A stretch of 64,000 bases of DNA, counting the filler, from Rhizaria sp. SCN 62-66 (Eukaryota): the NCBI GenBank assembly GCA_001724265.1. It is 3 parts of 3 records of this genome, joined end to end, with 100 filler letters (N's around TTAATTAATTAA, not from the genome) between each part and the next. Parts side by side here need not be neighbours in the genome. Positions count along the whole stretch, not along the records: positions 1 to 23,394 come from MEDY01000431.1; positions 23,495 to 46,690 come from MEDY01000432.1; positions 46,791 to 64,000 come from MEDY01000483.1. One strand, given 5' to 3'. The notes below the pieces were generated by a model that worked only from the letters and a program-made list of their open reading frames with translations, did not search any database and had not been told where the DNA came from. The stretch's first letter is position 1; every line of letters starts with the position of its first letter. Of the stretch, positions 1-64,000 are shown one piece after another. Made by a program: the position numbers and the translations under genes.

Positions 1-414
1 AGAAGTCAGCCAAGCCAGATGTTTCCACGCATATAAATAATATAACCAAGTACAATATAGAGCTAATATAAGTATGTATAACTTTTACGCAATTATAACA
101 ATGGACTATTTCGCTCGTAGTGAAATAGAAAAGTGCGCACCAAGGCGCGAAAATCGCGGAAAACACGTTTTTTCATAAACCTCTACATCGGGGGTATCAA
201 CTCAAAGCAAATGCCAATGACATGAGAAATACTTCGTTTATCTAATGTTTTAGCAGTAAGCTGAAGCTTAATTAAGTTAATGCTCAGTCCAGAGGGGTTG
301 ACATATCTGTTATGAAACCGACAAATCAGCGTCCACGGCTCCGACCGTTGGCCCTCGCACTGTGTCGCCGCAGGAGATGACTCGAGCCGTTGTTCGTTCG
401 CGAGTCCCGCTCGC

Positions 415-2126
415 TCACTCGCGCTTGCTCTTGCTCTTGCCGCCGCTACTATGGGCGGGGGCGGGGGCGGGGGCGGGGAACGTCATGGGCAACGGGTCGC
501 GCGCGTCTGCGGCGAACTGCTGCTGTAGCAGCACGAGATGCACCAGCAGCAGCGCGCCGGAAGAGGCGGCCGTGGCCGGGAAGGTGTTCCATGCGCGCTC
601 GACGACGAGGATCATGACCAGGCGCAGCGTCATGGGGATGTTGGAGCGCCAGAAGAGGAACGGCAGCGTGTGGAAATACCACACATAGAACTAAAACAAC
701 ACAAAATCGAATACAAAACAAAAAGTGCAAGAATATTAATGTGAGACTGAAATGAATATAAGAGTTTGATTAAAATGATTATGATGAATATGGAACAGCA
801 AACGTGTTAAGTTGGCGTACCTGGTAGTGGAGCGAGCGCGCGCAGACAATGCCGATGAAGTTGGATACGAACATGCCAGACACAATCCACGCGGGCGCCA
901 GGTTCCCGTCCTTAGCGGCGGCAAGCTCGGCCACGGGGCCCTGGAGCGAGCGCGCGAAGACGCCGACGATGCCGCCGTTGCGGCGCTCGCGGAGGGTGAA
1001 GTACGCCGCCAGCAGGACAAGCTGCGTGGCAAGGAGGCCGAGGGCGAGGTTCTTGGACAGGAACAGGGGCTCGGGCAGGAAGCGCAGGTTCACAGTCCAA
1101 ACATACTAAAGTGCAGAAACAAGCAAAGAAGAACGAAAGAGAGATGCGCAAAATGAGCTCTAAGTGAGATTAAAACTGGCTCAAGCACATTTTCACTATA
1201 TGGCGAGATAATAGTTGTTTCATTGTGCGTGGTTCAGTGAGATTGTGAGTATTCGTAATTCTGCGCACCTGGAACACACGTCCGAAGTCGAACGCGCCGT
1301 GGAAGTACTGTACTGGGTACGTGAGCAGGAACGGCGCGCCTACCACAACCTGCAGCGCGGCGCAGATGGCGAGCTTCGGGATCGCACCCGCAAAGCCGAA
1401 GCGCTGCCAGAGCAGGAGCAGCAGTCCGGGCGCGAAGAGCAGCACGTTCATCTTGATCGAGACTGCGGCGGAGAAGAGGAAGCAGCCCCACGACCAGCGG
1501 TTGCGCGTGAAGAGCAGCACCGCGGCGTAGAGCAACAGCATCGCCACGCCATCGTTGAAGCAGCGCAGCAGGAAGATCGAGTGGATGCGTTTGGAGACCG
1601 ACACAAGGCAGATGGCCCAGGGTGGGAGCGCGCGCGAGCGGTGGAGGACCACGGCGGCGACGGCTGTGATGGCGAGGTACACGCCCAAAAAAATGTACTG
1701 CGCGCGGAGGATGTTGGTGCCGGAGTCGGTGAGGTAGTACAGCGCGGTGTACACGTAGACAAAGCCGGCGGGGTAGACGAGCGGGCCCGTGTCGCCCTTT
1801 AGGTTAGCGTAGTTGAGGTCGCCGTCGAGCACGCCGCGCACCTCCTGCATGTACGCGATCCAGTCGATCTCGGTGTATGCAACGAACTTGATGATGACGA
1901 TGCCGAGCACAAGCTCCAGCAGAAGAAGCAGCGGCAGGATGTACTTAAAGTTGGCGTGGTCGGACACCCAGGCCTGCACCCAGGTAAAAAGGGCGGAGAG
2001 GCCGCTGTCGTCGCCGTCGCAATCGCCAGCGGAGACAGCAGCAGCACCAGTTGAGCTGACGCTGCTGGGGGCCGGGTCGGAGCTCGGCAGTGGCTTCGGC
2101 TGCGCGTGCTTCTTCACGGTAGCCAT
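415..2126 (-). CDS. ALG3: Dol-P-Man:Man5GlcNAc2-PP-dolichol alpha-1,3-mannosyltransferase; 3 exons (2126-1269, 1105-821, 690-415), ~472 aa
   Basis: ALG3 motifs are present: YTEIDWIAYMQEV, GDTGPLVYPAGFVY, SKRIHSIFLLRCFND, SIKMNVLLFAPG, WTVNLRFLPE and ARSLHYQ|FYVWYFHTLPFL. Two phase-0 GT-AG introns (1268-1106, 820-691) join the track ORFs seamlessly. C-terminal KSKRE fits a KxKxx ER-retrieval signal. Stop is TGA. Confidence 0.95.
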
Positions 2127-2710
2127 CTAGATCATCGTGTGAAAACATTTTTCAAGGTCCAGATCAAAAATAAAAGCGTTAGTGAGGCTGTGGCAAAGTG
2201 GGAAGGAGCACGTGGTTCAAGGCGAATCTGTTCGGCTGATGACGCATCGAAATGTGTGTCTAGTACAATGTAAATGTGCATGCAGTTCATATAATAAAGG
2301 AGGCGTATTAGAAACAACGGGTTGTCACTCTTTTCAACATTGTAATGTGCAACAACGGCTCATAGAGCGACTTCCATCAGAAATCTAGGGGCCAACCGAT
2401 GCAGTGGCAGTGTCAAACTGCGAACAAGGAGGACTTGGGCCTTGCAACACGCGAAATGAAGACGAATTCGAAACATAGTTGGGTAAATAATGATTAATAT
2501 GTATCAATAATAACGCAGAGTGTGTCAATACGCGCAATACTCTGCTCCTAAACACATCTATGAATACAACGAACTTGTTTTCCTTAACAGTTCGCTTTTC
2601 TCTTGGGTGATTGCATAAATACCAGCACAGCATCAACAAACGACGCGACGCGACGAGCGCGGCTCTCTTGGCTATCTTGCTGGGTTCGCGTCGCTATCAG
2701 GCAGACGCGC

Positions 2711-3598
2711 TTAGTTGCGACGGCGGCGCTTCTTGACCTCGACGTGCTTCTCGATGCGGACGACCGAGGGCAGGAGCTCCTTGACGGCGAGCAGGACCTT
2801 GACGCGCTCGGAGGGGGCCACGCCGGAGAACATGCGCAGGTTGTGGCGCACGTACTCCATGATCTTGTCCATCTCGGCCACGTCGGCACCGGGGATCTCG
2901 CCGAACTTGATGTCAACGGCGTTGATGTCGACCCAGGCGCGCGTCTTCTCCAGCTCCACGCGACGCTCCTCCTGGCGCAGGAACATCTTGGCGTGGTGAA
3001 GGCGGTACAGGTGCAGCAGGCCCGCCGTGGGGTTGATGTCCGTGCCCATGTCCGACGGCAGCGGCACACGCGGCGTGCGCTGACGCACGTGCTCGACGTT
3101 CTTGTAAATAGGCGAGCCGCGCATGGTGGGCGTGATGTTGACGCGGAAGTTGTCGAGCCCGATGAGGCCCTGGCGCTCCAGCACCGACGACTTGCGCTGC
3201 GCGATCTTGGCGGCGTCGCCGACGGGCACGGTGTCCATGACCTGGTCCAGCAGCTCGCCAGCCTGCTCGGCCGTCGCGAGCTGCTTCTTGAAGAGCGCCA
3301 TGCGCTGCTCGCGGGAGAGGTACTGCCAGTCGAGCGGCACGATGGGGTTCTGCAGCTCGGGGCGCGGCATCGACTCGATCGTGTTCTGGTACCCAGCGCG
3401 CGCGGCGCCGGCGTCGCCCTTGTGGGTAGACGCCAGCGAGTCCGTCACGGGAGACGCAAGGTCCTCCGCGGACTGAAAGTCCTTGCGCAGGAACGACGCG
3501 GCGCGCTGGGGCGCGGCGGCGACAACGGGGGCGGCGGCGGCAGCGACGCCGCGGGACGCGAGCGTTGAGACCGACTTGAGGGCGCGGAAGTTCATCAT
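2711..3598 (-). CDS. Hypothetical protein, ~295 aa, probably mitochondrion-targeted
   Basis: Strong GC3 codon bias. The N-terminus MMNFRALKSVSTLASRGVAAAA is rich in R/S/A/L and lacks acidic residues, like a presequence. Basic C-terminus KKRRRRN. Stop is TAA. Family not recognised. Confidence 0.75.
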   Translation of the reverse strand: MMNFRALKSVSTLASRGVAAAAAPVVAAAPQRAASFLRKDFQSAEDLASPVTDSLASTHKGDAGAARAGYQNTIESMPRPELQNPIVPLDWQYLSREQRMALFKKQLATAEQAGELLDQVMDTVPVGDAAKIAQRKSSVLERQGLIGLDNFRVNITPTMRGSPIYKNVEHVRQRTPRVPLPSDMGTDINPTAGLLHLYRLHHAKMFLRQEERRVELEKTRAWVDINAVDIKFGEIPGADVAEMDKIMEYVRHNLRMFSGVAPSERVKVLLAVKELLPSVVRIEKHVEVKKRRRRN

Positions 3599-4245
3599 GG
3601 CAAACAAACGCGCAAGAAGGAAAGCTCTGGTCTGAGCTTGGAGAGCGCTGAACGGGAACCGGTCGGAGGACGAACCTGTGGGGCTGTCTGGTTCTGGGAG
3701 GAAATGGAAGGGAAGAGAAGACCTGTCGCAGCAGCCCAACGGACGAAAGGAAAGGCAAATAACACAAGATGAGCGACGTCAATAGATGCAGGAACGGCGT
3801 CAATAGTAAGAATAGTGGCGTTTGTAATTGTTCATAAAATTACAAATTAAAGCATAATCGCCAACCCGCACACTGTCGTCGAGAAGCTCTGCGCTCGACC
3901 TCCCAAAACATGCGGCCTCACTTTTTCCACCGCCGGCCCACGGTCGGCCAGCCAGTCTGGCTCGGTCTGCTGTGCTTCGTTGGACTGGCGCCTGCTTCGA
4001 GCTGTCGGCGACCGTACGCCTGCGACGGCGATGCAACTTTCGTGGGGCATGTATGTTCCGTGTATTGGTATTATACGAGGTGATTGTGGGTTTATTTTCT
4101 TTGATTTATTCAACTACGTTTTTGAATTTGAACTGGACTCTGTATTGGGTACCTACTGCACTGTTATTCCGACCCAGTCCGTAGACTGAAAACGCTCACA
4201 TCCCTTCTCCCGTGCTGCATATCCCCCATTTTCGGTGCACAGGCT

Positions 4246-7200
4246 ATGAAACCGAGCAAGTTCTCGGATAAGCCGTCCAAGTTTGCGCCTTTGCAGGCAC
4301 CTTCTGTGCCCAAGGGCAGCGGGTCCAGCGCCAAACCGGCCATGTCCGTGGCCGCGTCGAAGCCCTCCTCCTCCTCTGCCTCCGCCGTCGCCGCGGCCTC
4401 GGCCACGCCCGCGCCCGCGTCGATCCCTGCCGCGCGCCGCTGGGACAGCCTGGCGATTTCCCCCGCGCTGCTGGCGGGCGTGCGCGCGCTGGGCTTCCCG
4501 TCGATGACGCCGGTGCAGGCGGCGACGATCCCGGCCTTCCTGTCCCACAAGGACGTCTGCGTGCAGGCCGTCACGGGCTCCGGCAAGACGCTCGCTTTTG
4601 TGGTCCCGACGCTCGAGCTGCTGCTGCGCCGGCCTGCGCCGCTGCTGGCGCACGAGGTCGGCGCGGTCGTGCTTTCGCCGACGCGCGAGCTGGCGCAGCA
4701 GACGCACGCCGTCTTCGCCCACTTCGTCTCCATCCTCGCACACAGCGCCAGCGCCGACGACGCCAAGGCCGGTGCGGCGGCGGCGGCGACTGCTGCTGCG
4801 GCGGAAGAGGAAGACGACGAGGACGACAACGTGATGCTGAGCAAGCGGAGCAAGCAGCTCTTCGCCAAGAACAAGGACAAGGCCGGCGACGCCGTGCGGC
4901 TCGCTGCGGCGGCGCGCAAGCTCGTGCTGCGCACGTGCATCGGCGGCACCAACGCCGTCGCCGAGGCGGCCTCGCTGGTGGCCGAGGGCGGCAATGTGCT
5001 GATCGGCACGCCGGGCCGCCTCGAGCAGATCCTCGCCGGCGACACGCTGTCCACCAAGGCACTCGAAGTGCTGATTCTGGACGAGGCGGACCGACTGCTG
5101 GACCAGGGCTTCCAGGCCGCGCTCAACGCCATCTTGCGGCGCCTGCCGAAGCAGCGGCGCACGGGGCTGTTTTCTGCGACACTGACGGACCAGATCGATG
5201 AGCTGGCCAAGGCCGGGCTGCGCAACCCCGTGCGCATCACCGTGCGCGTGCAGTACAAGCAGGGCGCCGGCTCCGAGAGCGTGGCGCGCGCCAAGGAGGA
5301 AGCCAAGGCCGCGGCCGTCGAGGCCAAGCGCGCCGCGCGCGAGAGCCGGCGCCGCGCCATGGGCAACGGCAGCGCCGATGATAGCAACTCCGAGGATGAC
5401 ATCGACGACGACGCGGACGCGGCGGCGGCGCCGACGCACCAGGCGATCCCGTCGTCGCTCAACAACTACTACACGGTGGTGCCGGTGGAGCAGAAGCTGC
5501 TGCAGCTGGTGTCGTTCCTGGACCGCCACCGCGCCGACAAGGTCATCGTGTTCATGCTGACGTGCTCGTTCGTCGACTACACGCACAAGCTGCTCGCCGG
5601 AGTCCCCGCGCTGCAGCAGACCTTCGCGATGGTCGACGGCGCCGACCGCGCCGCCGCCGCCGCCGCGGGCGCGGGCGACAAGCCCGTGCTGGCTGCGCTG
5701 CACGGCAAGCTGACACAGTCGAAGCGCGACGCCGTGTACGCGTCGTTCCGCGCGGCCCGCAGCGGCGCGCTGCTGTGCACTGATGTGGCGGCGCGCGGCA
5801 TCGACGTTGCCGACATCTCGTGGGTGCTGCAGCTGGAGCCGCCGCAGAACCCGGACTTCTACACGCACCGCGTGGGCCGCGCAGCGCGCGCGGGCCGCGA
5901 GGGCGCCGCCGTGGTGTTTCTCGCGCCGCACGAGAAAGACTTCCTGGGCCACCTGTCGGTGAAGCAGATCCCGGTGCAAGAGCTGCCCGCGCCGGCGCTG
6001 CCGCAGGGCGCGCTCCAGGCGCTGCTGCAGCCAGTCAAGGAGAGCTACTACACGGTCACCGGCGTCATCAGAGATAGTGACGAGGGCGACAGCGACGAGG
6101 ACAACGAAGACGACGATGACGACGATGATGACGAGGACGATGACGAGGAGGAGGACGGCAGCAGCAAGAAGAAGGCGAAGAAGGTCAAGGCCCCCAAGGC
6201 CCCTAAGGACCCCAAGGACAAGACGCGCGCCCGCGTCGCCGTGACGACCGACATTGTCGCCTACGTCGACACCGCTAAAGCCAAGGCCGCCGCCTCCGAA
6301 GGCAACGGCGCCGACGCCGCGGCCGTCACGGTCGCGCCTTTCCCGTGCCCCGCGCTGCCGCCGGTCCCCGCCGCCGCACTGACGGTCGAGAACGGGCAGC
6401 TGTACGCCAAGACGGCGAACGAGAACGAGATGGTGGGCGCCAACGACGACGGCGCGCGCACAGGTGGCGTCAAGCTCGTCGCCGCCGACGCCAAGAAGCT
6501 GGCCGAGCTGCGCCGCAAGCTCAAGATCTCGCACAAAGAAGCTGAGCGCATCTACGCCAAGTCGATGCGCGACGCCGCCGCCAAGGCTGGCGCTCTCAAG
6601 GCTGCCAACGCAAGCAAGCAGGACGGCGACGGCAGCGCGGCCGGCGCCGCCACAAAGCTTCCGACGGGCACTACGGTGGCCGTGGCGCCCCCCGCGGCGG
6701 GCGCGAGCCTGATCGAGTGGGCGCGCTTCCGGGCCGTGACAGACCGCAAGATGCTCGCGCTGGGCGCATCGGCCTTCACGGCGTACGCGCGCGCGTACAA
6801 GGAGCACAAGCTGCGCTTTACGCTGCCCTTTGCGGCGCTGCCGTGGGTGCGGCTGGCGCTGGGCATGGGGCTCGCGTTCTTGCCGCTGCTGCCCGACCTC
6901 AAGCGCTACCGCCTCGTGTACCCGCGGCTGACGCGCGTGCCGGCCCACTGCGTGCCTTATGCTGACGCCGAGCGCGAGGCGCGGCGCGGCGCCGAAGACG
7001 CGGCGCGGCGCGCGACCAATGAGGCGCAGCGCACCAAGCGGCTGGCCAAGGAAAAGGAGCGCGAGGCAGAGCGCGAGCGGCGCGAGGAGATCCGCAAGAA
7101 GAAGAACAAGACCAAGAAGAAGAAGACGTTCGAGGAGTTCGAGACCGAGTGGAACGAGCTCGCGGACGAGATGCGTTCGATCAAGAAGAAGGTCAAGAAG

Positions 7201-8646
7201 GGCCGCAAGCACGACTACGCGGAGTCCGACAGCGACAACAGTGACGACGACGATTTCGACACCGCGGTTGCCAAGGCCGTCACTGCCAGGGCCGCGGCGA
7301 AGAAGGCCGCCAAGAAGGGCAGTGACGGCGACTTTGATAGCGACAACGATGACGCTGACAGTGACGTTGAGCTGTCTAAGCCTGCTGCGACTGGCGCCAA
7401 CGCCAAGCCCAAGGCTAAGGCTGCTGCCAAGGACGAGAGCGATAGTGATTTTGACGACCTCGACGACCTTGTGAGCTCTCTCACCCCCGTCAAGAAGAGT
7501 AACAATAATAACAACGCGAAGGCCGCTGTGGCTGCTGCTAGTGGTAAGAATAGCAGTGACCGCGGGCTCAAGCGCACCGCGCCCCAGTCCGACTCTGATG
7601 ACGACGACGACGACGTTGATGATGTCGACGACGTAGACGCTGACGAGGACGAGGACGAGGAGGACGGCGTGGACGTCGTCGAGGGCGACGATGACTCGAT
7701 CGAAGGCGACTCCGCCGAGGGCGATGAGGGCGACGAAGGGGACGTGCCCGGCGTGGACACCGTGGGCGGATACAAGCCCTACACGGGGATCGACTGGCTC
7801 AGTCTGCTCATGGGCGGCGGTGAGGGCGACGAGGGCGATGAGGGCGACGAAGGGGACGAGGGCGATGAGGGTGACGAGGGCGACGACGGACTCGAAACGA
7901 TTAACGACGATGAGATCGGCTCCATAGACAGCGAAAGTGAGAGCGACGACGGCGACGACGACGACGACGATGAGGTTAAGAGCGCCCGCGGCGACGGCAG
8001 CAGCGGCGACAACAGGGACGCGCGCGCCGTGGCGGCCGCGGGCAGCGTGAGCGTCACGCCCGCCGGCACCGTGCGCGTGGCCACGACGCCCCGCGTGTCG
8101 TTCGGCAGCGACGTCAAGGTCACCGCCGCCGCCGTCAAGGCCGCTCCTGCAACGCCCACCAAGGCCTCTCCCGCAGGCGATGCGGACTCGCTGACGACGA
8201 GCGACGGGCGGCCGCTGACGCCGATCATCCGCCCCTCCGGCGGCCGCGCTAAGCCGGGCGCGCCGCGCATTCGTTTCGCGCCCAAGGAAGAGCTCGAGAC
8301 GGTTCGCTTCATCCCGGGGCTGCCCAAGCGCCGGCGCGGCCGCGGCGGCTTCGGCGGCGGTGGCGGCGCGGGTGCCAACGCCGCGCTAATGCAGATGGCG
8401 ATGCGGCAGGCGATCATGCAGCTCGCGCAGCGCCAGAAGCAGGGACAGGGCCAGGGCCAGGGGCAGGGGCAGGGGCAGGGGCAGCAGTTCCAGCAACACG
8501 CCCAGCAGCAGCAGCAGCAGCAGCAGCACTTCCAGCATGGGCGTCCGCAGCAACAGCAGCAGCACGGTCAGCAGCAGGGGCGTCAGACTTTCAAAGGGGT
8601 TGGCGGCGGCAATAAGTACGGCGGTGGCTTTCACCACAGGCGCTGA
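4246..8646 (+). CDS. DDX55: DEAD-box RNA helicase of SPB4/DDX55 type with long acidic/low-complexity C-terminal extension, 1466 aa
   Basis: Helicase motifs MTPVQ, AVTGSGKTLAF, SPTRELA, GTPGRL, DEAD, LPKQRRTGLFSAT, AGLRNP, TDVAARGID and HRVGRAAR. The segment AYARAYKEHKLRF...LALGMGLAFLPLLPDLK matches the Spb4-type C-terminal extension. Stop is TGA. Confidence 0.9.
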   Translation: MKPSKFSDKPSKFAPLQAPSVPKGSGSSAKPAMSVAASKPSSSSASAVAAASATPAPASIPAARRWDSLAISPALLAGVRALGFPSMTPVQAATIPAFLSHKDVCVQAVTGSGKTLAFVVPTLELLLRRPAPLLAHEVGAVVLSPTRELAQQTHAVFAHFVSILAHSASADDAKAGAAAAATAAAAEEEDDEDDNVMLSKRSKQLFAKNKDKAGDAVRLAAAARKLVLRTCIGGTNAVAEAASLVAEGGNVLIGTPGRLEQILAGDTLSTKALEVLILDEADRLLDQGFQAALNAILRRLPKQRRTGLFSATLTDQIDELAKAGLRNPVRITVRVQYKQGAGSESVARAKEEAKAAAVEAKRAARESRRRAMGNGSADDSNSEDDIDDDADAAAAPTHQAIPSSLNNYYTVVPVEQKLLQLVSFLDRHRADKVIVFMLTCSFVDYTHKLLAGVPALQQTFAMVDGADRAAAAAAGAGDKPVLAALHGKLTQSKRDAVYASFRAARSGALLCTDVAARGIDVADISWVLQLEPPQNPDFYTHRVGRAARAGREGAAVVFLAPHEKDFLGHLSVKQIPVQELPAPALPQGALQALLQPVKESYYTVTGVIRDSDEGDSDEDNEDDDDDDDDEDDDEEEDGSSKKKAKKVKAPKAPKDPKDKTRARVAVTTDIVAYVDTAKAKAAASEGNGADAAAVTVAPFPCPALPPVPAAALTVENGQLYAKTANENEMVGANDDGARTGGVKLVAADAKKLAELRRKLKISHKEAERIYAKSMRDAAAKAGALKAANASKQDGDGSAAGAATKLPTGTTVAVAPPAAGASLIEWARFRAVTDRKMLALGASAFTAYARAYKEHKLRFTLPFAALPWVRLALGMGLAFLPLLPDLKRYRLVYPRLTRVPAHCVPYADAEREARRGAEDAARRATNEAQRTKRLAKEKEREAERERREEIRKKKNKTKKKKTFEEFETEWNELADEMRSIKKKVKKGRKHDYAESDSDNSDDDDFDTAVAKAVTARAAAKKAAKKGSDGDFDSDNDDADSDVELSKPAATGANAKPKAKAAAKDESDSDFDDLDDLVSSLTPVKKSNNNNNAKAAVAAASGKNSSDRGLKRTAPQSDSDDDDDDVDDVDDVDADEDEDEEDGVDVVEGDDDSIEGDSAEGDEGDEGDVPGVDTVGGYKPYTGIDWLSLLMGGGEGDEGDEGDEGDEGDEGDEGDDGLETINDDEIGSIDSESESDDGDDDDDDEVKSARGDGSSGDNRDARAVAAAGSVSVTPAGTVRVATTPRVSFGSDVKVTAAAVKAAPATPTKASPAGDADSLTTSDGRPLTPIIRPSGGRAKPGAPRIRFAPKEELETVRFIPGLPKRRRGRGGFGGGGGAGANAALMQMAMRQAIMQLAQRQKQGQGQGQGQGQGQGQQFQQHAQQQQQQQQHFQHGRPQQQQQHGQQQGRQTFKGVGGGNKYGGGFHHRR
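7822..7884 (+). repeat. Coding 9-nt tandem repeat x7 encoding (EGD)7
   Basis: GARGGNGAY units are directly visible inside the helicase tail; a shorter run occurs near 7717. Confidence 0.85.
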
Positions 8647-9228
8647 GCCCTCTCTCTCTCTTTCTCCGATGCTGCTGACGCATCTGCGCTATTTAATGTT
8701 GCACTCAATCCTCACTGCTTGTGATGTTGGTGATTATCACTGCTGATGAGCCTAAGTTATCCCTTACTTGTTTTCTTAACAGCTGTACGTTTTGTTTGGT
8801 ACACCTTCGACGTGGCCTGACATATATAATAATATTTGCGTTGTGTATGTCAAAAAATATCCGCACTTTAAGTGCTCAATACACCTGTACATTGTATATT
8901 TTTCAAGTCAGCGCAACCATCTCAAGTCATATGATCTCTACTAATGAACAAGGCAAAATTTAGAATGTGTCGCCTTTTAAATTGCGCACTTCCTGTGGCG
9001 CTGGCAGCATTCACCATGGCCACTAGTCACTGATGCGATGACTGTGTGCCTTCAAGTTGATGAAGCTAAGAAAGTTGAAGAAAATCAATGGCATTGCAAT
9101 GTTTGAGTGCAAATGCTTGTTCATATTAAATCTTGATGTGTATGTTTTACTAATATAAAAACAACACCCCTGCGTCTGGTCATACTTAACTTAAACACGA
9201 CGCGATCTTTATACAGTCCCCATCAACG

Positions 9229-9808
9229 ATGTCTGATCGTCGCCCTACTTCCGACGAGAACGCTACCCGTACGTCACAGTTGACAAGCAAATATAGATGC
9301 ACCTTGCCCCTAGTAGTACTTGGAGAACTCTTTATTTGATTCGCAGTGCGCTGACACGACATCTTAAATCAAGACTCACAACCCGTTCTTCATTTCTCAT
9401 CACGCCTCAGGCAACTCCGGTTCAATGCGCCTGCGCCCCGTCGCCCGCGCCGACTACGCCCCGCGTATGCGCACCGAAGGCGCCGGCACGGGCGCCGCCG
9501 TAGCGCAGCCCGCACGCCCGCGCTCACGCCCCGCGACCGCTGTGGAGCTCTACGGCCCTTCGAGCGCGGCCGCGGTCCACGGCGCGGCCGCGGCCGCGCC
9601 CGCTATTGCCGGCCGCCGGGGGCTCGTGCGCCGCGAAATCACCAAGAACAAGGCGTTCCCGGCCGTGTACGCGCCGCCGCCGCAGCCCGTGCAGGGCGAG
9701 TACGCGCCCGCGCACGGGCCCGGCGGTAACGCCGACCTGCGCGCCCATGGTAACGGCGCCAGCGCTGGCGGGCATATGTACTTCCAGCCGCGCCGCCAGA
9801 CGCATTAA
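9229..9808 (+). CDS. Hypothetical protein, ~145 aa; 2 exons (9229-9268, 9411-9808)
   Basis: ATG at 9229 (MSDRRPTSDENAT), GTACGT donor at 9269 and CAG acceptor ending 9410 splice in frame into the GC-rich ORF. Stop is TAA. Confidence 0.7.
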
Positions 9809-10083
9809 GTCGAGCAACAATGCGGTGTTGATGTGTCGATAATCCATGGCTTTTCGTTATGAAGATGAAAAAACATATGTGTATTGCAAAAGTGTACACA
9901 CAGCACGGTGATAGTAGAATAAAACACAAAAGAGAATAAAGAAAGTTGTCTAGAAAACAAAAAATATGAAAAGCAAGATCAATATAACATCCGCTAACTA
10001 GTACTATAGAGAACGTGTGGTTGCGCTTTCAGGCGATAGCGGGACGGCGTTCAGCCTCTGCAGCTGTTCGTGCGATGATGCGC

Positions 10084-11193
10084 TTAGCCGAGCGTGTGGC
10101 CCTTGCTGTGAGCGACAACAGACAAGCAAAACGAATAAAAATAAAGAGATGAGCGAGTTGCACCAGAGTAAACGGCAGATATTCACAAGATCATCATCAA
10201 ACGCAGACAGATACATCATCGCATCAAAGTGCAACGTAAAGTGCGGCGTACCCGGTAAAGGCGTGGAAGCCGCTGCCGGCGCCGCTTGCGGTGCCCGAGG
10301 CCGCAGCGCCGCTGCTGCTGCGCGCGGGTTGGGACCCCAGCGCGTGGCCGCGGGGCGCGCTGACGAGGTACGACTGGCCGGCGCCGGCGTTGTTGCCGTC
10401 CTCGACGTCACCGAGCTGCTGCCCGCTACTGGCACCCCAGTTGTGCTGCCGCTGCGGCGCCGCCTGGCCGCGCTGCGCAGGGCCACCCGCGCCGGCGGCG
10501 GTGCGGTAGGGCGCAGCGCCGTAGCCGTCGCCGCTGTCGCCGCCCTGCTGCATGTCAGCGCCGTTGTAGAGGATGCTCTTGAGCTCTTTGTAGAGCTTGT
10601 AAGCGACGACAGTGGCGTAGAGGTACACCGCCGGGCCCGCACCGATGGTGATCATGTAGAAGGTGCCCACCCAACCCTTGGGGCCCGCAAACGCGGCGAC
10701 GCCCGCGAGGTAGAGGATGAGGCGCAGCACGGCCCAAACGGTGTTAAAGCCGTTGAGGAACATGTAACACATGACCTGCTGGTACGAGTACGCCATCGGG
10801 TGCGACTTGACCGCGAAGGCGCCGACGAGAACGAAGATGAGGTCGAAGGCGCCGTCAAAGTAGCGTCCGCCCAGGAAGTCGAAGATGGCAAGGATGAACT
10901 GCAGCACCACGGCCAGGATGAAGAGCTGGCCCAACACCTGTGAACGCGGTGTGTGATACGTGTGTGATGACGTGTGTGTGTCCAGAGAAGCAAAAGGGGT
11001 TTTGACAAACAACGTAGAAGCAGTGTGGTTAAGATAAGTCCGTATATTATGTGTAGGCGTCAGTTTAATGCGTGTAGAATGGGGTATGTGTTAGACTGCG
11101 TTTGTTCTACGGCAAGGGTGACGAAAGTATGGGATGAAGGTGAAAGCAACAAAGTGGACGTACGTTGGCCTTGGGCGACGCTGGAATCAGCAT
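10084..11193 (-). CDS. Multi-pass (about 4 TM) membrane protein with C-terminal SHP-box-like motif; 3 exons (11193-11164, 10937-10252, 10105-10084), ~245 aa
   Basis: Four hydrophobic stretches are followed by a G/A/Q-rich tail. Two GTACGY...CAG introns give the N-terminus MLIPASPKAN|VLGQLF and the C-terminus FHAFTG|KGHTLG, then TAA. Confidence 0.75.
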
Positions 11194-11990
11194 GTTTTGT
11201 CCGCCACCAAAAAGACACATCTTTCAAGAGGCTATATATCAGGAGCAATATAGGAGGGCAGTTAGAATGTGAGCGGATGCAACGGTATTGAGGTGGAATG
11301 CATCGAAAGGCAGAGCTGCCACAGTCTTTGTCCTTAATCACTTGCTAGACGACTACTCCTAAGTCCTGATACGAATGAATAGAATCTGCAGCAGCACTCA
11401 AACGTTGCATAATCATTCCCACGCCATTGTAGTCCCCTTAAAATGCGCAGTGCTTCTTATATGTAGACTTATCACATTAGCAGGAGGAGGGAACCATTGA
11501 AGGGTCGCCAGAGTCATCACACGCGCCCTAAAGCGCGATCACACCTGAAAAGATGGCACTTAACAAGCTCCAGAGAACGCACAATTATACGTAGTCAATA
11601 ATTCAATTGTGTTAATACTTATAAACGTATTGTTGTTTCAATGTGACGACGGGACGTTGAGATATGGCGTATGATCTTTGCATGGTCACACAAATCTGCT
11701 CTCAGCCACCATTGTCAAGTCACGCTTGTGGTGATTTTGCAATTGACTTAGGAAGTGATACGAACACAACTGCGTTTCATATTATATCTTGCAATTTGCT
11801 AGAGTTACAGTATAATCATTGTATTGATTGTTATCCAGCACTGGTAGCACGTAAAACGCGCTCGACTGACACAATAAAAAAGGAGACAAGTCTCTCTCTC
11901 ACTCATGCTGGACTCACATTCGCGTCCGTTCACTTCACGAGCGCGGTCGAGTCCGCAGACACACTTGGGGTATGAAGCGCTGTTACGCAC

Positions 11991-12848
11991 TTAGAGCTTG
12001 GCAGCCTTGGTGAGGTTGGCCTCGGCGAACTCCCAGTTAGCGAGCTTGTCGAGGAAGGCGTCGACGAAGTCGGGGCGGCGGTTCTGGTAGTCGAGGTAGT
12101 AGGCGTGCTCCCAAACGTCGATGGTGAGGATGGGCTTGAGGCCGTGCGCGACGGGGGTGTCAGCGTCGTGGGTGCCGACGACCTTGAGCTTGTTATCGGC
12201 GTCGAGCACGAGCCAAGCCCAGCCGGAGCCGAAGTGGGTGGCGGCGGCGGTCTTGAACTCCTCGCGGAACTTGTCGAAGGAGCCGAAGTCGGCGTCGATC
12301 TTGGCCGCGATGGCAGAGCCGGCGGGGGCCTTGCCGCCCGCGTTGGGCGCCATCGACTCCCAGAAGAACGAGTGGTTGAAGTGCTGAGCGGCGTTGTTGA
12401 AGACGGGCTTGTTGCCGGTGGCGGCGGCCTTGAGGATCACCTCCTCGAGGGTGGCCTTCTCGAGCTCGGTGCCAGCGACGAACTTGTTGAGGTTGGTCAC
12501 GTAGGTGTTGTGGTGCTTGCCTGTATAATGGTTAGCAAAGTGAACAAAATGATTTTTTAGTGGTTAGAAGAGACTTTGAAGGGGATCAGAGCGTTGAGAG
12601 GAGCGACGTCCCATCAAACGGATCGGAGATTTGGGTGACGAGGGATGCATCTTTGTGCGAAACGCAATCAAAAAGAACACATCACGCAGCAATTCGAGTA
12701 GTGGTGGAAACAGAAAATGCTGATCTAACATGTAATGAAGAAGAAATCTTAGTTGGAACGTACCATGGTGGAAGGAGAAGGTGTTGGCGGAGACGTGAGG
12801 CTCGAGGGCATCAGCGGCGTAGGGGAGGGCGGGAAGGGTGAACGACAT
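11991..12848 (-). CDS. Fe/Mn-family superoxide dismutase, Fe-type signature; 2 exons (12848-12764, 12520-11991), ~204 aa
   Basis: Motifs LPALPYAADALEP, HHGKHH (spanning a GTACGT...CAG intron), FNNAAQHFNHSFFW, FGSGWAWL and DVWEHAYYLDYQNRRP. Stop is TAA. Confidence 0.96.
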
Positions 12849-13465
12849 GGTCGAAAAGAAACGGGAAACGCTGCGGGGAGCTAAAGATCCGAATATGCAA
12901 TCACAAAAGCAATCATGTGAGCAAAGAAACACTTCGAAGCATGGCTGATATGGCGAGATAACTGAGATGATCCGAGATCGTCAGACAGAGAGTCTCGAAC
13001 GAGTCAGCCTCAATCTATCGGACAACAGAGAATAAAGAGCCAAGAGCATGGCAAAACAAAATGCAAAAAAGAGAGTAAAGTCAAGTGACCAAGTGGTGGC
13101 CCGATAGCGACGTACCAATGCTTGCGCGGATCAGGGAAAGCATGGTGAGGGCTTTGTTGATGTGGCGGTCCACCATGCTCCAAGGACGAGCAAGGTCGCG
13201 ACTGTACCATACGAAAATGAATTTATTTTATCGGCCCCTGTTGAAGCCACCACACAGCGAAAGCAGAGTGTCTTGCGGCTGATTCGACACTGCATAACTC
13301 CACGCACCATCCGTCAGTGCAGTTAAGCGCAAATGCTCATGGTATTCAACTAAAAATATTTCTATTTCTTTTTTAACAACGCTTAGAAAGTGCAGCAACC
13401 CTCCGGACGAGAAGCACTGCTAAGCTCCGACGAGAGCCGCCGTTTCGTGCTGCACTGAAGGAGGG

Positions 13466-16400
13466 ATGAACTACATTTCCTACGGCGCGGCTGGCGAGGC
13501 ACAGGAAGTGTACTACTCGCCCGAGCAGGTGCGCCATGCCACGCAGTCGCTTGCGCACCGCCTCGATGCCCTGCAGCGCACCACGGCCGGCTTCTCCAGC
13601 AACTCCGCCTCTGGCGGGCACAGTGGTGTGTTGGATCTGCTTCCCGCCTCCTCAGGAATCGACTTCACGCTCGCAGCGCGCCACCGCATCATCCAACCCA
13701 TCGCATCGGCCTTGCCTACCCACTACCAGTCCCACGGCACTCTTGCAGGCGCCGACGCAGCTGGTGTGGAGCTCGCGAGCGGCGGGGCGCCCGACGCGAC
13801 GGCGTACGCGTTCTCTGACCCTTTTTCGAGCATCTCGCGGCCGCTGCTACTGGGCTCGCCCGCCGAGCGCCGCCGCCTCGACGGACGCGTCAACGCGCGC
13901 CTCGCCGCCGCAGCCGCAGCCGCGCACGCCCATAGCCACAGTCACATTCACCTTCGCAGCCACAGCAATACCCCATCCGCCCCTCCGACCGTTCCCTCCA
14001 CGCCCGCGACTGCGGCTGCAGCCGCGGCTGCTGCTGAAGACGACGGGACTGAGGCCGCGGTGGCGAGGGCCCGGGGGGCGCTGGCGCGCGCGCGGGCGCG
14101 CACGGAGGCGACCGCCGCCGCCGTGGCCGCTGCAACGACTGTCAATGCCAGTGCGTCCAGTGCGCGCCACAGCGGCGTCAAGAAGGGGAGGCGTGCCAGT
14201 GTGACCGTTGCACCTGCGACAGCACCCACATCAGCATCAGCGTTAGCGTTGGCATCTGCCCCCGGCCACAGCCGTGGACACAGACAGCACGCATGCAGTC
14301 GCAGTCCCACATCCGCCGCCGCTGCCCACAAGAACACCACTGCCACTGCCACTGCTACCGTCCCTGCCAGTGCATCTGCGGCCCAAGCCACGGCGGCCCA
14401 CGCGGCTGCCTCTGGCGGCCTGTCTGCGGCCCACGGCTACCTGCTGTCGAACAGCCGGCGCGCGTTCGGCCAGCCCTACGCCGCGCCCCTGCTCCACGAC
14501 GCCGCGCCCCTGCTCCACGTCAATACCCCCGCCAGCGCCAGCGCCAATGCCTCTGCCCACCCCAGCGCCCGCGGCAACGCGAGCCTTGCACACATCGCGG
14601 GCACTGCGCACGTGGCCGCTCTGGCTGCAGGCGCGAGCGCTGCCGCGCCTGCGGCTGCAACGGTGACCGTGGCCGTGACCGAGGCAGGCGGCTTCTCGGT
14701 GCGGCACGTGCTGGTGCCCACGGTCACCATCGCGCCCAAGCAGCCCGCCGCCGCCAGAGCCTCTGCAGCGAAGCGCGCCACAGCGGTCAGCGACATCGTG
14801 ACGCCGCTCACGGCCACTGCTGCCGCTGCGGGGTCAGGGCTTACGGCCACCAACGGCGGGAGTCAGCTCGCGACTGGCACTGCGACTGGGACTGCCACTG
14901 GCACAGGGGCGACTGCAGCTGCGCCGACCCGAGCCGCAGCTCTCGCGAACGCGACCGCGGCAACGGCGCAGCAGTCAGGTGCAAGATACATCGGCGACGC
15001 TAGCGGTGTTGACGGCGGCGTCTCGGGCGTGGCTGGCGTCGAGTACTCTGCGACCTCGACCTCGACCGCGACGGGACCTCTTTGGTCGCATCCACCGAAG
15101 CCGTCGCGCGCAGCCGCGTACCTCAACGCCCGCGCCGCCGCCGCGCGCGCCGCCGCCACGGCCAGTCTCGCTGCCGCGGCTGTGACGCCCGCGGCCGTGA
15201 CGGCCAGCTCTGTCGGCACCGGTCCCCCCGCCGCCGAGACCGAGGGCAGCGCTGGCGGCGGCGCTGGCGACAACACCGGCGGCGACAGCAGCAGCGGCGG
15301 CGGGGATCACTGCTAGCTCTGTCGCGGGAACCACGTCCGCGGGCTAGACTGTCAGTGCACGTGCCACCGCAGGCACGCGCACGGTCACGCCCACGGTCAC
15401 GGTGGCCACGGTGGTTACAGCGGTCACGGTGGCCACAGGGGCGCGTTGAGTCTGCGTCAGCCGGCGGGCGGGAGCGACCACGCGCTCGCCGAGGCGCGCG
15501 CGCTGCAATCGCACATCGCCTCTCTGGTTGCCGCGCCGCTGCCTGCGGCACCAGCGCACGCGACGACCGACACTGGCGCTGGCTCTGCTGGTACAAGTTT
15601 TGGGTCACCTGCTGCTCACGGCCACGGCCACGGCTCCGGTCACGGTCCTAACAAGCTCTTAGCACACGCGCGCCCACGGCCGCAGTCGCGGTCTCGGTCG
15701 CCGTCCCGGTCGCCACGGTGCGTGCGGTTTGCCGTCTCTGCCCGCGGTCACACCACTGCACCGACCGACACGACTGCTGTTGCTCGCGGTCACGGCCACG
15801 GTCACCCCGGTGACGCCCTAGCTGAGGGCCCGTCCGCGCACGACGACCCAGTCGCCAGCTACTACAACGACGAGTATGCGGCGCTGTACAGCCGGGCCAA
15901 CGTCTCCGTGGCCGACGCCGCAGCCGCAGCCGCCGCGGCCGCGCGGAGCCACCTGCCCCCGCGCCCCGCGGCCGCTGCCGGCGGTGCACCGGGCGGCAAC
16001 AGCAGTCAGCAGCTGCAGCGGCGGTGGCAGCAGCAGCAACAGCAGCGCGGGGGCCCGTTGTCCGCGGCCGTCGCTGCGCAGCGCGGGCGCTAGGTCGCCG
16101 CCGAGGCCGCGGCGGCGGGCGCGGCGGCCGAGGCGCGCACGGCCGCAACGGTGGCCGCGGCGCGCGCGGCGGCGCCTGGGGCCGCTGTCGCCGCAGCGAC
16201 AGCCGCGACTGCAGCCGCGACCGCAGCCGCGACTGCAGACACTGCGGTCACTAACAGCACGCGCGATCGCAGCTCTGCTGATAACGTGGGCACTGCTGGT
16301 GCTGCTGCTGTTAGTCTCCCGTCGCTCCCGTTGCCACTGCAGTCACCGCACCGCCAGCAACAGCAGCAGCAACAACAACTGCAACAACAACAACAGCAAG

Positions 16401-17029
16401 AGCAGCACAAGCTGATGCAGTTGCAGCACGGCATGTGTCTGTCGCCGCGCGAACTTCTGAGGGTGTACCGGCGCCAACAGGGCTACAACAGCTGCAATGG
16501 TAGCAGTAACGAGACTGCAGTGTCAAGCTTGCACGCGTTATCCCCGTCGCGCTCCCAGTTAAAGCTGCTGGCTCACTCGCTGTCGCAGCCTCGTTTGCTG
16601 CATTCACAGTCTCAGTCGTTGTTGCAGTCGCACCGGCTGCCGCCTCAGCACACGCTGTCTCCACTTAAAGGCGCGCAGCGGACACACGCGCAGCCGGGGC
16701 CGCTGCCGGCGTCGCTGCCGTCTCTGCAGCCCGGTACAGCGGCTGCTCACGGTCACTCTCCACACATTGGTCACGGTCATGGTGATGCATCGGCGTCGCT
16801 GCGGCCGCTGGACTCGCGCGCGATGGCTGGACTGGCCTTCCCACCGCGTGCCAATGTTGGTGTTGGCGGTACGTTGAGCGCACGGGGCAGCAATGACTCA
16901 TCTGTGGTCACGTCAGGCTCTGCGGCCCAGGGGAGTGAGACCGATAGGACGGTGCCCGGGGGGCAAAGGGGGGACTTGACGCTTGCGCAGGTTCTTTCCG
17001 CGATGAATCTGAATCGGGTCAAGCGGTAA
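13466..17029 (+). CDS. Low-complexity Ala/His/Gln-rich protein, ~1187 aa, with 2 in-frame TAG codons (15314, 16091)
   Basis: Track ORFs 13466-15316, 15446-16093 and 16151-17029 share one frame. The intervening codons contain no TAA or TGA, and composition is continuous across both TAGs. Stop is TAA. Confidence 0.7.
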
Positions 17030-17397
17030 ATCTACTTAGTTTTTCACAATACACTAATTTTAAGTCAGAAAACAACTTTCACTCCATTTTGGGCGACTTG
17101 ATGATTGCTTGTGGCTAAGGTCGACTCCTCGTTCGGGGTGTGGGGCAAAACAAAAACATTGATATCTCAATCCACGCAACGTGAACGTCGACGCTTGTTG
17201 GGTATTTGATTATTTAAACGTATTTGAAACGGTGTATTTTATTTGACCATTCTGCCAGCGCCGTGCATCGCGCACTGCATCCTCTCCTAGAAGCATGATT
17301 GACCGGTTGAATATCCTCTCCACGTATCTCTCTTTTCCCAGCCGTCCGTTCGTCTCCCTCCTCTCTTCTGCGCACGCGTCTTGGCTATTGACCCGCA

Positions 17398-20300
17398 ATG
17401 TCTTTTTCCGGCGGCGCCCCGCTTGCGGCCGGCCTGGCCGACGCTGCTGGCAACCCGCTGGTGCAGATGATGAAGCAGAACGCAATCATGATGTACCAGT
17501 TCACGCTCCAGTCGCGCCCGCACGCGCCGCACGAGGTCGCGCAGCTCCAGCAGGGGCTCCAGCTGCAGCTCGCGCAGATTGAGGCCATGGCCCTTGCCAC
17601 CGCGCAGCAGCAGCAACAGCAGCAACAGCAGCCGGTTGCGGCAACAGCTGCAGTGACTATGGTGGGTGCAGGCCACCACGCTGTAGCTCCTGTTGCACAC
17701 GTGGCGCCTGCTGCGGCGGCCGCTATTGACCCGTTTGCGTCCATCTTCACCGCCAGCACTCCTTCTGCTGCGCCTGCCGCTGCCGCTGCCGCTGCGCCGG
17801 CGACTGTTGCTGCTGCGCCTGTTGCTGCAACTCAGCATTCTCACGCGGCTCATGGCCACGGCCACAGCAGGCACAACAATGCCGCTGCGTCTGCGGGTGA
17901 CGATGACGATTTCGGCGACTTTGCTGCCGCCAACGACCACCATCACACTTCTAATGTCACCGCTGCCCACGGTCACTCCTCCCACTCTCAAGGTCTCAAC
18001 GGTCACGGTCACGGCCACGGCCACGGTCACGGTCACGGCCCCAGCCACGGCCACAGCGCCGCGCCTGCGACCCATGGTAGCACCAACAGCAACACCCACG
18101 GGCACAGCGTCGACGACGACGACTTCGGCGACTTCGGTTCTGCCGACGCCGCCGAGTCCGCGGCCGACTCTGCGAATCACAGCGGCAACGGCAGCGGCAG
18201 CGGGAACGCAAAGGCCTCTGCTGCTGAGTACGTCGACCCGTTCGCCGACATGCTGCCCCCGTCCCCCGACCTGGCCCCCGCCTCGGTCCATAGTAGCGTC
18301 CCCGCCGCGGGCGCCGTCGCCATGGCGGCCGCCGCGGTTGTCGGCGACGACGACGATGACGACGACGACGGCATCAACGGCAACGCTGGGACTGGCAACG
18401 GGAGCCGCGTGGCGGCCGTCACCTCGCAGGCGCAGTCGCGCACGCCGAGCGGGCTGCCGAACGCCAGCCGCACGGCCAGCTCGCTGCGGCGACCCGGCGC
18501 GTTCGACTACGGCGACGACGCCGTGGCCGACGCGGGCATCGACCTCAGCCTCGGGCTCACGGGGCTCGTTGAGCAGCAGCAGCAGGCCCGCGCCAAGGCC
18601 GAGGCCGCCGCGCGCGCGCAGGCGGAGGCCGCGGCGCTTGCCGTTGCGCTCGCGCAGCAGCAGGCGCAGCAACAGGCGCTCGCGTTAGCGCAGGCCCAGG
18701 CGCAGCAGCAGGCAGAGGCTCTGGCCCAGGCGCACGCTAAGGCTCAGGCCGAGGCAGCTGCCGCCGCCACTGTCGCCGCCGCCGTAGGTCAGAGCCACGA
18801 GGACGATTGGGGCGCTGCGGACGAGGACTTTGCCGCAGCGGACGCGGACTTTGCCGCAGCGGACGTGGACTTTGCCAGCGCCGACGCTACTGCGGCTGCT
18901 GCGGTCGCGCCTGCACCTGCCCACGGTCACTCTGCCCACGGTCACTCTGCTCATGACGACGACGACGGCTCTTTCGGCGACTTCGGCTCCGCTGACGCCG
19001 ACACTGGTGCGCCTGCGCCAGCGCCCGCGACCGCTACCGCGACCAGCGCGAGCCACGCTGTCCCCGCTGCCGCTGCGCCTGCGGTGACTGGTGGGGCTGC
19101 TGCCCCGCCTGCATCTGTGCCGGCGGCGGCCGCGGCGACTGCGGCAAGCGGCGACGGTGACAGCGACTTTGAGGGCGACTTCGAGGCCGCGCAGTCCCAC
19201 CCTGACACCGCTGCCCCTGCCGCTGCCACTGCGGCTGCTGCTGAGGCGGAGGCCAATGCCAAGGCTGCCGCCGAGGCCAAGGCCGCTGAGGAAGCCAAGG
19301 CCGCCGCGGCAGCCGCTGCGGCCGCGCTAGACCCCTTTGCCGACCTCTTCAGCGGCGTCGGCGGCGGCGGCGGCGGCGACAGAGACGGCCACGGCCACGG
19401 CGACGACGGCCTCTCGCTCGGTCTCGACAGCCACCACCACGCCCCCGCTGCTGCTGACGGTCACGGCCACGGTCCCTTGCGCATCGCCGGCGCAGTGTCC
19501 ATCCCCCACGACGCCGAGACCGAGGCTGAGAGCGCAGCTGCCGCGGTGCGAATGGCCGTCGCGTCCCCGGTGGGCGCCGAGACCCCTGCCGACGCCGCCG
19601 CGGCGGCCGACCTGGCGGCCCCCCTGTCCCTGGCCCTCGCGCGCTCGCGCTCCACCGCCGCCGCCGCCGCTGCAGTGGGAGCCAGCGCGCCGCTGCTGCC
19701 GCCGCCCTTCTCGCTGGCGCTGCCCGCCGCGCCCGCGCCCGCGTCGGTGGCCGCGGCGGCCCCGCTCGCCGCCGCCGCGACGGCGCCTCTCGCCGCCGCG
19801 CTGCGCCGCGCGCTCGTCGCGGGCATCGCGGGCGCGCCGTCCGCGGGACCCGCGCTCGCAGCCGCCTTCGCCGCGGGTTACAAGGCCAACGCTGGGGCTG
19901 CTGACGAGTCTGCGTTTGCCGGCGTCGCCGACGCCGCCAGCCGCTCTGCGCTCGCCCGCCTCGCGGTCCCAGTCGCCGTCGCCGCCGCCGCTGTCACCCC
20001 GGGCGCCGCCGCCGCCCCCGTGGCCGCCGCCGCAGCGGCTGCGCTGCCCGCGCTTGCCGCCGCAGCGCTCGCCGCCGCCGAGCCCTGGAGCGCACTCGCG
20101 CTCGGTGCTTTAGACGCTGCGCTGGCGGCGGCGCGCGCTGACTCACACCCCGTACACGGCGCTCACGGCGCGCCCGGCGAGGATGAGGCTGCCGCTGCGC
20201 CCGAGGCCACCGCGCCCGTGGTCGCCGCCGCCGTTGCCGCCGCGCTGCCCGCGCCCGCGGCCCTGCTCGCAGCCTCGCGCGGCGCCGCGGCCGCTGCCGC

Positions 20301-21039
20301 GCTCGCTGTGCGCGCCGCCGCCGTCGCCGCTGCGACCGGCGCGGCCCTCGGCCCGCTCGCGGCTGACGTCGACGACGCCGTCGCGGCGTGGGCCCGCGGC
20401 GCGGCTGCCGTGCTGCTCGCGGCCGCCGCGGCGTCCCCCGCGCTCGCGGCGGCTGCGGAGGCCACGGGCGCTGTCGGTGCAGCCGCCGAGGACGCCGCCG
20501 CGGCCGTGCCGGCGGTGGCCGCTCTGCTGACGCTGCTGTTCAATACCCACGAAAACGGCGATGACGCCCCCGCTGCCGCTGCTGTTGCTGCTCACGGTCA
20601 CTCGCACGCCCCCGGCCACCTGGACCGCGCCAGCGCCGCTGCGGCCGCGAGGCAGGCGGTGTTGGCCGCCGCGGCCGAGAGCACCGCGGACTTACTGGCG
20701 CGCGCGGGCGGCGCGGCCGAGGCGGCCACGGCGGCGCTCGCGCCCGCGGCCGCCGCGCTCATTGCAGCGGCCCAGGACGCCGTTGTGCGCGCCGTGTTCG
20801 CGGTCACTGATGCGGACGGTAGCAGTAGCAAGAGCAACAGCGCCGGGGACGGGCCCGTGGCGGAGCGCGCGCTGAGGGCGCTGGGCGTCAGCACCGCGAG
20901 CGCGAGCAGCGCTACGGGCGCTGGCGCGGTGGCCGTGTGCTGGGAGACCGGCACTGTGAGCACAGCCGCGGACAGCAGTAGCAGCAGTGATGCGAAGCGT
21001 GTGGTGCGAGCGGCGCGCGGGCTGCTGGGCAAGAATTGA
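17398..21039 (+). CDS. Low-complexity protein with repeated DDDFGDF/DPF motifs; aftiphilin/gamma-synergin-like clathrin-adaptor accessory candidate, 1213 aa
   Basis: Contains DDDFGDF x2, GSFGDF, DFEGDF, DDWGAADEDF and DPFA x3 in an otherwise Ala-rich ORF. Stop is TGA. Confidence 0.65.
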   Translation: MSFSGGAPLAAGLADAAGNPLVQMMKQNAIMMYQFTLQSRPHAPHEVAQLQQGLQLQLAQIEAMALATAQQQQQQQQQPVAATAAVTMVGAGHHAVAPVAHVAPAAAAAIDPFASIFTASTPSAAPAAAAAAAPATVAAAPVAATQHSHAAHGHGHSRHNNAAASAGDDDDFGDFAAANDHHHTSNVTAAHGHSSHSQGLNGHGHGHGHGHGHGPSHGHSAAPATHGSTNSNTHGHSVDDDDFGDFGSADAAESAADSANHSGNGSGSGNAKASAAEYVDPFADMLPPSPDLAPASVHSSVPAAGAVAMAAAAVVGDDDDDDDDGINGNAGTGNGSRVAAVTSQAQSRTPSGLPNASRTASSLRRPGAFDYGDDAVADAGIDLSLGLTGLVEQQQQARAKAEAAARAQAEAAALAVALAQQQAQQQALALAQAQAQQQAEALAQAHAKAQAEAAAAATVAAAVGQSHEDDWGAADEDFAAADADFAAADVDFASADATAAAAVAPAPAHGHSAHGHSAHDDDDGSFGDFGSADADTGAPAPAPATATATSASHAVPAAAAPAVTGGAAAPPASVPAAAAATAASGDGDSDFEGDFEAAQSHPDTAAPAAATAAAAEAEANAKAAAEAKAAEEAKAAAAAAAAALDPFADLFSGVGGGGGGDRDGHGHGDDGLSLGLDSHHHAPAAADGHGHGPLRIAGAVSIPHDAETEAESAAAAVRMAVASPVGAETPADAAAAADLAAPLSLALARSRSTAAAAAAVGASAPLLPPPFSLALPAAPAPASVAAAAPLAAAATAPLAAALRRALVAGIAGAPSAGPALAAAFAAGYKANAGAADESAFAGVADAASRSALARLAVPVAVAAAAVTPGAAAAPVAAAAAAALPALAAAALAAAEPWSALALGALDAALAAARADSHPVHGAHGAPGEDEAAAAPEATAPVVAAAVAAALPAPAALLAASRGAAAAAALAVRAAAVAAATGAALGPLAADVDDAVAAWARGAAAVLLAAAAASPALAAAAEATGAVGAAAEDAAAAVPAVAALLTLLFNTHENGDDAPAAAAVAAHGHSHAPGHLDRASAAAAARQAVLAAAAESTADLLARAGGAAEAATAALAPAAAALIAAAQDAVVRAVFAVTDADGSSSKSNSAGDGPVAERALRALGVSTASASSATGAGAVAVCWETGTVSTAADSSSSSDAKRVVRAARGLLGKN

Positions 21040-21505
21040 AGGGCCACTGGCTTAGTTGCTGGTCTTTGTGAAGATATAACCGCGTTTTCTGAATATTATA
21101 AAACGATCTAATAATAAATATATTGCTTATTTACTTATAGTTAGTCAAGAACTCCGGGATTCAAGTGATGTTTGTTCCGCGAGAACGATCAATCTTGAGT
21201 TTTTCGGTCCTGGACGCACAGCAACGATCGTGCTATGAGAAGCGAACAGAAGAGGTGCGACATTTCGAGGCAACTTTGGAATTAAACTACGCACTCCTCT
21301 GCGCGTGTCTAGTGCTTCTCGTGAATGTATACGAAGTTCAATCTCTTGAAATATTCAAATACGTTATTTTATTATCGCGAAAACATCAAGACTCCCTTTT
21401 TTTGCACTCTGGCGCGACCTCCACTTTGCCATGCGTTGTCTCACCTCTATTCGTCACCTTCTTTCTACCTGTGTGCGTCCCCATAACTGTTTCCAGGAGG
21501 CCTAC

Positions 21506-22145
21506 ATGCTCAAGTCTGTGATGCGTGCGCGCCGTGCTGTGCAGCTCCCTGCTGCCGCGGTCCAGAGTACGTTCTACCCCTTCATTCGCCCCTCCCTAGT
21601 CACCCCCACTTCACCCTCCTAACCCCATGTGCTCACCATCCTTGCTTCCCCCTGCCATGTCCCCGCTCTCCTGGTTCCGCTCCGCAGCCGTCATCGCCCG
21701 CCAAGCGTCCCACGCGTTTGACATCCGCCAGACGCACTTCAACGAGGCAGCGATCACGTTCCACGTGCTCGACGTCAAGTCCAAGGCGCGCTTCACCATC
21801 ACCGACGGCAAGCCCGGAGAGCAGCTCTCCCAGGTCCTCATCCGCAACAAGGTCCCCATGCCCTTCAACTGCGGCGCGCCCAACACGCTTGACGTCCGCC
21901 ACGGCCTCGGTCTCCAGTGCGCCGGCTGCCACGTGCTCGTGCCCGCGCACTATAACGAGAAGCTGCCCGGCCCGGACCGCTTCGAGGTGTTCCAGGCCGC
22001 CAACTTCCTCGACGGCAAGGACTTCGGCACCACGGCCGCCTCGCGCTTCGCGTGCAACATCGAGCTCACCTCCGAGCTCGACGGCGTCGTCTTTGCCGTC
22101 CCCATTGTCGATGAGAACGAGCTCCAGGACCTCCGCGAGCTTTAA
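21506..22145 (+). CDS. Mitochondrial adrenodoxin-fold ferredoxin-like protein; 2 exons (21506-21566, 21688-22145), ~172 aa
   Basis: Presequence-like MLKSVMRARRAVQL and a GTACGT...CAG intron. Cys motifs NCG...QCAGCHV and SRFACNI, plus EKLPGP. Stop is TAA. Confidence 0.85.
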
Positions 22146-22825
22146 GCAGCGCAGCGAACGGCTATGAATGATGGTGGATGGAGAACACGACGCTTGATAG
22201 CACTGCCGCGGCTGCCGTTGCTGTGGCGCGTGCGAGGTGTCTATTTATAGCGCGGGGGCAGCGCTGCCCTGGGGCTGGCTGGCTGACAGTGCGGCGTCGG
22301 CCGTGCGCGGCGCAGCTGCCACACACAAGGCAGTGGAAACCCCCGAAGGCTGTAGCGGGAGCGGCTCTCCACGAGACGAGCCGCGCCCCGTGTGACGCGA
22401 TATGCGGCGCACACTCGTAATTTGTCAATTTATTTTTACTTCAGTTTGAATTTCAAACGGTCTAAAGCCCTTTACCGACTCCTTTGGTTGGAAAGAGCCT
22501 ATTTGAGCCACAAAATACACAACCCAAAACAATATTCACTTGTGCAACGTTCTCAAAAAGACTTTTCGCGAACCAGACCGGGATGCTTTTGGAAAGTCGC
22601 CTCCCAAGTCCTCTCCTTCGAAAAAGTGGAAATGTGGGTCTTGAGCTAGCTGTATCGACTAACTTATTTAATGGCATTACATGATACTTGATAATCTATT
22701 TAGTTCGCTTTTGACAGTGCGATACTAGCGTTTAGAACCCTGTTGTATAGCTTCCGAACCTTCGTCTCGACTCCCCACGACTAACTCCTCTCGTTGGTCT
22801 CTCCCTCCCCGTTCTCTGACAGGTG

Positions 22826-23394
22826 ATGCAACTGCGTTCGACTCTGTTGCTTCTGCTGGCGGCTGCCATCATGGGCAGGTACGTTTCCACTCTTTCTTTG
22901 TCCCGCTACCCCTCCTCTGTCGCCCAGTAATCGCTCCCCCATCCCCAGTCTCTCACCTCGCTCTCGTTGTTCCATACTCACGCCATCTCTTGTTGTACCC
23001 CGATTATCGTTCACGTCACCTCCCTTACAGCCTCGCCATCCAGACCCCCGGCGCGCAGGGCGCGCTCCAGGTGAGCCCCAGCTTCCTGGCGCTGCGCTCC
23101 CGCATCCACGCCCTCGCCGCGGGCCCCGACGGCACCACCACCCCTGTCGTGGACTCCAAGGCCCCTATCGTTGACTCCAAGGCTCCCATCGTTGACTCCA
23201 AGGCCCCCATCGTTGACTCCAAGGCTCCCATCGTTGACTCCAAGGCCCCCATCGTTGACTCCAAGGCTCCCATCGTTGACTCCAAGGCTCCTATCGTTGA
23301 CTCCAAGGCTCCCATCGTTGACTCCAAGGCTCCCATCGTTGACTCCAAGGCTCCCATCGTTGACTCCAAGGCTCCCATCGTTGACTCCAAGGCT
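22826..23394 (+). CDS. Secreted repeat protein, 3'-truncated at contig end; exons 22826-22878 and 23031-23394
   Basis: Signal-peptide-like MQLRSTLLLLLAAAIMGSLA is completed across a GTACGT...CAG intron and continues in frame into (VDSKAPI)n. Confidence 0.75.
23149..23394 (+). repeat. 21-nt coding tandem repeat, about 12 copies, running into the contig end
   Basis: Units of GTTGACTCCAAGGCYCCYATC; variation is confined to third codon positions. Confidence 0.95.
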
Positions 23395-23494
23395 NNNNNN
23401 NNNNNNNNNNNNNNNNNNNNNNNNNNNNNNNNNNNNNNTTAATTAATTAANNNNNNNNNNNNNNNNNNNNNNNNNNNNNNNNNNNNNNNNNNNN
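23395..23494. other. Artificial contig-joining linker
   Basis: N44 + TTAATTAATTAA (stops in all six frames) + N44. Confidence 0.97.
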
Positions 23495-23495
23495 C

Positions 23496-24536
23496 GAGGC
23501 CGCTGCAGCCGTGACGGCCGCGGCGGAGGCGGAGCGCGGTCTGGGCGCGGCGCGGCTGCAGTGGGCCGAGCACGAGCGCGCACTGGCGCTAGAGACCGCG
23601 GCGGCGGGCCAGGCGTTGCGGGCCGCTGAGGCGCGCGCCGCCGCCGCTGAGGCCGCCGCCGCGGAGGCCGCCAAGAGCGCGCGCAAGGCCGCCAAGGCGC
23701 TGGACGAAGCTCGGGCCGAGGGCGCGCAGTGGAAGCTGCGGTGCGAGGCGCTGGAGCTGCGCTGCGGCGGGCTCGAGACGGCCGCGGAGGCGGCGGCCGC
23801 GGCGGCCGCGGCGGCGCGCGGCGAGGGCGCGCGCGCGCAGCGGAGCGCTGAGGCCGCTGTGGCGGCGCGGGAGCGCGCGTGGGCGCAAGAGCGGCAGCAG
23901 CAGCGGCAGGAGCAGGAGCAGCAACAGCACGCGCAGGAGCGCGAGCGCGCGCGCGAGCTCGAGGCGGCGCAGCAGCTGCAGAAGCAGCGAGAGCAGCAGT
24001 TGCGCAGCGAGTGGGAGCGCGCGCGATGCGAGGAGCGCCGCGCCTGGGAGCAGCAGGCCGCGCAGCTGCAGGCGCGCGCTGCTGCCGAGGCTGAGACGGC
24101 GCGGCGCGAGGCCGAGAGTGCGCGGCGCGAGACTGAGGCGGCGCGGCGCGAGGCTGCGGCCGCTGGCGCCAAGGTCGAGGCCCTGAGGATGCAGCTAGGT
24201 GCGCAGGCCGGCGCCATCAGGCAGGCCGTGGCTGTCAGCGACTGCGCTAACGTCATCAGCCACGCTGTTAGCAACGCCAGTCACAACAATAGTGTCGGCG
24301 TCAACACCAGCAGCAACAGTAGCAGCAGCCATCGCGTATGTGCTAAGACTGCTCACGACAGCGTTGTCGCTAGTGGCAGTACTGTTAGTAACAGCGCGAA
24401 CGGCAATGTGAGCAGTGTGGCGGCGCTTGCGAGGGCGCAAGTGGGCGAGATCAGGGCAGAGGCGGCGGCGAAGGAAGCTGCCGTGCGCGCCAGGCTGGCG
24501 GCTATTCAAGCTAATCCGATCGGTAGCAGCGCGTAA
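23496..24536 (+). CDS. Coiled-coil protein, 5'-truncated
   Basis: Open from the contig start, with E/R/A/Q-rich helical composition and GC3 bias. Stop is TAA, followed by AT-rich sequence. Confidence 0.75.
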   Translation, partial: EAAAAVTAAAEAERGLGAARLQWAEHERALALETAAAGQALRAAEARAAAAEAAAAEAAKSARKAAKALDEARAEGAQWKLRCEALELRCGGLETAAEAAAAAAAAARGEGARAQRSAEAAVAARERAWAQERQQQRQEQEQQQHAQERERARELEAAQQLQKQREQQLRSEWERARCEERRAWEQQAAQLQARAAAEAETARREAESARRETEAARREAAAAGAKVEALRMQLGAQAGAIRQAVAVSDCANVISHAVSNASHNNSVGVNTSSNSSSSHRVCAKTAHDSVVASGSTVSNSANGNVSSVAALARAQVGEIRAEAAAKEAAVRARLAAIQANPIGSSA

Positions 24537-24853
24537 TTATAGCAGAGCTGTGTTCTTTTATCAAAGTGTTGAGTCACAAGGTCCATGTATATTTAGTAAT
24601 TTGTTTAATTTGTTGACAGTTTTATCATATGTCCTGTGTCTGTTTATTGTATACAATAAAGAATAAAAAAATAATCTTCATCATCAATTCAACCACATAA
24701 AATGTGGATGTACTCGACAAGATGTGTGTCCCATTAAAGAATCAAATCTAAGTAAAATGTATTGCAGGTTGGAATAATAATCAACATTTCGTTTCATAAT
24801 GACAGTTTTAGTACTCTTACGCTTCGCGTCACGGCTGCTATGTACTTTAACGT

Positions 24854-27800
24854 TCACTGCTCCTTGTACGCCACCTTGAGCACCGCGGCCAGCGTCTTGG
24901 GCGCCACCACGAACACTTCCTCCCAGTTCACCTGAGCCGCGCTACTTGCAGCCGCACCGGAGCCACTTCCACTCTCGGCACTATTGTTGTCGGCGTTCGC
25001 ATTACTCGCGTTGGCGTTAGCGTTAGCATACCCGGCGGCCGGGTCCGCGACAGCGGCCCGGAGCGCGGCGTACTGCGCGACGAGCCCACGCGCGACGGTG
25101 GCCTTGACGGCCGTGCGCTGCCGCGGGTCCGAGAGCCGCGACGCGAAGGCGAAGGGCAGCAGCGCCGTCGCCGCCGACGCCGCCGCGGCCGTCGCTGCCT
25201 CGTCCTCCTCCTCGCCGGCAGTGCTCGCGCTCGCGCTGAGAGGGCTGCCGTCGCCGGCAGAGTCCTTTGTCGCCGCCGACGCCGCCGCGGTGCTCGCGTG
25301 GAGGTTGATAGTGTTGGGGGGCATCTTGGCGGCAAAACGCTGCAGTGCTTGACGCAAGCTCTCGTAGCTCATGCCAGGCCTCTGCGCCAACGGCACCACA
25401 CTGTTCGCGCCTGCGGGGTTGGCCTTGCTCTTAATGCAAGCCGCGCGCCATTCGGCAACCTCGGCGAAGACGAGTGCGAGCCCGGCGCCCCTGGCCGAGG
25501 AGCCCAGGTCCTCTGCCGCGGCGGCGCGCGCGCTGGCGGCCAGCGCGGCGGCGATCGGCGCGGTGTAGGCCGTCGGGACGGGCGCGCCGTGCAGGGAGGA
25601 CTGCAGCAGACTAAGGCAGTTGCTGTGGATGACCGAGGCCTCGCACGCGCTCAGGGCGCGCAACGAGCTCGACACAGAGCCAGAGCCCGTGCTGCTGCTG
25701 TTGCTGTTGTTTGCGTTGGCGTTGGTGGTGGCGATGCTGGCCTCGCGCGCGAGCACGCCGGCGAAGCGCACGAGCGGCGTGACGGCGGCCTCGGCGAGCG
25801 CGGCGGCGTCGGCCTCGGCGTCGACGGCGCTGAGCCCCGACAGCTGCTGGCCCGCGGCGCCGATCATCGGCAGCGCGGCCGAGCCCGCGGCCGAGGCGAA
25901 CACGCCGTAGCCGTACCCGCCGCCGCCGTACGCCGACACGCCGCCGAGGCCGTGGCCGTGGCCGTGCGCGGCGGCGGCGGCGTCGGCGGCGGCTGCGGGC
26001 AGCGGCGGCGGCGGCGTGCGCACTGGCCCCGGACAAGGGTATGGCGCGACGGGCGCGGTGACGAGCGCGGCCATGTACTGGCGCAGCAGCGCGACGCACG
26101 CCACGAAAGACTGCGGCGGCAGCAGGCTCGCCGTCAGAGTCGGCAGCGGCGAGTCCAGCGACAGCGACAGGAACGCCGCCAGCGACGCCTCGGTCTCCGT
26201 CTCCGCCTCGCTCGCGCCCGCGCCCGCGCTGGCCGCAGCAGTGCCGCTGGCGCTGGCGCTGCTTACGCCGGCGCCGGAAAGCGGTGACTGCGCGCTCTTG
26301 TCGGGCATGAGCGTGAGCGCGGCGAGGCGGCCGCACGTGGCTTCGGAGAGCTTCGCGGTGAGCAAGCCCTGCGCGCGCGAGTAGAGCGACACGCACAGCG
26401 ACTCCAGCTGCGTCAGGAACACGGACGGCACGCTCACGCTCACACTCGCAGTAACAGTAACAGTCCCGGGCTGAGACGCGGCGCTGGCGCTGCGGGAGAG
26501 GCTGCCGGCGGCCACCACAGCAGCCGCAGCGCTCTGGTTCGGGGCGGCGGCGCTACCCGGACTCACGGCAACTGCGGCTGCGGATGCGGTGCTGCCGTGC
26601 GGCGTGAGCAGCGTGGCGAGCGTGGCAGCGTAGTACAGCAGCACACCGCGCACCGCGCAGAGCACGAGCAGGCGCTTCTCCTGCGCCAACGCGGCAGCCA
26701 GCGCGGGCAGCACCGCGGGCGCCAGAGTGTCCAGGAAGAGCGACAGACACAGCGAGACGTCCATCGCGGTCGGCGCAAGTACTGTCGTGCCTGCCGTCGC
26801 TGTCGCCGCCGTCGCAGAGGTTGAGGAAGCTGCAATGGCAACGGCAGTGCTGTTTGTGGTCGTAATGTTGTTGTTGTTTGCGCTGGAAGGGATGAGGTAC
26901 CACGAGCTGTTGTTGTTGCTAGGATTACCACTTGCGCCAGCGCTCACGTTGCTCGGGCTGGTGGCGGGCACAAGAGCGTTTGAGTAGCTATTGGTGTTGG
27001 AGCTCGAAGCGAGCGAGGGAACGAACGGCACGCACACGCTCTCGCATTCGCTCCCCGCGGTCTGATTACACCTCGTGTTCGCCGCGCTGGAAGCAGTGGT
27101 GGAGGTGTTGTTGGCGTAGTCGCGCAGCCGTACCCTTAGCTGGGCTAAGAAGCACGCGTCGCCCTCCTCCGCGCTGAGCGTCGCCACAGGAGCAGCCTCC
27201 GCGTTGTCGACGTGGGTGCTGTTGGCGCCAGCGGCCGCAGTCTGCGCGGCGACCACAAGCGCCCCGCCCGGCCCCGTCGCAGCGGCCGTGGCCGTGGTCG
27301 CGGCAGTGAGCAGTGACGTCAAGAGCGCGCGCTCGCCGCGCACGGCCTCGACGGCGGCCGAGAGCGCGCGCGTGGCGGCGGCGAAGCACTCTGTCTCGCT
27401 CGCGGGCGCCACCAGCGCCGCCGCGGCAGACTCAAAGGCCGCGACCGCCGCCGACGAGCCTGCGGCGGCAGCAGCAGCCGCGGACGACGAGGCACTGGCA
27501 GAGCTGCTATGACTGCCGCCGCTATTGCTGGACTCATCGAACTCGCCGCCACCCCAGAAGGCGGGCACCGCGTCGTCGCTCGCGCCGCCGCTATACCCGC
27601 CGTATCCACTGCTGCTCGAGTTGTTGTTGGTGGCGGCATTGGCGGCGCTAGTGACTGTGAGCAGGCCGCGTTTGGCGACCTCGCCGCGCTGCTCCGCCAA
27701 CAGGTGCAGGAACTGGCAAAACGCGGCGGGCGCGGCGGCGGCCAGCGCGCGCGCCGCAAGGCGGTGGCCCGCACTCGCGGTGGCCGCCACCGCCAGCGAG

Positions 27801-28960
27801 CCGGGGCCAGTCCCTGCACTTGCGCCAGCGCCAGAGGAGGCGGTGACGGGGCTGGGCGCCTCGTGGTGGTGGTGGCTAGGGCTGGTGAGGCTGTGGTTGC
27901 TGTCTCGGCTGGCGGGAGAGTTGAAGCCGAGCGCGGCGGCGGCCCCGCGGTGCGGCTTGACTTCCGCGGCAAGCCAGTCCGCAAGCGCAGCGACGCCCGC
28001 GGCGAAGGCAGTGTGGGCCGCGGTGTGGAACGGCACGCAGAGCGGCGCGAGTGCCGGCTTGAGCTGCGCGAAGGTGAGGCAGCGCGAGCGGACGAACACT
28101 GAGCGGGACAGCGCGCGGAAGAAGAGCGGAAACGCAGACGCCACGGGAGCCGCAGCGGTCGAGACAAAGGTGGGGGATGACGAGGCGGCGCCCGGGCCGT
28201 TACTGCTGCTGCTGCTGCTGCTGTTGTTTGAGTCGAGAGTGTCGGTGTTGCTGTTGACGTTGTTGTACGCAGCGTTGATGTGGTTAAACGTCACACTGCT
28301 GCTGCTGTTGCCGCTCTGCAACTGCTGCTGTTGATGATGGTGGTGCTGCTGCTGTAGAGGCGGGCGGTACGCTGGCCCCGCTGCGAGCGCCTCGGTTTCT
28401 TCTGCAGTGAGCCTGTAGCCCTCGACGAAGGTGCTGGCGAGGTGGAGTCGTGCGTCCGCGCGCGCCTTTTCCGCAACCAACGCGCGCGTGCTCTCGCGAA
28501 CCGCGGCGCTGGACCGTGTCGCCGCCGCCAGCCGGTCGCTGATAGCGTCGCAGGTCGACTCGAGCGCCGAGACCGTCTCTTGCAGACTGGCGATTTGCGA
28601 GTCGAGGCAAGAGAAGACGTCGACCGAGGACTGGTACAGCGAGATGGACTCGTTCTCGAGCTTCTCCTGCAGAATTAGCGCGTCGGGCACAATTGACTGT
28701 GGGTACGCTGCAGCGTCGCCGGCCGCCGAGGCCGCGGTTGAGCCCGCGGCGGTCGCCGCCGAGGCGGTGGCGGCGAGGTGGCTGTGTGAAGGGATACTGG
28801 AGACAATCAAGTCGGAGTACTCGACGAGGCCCTCGATGACGTCGTCGTTGTCCAGGAAGGAGCCGATCTCCTGTGCAAGGATCTTTTTCGCCTGCCGCTG
28901 CACGGCTGACGCGTGCGGGCTCAGCGGCGTGGCCAGCGGCGCGGGAGAACGGAAAGACAT
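24854..28960 (-). CDS. COG6: Conserved oligomeric Golgi complex subunit 6-like protein with large low-complexity insertions, ~1368 aa
   Basis: N-terminal AKKIL, then the coiled segment LQETVSALESTCDAISDRL...FVEGYRLTAEETEAL...FFRALSR...RSRC and C-terminal SRLSDPRQR...YAALRAAVADPAAGY follow the COG6 pattern as I recall it. Stop is TGA. Confidence 0.7.
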   Translation of the reverse strand: MSFRSPAPLATPLSPHASAVQRQAKKILAQEIGSFLDNDDVIEGLVEYSDLIVSSIPSHSHLAATASAATAAGSTAASAAGDAAAYPQSIVPDALILQEKLENESISLYQSSVDVFSCLDSQIASLQETVSALESTCDAISDRLAAATRSSAAVRESTRALVAEKARADARLHLASTFVEGYRLTAEETEALAAGPAYRPPLQQQHHHHQQQQLQSGNSSSSVTFNHINAAYNNVNSNTDTLDSNNSSSSSSSNGPGAASSSPTFVSTAAAPVASAFPLFFRALSRSVFVRSRCLTFAQLKPALAPLCVPFHTAAHTAFAAGVAALADWLAAEVKPHRGAAAALGFNSPASRDSNHSLTSPSHHHHEAPSPVTASSGAGASAGTGPGSLAVAATASAGHRLAARALAAAAPAAFCQFLHLLAEQRGEVAKRGLLTVTSAANAATNNNSSSSGYGGYSGGASDDAVPAFWGGGEFDESSNSGGSHSSSASASSSAAAAAAAGSSAAVAAFESAAAALVAPASETECFAAATRALSAAVEAVRGERALLTSLLTAATTATAAATGPGGALVVAAQTAAAGANSTHVDNAEAAPVATLSAEEGDACFLAQLRVRLRDYANNTSTTASSAANTRCNQTAGSECESVCVPFVPSLASSSNTNSYSNALVPATSPSNVSAGASGNPSNNNSSWYLIPSSANNNNITTTNSTAVAIAASSTSATAATATAGTTVLAPTAMDVSLCLSLFLDTLAPAVLPALAAALAQEKRLLVLCAVRGVLLYYAATLATLLTPHGSTASAAAVAVSPGSAAAPNQSAAAAVVAAGSLSRSASAASQPGTVTVTASVSVSVPSVFLTQLESLCVSLYSRAQGLLTAKLSEATCGRLAALTLMPDKSAQSPLSGAGVSSASASGTAAASAGAGASEAETETEASLAAFLSLSLDSPLPTLTASLLPPQSFVACVALLRQYMAALVTAPVAPYPCPGPVRTPPPPLPAAAADAAAAAHGHGHGLGGVSAYGGGGYGYGVFASAAGSAALPMIGAAGQQLSGLSAVDAEADAAALAEAAVTPLVRFAGVLAREASIATTNANANNSNSSSTGSGSVSSSLRALSACEASVIHSNCLSLLQSSLHGAPVPTAYTAPIAAALAASARAAAAEDLGSSARGAGLALVFAEVAEWRAACIKSKANPAGANSVVPLAQRPGMSYESLRQALQRFAAKMPPNTINLHASTAAASAATKDSAGDGSPLSASASTAGEEEDEAATAAAASAATALLPFAFASRLSDPRQRTAVKATVARGLVAQYAALRAAVADPAAGYANANANASNANADNNSAESGSGSGAAASSAAQVNWEEVFVVAPKTLAAVLKVAYKEQ

Positions 28961-29405
28961 GATGTCCCTCGCTCCACCTGGCGCCACAGACGCGGAAAAG
29001 CGAATACAAACAGATAGAGTGAGTGAAGGTCCAGTGTAAATAAAACATTATATTATTTTCTCAGTATAATATCACAGCATTGTGGTCTCAGGCATGGTGA
29101 CGGAATCTGTGGTGATTTCAAAGACTTGATTCGTCATCAATCGCAAAAGCGAGCTCGCAAACTGGTCATCAGCGATCATAAGGATTTCGGAGTCATATCA
29201 GTCAGCCTTGGTCTATTTGGCATATATTTGCATGTTTTTGGGATTGCATTTGAACTGATTGCAATATATTATTGCCACTTTCCTCCCCGTACTGTGTGTT
29301 CGCCAGTGCAGCCATATCCGAGAAGAGTTGGCTCTTCCTCACGTTGCAATTGACAAATCTTGGCGAGCGCAAGCAGGATTTCTACTTCTTCGTCTTGCCT
29401 AGGCG

Positions 29406-31142
29406 ATGTCCTCCCCATTTTACAATGCCTAGTTTCACAAGTCACTTGCGGATTTGATGTCGCTGTCGTCGACCTGCGCGGGAGTCACGAAGCTGTTGTT
29501 CACCCTCTGCGGCGACGACGGCGAGTCAGTCCCCGATTCGGCGGCCTACCTCGAGCCCGAAGTGATTGACTGGCTTGTGCAGTCTTTATATTACTCCCCC
29601 GCGGATGCTGAGCAGGTCAAACGCACGTATATGACGGTTACCCTGCTGGAGACGGCGTTGGGCCAGGCCGTCGACGGGTCCGCGGTGCTGCTCCGCCACT
29701 GCGTGCCTGAGAAGCTAAGCCGCCTGCTGTCGCCGTGGGCCCGCGACGGGCGCAGTGGCGCCGCCAGGACCGCGCTGACGCTTTTGAGCGACGTCGCTTG
29801 CGAGGGCCGCGACGCCGTGGACGAGCTGGTCGCGCGCGGTGTGTTTGCGGACTTGTGCAGCCTCATTGCCGAACTGCATTAGCACACTCCCACTCCCGCT
29901 CGCATTCGCACTGGCACTGGCGTTGGTGCCGCCGATGGCATCGTTGATGCCCAAGTCGACATTGATGTTGATGTCAACCACCACCAGTTGTTGCACATTC
30001 TCGCCCACACCGTGGCTTTCTTTGCACACGTCAGGCCGCCGCTGCCGTACGCCACTGTGGCGCCGCTGGTGCCGCTGCTGGGGCTCGCACTGCGTCGCGA
30101 CCCCACATCCCCGTAGCTCGCGCGCGCACTCTCCGAGCTCCTGCGCGCGCTGTGGCACCTTTTGCGCAATATGGACGAGCCCGGGGCCGCGCTCGCCGCC
30201 GTCGTCGCCGGCGGCGAGGACAGCGTCTTCAACACCGTGGTTTCGCGCCTTGTCGTGAACGTCGATATGAACCCCGAGCTGTCTCCGTCCGCATTCTAGA
30301 TTGTCAAGCTGGTTGCTAATTTCGACGGCGCTGTTGCGAACGATGTGAATAACGAGCGTGATCGCAATAGTCGCCGCGATATGCCCGGCGACGATGCCGA
30401 CGGCGTCGAGCTCGACATCCCCACGCGCGCATTCACGCCCGCAGTGTTGTCGCGGCTCAAGCACATCGCCGGCGCACTGGACCGCTACAACGCGATGCAG
30501 ATGTCCTCGATGCTGTCGCTGCTCTCGGCGCTGCTGACTAAGGGCCCCTTGCTGGCGGTTCGCGTGTTCGAGTCGGGCGTGCTCCAGACTGTGGTCCGGG
30601 GCGCGCCCGTGCCGCTCGGCGACATTGTGGGCGACGACGACGAGAGCGGTTTGTGGTGGACGGCTGCCGAGATGGGATGGCTCTTCTATCGCGCGCTCGT
30701 TGCAAAAGCACCGGCCAACGCGCTTACATCAACTGACGAAGATGACAATAGTACTAAATCTCGTGACCGTGACCGTGCGAAGATGGCAGCGGCGTTGCTT
30801 GACTGCGGCGCGATGCGTTATTGCGTTGAGACACTCTCTGCGGCCGCCGTTGCAACCGAGCCGCCGCCGAACCAGCTGCTGGACCGGATGCTCGAGGCGC
30901 TGCGCGCCCTGATCGCGGCCGGCGACACGAGTCCGGACCCGGCGGTGCGGCGCGACGGCGCGACGCCGCGCAACGCGTTCCTGGCGGTCTTTTTCGAGGC
31001 GGGCGGCCGCACCATGCTGGTGCGACTGGCTCGCAACGAGGCCGTGTGCGCGCACTCGCTGGGGCCGCTGACGGACCTGCAGCGGCTCGTGCACGACATT
31101 GTGGGCAAGGCCGAGTACGATGACGACAGCGTGCGACAGTAA
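29406..31142 (+). CDS. Divergent ARM-repeat (importin-alpha-like) protein, ~578 aa, with 4 in-frame TAG codons (29430, 29880, 30114, 30297)
   Basis: One frame runs from ATG 29406 to TAA 31142 with no TAA or TGA inside. ARM-like segments ALTLLSDVACEGRDAVDELVARGVF and RPPLPYATVAPLVPLL...ELLRALWHL lie on either side of the TAGs. Confidence 0.7.
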
Positions 31143-31437
31143 GATGTAGGCGGTTCTTCGAGTAAACTTGCCGTCTTGTAAGTTGTGATGATTTTGATTT
31201 TTTTTTTGTCTGATTAAAACATTAAGCTGAAGTTATAATAGTCCAATATTGAGAATAGTTAACACTTGCGGTGATGGAAACAAGTGGAAAGTAATCATAC
31301 AGGTGTAGAAATACTTTTCACGTTTTCGATTTGCAAAATACACTATATAGTTGACAACAAACATGTTCTATATAAGTTAAAATTGTCATTAATTGATTCC
31401 GACTAGAAATCTTTATTCCAATTACAGTGTACTCTGG

Positions 31438-31513
31438 CTATTAGTCGGTCCTAAGTTGAATGGCAATGTTGAGGTCATGAAAACATTGCCATCCAATTTA
31501 GGACCACTAATAG
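31438..31513. repeat. Imperfect inverted repeat/hairpin (33- and 32-nt arms, 11-nt loop)
   Basis: Left arm CTATTAGTCGGTCCTAAGTTGAATGGCAATGTT versus right arm AACATTGCCATCCAATTTAGGACCACTAATAG: 2 substitutions and 1 indel. Confidence 0.85.
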
Positions 31514-31740
31514 GGTAGTTTTTGTAAATATACACGGTGAATTAGAATACATGTTGCGGAGCGCTTGCTCAAAGCTATTGTAGCTGTCACCACCAGCGCG
31601 CAGGGATGTTCTTGTTCCCGTCTTAATTGTAATCAACGCACATCTACAGTCTGCGATCTAAGCTAGGACTCGTCAGAGTCCATTTTCGCACTTAGACCGC
31701 ACTTAGCTGAACCCGTAATTCGACAGCACTTAGCCCGCGC

Positions 31741-33462
31741 TCAGACCACCTTGTCGCTCGCGATGGCAGCAGCGACCGTGGACACGGTGGGCACGGGCGA
31801 GAGGTCACCGAGCACGTCGCGAACGAAGCTCTCTGCCTCGGCAGGACTCAGCCCGCTGCCGCTCTTGACAGCACCGCTGTCGCTCATCTCGACCTCAGCC
31901 TCGGTGTTACCGCTGGCGTTGCCGGTACTGCTGGAAGCGTTGTCGTTGGCGGCGGCGCGCTTGGCGGCGGCCTCGGCCTCCGCTGCGGCCGCGGCGGCGG
32001 TGGCGTAGATGGCGATGGCGAGGGGATGCTCGCTGGGCAGACGCATCGTCAGCGTCTTGCGCTGGTAGTAGTCCGCGCAGAGCTCGATGTTGCCAATCAC
32101 CTCGCTCAGCAGATGCGAGCGGCCCGGCACCAGGTCCGGTGAGCGGCGCGACACGTGCGAGAAGTGCACGTGGAGGTGGTAGTATGAGGGCACGTAGTGC
32201 AGGTACGCCTGGATGCGGTCGGGACGCATCCCGAAGCGCGCCGAGAGGAAGCGTGTGCCCGCGCTGAGCAGGTTGCGCAGCAGCGGCAGGTGCTCCGCCG
32301 TGAGGTCGCGCAGCGAGGAGACGTCGCGGCGGGTCACAATGGCGAGCGCGTAGAGCTCCTGCTGCCACTCGGGGGCAGCCGACGCCGCGCCAGACGCGTA
32401 AGCGGATAGAGACTGCGCCAACGGCTCTCCGTTGGCGCTCGCGGCGGTGTTGGCGGCGGCTGTAGAGTCGGTGTCGCCGGGGAGGAGCGGCACGCCGTCG
32501 CTGGCGCGGTTGCAGAGTGTGTGGCAACCGGCCTTGACGGCGGAGGCCATGGCGACGGGGTTAGCCTTGGTGTCGAACGACAGAATGAACCCGTTCTGCG
32601 GGTGCACGTCGTGGTAGATGACGCGCTCGGCCTCCTTGCGGCCCTCAAGGATGTTGTACACCCACCCCAGCGCCCCGCCGTCGCGCGCGCGCTCGGCGAA
32701 GGGCCGGTGCACCGCGGCGTACACGGCGGGCGTCTCGTGCAGCATCAGCGACGGACTGGGCGTAGCCTTGGCGACGTGGCGCGCGGACGCAGGGTACACC
32801 AGGTCGGCCTTGACGGTGTTCTGCGAGGCCGGGAGCGCGGTGGCGACGTACTGCGCGTACACGTCGTTGTCGAACGTGTGCGCCAGCGGCAGCGCGCCCG
32901 TTGGGAAGAGGTCAGACAGCGCGCCGGCGTCGAAGGTGCGCTTCTGCAGCGTCAGCAGCGCAGTGGCCGCGGACCAGGCGTCATGCAGGGACTGCAGGCG
33001 CGAGGACTGGAGCGACTCGAGCTGCTCAGACGTCTTAGCTTCGGCGTCCTTGTCCTTGTTGCCGTTGTCGTTGTTGTTGGTGCTCGTAGAGAGGAGGTAG
33101 GGGAGGATAGCATCGAGCGGCGACGACGAGGACGGCGAGAGCGGCGACGGAGAAGCGGCGGCGGCGGGAGCGGCGGCGCGGGCAACGGTGGCAAGCGCGG
33201 GCGTGGGGAGGAGGTAGCCGAGGAGGATGAGGCGCATGTTCTCGGCGTCGATGCTCAGCACCTTGGTCAGCACGAAGCGCGACAGGTCGGCCACGTCGGC
33301 GGCGCCCGCGGTCGTGGGGGGCTGCGAGCACAGCGCGCCCGTCGAGGCGCAGAAGCAGGCCGAGACATCAGCGGCTGCCTGCGCGAGGACGGACGCGGAC
33401 AGCGCGGCGGCGGGGCCCGCGGCGGCAGCCTCGACGGCGACAGTGGGGGACGAGAGCGACAT
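31741..33462 (-). CDS. DCPS: m7GpppX diphosphatase (scavenger decapping enzyme), 573 aa
   Basis: Motifs FDNDVY, LVYPASARHVAK, ETPAVY, WVYNILEGRKEAERVIY and SLRDLTAEHLPLL, with the HIT motif YLHYVPSYYHLHVHF. Stop is TGA. Confidence 0.93.
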   Translation of the reverse strand: MSLSSPTVAVEAAAAGPAAALSASVLAQAAADVSACFCASTGALCSQPPTTAGAADVADLSRFVLTKVLSIDAENMRLILLGYLLPTPALATVARAAAPAAAASPSPLSPSSSSPLDAILPYLLSTSTNNNDNGNKDKDAEAKTSEQLESLQSSRLQSLHDAWSAATALLTLQKRTFDAGALSDLFPTGALPLAHTFDNDVYAQYVATALPASQNTVKADLVYPASARHVAKATPSPSLMLHETPAVYAAVHRPFAERARDGGALGWVYNILEGRKEAERVIYHDVHPQNGFILSFDTKANPVAMASAVKAGCHTLCNRASDGVPLLPGDTDSTAAANTAASANGEPLAQSLSAYASGAASAAPEWQQELYALAIVTRRDVSSLRDLTAEHLPLLRNLLSAGTRFLSARFGMRPDRIQAYLHYVPSYYHLHVHFSHVSRRSPDLVPGRSHLLSEVIGNIELCADYYQRKTLTMRLPSEHPLAIAIYATAAAAAAEAEAAAKRAAANDNASSSTGNASGNTEAEVEMSDSGAVKSGSGLSPAEAESFVRDVLGDLSPVPTVSTVAAAIASDKVV

Positions 33463-34127
33463 AGTTGATGCGGGTTCTTACGTGCCTATGATTAACGAAA
33501 GAAGGTGCAGGAACAAGAAAATACAGATTACAGGCGGGTATACATGCATTAAGAGTCCGCTTCTTCTTTCTGAGTCGATATGTGTTGATGTAGTCTTGAA
33601 AAACAAGCGCTCAAGAAGTCTCTCGGCCTAGTGCCTCAACAAAGTCGTCGCCACAGCGAATCGTATCAGGCTTTAAAAACGTATGCAGGCGGTCTTAGTT
33701 CTCCGTCGATAGAAATAACGACCGTTATTCTGGCTAAGAGCTGTTATAAAGTCTTTATTTTTATATTAATTTCACTTCTATTTCTTATATATACCTCAAA
33801 GCCCTTCTTTTACTTTTGCACATCATCATCGCCCTTGCGTGTCGGTTGCTGCTTGCTGCCCTTTGCTCCTGCTTGGCCCCAACGTTGCCTCTTCACCCCA
33901 ATAGCACTCTTTGTTGATAAACTAGCTTTGATTATTGATCAACACGAGACACACTTTCTCTGTGTGCCCTCACTCTCTCTCACAGTATCGACTGACTGAC
34001 GAGCTTTCCTGCTTTGCATTCTCCTCACTCACAAGTGCATCCATCGAAGTCTCAACCACAAAGAAGTCAGAGCGCAGACCCACAATCACAGCAACAGTCT
34101 CTGTTGCGCTTGCGCTCTCCCCACACA

Positions 34128-37100
34128 ATGTCTTTTTTAGTTGCAACAGCAGCTCCCAATCCAACGCCCCCACGACGGCTGCTGCTCCTCCTGCTGCTTT
34201 CTCTCCTTTCCTCCTCCTCCATCTGCCTCGCTGCCGCCCCCGACGTCGCCACCGAGCCCGCCACTGCGCCCCCGTCGGCGCGCGCGTCCCCCGCGGCGCC
34301 CTGGTCCCCACCCGCGGACCCCGCGCTCTGGGGCACTGCGCTCGGCCGGCGCCTCGCTCTGCACGCCGCCTCGGCCATCTCGCACAGCGCAGTCTACTCA
34401 TACGCCGACTCGCCGAGCCCGCTGCTGGGACTCGTGGCGCCCGGGCTGCGCACCGCGCGCGCGCGCATCGGGCCCGCGTTCACGGGCTACTTGGACGACA
34501 ATGAGGCGCGACAGGACACCGACCCCGACCCCGACACCGACGCTGACTTTGGCGCTGACGCTGGCAATGGCAATGACTGCGACGTTAATAATGCGTCGCC
34601 GCGGTCGCAGCCGTGCTCCAAGTCGCAATCCCAGTCGCAGAGGCCGCCACTGCCGCCATCCCACACGCGCACGGCGACGCTGTTCCCCAAAAGCACAGGC
34701 GCTGACTCGAGCCCGAGCGTCAGCGCGAGCCCGGACTACACCGCCAGTGACGACATCGACAACGACAACGCCTCCAATGACGGCAGCAACAACAGCAACA
34801 ACCATGACAGTACACTTCCTGCTGCGAGGAGTCCGGGAAGTAATCCTTTTCGTCCGACGCTGAGCCGCCGCGAGCGCCTGGCTTCGTCCCGCGCGCGCGC
34901 GCTGCTGCTGCTGCGGCGCTCCTACGGGGCCTACGCGCGCCACGCGCTGCCGTTCGACGAGCTACGGCCGCTGACGGCATCGCGCGCTAACAATCTGATT
35001 GAGCTGGGCGGACCCGGCCCGCGCCAGTCGGCCGCGGCCGCGTATCCCGGGCTGGCGCTCACGCTGGTTGACGCGCTGTCGACGCTGGCGGTGGCAGGCG
35101 CCTGGGGAGAGGTCTCCACCGCCGCGCGCTGGCTCGACCGCTGGGTTGGCACGGGCGCGGGCGTGTACTGGGGCGGCGACGACGCCAACAGGACCAGGGC
35201 TCTCCGTGTCAGGTCCAAGACCAGCGACCGTGACAGTGTCAATGACGACATCAGTGACAACGCTCAGTATGACGACGATGATGATGGTGATGTTGTTGAC
35301 TATGATGAGGAGGAAGGCTACTGTCTTGATCTCCTGGATGATGCTACTCTCGGTGACAGTCGCAGCGGGCACCGTATCAGTGATGATGAGGCTTCTTTGT
35401 GCGGTTTTGAGGCCTAGATCCGCGCTGCTGAACGCGCAAAGATCGGGAAGTTAAGCCGCCGCGATATGAAGGTAGGCCGCATCTACGCAGCACTCGCAGC
35501 GTCACAGTCCGGCCGCGCCGACAACTCCTCGGTCGACGACCTATCCTCGAAGTTAAGCCGGCTCTCGGGCTACTCCGGCCCGCTGTACAGCGCGGCCGCA
35601 CTCGAGTCCCTGCTGCATACCGTGCCGGCGACGCACGCGGCGACCTTTGCGGCTGCGGCGGAGGCGGCGGCCAAGGACGCCGAGGCTGAGGCTACGGCTG
35701 CCGTCTCGGCTGCAAGTGCGAATGCTAACACTGGCGCTGCCAGTGAGAGTGGAGACACGAAGTGCGGCCAGTACGGCCCCAGCACTCCGCAGTTACAGCC
35801 GCACCCGCAGTCCCGCTCGGGAGCAAAGAGCGGCCGTGACAGCGCCGCCGCCGGCGCCAGCGACGAGGGCGCTAAGGCTGCTGCTGCCGTTGCCGCCGCC
35901 GTCGCCGCCGCTAAGCGTGCCCGCACCCTGGCCACTGCGGCCGCGGCTGACGTTGTGCCTATTGCGGTGCTGGCGCCGGTGACCGTCGCCCGTCGCGCGC
36001 GGCAACAGCAGCAGCGCGAGCAGGTGGTGCCGCTGTCGGAGCGGCGGCGCGCCGCGGAGAAGAAGAAGAAGACTGCTGCGAGCTATTCGGAAAGCGACAT
36101 GAGTGCGATCCCGGTTACCAAGTGGGGCGTTGACGCGCTGTTTACGGCCGGCGCGCACGGCCACTCGTTCTCGCCGCTCTACGACATCCCCACGCATTTG
36201 GACAGGCACAACAAGGACTCTTACACTGTCCACACGCAGTCTCACTCTGCTTCTGTGCCGAACGGCGGCAGTGTTCTATACCGCAACCGCGGCTCGTTCG
36301 ACGTCGACGCGCGCGTGAACGTGTTCGAGGCCAACATCAGGCTGCTCGGCGGCTTAATTTCCGGACACGAGCTCCTCGACCACTGGCAGCGCGAGAACAG
36401 CTTCGTCATCACCAAGCTAGTCGCTACTAAAACGAGGAAGACAAAGACATCTCAGAGCGCGAGTGCAGATGTCGACGACAGTTCGGCTGCGCCGACCGTG
36501 ACCGTGGCCGCGAGCGAGCCCGCTGTGGCGTACGATGGCAGTCTGCTGCGGCTGGCGGGCGACCTGGGCGACCGCCTGCTGCGGACCTTCGACTTGTACC
36601 AGCACCACGCTCGCAACGATACACACCCCACGGGGCCAAACGCCAGTAACAAGGGCGACGCCAAGAGTAGCGAGAGCGCCGGCGCTTTGAGCACCGTCGC
36701 GCTGATCGACAGCGTTGTCACCAGTGTCGGTGACGTCATGCAGCGAAACTACATCAAATCCCTCCTTAGCCGCTTGCGCGCCGAGTCTGCTTCGCTAGCT
36801 AACGCGTCTGCAACCGCCGCAGCTGCGGCTGAGACCTCCGAGGACCAGGCACGGCTGAAGCAACAGCTGCAGCAGCTGCGGCAGTTTACCCCTCCGGCGC
36901 CGCACACCGTGTTCCCTTTCCCCGCGCGCTCTCGCTCCGCGACGGGCACCGTCACGCCGCCTTTATCGCCGCTGCGGCACCAGACACACCCCTCCGCGCT
37001 CCCCGCCACTGCAGCAACGACGGCGACGGCCAAGAGCCAGTCTTCGACTGCATCAGAGGTCACCGCCGAGAAGGAGAAGACCTCTCGCTCTCGCTCTCGC

Positions 37101-40100
37101 TCCCAAAAGTCCCAGTCGCAGTCTGCGCCGGCGCCGCCGTCCCCCTCGTGGCTGCCGTCGGCCTGGGTGTCTCTGCGCCACGGCCGCGGCCCGCGCGAGA
37201 CGCCCGAGACGTGTCTGGCGGGCGCGGGCACGCTCGCGCTTGAGTTCGGCGCGCTGTCGGCGCTCTCTGGCGACGCCACTTACTTAGAGGCCGCCGACGC
37301 CGCCACGCGCCAGATGCTCTCGCTGCGCTCCGCGCTGGGGTTGCTCGGCAACGGCATTGACAAGGCGCGCGGCGCGTGGCAGACCGGCGGCGGCGCCGTG
37401 CTGGCGGGGATCGGCTCCGGCACCGACTCGTTCTACGAGTACCTGCTCAAGGCCTTCGTCGCGTTCGGCGACGCGCGCTACCTGGACATGTTCGAGAGCG
37501 CGTACTCGCCCGCGCTGCAGCACCTGCGGCGTGGGCCCTGGTACGTTGAGGCCGACGCCGCGACTGGCCGCGCGGTCCACTCGCAGTTCAATTCGCTCCA
37601 AGCTTTCTGGCCCGGCATGCAGAGTCTCTACGGCGACATCACCCCCGCTGTGGCCACTGCTGAAGCGTTCTTCGCGCTCTGGCAGCGCTTCGAGTCATTC
37701 CCCGAGCGGTATCTGCTGGACCAGCGGCAGGTGCACGGCAGCGAGCGTTATTACCCGCTGCGGCCCGAGCTGGCCGAGAGCCTGTACCATCTGCACCGCG
37801 CGACGCGCGAGCCGCGCTGGGCGGCCATGGGCGAGGTGCTGCTCGACAGCCTAGAGCGCTGGACGCGCGCTCCCGCGGGGTATGCGTCGCTGCGGGACGC
37901 GCCCGCCAAGGAGCGTGAGGACCAGCAGCCCTCGTACTTCCTCTCCGAGACGTGCAAGTACCTCTACCTGCTCTTCGATGACGCCGCCGCCGCCGCGCCG
38001 CCGCGGGCGCAGGCGCACGGCACGCAGAGCGGCAAGAGACTGCGCGGTAGTGGCTCCGGCGGCTGCGTTATGAGCGCGTCCCATAGGAGCGGTGCTGAGG
38101 TCTCAGAGTGCGATGCTCGTGCCGTAACGAAGGAGGGCGGCGTCACTAGCGTTTCGAGAAAGGCTTCTTGCGCTCGCGCAGAGGCCACTCACGCGAGAAA
38201 TGCCAGCGCTCCGTGGGCCCGCGTGAGCACCCCCGGCGGCCGCGTGACTGGCGCGGCGCTCGCGCACAGCGTCGACTGGCTCTACACGACGGAGGGCCAC
38301 CTGCTCCCGGTCAAGGCGCGGTGGCAGGGCTTCGCGCAGCGCCACGCCGAGAGCCGGCCCGGACTCAACCCCAGCGACGGCGACATCGACGGCGTCTACG
38401 ACAGCGTCGGCGACGGCGAAGGTGACGGTGACTCTGAGGCTGCGACATCTGCTGCAAGTGGGGCTAATCGCCGGAGCACGACGACGACGACGACGACGGT
38501 GGCGCTGGCGCTGGGGCTGACCGAGGCTGGACTGGGGGCGGTTCCCGAGGACCGCTGCCCCTCAGCACTGCTCACGACTGCCACGACGACAACGACGACG
38601 ACAACGACGGCGATGAGTCGGAAAACAAAGGCGGACGATAACACCGCTGCTCTTGTGTCTCGCGATATCTCGAGCGCGAGCTCGACTTCTAGCTCTAGCT
38701 CTAGCTCTCGCTCGCACACGGTCACGGTTCCCTTCGCGACCGAGCGCGCGCACCCGTTCCCGTGGGAAGGCCCGCCCTCGGTCGCGGCCCGCGCGCGCGC
38801 CTCGTCGCTGCGCTGCCCGCTGCCCGCGGCGCTGCTGCCGCCCTCGGTCGGCGCGCGCTCGCTCGAGGCCGTCCACGCCGCGACCGACACGGCTGCGGCA
38901 GACGCGGCCGCGGCGGCGGCGCTTGCGGCCGCGCTCCTCGCCACCATTCCCAGCGGCGGCAGCAGCGGCGGTGCTAGTGGCGGCGGCAACGCGGATAAGG
39001 TCGTTTTGGCCGCCGCTGCGGCCGCCGCGGCCGCCAAAGCGACCGCGCTGGCCGGCATTGCGCACACTCTCCCCCCGAGCGCGGCTGCGAGCGCGAGCGC
39101 GAGCCCGAGTGGCAACGGCCACGCGCTGAGGCACGGCGGGTTTGAGCTGCCTGGCAGCGAGGGCGAGCTCTCGCTGGCCGCGATGCTCTTCTGGTTCCGC
39201 GACCACACCGCGACCACGCTTGCCGCCACAAACACTAGTACTATTATCAGCAACAGCAGCGGCAGCAGCACTGATAACGACGACAGCGGTGCCGTCGTTG
39301 ACCAGCGCAGTGACGAGAACAGCGCGGAGCACAGCAACGCCGACGCCAGCGCTTTGCCCGCGTCTCGTGCGCCGACTGCGTCGCCGTTGCCACTGTCGCC
39401 TGCGCCAGTGATCTGGAACGGCGCAGAGGCCGCTGCAGCCGTTGAGGCAGCGTACTACGCCCTGATCCTGCGCTGCAGCCCTCCCGCGGACCGTGGCAAC
39501 GACAGTGACAGCCGTAGCGTTGTCAGCGCTGGAGCTAAAGCTGCTTCTAGCAAGTCGCCGCTCGCGCAGTCGCCCTCAGCCGCAGCTCCAGCGGCGGCGG
39601 CGGCGCTCAGCCCGGCGCCTCCCGCGGCGCCGGGCCCGCTAACCGAGTGGATGGCGCTGGCGCTGCTGCGCGCGCTGGCGCCTCGGCACGTGCGGCGCGC
39701 GTGGGCGCGCGGGCAGAACCCCAGCCCGGCGCTGCTGCGCAAGCATCAGCAGCTGCAGCAGCCGCAGCAGCCGCATCCGACGCGGGGCAAGAGCCGCCGC
39801 AGCCGCGGTCGCGGGAGCGGTGGCGGTGAGAGCGAGGGTGAGAGCGCGTCAGCTGTCGCGAGGGCGGGCGATATGCGCGATGCTGGTCTCGCGTCTGAGC
39901 TGGAGCTGTACCTCCAGTGTCCGCTCGACAGCTTCCGTGACCACTCGCACGCGAACGGCGCTAGCGCTGCCGAGGACGACAACGCCAAGAGCGGCGCGGC
40001 CGCCGCGCAGCGCAGCCACATCAGCAACGGCGGCCTGCCTCCGCTGCCGCCGCTGCCGGCGACCGCGGTCTCCGCCGTGCGCGCCGCGGCCGCTGAGACG

Positions 40101-43100
40101 GGCTTCATTGCGCCCTTTCCGCAGCGGCAGCAGCTCGCGGTGCGCATCGCCAGCGGCGCCCCCACTCCGCCCGCACCCGCGCCTGCGCCCGCGACTTCGC
40201 CCACGCCCGCGTCTGTGTCTGCGTCTGCGTCTGCTGCGAGCGCGTCGTCGAGCAGCAGCAGCAACAGCAATGTGGTGGCTGACCCCGACGCTGACTCCAG
40301 CTCTGCCGCTGCTGTTACTGTCAGCGCCGCGAGTCCCGATACCAGCGGCGACCTGGGCTACGGCACCACGGGCGGCTCCGTGGTCTCTTTGCTGGACCTG
40401 GGCACCGGCGAGGCGCTGCACGTCGCGGGCGTCAACGACCGGTTCCAGCTGCCACCCGCCGCGAGCATCAACGGCAATGGCAGCGGCGGCGGCGACTTAG
40501 AGTCGCAGTCTCAGTCAAAGCAGAGTGGGGACAACGAAGACGAGAGTAATGGTAGCAACAGTGGCGAGAAGTCTGTCCAGCTGGGCCCCTCTATCCCGCA
40601 CCCCACCATCGTCATCACCGCGGTCACCGTTCCCACGGCCACCGCGCTCGCGGCCGCTAGTTCTAGCTCTAGCTCTACTGCGAGCGATAGTGTGAGTGAC
40701 AGTGCGGTTGCGCCAGTGAGCGCTGCAGAGACTGCTTCGTGGTGCACGGTGCTGGCCACGAGCGCGCACCTGGCGTTCGGCGGCAGTGGGGCGCCCGTCG
40801 CCTCTGCAGCAAGCGCAAACGCCGCTGCCGCAGCGACCACGGTCACAGCCTCGGCGACAGCAACATCTGCTGCTGCTCAAGCGCGCACCACAGCGTCCGC
40901 CGGCGGCTTGACTTTGCGCTACACCCCCGAGGAGGTGAACGCTGCGGCCGCTGTGGCGTCCGCGGCTGCCGCGGCGGCGGCACTGGCGGAGGCTGCTGCG
41001 GAGGCTGCGGAGGCCGCGGCATCGGCGTCCGAGCAGGTTGCTGCGATGGCGATGCTCTCGTATCACGAGGCCCAGGCCGAGGCTGACGCTGAGGCTGAGG
41101 CGGAGGCTGCGGCAGTAGCTTCGACACTGGCAGCGGCAAAGCGAGGTGTTAGCAGCGACACCGAATATGCTAACGTTGTCGACGACAGCGCTGCCGACGC
41201 CGCCGACGCTGCCTACGCCGCCGCGATTGCCGACCGCGCTACCGACGACGACGGCGACGACGACATCGCGACCGAAAGCGAGGCCGTCAGCGGCGAGTGG
41301 GCGATGCGCCGTCTCACGGGGCTCTTCCTCCTCACCGCCGCTGAGCCGCACCCCGCCACGACTGCGGCGGCGACAAAAGCAGCAGCGGCAGCCGCGGCAG
41401 CGGCAGCGGCGGGAGAGGGTGATGACGCCGACTCAGCAGAATCCAGCGGCCCCGGCCCAGCGGCAGCGGGCGCCAGCGCCGTGTGCAGCGTGCGCAAGGT
41501 CCAGGCCGCGGCCGCGCTGTCCGTGGCCGCGGCGCACAGCCGGTCCCAGTGCCCGGTCCCCGCCGCGCTGGCCGCCGCGCTGGCGGCGCCCGCGCCCTCG
41601 GTGGCCGACGCCGCCGCGTCGCTGCTGCGCGGCGGGGGGCTGAGCGTCCCCCTGGACGGCGAGGCGCGCAGCCGGAGCGTGGCGGTGTCGCTGACGCTGC
41701 TGCTGACGACGCTCGAGACGGCGGCGGGCGCGCTTGCGGCGCTGTCGCAATACTCGCGCGCGCAGCTGCAGGCCGCGGTGCCGCAGTCGCAACAGGCCGA
41801 CGCGCACCTGCTCGCGCTCTCGCGCGGCGGGTTGGGGCTCACGGGCGCACAGTCGTTCCTGCTCTCGGCGTACGCGCAGTCGCACTTAAACACGCTCTTG
41901 GATCCTTCTCTGCACTCGCAGTCAGTTGACACGGATACCGCGCTTACTGCCGCCGAATCTGACTCCGGTTCCGACTCTGGCTCCTCCTTTGACTCGGACT
42001 CCGCCGCCTCTGCTTCTGCATCAGCGTCTGCGTCGGTGTCGCTGGCCCGGTCCGGGCTGTCTCGGCTGCTGTCGCTGCACTCGGAGCTGGCCAGACTCGC
42101 CGGCCTCGTCGACCCCACGGTGGCGACCATCACGCTCACCGTCCCGCCCCCCCTGGGTCTGCGCGCCGCGCTCAAGGCGACCGCGGAGAGGGACTCCGCT
42201 GCCGCGACCGCCGCTGCTGCTGTTGACAAGATTCGCGACTCAAGCAATGCTGTGACCGCCACGGCGAGTCCTGCCGCTGATGCCGTCGCCGCTGCTGCTG
42301 CTGCTGCCGCCGCTGCGACCCAGAGCTCCCGCCGCGTGAGTTTGTCCGACCGCGCCCGGCGCGCCAAGGCTGCTGCCGCTGTGGCCGCCGCGTCCGCCTC
42401 AAGCGCCGCCGTGCGCGCTGCTGACGCCGCGGCCGCGGCCACCGAGGCCACCGCCGCGCTCACCGCGGCGCGCGCCGAGTACCAGAGGCGGCTTAAGTTA
42501 GAGCAGAGGCTGGACCCGGCTGTGGCGAGTGCCAGTGCGGGCGATAGCGGCGCCGATGCTGCCGAGAGCGCTAGCGACGAGAGCAGTGAGTCTGGCGAAG
42601 TCGTCGTGCTGAACCGTATCATCAGCACGCTTGACGCTGCTGTCGCTCACGCGCACTCACTCTCACGGCACGACGCTAACAGCGCTGCCACTGCTGCGGC
42701 GAGCTCTGCGAGTGTTCTTGCTTTGTTCCGCGCGCCGCCGCCCCCGCGCGCGCTGCCTGTGCCCGCGACGCGGGCCCCCGCGCCCTTCACGGCTGCGACC
42801 GCGCTGTCGGTTACGCTCCCGCGCTGTCCCGCGCTACGGCTGCCGCTGGTGCCCGCCGCGCTGGGCGCGCCGCTACCGCGCGCAAGCGGGCCCGCGGCCG
42901 CCGTGCTGCGCCGCCGCGGCGCCGCTGCGGCCGCCGTCGCCGCAGCCGCCAACGCTGCCGCTGCGCTCGGTGTGGTGAGTGCTGCCGGTGCGAGTCCTGT
43001 TGTGGGGCCGGCGGAGGCTGCGTTCGCTGTAGCGTCTGCGTCCCCGTCGGCTGAGTATCTGCTGACACCGCGCGCTTTTCGTGCGGGCGGCAAGTACTTA

Positions 43101-45119
43101 GATTGGGTTGCGAAGGGCGCTCCCGATGGCAACTCCGAGGATGGTTGGTGGGTCCGCAACAGTAACTACTGGCGCAGTATCTTTGACACCGCTGACAGCG
43201 CCAGCGCCAGCGATGGTAGCGACAGAGACGATAACAACGACAGGAGTGTTGACGAAGCTCTCTGGGTTACGGCTTCCAAGACGAGCACGAAGACGAAGAG
43301 TAATGGCAAGAGCAAGAGCGACCCCGACTCAAACCTAAACGACGATGCCGCAGAGTCTGACACTGAGCTCTTCTTCGGTGCCCTTAGCGGCCGCATTGTC
43401 GTTGCTTCGCCGCCCTTTGCCTGCACCGACCCGACCTCCGCCGCCGACTCGCGCTCTGACTCAGTTCCAGAGTCCGCACCCGACGCAGAGTCACTGCTGC
43501 CGCCGTGGCAGGACGCCGTCGTGGTGGCGCTGCGCGGAAACTGCCCCTTCACTCAAAAGGCCCGCATCGCGGCCAAGGCCGGTGCGCGCGCTCTCGTGCT
43601 TATTAATCTGCCTCCTTCCACGCTCGGCACGAGCTCGAACGCGAACAGTGGGGCTGGCGGTGCTGTTAGCGGCGCGAACGCTGCTGAGGCCATGCTTGCC
43701 GTGCTCGCCGCCGCGGCCGCAGCCGCAGCACCGGCGACCGCGGGCGCGGCCGACACGCCGAACGCGATGAAGGCCGCTCTGGCCACGTCCGCCGTGACCG
43801 CGGGCGCGCGGTGGGAGCCGATGGCGGGCCGGCGCGGCGCGTTCCAGGGCTCCGGGCTGCAGTCGCACGCTCCGGGCGCCAGCCGCGAGCCCGCCGTTGC
43901 GGTCGCCATGACCGGGCTTGACGAGGGCGCCGCGCTGCTGCGCTGTCTCGTCACCTCGGCGCCGCACCCCGACTCGGACGCTAGCGCTAAGAGTGGGTCT
44001 GCGCACAGCGACGGCGCTAAGAGTGCTGCTTCCGCCGCTGCGGTTGCTGCCAGCAACACTGAACAAGCTGCGACGCCCGCTTCTGAAGCCGCGCGCGCAC
44101 GACTACTCGCGCTCACTGCTGCGGCTGCGCTTGCGATGGACGAGTCGCTGTCTTACACCGCTCCGCTGCGGGCTCGCGCGCGCTCTCTTTTCGCACTTGC
44201 GGCCTCTGCAGGACCCGCTGCGCTGCCGCTGAGGCCCGCCGCTGAGCTTCTTGACGGCGCGCGCTCTCATTACGCACTCACTCACTCTGCGCACGCTCAC
44301 GGTTACGGTAACTCGGCAGCGCAGGCATTTGTCGAGGTGACCGTGACCACGGCGCCGACGGCCGCCGCGGCTTCGCTGCGCGTGAGCCGCCGCAAGGCCG
44401 CCGCGCGCGTCGCCGCCGCCGCTGTAACGGCTGCTGCCGCGACAGCTTCTGTCTCGGCCGCGGCCGCGGCTGCGGAGGGCGGTGTCGCAGCAGTGGCGGT
44501 CGCACTGCGGCCGGCAGCTGCGACTGCCGCTGCGGCCGTTGGTGGCGTCGTTTTCCCAGCACCGGCGTCGGCAGCGTTTGCTCCACAGCTTGCCGCGAGC
44601 GAGGTCGCTGCGTTCATGCGAACGTCCTACAGCAGCGGCAGCAGCAGCGACAGTGTCAGTGACGCAAAGACTGCGAAGACGAAGAACACGGCTTCTTCTG
44701 GCTCCAGCACTAGCGCTAGCAACCGCGCAGACAAACCCTCTCGTACCGGCGTGAGCGCGAGTGTTGACGCAGCGCTCGCGTGGGGGCTCCTGGTCTCCGC
44801 ATCGCCCGCTTCGCTCACTGCCAGTGCCACCTCGCCTATCACCACAGAGAGCAACGCGCGCGCTCCAAAGTTGACTGCACACTCTTATCTCAAGCCCGCG
44901 TCAGTGCTGCTGCCGTCGGAGACGCAGAGTGCCGCTGCCGCTGCGTCTGCTGCTGCGGCTGTTTGGGCCAGCGGCAGCGAGGGCGAGCGGCGCGCACGTG
45001 CTCTGACGCACTCAGCTGCGGCAGGCGCGACTGAGGCCTTTGTGGCCACAAGTAGCGATGACGTGGCTCTTGCAGTGACATTCACGGATCGCGGGCTTAT
45101 GCAAGTCTCGCTGCTCTAA
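34128..45119 (+). CDS. EDEM3-like GH47 alpha-1,2-mannosidase with PA domain, ~3663 aa, one in-frame TAG (35415)
   Basis: N-terminal signal-like hydrophobic stretch. GH47 motifs before the TAG: YARHALPFDELRPLT, LTLVDALSTLAV. After it: VNVFEANIRLLGGLISGH, TCLAGAGTLALEFG, GIGSGTDSFYEYLLK, YPLRPELAES, SYFLSETCKYLYLLF, TTEGH. PA domain motif RGNCPFTQKARIAAKAGARALVLIN. Stop is TAA. Confidence 0.88.
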
Positions 45120-45565
45120 GTGAGTGAAACAACGGAGCAAAGAATGATGTGTACTTTTGACGTTACACTCACTATTCTTGTTCGAACGTTGTGCGTACAT
45201 TTGTATAGCATGTTTATATAGTGTGAATTTTATTTCTATTTCGAATTTTGTACACTTATCTTCTCTTAATACATGTCCAATGACTTATTCACCGGTCATA
45301 TTTTGTATTCAGTGTTCTTAACTACTATTCGAGCTATCTATGCGTTGTGTCTGCTGTTTTCATAAACTAACAACAGTGGCCCGATATCGACAAGTACTGC
45401 ATTTACAAATTTAGATAATCTGCAGATGCGTGAAAAAAGCATAATGATTTCAAAACTATTCATTTATATCAAGAACAAAGCGTCCACAAGCGATATGAGT
45501 GCTTTTAATTGTCACTCCCCATCCCTCATTTGTACATTGTCTTTCACATAAGGCTGTTGATTCCT

Positions 45566-46690
45566 TCAAAGGAAGCCCTTGGGGTTGAGTGGGACAGGCG
45601 CGCCCCCCGCGGCGGGCGGCAGTGCGTGGTGCAGCGCGTCGCCGACGACGTACACGTCCTCGCCCTCAAGCACCAGCGGGTGCACGAGCGCGCACTGCGC
45701 GTTGACCGCGGAGCGCACGTGCGTGAGCAGCGCCTCCACGGCGGCGTACTCGCCCTGCACGCGCAACCCCAGCCACTGGTCAAGCTTGGCCCAGAGTTGC
45801 GACTCGGCGTACCCGACCACGGCGCGTACCTCATCGCTGCAGACCGAGACGAGGACGCCCACGCGGCGGCGGAACAGCGCGTTCTCGCGCGCGATGATCG
45901 TCTGCAGCTGCTGGTCGTGCGCAGAAAGCACGGGGTCGTTCGCCTCCGCGGCGGCCGCGGCGGCCGCGGCCGCGGCAGCTGCAGCGGCGGCCACCGCAGC
46001 GGGGCCCTTGCCCGCAGGCACAGCCGCGGCGCCGCCGTCGGACGCTGAGCCGGGCTTGCCGCCGCTGCTGCTGCCGCTGACGGCGCTGCCGCCGCTGCTG
46101 CCGGACTTGCCCGCGGCGCCCTTCTTAGCCTTAGGGTCGACGGCGACGGGCCCGCTGCGCACGAGCGCGGACACGTCCGCGGGCGCGGCCAGGTGGCCCA
46201 GAGCGAAGGCCAGCGTCTCGGCCAGCACGCCGTTGACGGCCGCAAGCGTGGCGGCTGGCAGCGCGGAGCCGGCGAGCGACTGGCCCGCCAGCACCGCCGC
46301 CGTGCGCGCGAGCTTCACGTCGCCGCTGCCGGCGCCCTTGCCACCGCCCGCGCTCCCGCTCGCGCCCGCGCCGGAGCCAGAGACGGAGCCGGCGCCGGCG
46401 CCCGTGAGGCCGCCGCGCTTGCCGCCGGCCGCGCCGGAGGCAGAGGAGAAGGAGGCGGTGGGCGAGCCCGAGCCGGCGGCGGCGGCGTTGGCCGCGGCCA
46501 ACGCGGCAGGGCTGGTGTAGCCCGCCGTGGCCGCCGCGCCGCCCAGCGCGGCCTCAGCGCCCGCCTGACCAGCCATTGACAGCAGCTGCGCAAACTGGCG
46601 TACAGCAGTGCGCGCGCCCGCGGCGGCGGCGGCCGCGGCAGCGGCGGCGGCGGTAGAGCCCGCGGCGCCCGCAGCGCCGGCCAGGCCGCC
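45566..46690 (-). CDS. SPEF2/CPC1-like flagellar central-pair protein, 5'-truncated at contig end
   Basis: Open to the contig edge. ENALFRRRV...KLDQWLGLRVQGEYAAVEALL...LVLEGEDVYV...PP resembles the distal SPEF2 region from memory. Stop is TGA. Confidence 0.55.
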   Translation of the reverse strand, partial: GGLAGAAGAAGSTAAAAAAAAAAAGARTAVRQFAQLLSMAGQAGAEAALGGAAATAGYTSPAALAAANAAAAGSGSPTASFSSASGAAGGKRGGLTGAGAGSVSGSGAGASGSAGGGKGAGSGDVKLARTAAVLAGQSLAGSALPAATLAAVNGVLAETLAFALGHLAAPADVSALVRSGPVAVDPKAKKGAAGKSGSSGGSAVSGSSSGGKPGSASDGGAAAVPAGKGPAAVAAAAAAAAAAAAAAAEANDPVLSAHDQQLQTIIARENALFRRRVGVLVSVCSDEVRAVVGYAESQLWAKLDQWLGLRVQGEYAAVEALLTHVRSAVNAQCALVHPLVLEGEDVYVVGDALHHALPPAAGGAPVPLNPKGFL

Positions 46691-46790
46691 NNNNNNNNNN
46701 NNNNNNNNNNNNNNNNNNNNNNNNNNNNNNNNNNTTAATTAATTAANNNNNNNNNNNNNNNNNNNNNNNNNNNNNNNNNNNNNNNNNNNN
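46691..46790. other. Artificial contig-joining linker
   Basis: Same N44-TTAATTAATTAA-N44 structure as the first linker. Confidence 0.97.
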
Positions 46791-46980
46791 GCTTCATCAT
46801 CGAGGAGCTCAAAAATGACATTTTGTCAACTTCTACCAGCACAACCAGAAGTTCATTGCTAAGGCAGCTGCAGGGGAGGATATTTTCAATGAGTACAGTC
46901 GGTCGCTGCACAAGCACTTGCAGCTGGTGTCAGCGGCAATTGACAAAGCCAAGGCAAAGCAGGCAGAAAACAGTAAGTAA
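46791..46980 (+). pseudogene. Possible 3' coding fragment with an apparent frameshift
   Basis: FIIEELKNDI lies in one frame and VNFYQHNQKFIAKAAAGEDIFNEYSRSLHKHLQLVSAAIDKAKAKQAENSK-TAA (46825-46980) in another, meeting at a T4 run. No family recognised. Confidence 0.25.
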
Positions 46981-47565
46981 AGACTACCACGTACTAATCG
47001 AGTTTTTTTAAGGCCGATAATTGATAATCAAATATATAATTCACATATTCATGTAGTCTAGCAAATTTCATCAATAAATATATATGTATCAATCCAATTG
47101 TACTACAAAATCAATTTCCACCGCAAATTTGCTTGGTCAACTACGGATATTTTAGCCACAGCTACGGATATTTTTGCCCGCAGTAGTAGTACCTTGTTGC
47201 GCGTCTTGAGATGTTACAATCAGCAATGATGAATGGCTGTCACTTCTGCTGTCACATATTGATACGTTGTACATATTAATATATGTACTATTAATATTAA
47301 AATACTAGTACGTACGAGTACTAGTAGAGGACTAAAAGCGGTACTGTACTAAGTACACTAAAAGTAGTAGTATTTACAAAAAGTGTAGAGCTCCGTAACA
47401 CGACATGCAAATTCAGAAAGCAACAAACAATGACTTAATTGAAGTGCAGGAGTTTGATGAGGGATGGGTGAGTGGGTGGGTGGGGAGGCAAAAGTAAATT
47501 TGCTTTGCAGAGCGCAGCTGCGGAAAGCGGAAAAATAAGTAAGACAGGGACGCACAGAGCCGAGC

Positions 47566-47574
47566 AAAAAAAAA
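47566..47574 (-). terminator. RNA polymerase III oligo-T terminator
   Basis: T9 on the minus strand immediately follows the tRNA discriminator base. Confidence 0.8.
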
Positions 47575-47647
47575 TTCCCACTACGGGACTTGAACCCGTG
47601 TCTCAGCAGTGAGAGTGCCGTATACTAACCACCTATACTAAATGGGA
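47575..47647 (-). tRNA. tRNA-Glu(CTC), intronless, no encoded CCA
   Basis: Acceptor stem TCCCATT/AGTGGGA, anticodon arm CGGCA-CTCTCAC-TGCTG, T arm ACGGG-TTCAAGT-CCCGT, and a D loop with TGG. Confidence 0.95.
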
Positions 47648-49026
47648 GAACACGATCGTTGCTGTGTACAACGCAAAAAAAACTTTGATATAGTAGAAGT
47701 AAGAGATATCACAACAGCACATGTTAGTACATCGGAATTGGGTGCTTAGATTTGAAAAAATCAATTAGTCGGATAAGTAATGCTTTGCTGTATATCGCAT
47801 ATCCTAGTAAGTAATATGAAAAACATTACAAGACTTACTCAGTACTCAGTATTAATTCAATCAAAAATTTGCATGGGACCGACCGTGCGTTACCACTGCG
47901 TGTTGACGAGGTCGACGGCGCAGTCCTGAAGGACGTCAGCAACGTCGTCAAGGGCATGTCGGCTGACAACCTTCGAGGAACACACATCAAACTCCAAAAA
48001 GACTGTGTCCAGCAGAGGGATGTACACGAACTTTCTGACTATGCGACACTACGGATCTGAGCAGGCGTTTATCTGAAATAGGAGGACAAATCAGAGTCCG
48101 TACGCACGCATAAACTGTTGTTATGTTACTCTACCAACCGTTGTGTGTTCTTGTCATTGCACAACAAGACCAGACAGGATAAAAAAACAGCACTCATTGG
48201 GTTTATTATTATACTGATTGGATCAATATCACATATCAGTCAATTGTTATTCGACTCATCTTCCAAGAAAAAGGTATACTAGTATACGAGTATGGTTACG
48301 GATGAAAAACATATTAATCAATCGAGGACAGAGCACATGCAAGATATTGCAATAGTACGAATACACTGGGAGTACGTACTTAAAAAACAACAACCCTATA
48401 GTTTAAAATGGAAATGTCGTGTTTTTTGTTCTGCTCAGCACCACTTTTGAGTTGACCAGTGACTGGTGACAAGAAAGTAGGCGAACAAGATGGATGAAGT
48501 TATTAGAACAACAACAATTAAACACAAACACACACAATATGCTTAAATGATAAGCGGAAAACTTTTAACACATAAACAAAAGAGTTGAAAACATCTGGCT
48601 TAAAGGAGGCAACGGTCAGTTGAAACTGGGAAAAACATATTTTCTGATAATAAGTTGCGGATGCATGAAATAAGAACTTGAAAAATGTCGGTGACAATTG
48701 CAGCAATAGCAAAAACACACATGACAAATTTATGATTATATCCAAGCATACATATTGACACAAAAGCACATAGAAAAAAAATAACTACTTGTACAACATA
48801 CAAACACACTACTCACAATACTTAGCACATCCATACACAAACCCGAAATAATCATATTCGGAACACAAATCGTATTACATGAACTCGTAAACAAAAAACA
48901 TTGCAGAACAATTCTGCAATGTACAGGCACACAACAATAATATTTCAAAAAATTATGGTATGGAATCTTCGGAATTCACAAAGATTCCAAACTCTTTCTT
49001 AAACTCAATACTCTAAATAGTGAAGC

Positions 49027-52000
49027 TCAACCTGGTGTCAGGTCAATATCAAGCTTGTCACCAGCAATCTTAGCTTGCGCTTGAGCATACTTCTTAGCGT
49101 CAGCAATGACAGCCGCGGATACTTCGACAGCAGACTGCGTTGCGTCCACCGTGGTGCCCAGCGCAGTCGTTGTAACGTCGCAACCTTGCTCCAGCATCAG
49201 CGCAATCCGAGCGCCACGCTGCGCCTCAGTCAAAACTTCCGTCATCTCATTGTCTTGCCTACTGTCAGCAGTAGCGTCAGCGGTATCAGCGCGTTCAGAC
49301 GTGACAGTGGTGACATCAGCACGGGCGTCATCTTGAAGCGTCCGCATCATATTAGCTTCGGTGGAATGCTTGTTCGTACCACCCGTAGTAAATGTAAACG
49401 CCGACGCTGCGTCAACAGCACGAGCAGTTGTCGCCTTGACACCTGCAGTGGTACTGACGATGCTAGCTTTATCAATGCGGGCCTGGTGCGCACGCGCCAT
49501 TTCAATACGCCAGGCGCGTACCACGGGACCACTTTCCTGTCCTTGTGCGTGCGCCTCGCGGAGTGCGTTGCGCAGCGGCGTGAGCTGCGCTTCTTCCTTC
49601 GACAGCATTTGGAAAGCGACAACAACGATGGCGATGAACGCAACCACCAACATGCAAATGAGTACTGTGACTACAGTTTGAGCGGTGTCACCGACCGTGC
49701 TGACAAACAGGAAGTTTGCAAGGAAGAAGATCATGAATGAAGTAAAGAGTGAAAACAGCTCAACAAACTCAGGAATCTTGTTTTCAAAAGGCTTCGCTGC
49801 GATTTGTCCAATAATACACACAAAAATAAGCATTGATGCAAGCATTAACTGAGTGTGGAGCGCGCCCGGGAAGAAGACTGAAATAGCAACAATAATGACC
49901 TTTCGTGCCATCTCCATGAGGAACCAGTAGTAGCGCGAGGGCTTATAGCCGCGGTACAAAAAGGCCATCTGCGACTCGAACACCTTCTTCTTGTTGCGCA
50001 TTACTGCGGACGCACCTTGCACCGGCATCATGACAAGGTTGCGGTTGCGGTACAGCACAAACCAGGCAAAGAATGGAATGCCCAACACCCAGAGGATAAG
50101 CATCGGCATGCCCAACGCAGCTATAAAGAGGATGTGCTGGGAGGAGTAACATATCTCCATCATCTCTCCTAAAACTACCTTAGTAGAAGGGTCAACGGTG
50201 CCACCAATGTTCTTGCATGAGAGCACATTAAAAAATTGGCGGGTAAGGTTCGGGTGGATCATAAACATGACAACAGTAATCGTGGTAATAACGTAGCCAA
50301 AGAACTCAGACAGAATCTGGTTGTAAAGCGACTCAGCAACGCTTACACGGACACGCATCTCAGCTGCAGTAACTTTCGGTGGCTCGGATTTGAGGCGTTT
50401 AGCACGCTCTTTCTCAAACATGGCCTTTCCATTCTTCTCTCCATAGCTGTGCACATACCAAGCTACCTGCGCATCAGCGCGTACGCGCTGGAACGCGCGT
50501 TCACGCCGTAACACGCGTTCTCGCAGCAGCTCTGCGTTATAGAGCGTATCAAAGGATAGCCGGGATAGTAAGCGCATGTTGTCCAAGTCATATTCGCTCT
50601 GCACAATTTTAGCAAACTCTTCCGTTGTTGACGCGTTAGCTTCATTGTGCGAGCGTTTTTGATCATCAAAAGCATTATTATTTTTAACAATAATGCCATA
50701 CATTTCAACTTCACGGGCTGTACGTTCGAAGATTGCCTCGCGGCTTTCGCCTGAAGTCGAATACGCGCTTGCCAGCGCAGCCTCACTCACGCTATAATCA
50801 CAAATAATATCACGCAGAAACACAAACGCCGTATCGTCGAGAGCGTGTCCGACATGCTTTGTGGCTGGTGCAACAACTAATGGGTCGTCATTATCAACAG
50901 TGTCGGCAAATTGATTTACTTCCCACCGTGTAGCATCGTTTTCAATGGTCTCAATGAGTCGCCTATTGCAAGCGGCTGCAAGTACAGCAAACTTTTGCGC
51001 CTTTGCAATCGCCTCCGCCTCACGCGATCCTTGATCTACGCACTTTTCATTGGCTGCAGCGGAGTCCATACAAGCAGCATCATAGTCAGATTCACTGTCA
51101 AAGAGTTCGTTGATTTCAAACTGAAATTGACTGTTGTCCTGATTCGGCACAGAGTCTGTTGCACTACCGTTCCTACCACTCAGAGCAAGCGCAGGAAATT
51201 CAGGTGTGCCGTTGCTGCTGGGAGCACGCAGCACATTGGGAAAGCTTTCATTCCTCGGGAGCTGCGCTGTTGCTAAGTTGAACTGATAAGGCCTAATGAC
51301 GGGCGAGTGCGTTTCGGAGATTGAAAGCGCAACGCGGCCAGAACCAGTTGTTGCTGCTTCAGCGTCCGCTGCAATAACACGTCTCGCCTCAAGAGCGCCA
51401 AGCGCTGGACTGCTATTTCTACTTTGTTTGCGACCGACAAGTTGCTGCCGCGCTATTCCAGCGTTTGTGCTACGTCGCAGTGGACTAACAACTGTTGGCC
51501 GCGGCTGTACGTCACCAACACCAAAGAATGCGTTTCTCGACTCAACGTCATCTGGGCCTAAGGTAGCACTTAAAAGAGAGCCTGCAATAGGACCGTTGCC
51601 AATGCTTGACAGAGATCGCCGTTTTAAAAACGCCGGCATTGGGGGCTGTTCCGGTGGTGCAAGCGGGTATAGTCCATTCGATAGGTCGTTTTTGTTCTCA
51701 ACATTAATCCGCGCAAGAAGGGTGAGCTCGCTTTCTGTGCGCTGTAAGCGAGGATTAGGTGTGCGGCGCTGACGGCGTGTGCCACGCGTCTTGCGCGCAT
51801 GTTCGAGCTCTGACTGTGCACTCTGCTTAATATCGAGATTAATACCAGTGTGAACATCGTTCTCAATCCCAAGTGTCGCCTCAGTCTTTCGCCCAGCTAA
51901 AATGCCCAGATTGTCTTCATCGGCAACGTGATCCCAGAGACTAACTTTAAGCTCATTCTCATTCTGCACGCGCTGCGCGGCACGATCTTGGACCACAGTG

Positions 52001-55000
52001 GCCTTATCACGCTGGCGTTGAAAACTCTCGAACTGGGTAACAATTTCAACCATGAGTCGACGCTGTTCTGCGACCTCTGCCAAAACGAATTTCTTGTAGC
52101 CACGCTTGACGCTAAAGTAGCGGGGTGCAAAAAACAACAAAGGCAATATCACACCAAACAGTGGCAACGCCATAATGCCAATTGAGGTAACCCAGAAGGG
52201 TTTCATTGATGGATTGTCGCCGAGGAAACAGTCCAGCGAGAGCATCGCAGTGCCAACCCCGGCAGCTGTGTCGGCACCATCAAACAACCCATCAAGAAAA
52301 CCGGGCCATTTGAGGTCGTAGCGTGACGCAATTGACATCACTTGGAGGCCAGCCATTGCAACTTTGAACAACAAAGGCACAGCTGGCGCTGGCAGCTCGT
52401 TCATTGATTGCTTGCCATCTGTAATCTGCTTCCAAGCTAAAATGCCACAGCCAATAATGGCAGCGAGTGCACCGGCAATAAGAATAAACCACGCAAGCGC
52501 GGGATCGTTGCAACGACCACACTTAAAAACAGAGTCTTTGCCATAGCCAGGGAGACAAACTGAGCAGAGAGGACCCGTGTGACCTTCCGCGCATTGATTT
52601 CCTGGCTGACATGTGTTACTAAGACAGTATTCAAAGGAAGTAATCGCGTGACGGTAATAACTGCTCTGAACAGTAGGCTCGTTGACAAAAGCAAGCTCTT
52701 GGCTAAGCACGGTGTTGGCAGCGTTGAGATGTAAAACAGCGCTTGCAACAAGTTGAGACGCCTCTTCTTCATCATCATGTTCCGGTGGGACAACATCAAT
52801 GGTGATGATGTAGACAGATACGAGATCGGCATTGGCCGCGCTAACTGCAACTGTGGTTGGTTGCACCATGCTGTTATTCGTGACTATTGTAGGATCAAGA
52901 TCTGCTGATACAAACACAAATCGGCCACGCCGCCAATCTGTGTCATCAAATAATGCTTTCATAGCAAGCGCCAAAGCGTTGCGACGCGCATCATTAGCGG
53001 GGACGTTAGCGTTAACACGTACAGGGAATGAAAACCTTACAACACTTGTCAGATTCTTAAACGTGACCGAAGGTGAGTAGTAGTCGAGCGACACAACGTT
53101 GTAGACAGTCGTACCAGCATTCAAGCAGTTGCCACCAAGCATGCATGTCTGACATACACCGCGCGCGTCCTTATACGAACCCACTTTGCACTGACAGTAC
53201 GAATAGTCGCTCGTGTGCTCTGCGCCCAAAGGACATGCCTCGCACTGCGCACTGCCTTCACTAGCAGCGTATGTACCAGGCGCGCACTGCATGCATGCTT
53301 CAGCACGTTCTTGCGAGAAAGTGCCACGAGGACAACGCACGCATTCCTGATAACCCAAGCCTGAGTAAGTACCTGTGGGACAGGGGCTACAACTAGCTGC
53401 GCCTGTAGTGTTGGAGTAGTAGCCGGGCTGACACTGGCGGCAGAGCGCTTGGGACCAGAGATCGTTGTAGTATCCAGGTTCGCAATTAACGCAGTGGTAA
53501 TCGTTGTTGCGCTGGCCGGGTGGACACTGTACATACGAGAGTAGGATAGTCTCACGTGACATGTTGCCATAGCGCTGTAACAATGTCACTGCGCGGTCGA
53601 CCGAGGCGTCTGCGGGCGTCGTACAGAGAACCTCACGATGAGGGTTTGTCGCTGTGTGCGTCACGTTGGTGCACGTCAAGCCACCAATCGAGATTGTAGC
53701 ACCAGATGCGCCAAAGTTATCACCATGGAGCATAATTCGGTTCCCACCAAAGCGGTTGCACTCCTTGATAATCTTTGTCGAGATTTGCTGACAGCCGTAA
53801 ATCTCCGTAATAACGGGAATAGAATACGTAATGCGATTGCGCGATTCTGTGCGTTGCGATCCAGCCTTGACAATCAGAGCAAGACTAGAACCAGAGCCAA
53901 TCGGAAGTTTACATGTCAACAATTCGTTGGAGATCTTGTCTATGGCAGTGCACTGACGGCCACTTACCATGACAGAAAGAGGCTCAAGGAAGCCAGTTCC
54001 CGTGACTGTGAGGCGTACATCCCCACCATCGGTTGGACAGCCAGCTGTGTTGCCCAGCAAGATGTTGTCAACACCGCAGCCGTAAACTGTTTCGACCGTG
54101 GGCACCTGTGGGTATGAGTAACGATCAGTGGAGTAAACGATGCGGCCTGCAATCGTAAGTTTAAAGTACAAATCAACACGATTTACATTATCTTGAGTAC
54201 GGCAAACAAGGATATTTGGTGAGCCTTGATAGCGGGAAAGCTCGGAGTTAAACACACACTCAAATGGGAAGTCTGTTGTCGAGGAGGCCAGACCGTATCG
54301 AATCATCAAAATCTCTTTCCGTTCTAGATACAAGTTGGAGATTTCAAAGCCAATATCTTCGCCAAGAGTAGTCATACTAACATAATTATCCGTTCGCTGA
54401 CCAGAACCCGCAGCTGTTACAGTATGCAGCGAAGATGGCACAAAGTGGTGTAAAGGGTAGCTGATGCGGACACGATTGTTATCACCAATACGCGCCAAAT
54501 CATCCAGTGCTTCAGTGCCGGCCCAATTCCAGTTCCACATGGTGCAATCAATATCGCCAGCAAGATTCGTTGCGCTATTGCGCTGTACGCAAAACTGCAT
54601 GCGGAGATATAAGTCTCCACCTTGACCTGCACTTAGTGTGCATTTGACCTTGAGGAAAAGGTTTGCGTCTGACGCAGCGTTTGGATTGAGGTCGGGCACG
54701 GGCTTCACGATAATGTTCGAACACTCATACGTCAATAGCTCAGGATTGCTATATAGGTTTTGATTCGGGTTTGTGTACTGCACACGCGTGATGTATGGTG
54801 CAGCAACGTTGGCACCCGCACGCAAAGTCAGCTGCACAGTTTGACCACCCTTGGCGCTGTCAGGTACAATCTCTCGTGTGTCTGCATTGTACGCAACGTA
54901 GCCAACAAAGCTGGGTACGTTCACAGGCGGGTCTTCAAGCGTGATAAAGGGCGTGCAGACGTAGGAGCCAAACGTATTAATACACTTTGACTGTGAACCA

Positions 55001-58000
55001 TATAGTGCCGCGCAATCAACAAAGTAGCGACCACCAAAGAACATAGGATCGCACTCGTCAATGTCTTGACACGATGGCTCTGCAGGTAGCCATGCTCCTG
55101 TCTCAGCACAGCGGCGCTCAAACACAGAAGAACCATCAGTAAATGTAAAGCCAGACTGACACTTGTACACGGCGCGCGATTGGAAACGAGTGGGACCAGA
55201 AACATAGAATGTGTCAAAGTTATATGTGACAGGTAAACCATACTTGATTGGGCCGGTAAGATTGAGCTGACCCCAGTCAATTGCGCTACACACTGGTGCA
55301 AGAGCAGGAACCCAGCCCTCAGCGAGAGTACCACAACGGCGCGTCGAAGCGATGACCGCATCCGTGAACGCGTCGCGAGTTTCGTAGCCGGGCTGACACG
55401 AGTACGTTGCAATCGTTCCGTAAGAAAGTGGAATACCACCGTTGTTGCCCGTGTTAAGGGCATCACGATAAGTGACACTAATACCATTTGCAGGAACAAA
55501 TAAGCTCTCACATTGGTTGATTTGGCATTGTGGTGCGGCAAGTGGAAACCAACCACGCGGAGTGCATTCACGACGTGCGGCAAGAACACGCACGTTTGAC
55601 TGAATAATTTCAACAACATAACCAGTACCATCTGTAAGATTGTACTCTGCGTAACGCAAGTTGTAGCCTGCGTTGCAGCGGTATTCAACCCAAGATGTAT
55701 TCAAATACGGTCCGTGATTACCATTGTTTGACACAACAATGGTTGCACCATTGATGCTGGAGGGTATGCCGCAGTTATATGGTGAACATGTGCGTGGCGA
55801 CGATGACCTATCTCCTTTTGCTGTACACGTAATGGAGGCCTCCGAATGACTCATTACAGCACCATAATCGCAGAAGTATGTTGCTGTGACACCATATGCA
55901 TTCATCAATGTTGTAGGCGTCTGTGTGAAAGAGCCTAAGGTGACCTCCGTTAGCGTCGGGCATGGGCGTGGCACACAACGTGGTGTGTCGACAGGTTGCC
56001 ACCCTTCAGCAATCACACACTGACGGGTTGTGACAAGAGAGTCAGCTGTCCACATAAAACCATCGGCGCAAGCATAAGTCGCAATTGTATCAATAGGATA
56101 TGCGTTGGTCAGGGGGTTAAAGTCAATGGGTAAACCATAGCGTGTAAATGAAATAGGTTTCATTGTCGTAATGTCAGTGTAAATGCGCACACAAGTGTTC
56201 GAGCGGCAAATTGGGGTAACACCCGACCACGTCTGGTTGGCACGACATACGCGATGTAAATCGCCGCTTGTTCGCTCGTATTGGTCGAGACAAACATGGA
56301 TTGCTGTTGACTGATACTTGCGCTCACCATACGGCTGTGCTGAGTAAGTAATCTCACCAACATTGTTGGCAAGAGCAAGTTGCGGACACTCAAGCGGCAC
56401 GCATGCTGGCGCGGAGGAAACACTCCAGCCGCCGGCCGTGCAAATGACAATGGGAGAGGCTGTTAGCATAAATCCTTGAACACAGCCATACTCATACCGA
56501 GAGCCAAACGCGGTTGCATTGCCCTCGGGGGCAGCTTGCACTAGGACTGGCTGCGTGCCAAAGTCAGGGAACGCAGGTGGCACTGGCCCGCAGTTGAACA
56601 CCCCGCAGGCGGGCGGGGGTGCAGACCAGCCTGAGGCAAGGCAAGTTATGCGCTGGACGCAGTTGGAGATAGGTGGCGACGAGGCAGTATTGAGCGTACA
56701 CGTAACATTGGGCTGGCCTACTGTGGTCAGTGCATAGCCGAAAACACACACTACGGAAGCTTCTGCAGTATAGTGTGTCAAACCAAAGCCATTGTCTTCG
56801 TACGTAATAGCGCCCTGGTTGATCGTTGGCATAGCCTTGCAGTCTATGAGAGTAATTTGAATTGGCTCTGAGAGATACGACATAAATGGATCACCAGAAA
56901 GTAGCGTAATGTTAATACGCGGCAACACGCCACCTTCAGTAGGATCTGCGCCAAGTGGATGTGTGTAGAACAAGCACTTGAACCAAAAGCTGCGGCTTGT
57001 TGTGCGGATGGCAGTAAGTTCAAGTCCAGTTGTATAGAGTGGTTGCCAGGAGTTACTCTCGGGCACCCCACCTGTGATGGAGTTCACTAGCGCGCCATAG
57101 CATTTCGTGAAGTTCGAGTCAACAGTAATATTGACATGTACAAACTGTCCAACACCGACAATAGCCTCAACAGGTAGTGTTGTAAACGTGAGCAGCGTCG
57201 GTTCAAGCACGTGAATCCCTGTCGGCAACGTCGCCATGTTAAAGCGGTTCTCAACCGAAAACGGATTCGTGACGTACACACCCAGGAATGACTGGCCCGT
57301 TGGGGCTGTTGTGAGCGCGACATTCTCAAGAGGTTGTGTACAGTACAAGTGCAACGTCATGTTTTCAACACCAATTGGCACAGACAGTGACACCGCAGCA
57401 GTAAAAGTTGCAGGCAGCATGTTCGATGCAAGTCCAAGCGTACAAGCTGGATCAGATACCGTGATCAGGACGGGTGAAGGGGCGACAGGTGCGGGCAATA
57501 CGCGCAGATTGAACTTATGGATGTTTTGTACCGCGACACGACTCAAAGTAACAGTGGAAGACGTCGGATAAGTCTCAAAAGGTGGAAGGGCGGCATCTTC
57601 AAGCCACATTGCACCACGGACGCGGAAAGGAGCGGTGATAAAGCGGTCGTACCAGTTGTTTGCGCTGTTTGTGATAGTAATGACCGATGGGTTGTTTTCA
57701 GTCATAACGCGGCAGTTGACAATCAGGTCCAACAACGTCATTGTAAAGGTAAAGTTGAAAGCGAAAGCACCATAAGTAAGATGTTCATCGACGAGTTCGC
57801 CTGTGATAAGGCGGAATCCGCAAGCTGGGTTTGGACCAGTTGCATTTTTTGGCAGCACGTCCATCACTATAGTTGTAACATCCGCAGCAACAGGATCTAA
57901 GCTGACGGTGAAGCGCCAGTCGCGATTTGCTACAAGATCACCGTTGAAGGCCAGACGTGGTTCGACACCTTCAGTAGTAAACTTGATGCTCCCACGGACT

Positions 58001-61000
58001 TTTAGAGGCAACGAAATTGACGGAAGCAGATAGTTTCCGGCAGCAAGCTCCGCGTGTAAATAAACAGGGTCACTGTTCGTGACTGAGCAGGAGACATATA
58101 TATCCTTTTGCGCGTCGCCGACTGCATACGTGAGTTGCGCAGTGTAAGCAAATGTCGCATTGCCTGACTCAGAGTAGGTTGTAAACCCACATAAACCGTT
58201 TGTCTTTGTAAAAGTAACGTGAATAACGGTCAGCGCCAATACAGAGGGAATAACCCGCACACGTACTCGCGTTACGTTTGTTGCTGGCACTCGCAGAACG
58301 TATGGGGTTGGTAACTCAGCGGCGCCTGAGGGCACCGCAATAGTTTCAAATTTATCCCGTGATAATACATCTGTGATTTCTCGGCTTGCGCCCACAATGT
58401 TCGCAGGAACAAAAAAGTCCATGCCAGTTAAGCCCCACACAGGCATCGGACCAAACACTTCCCCTGCGTAAGCTGCGTTCGTAATAGACAGAATAGAGCC
58501 GACATTATGCGTGCGGCGACATACCATACGTGCGTAAAGCGGTTCTGTGAGTGACTTTTGTTTGAACACTGGCTCACGCGTGTAGAGCGACGCGCCGTCG
58601 TTAAGCAGGAACACGCAGTCGCCAGGAGTTGTGATTTGCGTAATAGGCACCGACTGCAACAATTTAGGCGTTGGCACAAACTCTCCAGTGACAATGTATG
58701 TCTCACGCACAACAAAGCTGAGGTATGACGTCGTTGTCTTGTTGTTGACTGTCAGCCGCAGTTCACCCTTAGTTTGCAGCCTACTAGACTCTAAGCGGTC
58801 GTAGTACACATGAGACTCCTCAGTGAACACGGCGATAATGCGTGGTGGATCAGACGCGGGATGTAGACAAGTAATCAAAAAGAGGATCTCAGAGGTGCTT
58901 GCTGCAAGAATTAAGTCTTTTGCGAGTGTATCAGCTGCATTTGCTGACGAAGATTTAAAGACGCAATCTGCCGACGGGTTTGTAAAACTAAGCTGTAATA
59001 CACCGGTATCGGTAAGTGGGGGCTGAAAAGTAAGCGCCATGGGCACCGTAACAGCGCGGGGAAATGAAACAGTCTTAGTACCATCAGTCAAGTCAAGCGT
59101 ACTTGCAGCAGTCGTGTCTGAGGCCGGCAGCGCAGCCGTCAGTGTAATGCGACCGGTAATACGCACTTGAAGCGCCGTCCACTAAGCAATAACAATACCC
59201 GTCGCGTCGTCGGTGATGCGCGTGGCAAATTGCTCAGAGTACCGCATGACGGTACAGACTACGGTGAGGAGAATAGTCCCAGACTCAGTGTCTTGAGGCA
59301 TCACCGTTGCATTAACACTCGTAGCATTTGTGTTGCCGTTAAAGTAGCATGGTGCGTTGTTAAGCAAGTACAAGGAAACAGTCATCTGGTTTGCGCGACT
59401 AATAGGAAGAACCCACTCCAGTGTAAGTAAAAGCGGCAAGGTATCAACAAAGTATTCGTGAGTGTCAATTTCACTTAGTGGCGTTACTCCGAGTGCGTTT
59501 GGAGCACGCGCTGCGTCGTACACGGCGGCCTTTGGCGTGAAGAGGATTTTAATTACATTTGCATGGTGTGATAGCCGCGCGGGATAGATATAGGAGTCAC
59601 CAACGCGCGTCAGCGTGAATTCAATGTTCATGCTCAGTGCAGCCGCTGCAGCACTGCAGACTGCAAGCACGGCATGACGTTGTTTGTTGGTCGAGATAAG
59701 ATTGACGCGCTCGGTTGTTTGCTAAAACAGAACACCCGTAGCGATTAACGCGCGGTACTCATTATCATTCTGAATGTGCAACAGCTTGGGCAAACTTGCA
59801 ACAGACGCAAACGCACACGCGTCGCCACCAGCCGAGTGCCTGTAGTTATTGGTTGTGTAGCGCTCAACGCGGACTTCGGTGTCAAACTCGATGTAGAAAG
59901 GCGTATATATAGGAAGAGTTGTCGGTGTTACAATTTCCGTGGGCCTTATTGTAAGCATGCGTACGGTAGAACGCAACCATGCTGTAATATAGTTTGTCGT
60001 AATGACATCGTATGAGCCGTCATTACCTGGATATGTTACCATAAGTGCAATGTTGTCTGTTGGTGCTACACTCTCGTAGCAGTTAATGGCGATCGTCGCC
60101 AAAGATGTCAGTTGCACTGTTAGTGCGCGCTGACGAGTTTCTGTGCTACTAGAGGAAACCATCAGAGAGCAAGGGACACCCAGAGGAAGACCGTTGCGCA
60201 ACAGCTCCAGCTATACTGCGGAACGAGTCAAAAATGCAGGCTGTGCAATTATAGCTAAGTCAACTGGTCGAGAGTCTGCACCAATCTCGAACTCGAGTGC
60301 ATATGGCATATTGGGCCGCACAAACACCGTGCCAACAATGGGACGTACCGCCATGGAAGTGCCCACAAAACCTTGATCGACGGGAATATCCATGTTGATT
60401 GTAACACCAGGACTATAAGGCACAGAGCAACGCATCCGCCCAACAATAATGCCATTGTCAACAATGCGGCTAAGGTCATCCGGGAGGGAGATTGCACCCT
60501 TTAACTTTGTTGTGGGACCACCACCAGTGACAGCATCATAGAAGCGACAAGTGCCACTGGCTGTCGAGAAAGAAAGAGTGTACGAGGTGTCCTCAGTCAT
60601 CGGCACGTTAAAACGCAAGATAATATCCGTATCAGCACCAGCAGGGTAGGACTCGGGCTCTGTGTTGACGACAGCGCCAACACGCACTGTCGCCGTTATA
60701 AAATACGTTGGTGAGACGCGCACTGGCTCATTTAACAGATTTGGAAGACCTGCAGCATAGCCACCATCAAGCGTGCCGACCCAGGGCGTAAGTTCCACAA
60801 CAATAGGGTTGATAAACGTTGTCGCGGCGGAGCAACTAAGCATAAACGTTGTAGAGACGCCTGTGCGACTCGCGATGGAGACAACAGCTGCATCGCCACT
60901 CCCAACAACACAGGGTGCAGGACGTCCATCAAAGAGCCTCACACGCACGCGGAAGACCTGCGACTTACTAATCTTGGTAGCGTCTTGCAACACAAGTGGA

Positions 61001-64000
61001 GAACGCGAAAAAGGAGGTAAATATGTGATCGTGACAGGACTATTATTGACAAGTGTCTTGAGGGTTAACGACCAAGGGTACGATTCTGATGTGATTGGTG
61101 TTGGCATAGATGTGATTGCTGCAGTCTGCAGTCCTGTAGCTAGTGTGGGTCCACTCCATGTGGGGGCCGAGTTGTCTGCAGCCCAAAGCTTATTATTAGG
61201 ATTTTGAGGCACAACTTGATGAGAACAAGCGATGCCGGCTTGAAGCTCTTGCGTAACATTCATAATTGGATTCATTACATTTTCAACCACGACCTCCCAC
61301 GTCCCCGTAGTTGCTGTCATTGCTGCAGTACCAGTAAAAGTCATCCGGTGCGCTTGCTTTGTGATTGCAGTTACAGTGCGGGACACCGTTACAGGGTTGG
61401 TGGTGATGATAACACGGGTAGTACTGGAAAACGAGGTCGACTGCGGCCCCCACACTGTGCACACAGGCAGCGTTGGGTGAGCAAATCCCTCAAAGGCAAA
61501 CGTGAACGTCCAGTTAGCCAGCACACCGCCACCAAGCTTGCTGGGCGAGAACATGACCGGCGTCTCTTCAACCATGCGCAGGAACTGCACTACATTGGTC
61601 GGGGAAGTGCGTGTTGTGCCCATCACCGCAAGGTGCGTGCCGTGTGGCGAATATGCCATTGACGCAACTGAGCGCAACCCAGCATCGTGCATGAAATAGC
61701 GGGACGTGTCAACACTAAGGGAGAGCAAGTCCAACCTGTCCGCCTTGGTGAGATCACGGGTAGGCTCAGCTGGCACGTGCACCATGCAGCCTACAGTTTG
61801 GTCTCCACGCAAAAGGTAGCGGCCAAGGTCGTCACTGTGCAAAACACGAATGTTAACCAGAGCTCCAGAAACGCATGCTGCACTCAGTATTCGGCCTGAG
61901 GGATGTACAGCAAGCGCAGCAACAGGGCAAACCGTAGAGACGCTGGGCACGTAGTTGACAGTGAGAGTGACGACACCAGTTAAGGATGATAGCTTCAAGG
62001 CAACAATCACACTCTCTTCAGTTCCAATGTATGCAACCCCACTGGAGGCGGCAAACGCTACTGAGGTGGGCTTAAGCACAGTGCCATCCCTGCTGGTAAC
62101 CCAGTGGGTCGTGGCACCATCACTCTGGAAGCAGGAAAAGCGTGCACTCTCAGGCGTTAATGACGCTGAGCCGCGGTTTGCGGTTGCGGAGCTCTCGCGA
62201 AGGTCGGCAACGCACGCGCGCACAAGGCCGGAGGCGTAGACAAACACAACACGCGTTGTAGGATGCGAAAAGTTGGTGAGCGCAGTGGGTGCCGTCCAGT
62301 CAAACGTGGCGACAATGAGATCACCAGCAGCGCTACCGGGGAACTTAATTGGCGAGTCCATGCGCTTGTAAAGCTCATTAGTGAGCACGTTGTCAATGCC
62401 TGAAGCACGCGCTGTACGAGGATTCATGCGTGTAAGCATCACAACTTCGTAGGCATCGTTGTACACAATTACTAGTCCTCCAGTAAGCTCAGCAGATGTT
62501 ACAATGTGCATGTGAGCAGTCCCCGTTATACCAAGCCTGTATGCAAACATGTCAGGATCAAACGGTAAATCTACGAAGCTAAACAGTGCGTTTGCTGCAG
62601 GCGGGCCTAACGTAGGGTCTGGAGCTACAAGTCGCAGGGCACTTGCCCTAGATCCAGTTTTAGTTTCCGGAACAATGCTAACTAGCGTTCCCTGAGGCCC
62701 AAAGGCCGAAGGCATTGCTATATTGGGCGCTGTTGCGGTGTTGCGCGCAGCAATCCAGTCACCTGTAATGGCATTACTGCGGTGCGTAAAGCGGTAGCAA
62801 CCAGAAAAGTCCCAAGCAAAGGCGTAGCACAAAGCATCCTCCGAATTGGCATACCAGCTCACCTGACCAGGTCCCCAGCTCGGCAAGTGCGCGCCGAGAG
62901 GAGCGCGGTGCGAGTAGCCAAAATATCCTGCGGGATTAATAGCAGGCCGCGCGTAGCTATAAGGTTGTGAGGGAGCTGCCATTGCGCCACGAGTCATGCT
63001 CATCAAGCTATATGGGCTGCTACCTGTCTGAGCAGTTGCTTGAAGGTCCGCTGATGTAATCAATTTAACATCAAGAGCAAGTTGTAATAGCAGCGGCGTA
63101 TTTGAAGCAACGTTGGTGACTGCGGAGCCACGCGGGACACACGAAACACTCCCGACAATTCCAGGTGTGCATAAAACCGACAGAGACCAGTTAGCGTTTG
63201 TGGCATACATCACGACAGTTTGTTGCGCAATAGTGGCATACCTCAGCGTAAGAGTCCAGGTTGAAGCTGTGTGTAGTGCATCAGGCGATGTGAACCACAC
63301 GCGCCACGTTGTCACAATGCCACGGCCTAACATAGGATCTGTAATATGACTGCCAATAAGTGTGGGCACAATGCCACCAAACCAGCTCTTTTCAGTTAGA
63401 ATGACATCTGTTGCAGCCACAAAACCAGCAACTCCACTGAGAGCAGTAACCATGCGTAGTGGAGTGCCCAACATAATGTCCGCGCTACCAGTGGTCGCGG
63501 GGTGAACACCAAAAGCAAGTGCTGCTGAATATGGCGAGACGTTGTCCGCCGTGTACCACGGGACAGCCGCCAAAATTGGCACAGTAACAGCAACATATTT
63601 ACAGCAGAGGTGCTAAGGAGCGCTTGAGCAAGCGAGCTTCCGTTATATAGCGAGCCACTACGGGCGAGTGTGGAGATAAAGATGCTACTGGCAAACGACG
63701 GCAAATGCGTTGAAGCCGCGCGTGTGTACTGCACCTTTACGGCAGAAGATGTAATCTCGGTAGCCACAACATTGTTGAGCACAGGCAGTGCCTTGAACGA
63801 GCGCCACTCGGCAGCAACACCAGTCGTTAGAATAAAAGTTTCGCGATCACCCGACGCAAGCAGCGATGGTTGCACAAGCTGCGTGGCATTAGTGCTTTCT
63901 GAGGGAAGCGTCAGCGCGTACGCTGGAGAGTCAACGCCAGCCTCATAAATCCAATCATCAGACACCCGTGATAAAACTGAAACCTTGATCGAGCCGATTG
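49027..64000 (-). CDS. Giant (~5000-codon, 5'-incomplete) cell-surface multi-pass protein: beta-rich/propeller-like region, ~8 Sushi/CCP repeats, Ca-EGF, IPT/TIG, Cys-rich GCC2/GCC3-type repeats, multi-TM C-terminus; 3 in-frame TAGs (59182, 59722, 60211) and a frame change near 63600
   Basis: Track ORFs 60211-63582, 59722-60201, 59182-59670 and 49027-59166 are co-framed and separated only by TAG. Motifs include YSCQPGY...W...P.C, DIDEC...CINTFGSYVC, LTVTGTGF, LHGDNFG, CQPGYYS, CAEGHTGPLCSVCLPGY and FLYRGYKPSRYYW. Stop is TGA. Confidence 0.85.

What the first reader, a model, noticed from the sequence alone, without database searches (positions are those of the whole stretch)
13466..60213. Variant nuclear genetic code: TAG read as an amino acid while TAA/TGA remain stops
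Seen: 10 in-frame TAG codons in four unrelated genes on all three contigs (15314, 16091; 29430, 29880, 30114, 30297; 35415; minus-strand 59182, 59722, 60211). In each case the same frame continues with coding-like sequence, and none of these in-frame interruptions is TAA or TGA. Known: UAA and UAG are usually reassigned together in nuclear codes. Reassignment of UAG alone is rare, e.g. Gln in the fornicate Iotanema spirale and Leu in an uncultured rhizarian. Inference: this organism, which I cannot identify, uses a UAG-only reassigned code and may be an undescribed instance.
Basis: partly seen in the sequence, partly recalled or inferred. Interest (0 to 1): 0.93.

Follow-up and report, generated by a model that had tools for sequence, protein, structure and literature searches.

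The report
Stop codon TAG read as sense
An uncultured eukaryote from wastewater-type metagenomes appears to translate the stop codon TAG as an amino acid (probably glutamine or a similar polar residue) while TAA and TGA still end genes, which is a rare kind of genetic-code change.

Summary
All 10 TAG codons sit where stated. The window is three contigs joined by N spacers. In 14 gene models (16,480 codons) the only in-frame stops are these 10 TAGs; the 14 terminators are 7 TAA and 7 TGA.

Three genes give strong support:
- **ARM-repeat gene, 4 TAGs.** Thirteen homologues align across all four sites, and it folds as one solenoid.
- **GH47 gene.** The catalytic domain lies on both sides of its TAG.
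- **14.4-kb gene.** A 77.8 % identical, gap-free orthologue has K, E and Q at its three TAGs.

The contig-2 TAGs are unchanged in DNA contigs of other samples. A relative's gene (L001) has two in-frame TAGs, one at the same aligned position.

Errors, pseudogenes, introns and chance ORFs are therefore poor explanations. The amino acid is polar: Gln scores best, Glu and Lys are not excluded, and Leu is unlikely.

No tRNA(CUA), eRF1 or rRNA is in the window, so mechanism and taxon stay inferred. A DDX55 tree puts the organism in an unnamed metagenomic clade.

Verdict: a likely new instance of a known, rare kind of code.

The parts
29406..31142 (+). ARM/HEAT-like repeat protein gene (578 codons) with 4 in-frame TAGs, ending in TAA
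   Evidence: Translation. phmmer found 25 hits, 3 of which are this gene's own fragments cut at the TAGs. Thirteen homologues align across all 4 sites. AlphaFold2 gives pLDDT 82.3 and pTM 0.80, one solenoid, with the TAG sites in loops or at helix ends.
29430..29432 (+). in-frame TAG, codon 9
   Evidence: The column is gap-free, with S/L/S in 3 homologues. The same aligned position is TAG in L001. Unchanged in an X2/X3 contig spanning 29000-29724.
29880..29882 (+). in-frame TAG, codon 159
   Evidence: Bridged by an X4 DNA contig spanning 29685-30155 with 0 differences.
30114..30116 (+). in-frame TAG, codon 237
   Evidence: Gap-free column. Bridged by X2/X3 and X4 contigs.
30297..30299 (+). in-frame TAG, codon 298
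   Evidence: The column holds R in 9 of 13 homologues, L in 2, and D and G once each. Bridged by X2/X3 and X4 contigs.
34128..45119 (+). GH47 (EDEM-like mannosidase) plus PA-domain protein gene, 3663 codons, 1 in-frame TAG, ending in TAA
   Evidence: Pfam GH47 at 4.2e-73 and PA at 3.8e-08. The N-terminal part of the GH47 domain (residues 250-338) lies before the TAG, and residues 711-855 lie after it.
35415..35417 (+). in-frame TAG, codon 430, inside a roughly 380-residue insertion in the GH47 domain
   Evidence: Bridged by X2/X3 and X4 DNA contigs with no difference.
49027..63474 (-). Giant surface-type protein gene (Sushi, TIG, ephrin-receptor-like repeats, C-terminal membrane region), 4815 codons, 3 in-frame TAGs, ending in TGA
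   Evidence: In frame 0 there are 0 TAA, 3 TAG and 0 TGA, against 160 and 309 stop triplets in the other two frames. Orthologue P0150 aligns gap-free to residues 1020-2219 at 77.8 % identity.
60211..60213 (-). in-frame TAG, codon 1088
   Evidence: The orthologue has K here.
59722..59724 (-). in-frame TAG, codon 1251
   Evidence: The orthologue has E here.
59182..59184 (-). in-frame TAG, codon 1431
   Evidence: The orthologue has Q here.
13466..17029 (+). Ala-rich low-complexity ORF (1187 codons) with 2 in-frame TAGs (15314, 16091); the weakest of the four genes
   Evidence: No Pfam family. The frame stays the best-scoring one across both TAGs up to about 16300. Only 16091 passed the flank test.
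4246..8646 (+). DDX55/SPB4-type DEAD-box helicase gene, no TAG, ending in TGA; control gene and marker used for the tree
24854..28960 (-). COG6 gene, no in-frame stop, ending in TGA (control)
31741..33462 (-). DcpS scavenger decapping enzyme gene, no in-frame stop, ending in TGA (control)
47575..47647 (-). tRNA-Glu(CUC), the only tRNA in the window; not a UAG decoder
   Evidence: ARAGORN and Rfam.

Best explanation
The organism (or a few closely related organisms) behind these contigs reads UAG as an ordinary, rare sense codon: about 0.6 per 1000 codons here. UAA and UGA remain the terminators.

The encoded residue is polar. Glutamine is my best guess (about 45 %), then glutamate (about 25 %) and lysine (about 15 %).

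By analogy with other UAG-only codes, I infer two components: a tRNA with anticodon CUA, most simply a mutated tRNA-Gln(CUG), and an eRF1 that no longer recognises UAG well.

Shown here: ribosomes must pass the TAGs to make the conserved proteins, and TAA/TGA are the only terminators seen. Inferred: the tRNA, the eRF1 change and the exact amino acid.
For: 1. Only TAG interrupts genes. There are 10 TAG, 0 TAA and 0 TGA in 16,480 codons of 14 gene models. Terminators are 7 TAA and 7 TGA. Of the 10 models with no TAG anywhere, 0 end in TAG.

2. ARM-repeat gene. Thirteen homologues (30-40 % identity) align across all four TAGs, with gap-free columns at codons 9, 237 and 298. The N-terminus before codon 9 and the stretch after it are both conserved. 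The model is a single solenoid, pLDDT 82.3.

3. GH47 gene. Parts of the catalytic domain lie on both sides of the TAG, in one frame.

4. Giant gene. P0150 is 77.8 % identical over 1200 residues without a gap and has K, E and Q at the TAG sites. All three can be encoded by a codon (AAG, GAG, CAG) one base away from TAG.

5. Not read errors. Four of five contig-2 TAGs are bridged without change by contigs of run X4 (another study), and four of five by X2/X3.

6. A relative shares the trait. L001 has 2 in-frame TAGs, ends in TGA, and its first TAG aligns with codon 9 of the window gene.

7. If these were nonsense mutations, 10 of 10 being TAG has probability 0.0016-0.0024.

8. Amino acid. Q > E > K under BLOSUM80, BLOSUM90, PAM70 and PAM30 at the three orthologue sites. 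Hydrophobic residues score worst at the four family columns. All four of those sites lie in loops or at helix ends.
Against: - No tRNA(CUA) is in the window; the single tRNA is Glu-CUC.
- eRF1 and rRNA are absent, and no whole genome is held.
- There is no peptide evidence and no usable RNA evidence (see Tried and rejected).
- The amino-acid inference rests on 7 sites, all at variable positions. The four family columns alone rank S and R above Q.
- The terminator sample is small (10-14 genes), so occasional use of TAG as a stop is not excluded.
- The contig-3 gene has GC3 0.49, against 0.62-0.94 on contigs 1-2, so two related organisms may be mixed.
- X2 and X3 give identical figures and may be one data set filed twice.
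Confidence: 0.85

Rival explanations
1. TAG is still a stop codon, or an ambiguous stop/sense codon, and is passed by leaky or programmed readthrough using near-cognate tRNAs. The early TAGs would then act as attenuators of expression.
For: TAG is rare, 10 in 16,480 codons. It is concentrated in one gene family: 4 in the 578-codon ARM gene and 2 in its relative L001. One TAG position is shared by two genes only 37 % identical. That is odd for a freely exchangeable synonymous codon; chance coincidence is about 2 x 4/480 = 1.7 % (my estimate). No tRNA(CUA) was found.
Against: Four readthrough events in one 578-codon gene, the first at codon 9, would leave almost no full-length protein. No shared downstream context exists; the next codons are CTC, GTC, TTT, CAC, CTC, ATT, ATC, TGG, CAA and CTG. 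Zero of 10 independent terminators are TAG.
Confidence: 0.08
2. The TAGs are removed or changed before translation, either because they lie in short in-frame introns or because the mRNA is edited.
For: The organism has spliceosomal introns: ALG3 has at least 2 and FeSOD has 1. One ALG3 intron ends in TAG. The GH47 TAG lies in a roughly 380-residue insertion relative to solved GH47 enzymes. I have no RNA read evidence across the sites.
Against: The three introns seen are AT-rich with GT..AG ends, whereas the 63-nt surroundings of the TAGs are 46-87 % G+C and coding-like. Codons 9, 237 and 298 of the ARM gene and all three sites of the giant gene occupy single gap-free alignment columns, which leaves no room for an intron.
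Confidence: 0.03
3. The TAGs are nonsense mutations in pseudogenes, sequencing or assembly errors, or chance open frames in G+C-rich DNA.
For: Contigs 1-2 are 55-76 % G+C and have long chance ORFs on both strands. ORF 13466-17029 is low-complexity and has no Pfam family. TAG is the commonest single-step nonsense codon in these genes, at 52-55 %.
Against: There are no frameshifts and no TAA or TGA in 10,243 codons of the four genes. P(10 of 10 TAG) is 0.0016-0.0024. The orthologue is gap-free at 77.8 % identity around the sites. The TAGs are identical in other samples. One TAG position is shared with a distant relative. The contig-3 gene is 49 % G+C, where chance cannot give a 4815-codon frame.
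Confidence: 0.03

Closest known systems
Iotanema spirale (Fornicata) nuclear code: UAG = Gln, with UAA and UGA as stops. This is the same pattern as 'genetic code 15', named in the abstract of PMC9523058 listed.
   Same: Only UAG is reassigned. UAA is kept as a stop. UAG is a minor codon: about 8 % of Gln codons in Iotanema (PMC5304391, section 8), and about 2 % here if it is Gln (10 against 553 CAG+CAA). Gln is the best-scoring residue here.
   Different: The taxon here is unknown. The Gln identity is not established; Glu and Lys remain possible. The eRF1 GTS-motif change described for Iotanema (passages) could not be examined.
Rhizarian exLh (Sainouroidea): UAG = Leu
   Same: UAG-only reassignment in an uncultured protist, discovered from in-frame UAGs in conserved genes (PMC5304391).
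   Different: exLh has 384 in-frame UAGs in 71 genes; here there are 10 in 14 genes. Leu fits poorly here. The orthologue has K/E/Q, the summed BLOSUM62 score for L is -6.5 against +1.4 for S and -0.9 for Q, and L is absent from the best eight residues at the orthologue sites under all four matrices.
UAG-only codes in ciliates (Hartmannula, Trochilia and Protocruzia: Gln; three TARA phyllopharyngeans: Leu) and in the green alga Scotinosphaera (Ser)
   Same: UAG is sense while UAA remains a stop (PMC11687900, abstract and discussion passages).
   Different: In the ciliates UAA is the preferred stop (abstract); here TAA and TGA are used equally, 7 and 7. The window's DDX55 falls outside the green-plant clade. 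No ciliate sequence was in that tree, so a ciliate origin is not formally excluded. I have seen the Scotinosphaera claim only as one sentence in PMC11687900.
UAR = Gln codes (ciliates, hexamitin diplomonads, some ulvophytes, the aphelid Amoeboaphelidium)
   Same: Stop-to-sense change, probably to Gln (listed in PMC11687900).
   Different: Those codes also read UAA as sense. Here there are 0 in-frame TAA, and 7 of 14 genes end in TAA.

Membership tests
UAG-only stop-to-sense nuclear code (Iotanema / code-15 pattern) | In-frame UAG inside conserved coding sequence | tested here: met
   Homologues span the 4 TAGs of the ARM gene. The orthologue spans the 3 TAGs of the giant gene. The GH47 domain lies on both sides of its TAG.
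UAG-only stop-to-sense nuclear code (Iotanema / code-15 pattern) | UAA and UGA stay stops and never occur in frame | tested here: met
   0 TAA and 0 TGA in 16,480 codons; 14 of 14 gene models end in TAA (7) or TGA (7). L001 ends in TGA.
UAG-only stop-to-sense nuclear code (Iotanema / code-15 pattern) | UAG is not used as a terminator | tested here: met
   0 of the 10 gene models that contain no TAG at all end in TAG. The sample is small.
UAG-only stop-to-sense nuclear code (Iotanema / code-15 pattern) | UAG columns correspond to one amino acid (Gln) | tested here: inconclusive
   Q > E > K at 3 orthologue sites under four matrices. At 4 family columns the order is S, R, N, Q, K. Seven sites in all.
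UAG-only stop-to-sense nuclear code (Iotanema / code-15 pattern) | Cognate tRNA with anticodon CUA | not testable with these tools
   The window holds one tRNA, Glu-CUC. No whole genome is held.
UAG-only stop-to-sense nuclear code (Iotanema / code-15 pattern) | Altered eRF1 N-domain (GTS, NIKS, YxCxxxF region) | not testable with these tools
   eRF1 is not in the window, and no genome is held.
Rhizarian exLh code (UAG = Leu) | UAG aligns with Leu or other hydrophobic columns | tested here: not met
   K, E and Q in the orthologue. L scores -6.5 at the family columns and is absent from the eight best residues at the orthologue sites under all four matrices.
UAR = Gln codes (both UAA and UAG sense) | In-frame UAA as well as UAG | tested here: not met
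   0 in-frame TAA; 7 of 14 terminators are TAA.
Scotinosphaera code (UAG = Ser, green alga) | Green-algal origin and Ser at UAG columns | tested here: not met
   DDX55 lies outside the 100 % supported green-plant clade. S scores at most -3 at the orthologue sites, although it ranks first at the 4 family columns.
Ambiguous codes with all three stops as sense (Condylostoma, Blastocrithidia, Amoebophrya) | In-frame UGA and UAA besides UAG | tested here: not met
   None in 16,480 codons.
Programmed stop-codon readthrough | A single leaky stop with a conserved downstream context | tested here: not met
   Up to 4 TAGs per gene, spread from codon 9 to codon 1431, with no common following codon.

The most novel reading that the evidence does not exclude
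These contigs may come from a eukaryotic lineage not yet sampled by named genomes. The evidence for that is a 100 %-supported DDX55 clade of 7 unnamed metagenomic sequences. In this lineage UAG may not simply be a spare Gln codon.

The TAG at codon 9 is kept at the same position in two genes that are only 37 % identical. Two further family members end exactly before a Q-rich column. Together these suggest that UAG positions are conserved.

That could mean UAG is decoded inefficiently and used as an expression attenuator. Alternatively it could encode Glu or Lys, which would be a code not yet described, because UAG = Glu is known only together with UAA = Lys.
Probability: 0.15. Interest if true: 0.85.

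Novelty: new member of a known kind. Interest (0 to 1): 0.65.

Why it matters
Nuclear codes in which UAG and UAA have different meanings are few, and each new case tests how eRF1 and tRNAs can tell the two codons apart. This case would come from an environmental, G+C-rich, intron-poor eukaryote present in several wastewater-type samples, so material for a genome, tRNA and eRF1 study exists.

There is also a practical cost. Public gene calls for this very DNA are cut at the TAGs: P0125, P0126, P0139 and P0151. Proteins of this lineage are therefore fragmented in databases.

Tried and rejected
- **Whole genome.** None is held. The cluster look-up for names of the relatives is switched off. The organism therefore could not be named.
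- **Word-index search with the ARM protein.** No hit. The HMMER search then found the family.
- **Search for more DNA of the lineage.**
A2 gave one locus, L001.
  - Genome contigs with A2 gave nothing.
  - Genome contigs with the DDX55 alignment A3 gave 439 relatives, of which 80 were kept; all carry bacterial titles.
  - Viral contigs with A2 gave nothing.
  - Viral contigs with A3 gave 11 loci: ten at 38-44 % identity and one 37-residue fragment at 70 %. I did not examine them.
- **Earlier notes of this scan.** Nothing on this genome or its look-alikes. The word search returned two unrelated prokaryote and phage notes.
- **Internal repeats in the giant protein**, tried as a way to read the TAG columns: none found.
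- **ESM Atlas on P0127.** ARM-like clusters only, with no useful taxa.
- **PDB search with FeSOD.** The output carries no organism names.
- **Rfam.** Only the tRNA.
- **RNA evidence.** The poly(A) metatranscriptome run X5 has one contig (29622-29891) that passes TAG 29880 by only 9 bases. That is below the tool's 31-base bridging rule. No X5 contig bridges the other TAGs, and DNA carry-over cannot be excluded. I draw no conclusion from it.
- **Premature ends of family members P0128, P0134, P0135, P0140 and P0141** fall before polar, Q/E/D-rich columns. I could not see their DNA, so whether those ends are TAG codons is unknown. This is a lead only.
- **Literature searches** found no report of a UAG-sense eukaryote from sludge or wastewater. 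I did not ask for supplementary files, and they may hold more.

Full report
**What the window is.** It consists of three contigs joined by artificial spacers: N runs at 23395-23494 and 46691-46790, each around TTAATTAATTAA. It is eukaryotic. It encodes:
- a DDX55/SPB4 helicase, COG6, DcpS, and a GH47 (EDEM-like) mannosidase with a PA domain;
- ALG3 and an Fe-superoxide dismutase;
- a 4815-residue protein with Sushi, TIG and ephrin-receptor-like repeats.

ALG3 and FeSOD carry AT-rich GT..AG introns, while ORFs of 10-14 kb have none. A 7-kb stretch of contig 2 is held by runs labelled bioreactor, wastewater and activated-sludge metagenomes from several studies. No whole genome is held for the window.

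**The observation.** With TAG read through, the pieces join into ORFs of 1187, 578, 3663 and 4815 codons. In 14 gene models (16,480 codons) I count 10 in-frame TAG, 0 TAA and 0 TGA. The terminators are 7 TAA and 7 TGA. For the 10 models that contain no TAG at all, so that the end does not depend on my assumption, 0 end in TAG.

A codon-usage score trained on TAG-free genes was applied to all 3,372 stop triplets in six frames. Nineteen had coding-like flanks on both sides. The other 11 (3 TAG, 3 TAA, 5 TGA) all lie antisense to a confident gene, a known artefact of Ala-rich G+C-rich coding sequence.

**Gene-by-gene evidence.**

1. *ARM-repeat gene, 29406-31142, four TAGs.*
   - A full HMMER search gave 25 hits. 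Three are this gene's own fragments as called by others, cut exactly at the TAGs.
   - I aligned 13 of the other 22, leaving out 9 short or weak ones. They run across all four sites, and codons 9, 237 and 298 occupy gap-free columns.
   - The residues before codon 9 and those between codon 9 and the next Met are both conserved. Translation must therefore start at Met1 and pass the TAG.
   - AlphaFold2 on this alignment gives one continuous alpha-solenoid (pLDDT 82.3, pTM 0.80) with the four sites in loops or at helix ends.
2. *GH47 gene.* Residues 250-338 match the start of the GH47 domain of solved EDEM-type enzymes, and residues 711-855 match the next part. The TAG at codon 430 lies between them in the same frame, inside a roughly 380-residue insertion.
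3. *Giant gene on contig 3, 49 % G+C.* Frame 0 has no TAA or TGA in 4815 codons, while the other frames have 160 and 309 stop triplets. The chance of the 1431 codons upstream of the last TAG being free of TAA/TGA is about 1e-18. P0150, an orthologue from another data set, aligns to residues 1020-2219 without a single gap at 77.8 % identity. It has K, E and Q at the three TAG positions.
4. *Low-complexity ORF 13466-17029.* This is the weakest case. The frame remains the best-scoring one across both TAGs, but it has no Pfam family and the region is 73 % G+C.

**Not errors, and not confined to one organism.**
- DNA contigs of run X4 (a different study) bridge TAGs 29880, 30114, 30297 and 35415 without change.
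- Contigs of X2/X3 bridge 29430, 30114, 30297 and 35415. X2 and X3 give identical figures and may be one data set.
- Only three differences were listed in 7 kb, none at a TAG.
- The one related locus found in the metagenome collection, L001, encodes family member P0127 (37 % identical). It has two in-frame TAGs upstream of the start that the public gene call chose, and it ends in TGA. Its first TAG aligns exactly with codon 9 of the window gene.

**Rivals.**
- *Pseudogenes.* Given the codons of these four genes, a random nonsense mutation would be TAG 52-55 % of the time, so ten of ten has probability 0.0016-0.0024. There are also no frameshifts.
- *Introns.* The three introns seen are AT-rich, whereas the TAG surroundings are 46-87 % G+C and coding-like. 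Six sites sit in gap-free alignment columns.
- *Classical readthrough.* There is no common downstream context, and four events in one 578-codon gene would abolish the product.
- *Ambiguous stop/sense use of TAG.* The 10-14 terminators seen cannot exclude it.
- *RNA editing.* Not tested, because the only RNA contig at a TAG passes it by just 9 bases.

**Which amino acid.**
- At the three orthologue sites, Q scores best, then E, then K, under BLOSUM80, BLOSUM90, PAM70 and PAM30.
- At the four family columns the ranking is S, R, N, Q, K, with all hydrophobic residues far behind.
- The residues facing TAG (K, E, Q; S and L at codon 9) all have a codon one base away from TAG, as expected for a codon that arises by point mutation at tolerant sites.
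- As an unverified lead, two family members end just before a column that is Q in 4 of 8 sequences, and another ends before an E/D column. I could not see their DNA.

I conclude that the residue is polar: Gln most likely, Glu or Lys possible, and Leu, Trp or Tyr unlikely.

**Who it is.** I built a DDX55 tree of 33 rows: the window, the 8 best unnamed hits, and 24 named or EukProt/MMETSP hits chosen from the 120 listed. The window falls in a 100 % SH-aLRT clade of 7 unnamed metagenomic sequences. That clade lies outside a 98 % supported group holding green plants, animals, chytrids, an ichthyosporean and amoebozoans, and apart from the ochrophyte stramenopiles. No rhizarian, alveolate or excavate sequence was in the tree, so those groups remain open.

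The contig-3 gene has GC3 0.49, against 0.62-0.94 (mostly 0.74 or more) for the ORF models on contigs 1-2. It may belong to a related second organism that also uses TAG as sense.

**Comparison with what is known.** I read passages and section 8 of PMC5304391, the abstract and discussion passages of PMC11687900, and passages of PMC9161772. UAG-only reassignment is reported for:
- Iotanema (Gln);
- the rhizarian exLh (Leu);
- Scotinosphaera (Ser);
- Protocruzia, Hartmannula and Trochilia (Gln);
- three marine phyllopharyngean ciliates (Leu).

An uncultured ciliate reads UAA as Lys and UAG as Glu (PMC11687900 discussion passage; of PMC10553269 itself I saw only the search listing).

The present case has the same outline as the Iotanema code. 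It differs from exLh in residue and codon frequency, and from the UAR = Gln codes in that TAA is a stop. Five literature searches found no report that fits this organism.

**Verdict.** This is most likely a new instance of a known, rare kind of code. The decoding tRNA, eRF1, exact residue and taxon remain to be shown.

Noticed in passing
window 23395-23494 and 46691-46790: The window is three contigs joined by two 44-N runs around TTAATTAATTAA. ORFs that touch these joints are artefacts.
   Followed up: yes
window 46791-64000 (contig 3) against contigs 1-2: The giant gene has GC3 0.49, while the ORF models on contigs 1-2 have GC3 0.62-0.94, mostly 0.74 or more. Contig 3 may come from a different but related organism that also has in-frame TAG.
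   Followed up: partly
window 29430-29432 and L001 805-807: The TAG at codon 9 of the ARM gene sits at the same aligned position in a gene only 37 % identical to it. Family members P0128 and P0134 both end at one and the same alignment column, just before a Q-rich column. TAG positions may be conserved, and I have no explanation for that.
   Followed up: partly
proteins P0125, P0126, P0139, P0151: Public gene calls for this same DNA are fragments that start or stop at the TAGs, so proteins of this lineage are broken up in databases.
   Followed up: yes
window 700-2216 (-) and 11991-12980 (-): ALG3 has at least two AT-rich GT..AG introns and FeSOD has one, of roughly 160-240 nt, while ORFs of 10.9 and 14.4 kb have none.
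   Followed up: partly
window 35142-36288: The GH47 catalytic domain is split by an insertion of about 380 residues of low-complexity sequence. The whole protein is 3663 residues and has a PA domain near residue 3100.
   Followed up: no
window 23147-23394: A 21-bp tandem repeat, 11.8 copies at 96 % match, runs to the end of contig 1. In one frame it reads APIVDSK repeats.
   Followed up: no
window 29282, 30854, 34306: These are the only three differences between the window and run X4 over 7 kb. The change at 34306 is also seen in the RNA run X5.
   Followed up: no

Follow-up and report, generated by a model that had tools for sequence, protein, structure and literature searches.

Four in-frame TAG codons in an ARM-repeat gene and a probable sense reading of UAG

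How can a gene remain intact when its reading frame is interrupted four times by the same stop codon? The question is raised by positions 29406-31142 (+ strand) of a 64-kb window, that is, the whole stretch of DNA analysed, in which three contigs are joined. Translation of this interval gives a single frame of 578 codons, from an ATG at 29406 to a TAA at 31140-31142, with TAG at codons 9 (29430-29432), 159 (29880-29882), 237 (30114-30116), and 298 (30297-30299) and no in-frame TAA or TGA. In the TAG-read translation the contexts of the four codons are YNA-FHK, ELH-HTP, TSP-LAR, and SAF-IVK, exactly as claimed by an earlier sequence-only reading, which had described an importin-alpha-like gene. 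The segment 29883-30296, said there to be missed by the ORF track, contains RPPLPYATVAPLVPLL at residues 199-214, and the only ORF listed in this frame (table 11, minimum 150 aa) is 30345-31142. The GC3 periodicity is unbroken along the whole gene; on the basis of translation, GC3 periodicity, family matches, and an AlphaFold model, the ARM-repeat coding sequence is a real gene in a single frame.

Homology extends along its entire length. A family search with the encoded protein (P0001) returned 25 matches, and 13 homologues align on either side of every TAG, each TAG corresponding to exactly one column; the N-terminus is aligned with the N-termini of three homologues. With a family HMM built without the query, the segments between the TAGs are recognized even when taken alone, at E = 6e-25 for residues 10-158, 1e-12 for residues 160-236, 7e-8 for residues 238-297, and 1.5e-65 for residues 299-578, and a single HMM domain (residues 192-310) crosses two TAGs. 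Word-indexed homologue searches with P0001 gave no near-length matches and, at shorter lengths, only three fragments of the gene itself, while the family profile (A1) gave only two such self fragments, so that these searches yielded no close relative; the scan of the genome contigs with P0001 likewise gave no relative among 52 pattern matches.

That the TAGs are located in small in-frame introns, or are due to assembly or sequencing artefacts, is extremely improbable. Spliceosomal introns do occur in this genome, two of them (GT..AG) in ALG3 and at least one in the SOD gene, and a query-specific insertion follows TAG159; however, the flanks of TAG9, TAG237, and TAG298 are aligned to the homologues without gaps. 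The two measured introns, of 163 and 130 nt, have a GC content of 0.40 and 0.29, respectively, whereas the coding sequence does not contain any 60-nt window below 0.45, with values of 0.46-0.72 in those centred on the TAGs. Introns covering all four TAGs, by which the sequence-only reading would have been refuted, are not found. Sequencing errors are opposed by the ORF fragments terminating exactly at TAG159 and TAG298, which are recorded from four and seven contigs, respectively, and no sequence motif is common to the ten in-frame TAG sites of the window.

The protein read through the TAGs is predicted to fold. The AlphaFold model, proposed as a check in the earlier reading and calculated with X at the TAG positions, is an all-helical solenoid (pLDDT 82.3, pTM 0.80). 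The best Foldseek matches are the importin-alpha ARM domains of rice, yeast, and human (E = 7e-8), with TM-scores of 0.49-0.53 by query and 0.62-0.68 by target; this domain is the closest fold among solved structures but shares only 11-15% sequence identity with the protein. With the family profile, designed ARM proteins are matched at 1e-30 and importin-alpha, over profile positions 22-227, at E = 7e-14 to 6e-11, whereas the C-terminal half of the family (profile positions 221-434) is family-specific; model, fold matches, and profile matches agree with the superhelix of about ten tandem ARM repeats typical of importin-alpha. In importin-alpha, arrays of Trp and Asn residues on the third helices bind nuclear localisation signals; inspection by eye, not systematic, of alignment A1 places the consensus ALWTLGNIA and ALR-LVGNVA against TALTLLSDVA and SAF-TAG-IVKLVANF in P0001. 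Pfam assigns no family to P0001 and recognizes Arm in only 5 of the 14 family members scanned, among which IBB and Arm_3 are absent (E <= 1; nine families listed). The sequence search of solved structures with P0001 alone gave no match at E <= 10, and the C-terminal table-11 ORF falls only into generic ARM/HEAT-like clusters of the Protein Atlas. The term importin-alpha-like is thus appropriate for the resemblance at the profile and fold level but not for membership: owing to the lack of an IBB domain and of a direct sequence match, the product is an ARM-repeat protein that folds like importin-alpha without being one. The family would be a small, lineage-restricted group of ARM-repeat scaffolds having this fold and no IBB.

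According to the helices assigned in the model, all four TAG residues occupy non-helical positions (P = 0.018). Codon 9 lies in a coil right before helix 11-18, codon 159 right after helix 146-157, codon 237 in a coil ahead of helix 239-254, and codon 298 between helices 293-296 and 300-304.

A recent pseudogene under the standard code, in which the four TAGs are nonsense mutations, deserves consideration since the family includes at least 13 members and four of the ten in-frame TAGs of the window fall in one gene of this multi-member family, making a dead copy plausible a priori. The target is in fact the site of the densest TAG usage in the window, as previously claimed, with 6.9 per 1000 codons in comparison to at most 1.7 in any other of the 14 remaining gene models; this is about 10 times the window mean, four TAGs in one 578-codon gene being above the mean rate (Poisson P(>=4) = 0.0005), and it belongs to the genes of lowest GC3 in the window. 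Furthermore, the main argument of the earlier reading, that four nonsense mutations all of the TAG type are unlikely in a pseudogene, turned out to be weak: random single-base nonsense changes in the codons of this GC3-rich gene generate TAG in 64.8% of cases, and four of four has a probability of 0.18; with the TAGs of three genes taken together, 8 in number, an all-TAG outcome by random nonsense has a probability of about 0.009. What really speaks against decay is the lack of frameshifts and the pattern seen across the window, not the TAG-only composition. For four nonsense changes, about 170-210 substitutions would have to accumulate and consequently, at assumed indel:substitution ratios of 0.03-0.1, 3-14 frameshifting indels if decay were neutral; the target shows no frameshift (P(0) = 0.03 down to 7e-7 under neutral decay), and TAA and TGA are missing as well. 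In addition, the segment past all four TAGs is the best conserved of the gene (207 bits with the family HMM), the TAGs avoid helices, no gene of the window ends in TAG, and three other genes have TAG-only interruptions, including an ORF of 4851 codons and a GH47 gene with its catalytic domain split. A decaying pseudogene is thus very unlikely.

The ten in-frame TAGs are distributed over four genes and all three joined contigs. Besides the target, the GH47/PA (EDEM-like) gene at 34128-45119 (+ strand), whose ORF of 3663 codons is open apart from TAG, carries one at codon 430 (35415-35417) that splits the GH47 catalytic domain, the parts on either side of it matching a solved mannosidase. Two more (15314-15316 and 16091-16093, + strand) lie in a low-complexity gene at 13466-17029, in a frame open for 1188 codons up to a TAA at 17027. 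Three are found by ORF reading in a giant gene on the minus strand (63582-49027) for a Sushi/TIG/ephrin-receptor-like membrane protein, at codons 1124 (60211-60213), 1287 (59722-59724), and 1467 (59182-59184) of the 4851-codon ORF, which is otherwise open; the search for self-repeats around these three TAGs gave nothing significant (best E = 0.003, 22% identity). None of the TAG-interrupted genes of the window shows a frameshift. The counts are based on explicit gene models, which replaced a codon log-odds classifier for coding on both stop flanks, rejected as unspecific because its off-frame 99th percentile overlaps the in-frame median. A neighbouring protein had no match in the Protein Atlas, and a 28-residue match of P0004 in a Paracoccus scaffold is regarded as spurious.

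Neither TAA nor TGA occurs in frame in the 16,530 codons of 14 gene models, whereas off-frame in the same DNA TGA (593) is more frequent than TAG (175). The 16 gene ends, a small sample, comprise TAA in 8 cases, TGA in 8, and TAG in none, which argues that UAG has been abandoned as a terminator; coding-like ORFs ending in TAG were not found in the window, with the exception of antisense frames and the target's own segment. These are features of UAG-only codes, in which no gene ends in UAG, in-frame UAA and UGA are missing, and homology continues across in-frame UAG, as it does here in the target ARM gene and in the GH47 gene. On sequence grounds the TAG in the target is best read as a sense codon, and the target is probably an intact, intron-less ARM-scaffold gene in which the four TAGs are translated because UAG is not a terminator in the host. 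In the proposed scheme UAG would be a rare sense codon, with UAA or UGA ending genes, and would be read by a CUA-anticodon tRNA while eRF1 recognizes UAG less well, a mechanism already proposed for other codes of this type. The sole tRNA in the window is a tRNA-Glu(CUC), without any tRNA carrying the CUA anticodon, and the window does not include an eRF1 gene.

The use of TAG is restricted in several respects. From positional base composition 153 in-frame TAGs would be expected, about 15 times the 10 observed, and TAG occurs only in the four genes whose codon bias is weakest: these are the four lowest in GC3 among 15 gene models, in a window where GC3 is 0.74-0.95 in most genes. The base that follows is a pyrimidine in 7 of the 10 in-frame TAGs in comparison to 2 of the 16 real terminators (Fisher P = 0.0085); relative to the 61% of purines expected at codon position 1, P = 0.053. 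Rarity, confinement to low-GC3 genes, the +4 pyrimidine, and the loop location of the target's four TAGs would also be explained if UAG were ambiguous, that is, still partly a stop with useful readthrough by near-cognate or suppressor tRNAs, in an intermediate condition and not a completed reassignment, so that TAG survives only in weakly expressed genes, tolerant positions, and weak termination contexts. This leaky UAG is unlikely, considering that TAG is found at none of the 16 gene ends, that no common RNA structure is present in the 100 nt located 3' of the ten TAGs (z from -3.36 to +1.79, with 2 of 10 below -2), and that no TAG-CARYYA-like motif is common to these sites. Under the preferred sense reading, UAG would be tolerated mainly at loop positions and in weakly codon-biased genes. 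It is possible, as a tentative extension, that the host, a eukaryote rich in GC and poor in introns, has a UAG-only reassignment that is undescribed, young in evolutionary terms, and still at an intermediate stage, given that UAG has gone from gene ends and yet is about 15-fold rare, limited to weak-bias genes and loops, and followed by a +4 pyrimidine; so restricted a use would be expected as long as a new tRNA(CUA) still competes with eRF1.

The target had also been indicated as the best place to identify the residue inserted at UAG, an expectation that did not hold: the four homologue columns are variable, and consequently the residue is not readable from this gene. The column of codon 9 contains S, L, and S in 3 sequences, that of codon 159 contains E, A, G, S, G, Q, G, A, D, R, G, and T in 12, that of codon 237 contains M, T, R, H, E, D, G, G, D, A, R, and N in 12, and that of codon 298, covered by 13 sequences, has R nine times, L twice, and D and G once each. 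The summed log-odds over the four columns are 3.1 bits for R, 2.0 for K, 1.9 for Q, 1.5 for H, 1.4 for E, 0.8 for S, -1.8 for W, and -4.2 for L; polar residues thus appear to be favoured, and Leu or Trp disfavoured. A polar residue would be inserted, with Gln, Glu, or Lys as the most plausible candidates and Gln favoured by precedent.

The columns also bear on the restorative editing of mRNA, for example A-to-I, which would repair genomic TAG stops in the transcript by turning UAG into UGG (Trp). For Fusarium and Neurospora, a TAG-specific A-to-I editing of premature stops is described in genes of the sexual stage (PMC10776026, PMC4817773), and the Sordariomycete system, as presented in PMC10776026, resembles the window in the TAG-only stops of otherwise intact genes. 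However, 71 such edited genes are described for F. graminearum (PMC10776026), a frequency different from that of the window, where TAG is present in 4 of about 16 genes. Trp is found in 0 of the 40 homologue cells of the four TAG columns and scores -1.8 bits in comparison to +1.9 for Gln, and editing would leave the absence of TAG from gene ends unexplained. Moreover, the gene content, with the giant Sushi/TIG/ephrin-receptor-like protein and a plant- or cyanobacterial-type Fe-SOD, is one that we take to be unlike that of a filamentous ascomycete. Editing is, on the whole, highly improbable.

The closest counterpart among known codes is that of Iotanema spirale, in which UAG encodes Gln, UAA and UGA are stops, and UAG is never a terminator (PMC5304391). 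Its in-frame UAG is occasional, with 204 in 126 genes (PMC5304391), a sparseness comparable to the ten in 4 of about 16 genes observed here, where genes likewise end only in UAA or UGA; in contrast, TAA and TGA share the gene ends in a ratio of 8:8 here and 104:15 in I. spirale (PMC5304391), TAG is rarer here (0.6 per 1000 codons), and no link was found between the organism of the window and the fornicates. For the eRF1 of I. spirale, whose family recognizes stops through motifs such as GTS, NIKS, and YxCxxxF, a change is reported. In the rhizarian exLh and in Scotinosphaera, as outlined in PMC5304391 and PMC11687900, UAG alone is likewise reassigned, to Leu and Ser respectively, while UAA stays a stop. 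The 384 UAGs in 71 genes of exLh are far denser than those of the window; in exLh UAG is rarest in ribosomal-protein genes, a parallel to the avoidance of TAG in strongly biased genes here. A Leu assignment is disfavoured by the -4.2 bits obtained for Leu in comparison to +1.9 for Gln, while Ser scores +0.8 bits and occurs in 2 of the 3 sequences at codon 9. In-frame stops are also infrequent in Amoebophrya sp. ex Karlodinium veneficum, where about half of the gene models have them according to the descriptions in PMC12005148 and PMC6394959; there, however, all three stops are contextually translated and third positions are biased towards A/U, whereas here only TAG is read, in a window of high GC3.

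Nuclear UAG-only codes are few, those named in PMC11687900 and PMC5304391 being from Iotanema, a rhizarian, Scotinosphaera, Protocruzia, and some phyllopharyngean ciliates; their importance lies in the demonstration that the decoding of UAG is separable from that of UAA. If true, the present case would be a further one, in a GC-rich genome with a rare UAG that strongly biased genes avoid, and would offer an insight into how a stop codon is captured. In practical terms, annotation under the standard code splits the target gene into three recorded fragments and would likewise split its two giant neighbours; with genes fragmented in this way, a sizeable share of them is probably misrepresented in the public protein sets of this organism.

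The main evidence for TAG as a sense codon is the pattern found across the whole window. The reading frames of 14 gene models (16,530 codons) contain ten TAG and no TAA or TGA, while the same DNA read in its other two frames yields more TGA (593) than TAA (204) or TAG (175). The ten in-frame TAGs are distributed over four genes and thus over all three contigs: four in the armadillo-repeat (ARM) target gene, one in the GH47 gene (35415, + strand), two in a low-complexity gene (13466-17029; TAGs at 15314 and 16091), and three in the giant gene (60213, 59724, and 59184, - strand). In the GH47 protein the catalytic domain matches a solved mannosidase on both sides of the TAG, the N-terminal stretch being weak alone but collinear. 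The 16 gene ends that can be placed are equally divided between TAA and TGA (8 each) with no TAG, an outcome with a probability of 0.028-0.003 for a TAG share of 20-30% among terminators; apart from the target's own segment, the only ORFs of coding-like composition that end in TAG run antisense to known genes. For eight TAGs in three genes, the probability that all are TAG by random nonsense mutation is about 0.009. UAG is probably decoded as an amino acid genome-wide, with UAA and UGA as terminators; by analogy with other UAG-only codes, the decoding would be due to a tRNA with anticodon CUA and to an eRF1 reading UAG poorly. Neither of these two genes is located within the 64,000-nt window, in which the sole RNA gene is a tRNA-Glu with anticodon CUC (47575-47647, - strand) and no suppressor-type tRNA occurs.

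On the evidence of its sequence, the target (29406-31142, + strand) is a real gene, a single frame of 578 codons from ATG to TAA with TAG at codons 9, 159, 237, and 298 (first bases 29430, 29880, 30114, and 30297, + strand; hereafter TAG9, TAG159, TAG237, and TAG298) and no in-frame TAA or TGA in the translation. The translation reproduces the four TAG contexts given in the sequence-only reading, as well as its peptide RPPLPYATVAPLVPLL, at residues 199-214. In 300-nt windows GC content is maximal at codon position 3 (0.68-0.85) and minimal at position 2 (0.41-0.52), a pattern uninterrupted over the whole gene, all four TAGs included. When 1.84 billion representative proteins were searched exhaustively with HMMER, 25 matched at E <= 1e-3, of which 18 reached <= 1e-10 and 6 reached <= 1e-30; three of the 25 are the target's own pieces at 100% identity (residues 18-158, 256-297, and 326-578), produced by a standard-code gene caller, and the others share 30-48% identity with the target over the matched stretches. 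The alignment was built with 13 of the 22 non-self matches, leaving out nine that are short or cover the C-terminus only. Similarity to the homologues extends on both sides of every TAG, with one alignment column per TAG, and the N-terminus MSSPFYNA-TAG-FHKSLADL lines up with those of the three homologues reaching that far, which identifies the ATG at 29406 as the start. An HMM of the 13 homologues, free of the query, matches the inter-TAG segments separately and collinearly (E = 6e-25, 1e-12, 7e-8, and 1.5e-65), and a single domain (residues 192-310) crosses both TAG237 and TAG298. The family is small, its members come from organisms of varied composition, and two scans of genome contigs returned no relatives. 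In the column of target residue 54, four homologues (P0004, P0006, P0012, and P0017) begin with methionine and full-length members have valine, which suggests GTG starts chosen by a gene caller after an upstream in-frame stop or exon boundary; in these relatives the same code or an intron is possible.

That the four TAGs are nonsense mutations of a dead paralogue is improbable, although the sequence-only reading had argued against decay on a weak ground, namely that four nonsense codons would hardly all be TAG: the chance probability is 0.18, because 64.8% of random single-base nonsense changes in this GC3-rich gene yield TAG. More telling is the intact frame. Since only 1.9-2.4% of random substitutions in the target are nonsense, four such changes imply about 170-210 substitutions and, at assumed indel:substitution ratios of 0.03-0.1, 3-14 frameshifting indels; none is seen (P from 0.03 down to 7e-7), and the best-conserved part of the protein (207 bits) is the segment 3' of all four TAGs. 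Introns or errors as the source of the TAGs are scarcely credible. Introns covering all four, a possibility raised in the sequence-only reading, were rejected because the residues beside TAG9, TAG237, and TAG298 align gap-free with the homologues and GC content is too high: the two measured introns have GC 0.40 and 0.29, whereas no 60-nt window of the target is below 0.45 and those centred on the TAGs reach 0.46-0.72. Sequencing or assembly errors are unlikely, as identical truncated fragments turn up on several contigs (those terminating at TAG159 and TAG298 are on record from 4 and 7, respectively) and no motif is common to the ten TAG sites.

The target protein contains no Pfam family and, searched alone, no match to solved-structure sequences at E <= 10; of the 14 sequences in the alignment, five have a Pfam Arm match. 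With the family profile, matches were obtained to designed armadillo-repeat proteins (E as low as 1e-30) and, at profile positions 22-227, to natural importin-alpha (E = 7e-14 to 6e-11). The AlphaFold2 model obtained from the 14-row alignment is an all-helical solenoid (mean pLDDT 82.3, pTM 0.80); compared with the PDB by Foldseek, it most closely matches importin-alpha ARM domains (E = 7e-8, 11-15% identity, TM 0.49-0.53 by query and 0.62-0.68 by target). The description 'importin-alpha-like' is thus appropriate for the fold and not for membership: the IBB domain and sequence-level membership are absent and the C-terminal half is family-specific, so the protein is not an importin-alpha. It is most likely a protein-binding ARM scaffold.

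The target had been proposed as the best place to identify the encoded residue; in fact, the homologue columns are too mixed for the residue to be read from it. The TAG9 column has S, L, and S in three homologues, those of TAG159 and TAG237 have twelve mixed residues each, and that of TAG298 has R in nine of 13, L in two, and D and G in one each. Summed HMM emission log-odds favour R (3.1 bits), K (2.0), Q (1.9), H (1.5), E (1.4), N (1.1), and S (0.8), and disfavour W (-1.8), L (-4.2), and F (-4.6). Among the polar residues favoured, Q, K, E, and S have codons that differ from TAG by a single base. By precedent, glutamine would be the most plausible residue; leucine is unlikely, and serine stays among the candidates. 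Each of the six TAGs in the other genes falls within an insert, low-complexity sequence, or a region for which neither homologues nor internal repeats were detectable. Restorative A-to-I editing of UAG to UGG, as in Sordariomycetes according to the available parts of two reports (PMC4817773, PMC10776026), is somewhat less probable than a dead paralogue, and like that paralogue and introns or errors it is contradicted by the present results.

TAG is rare, 0.6 per 1000 codons: positional base frequencies predict 153, and 10 are observed. The four TAG-bearing genes, two of them very long, are exactly the four of lowest GC3 among 15 models. The target, with 6.9 TAGs per 1000 codons, is about ten times above the mean (Poisson P(>=4) = 0.0005), and in its model, built with X at these positions, all four TAG residues are non-helical, at helix ends (coil fraction 0.365, P = 0.018). 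A pyrimidine directly follows TAG in seven of the ten in-frame sites versus two of the 16 real terminators (Fisher P = 0.0085); relative to the expectation for codon position 1, 61% purine, the deviation is borderline (P = 0.053). Decoding still partial and in competition with termination, a close variant of genome-wide UAG decoding, would explain why TAG is rare and why it occurs in weak-bias genes, at loop positions, and with +4 pyrimidines, and is a minor possibility beside complete decoding. No RNA structure is common to the 100-nt stretches that follow the ten TAGs (z-scores -3.36 to +1.79 versus shuffles); z is below -2 only after TAG9 (29433-29532, z = -2.05) and TAG298 (30300-30399, z = -3.36), where the stable folds may be due to chance or be local readthrough-favouring hairpins.

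The UAG-only code proposed for the window would be a further case beside nuclear reassignments already described, which in the accessible text of two reports include Iotanema spirale (Gln), an insect-dwelling rhizarian (Leu), Scotinosphaera (Ser), Protocruzia, and some phyllopharyngean ciliates (PMC11687900, PMC5304391). As far as these sources describe it, the closest pattern is that of I. spirale, in which UAG is likewise occasional in frame and never a terminator and UAA and UGA are retained; in the window, in contrast, TAG is rarer and TAA is as frequent as TGA at gene ends. The I. spirale relatives so far examined have the standard code, according to the part of the source available (PMC9161772). 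Amoebophrya ex Karlodinium differs, from the sections of the reports at hand, in that all three stops are read and third positions are A/U-biased (PMC12005148, PMC6394959). The literature search found no account of a GC-rich, intron-poor eukaryote with such a code, which does not prove the code unpublished.

The window DNA is eukaryotic and gene-dense, with GC-rich coding and AT-rich intergenic regions. It consists of three artificially joined contigs (1-23394; 23495-46690, which holds the target; 46791-64000), so features are not to be read across the linkers (23395-23494 and 46691-46790), each composed of 44 N, TTAATTAATTAA with stops in all six frames, and 44 N. Among the proteins encoded are ALG3, whose gene has two AT-rich introns of the GT..AG type (163 and 130 nt), a DEAD/SPB4-type helicase, COG6, and DcpS. 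An Fe-superoxide dismutase (11991-12563, upstream to about 12900, - strand) has one AT-rich intron interrupting the conserved FHHGKHH motif and no N-terminal extension ahead of the conserved domain; its top solved-structure matches include what we take, from the PDB codes, to be cyanobacterial and plant Fe-SODs. The EDEM-like GH47 mannosidase-like gene with a PA domain (34128-45119, + strand, 3663 residues) is lengthened by long Ala/Ser-rich low-complexity inserts that break up the catalytic domain, leaving three pieces or more, the first insert holding its single in-frame TAG. The giant gene (49027-63582, - strand, 4851 codons) encodes Sushi, TIG, and ephrin-receptor-like cysteine repeats and, beyond them, an apparent multi-pass membrane region, judged by eye, an architecture presumably reminiscent of alveolate cysteine repeat modular proteins. 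Its contig has a GC content of about 0.44-0.53, versus 0.58-0.76 in the others, and its GC3 bias is weak, with a value of 0.49 for the giant gene; the contig likewise shows TAG-only interruptions, plus one TGA gene end, and is probably from the same organism in a different codon-usage regime. The first contig ends in a tandem array of a 21-nt unit (23147-23394, 11.8 copies, 96% match), an open frame encoding a 7-residue peptide repeat.
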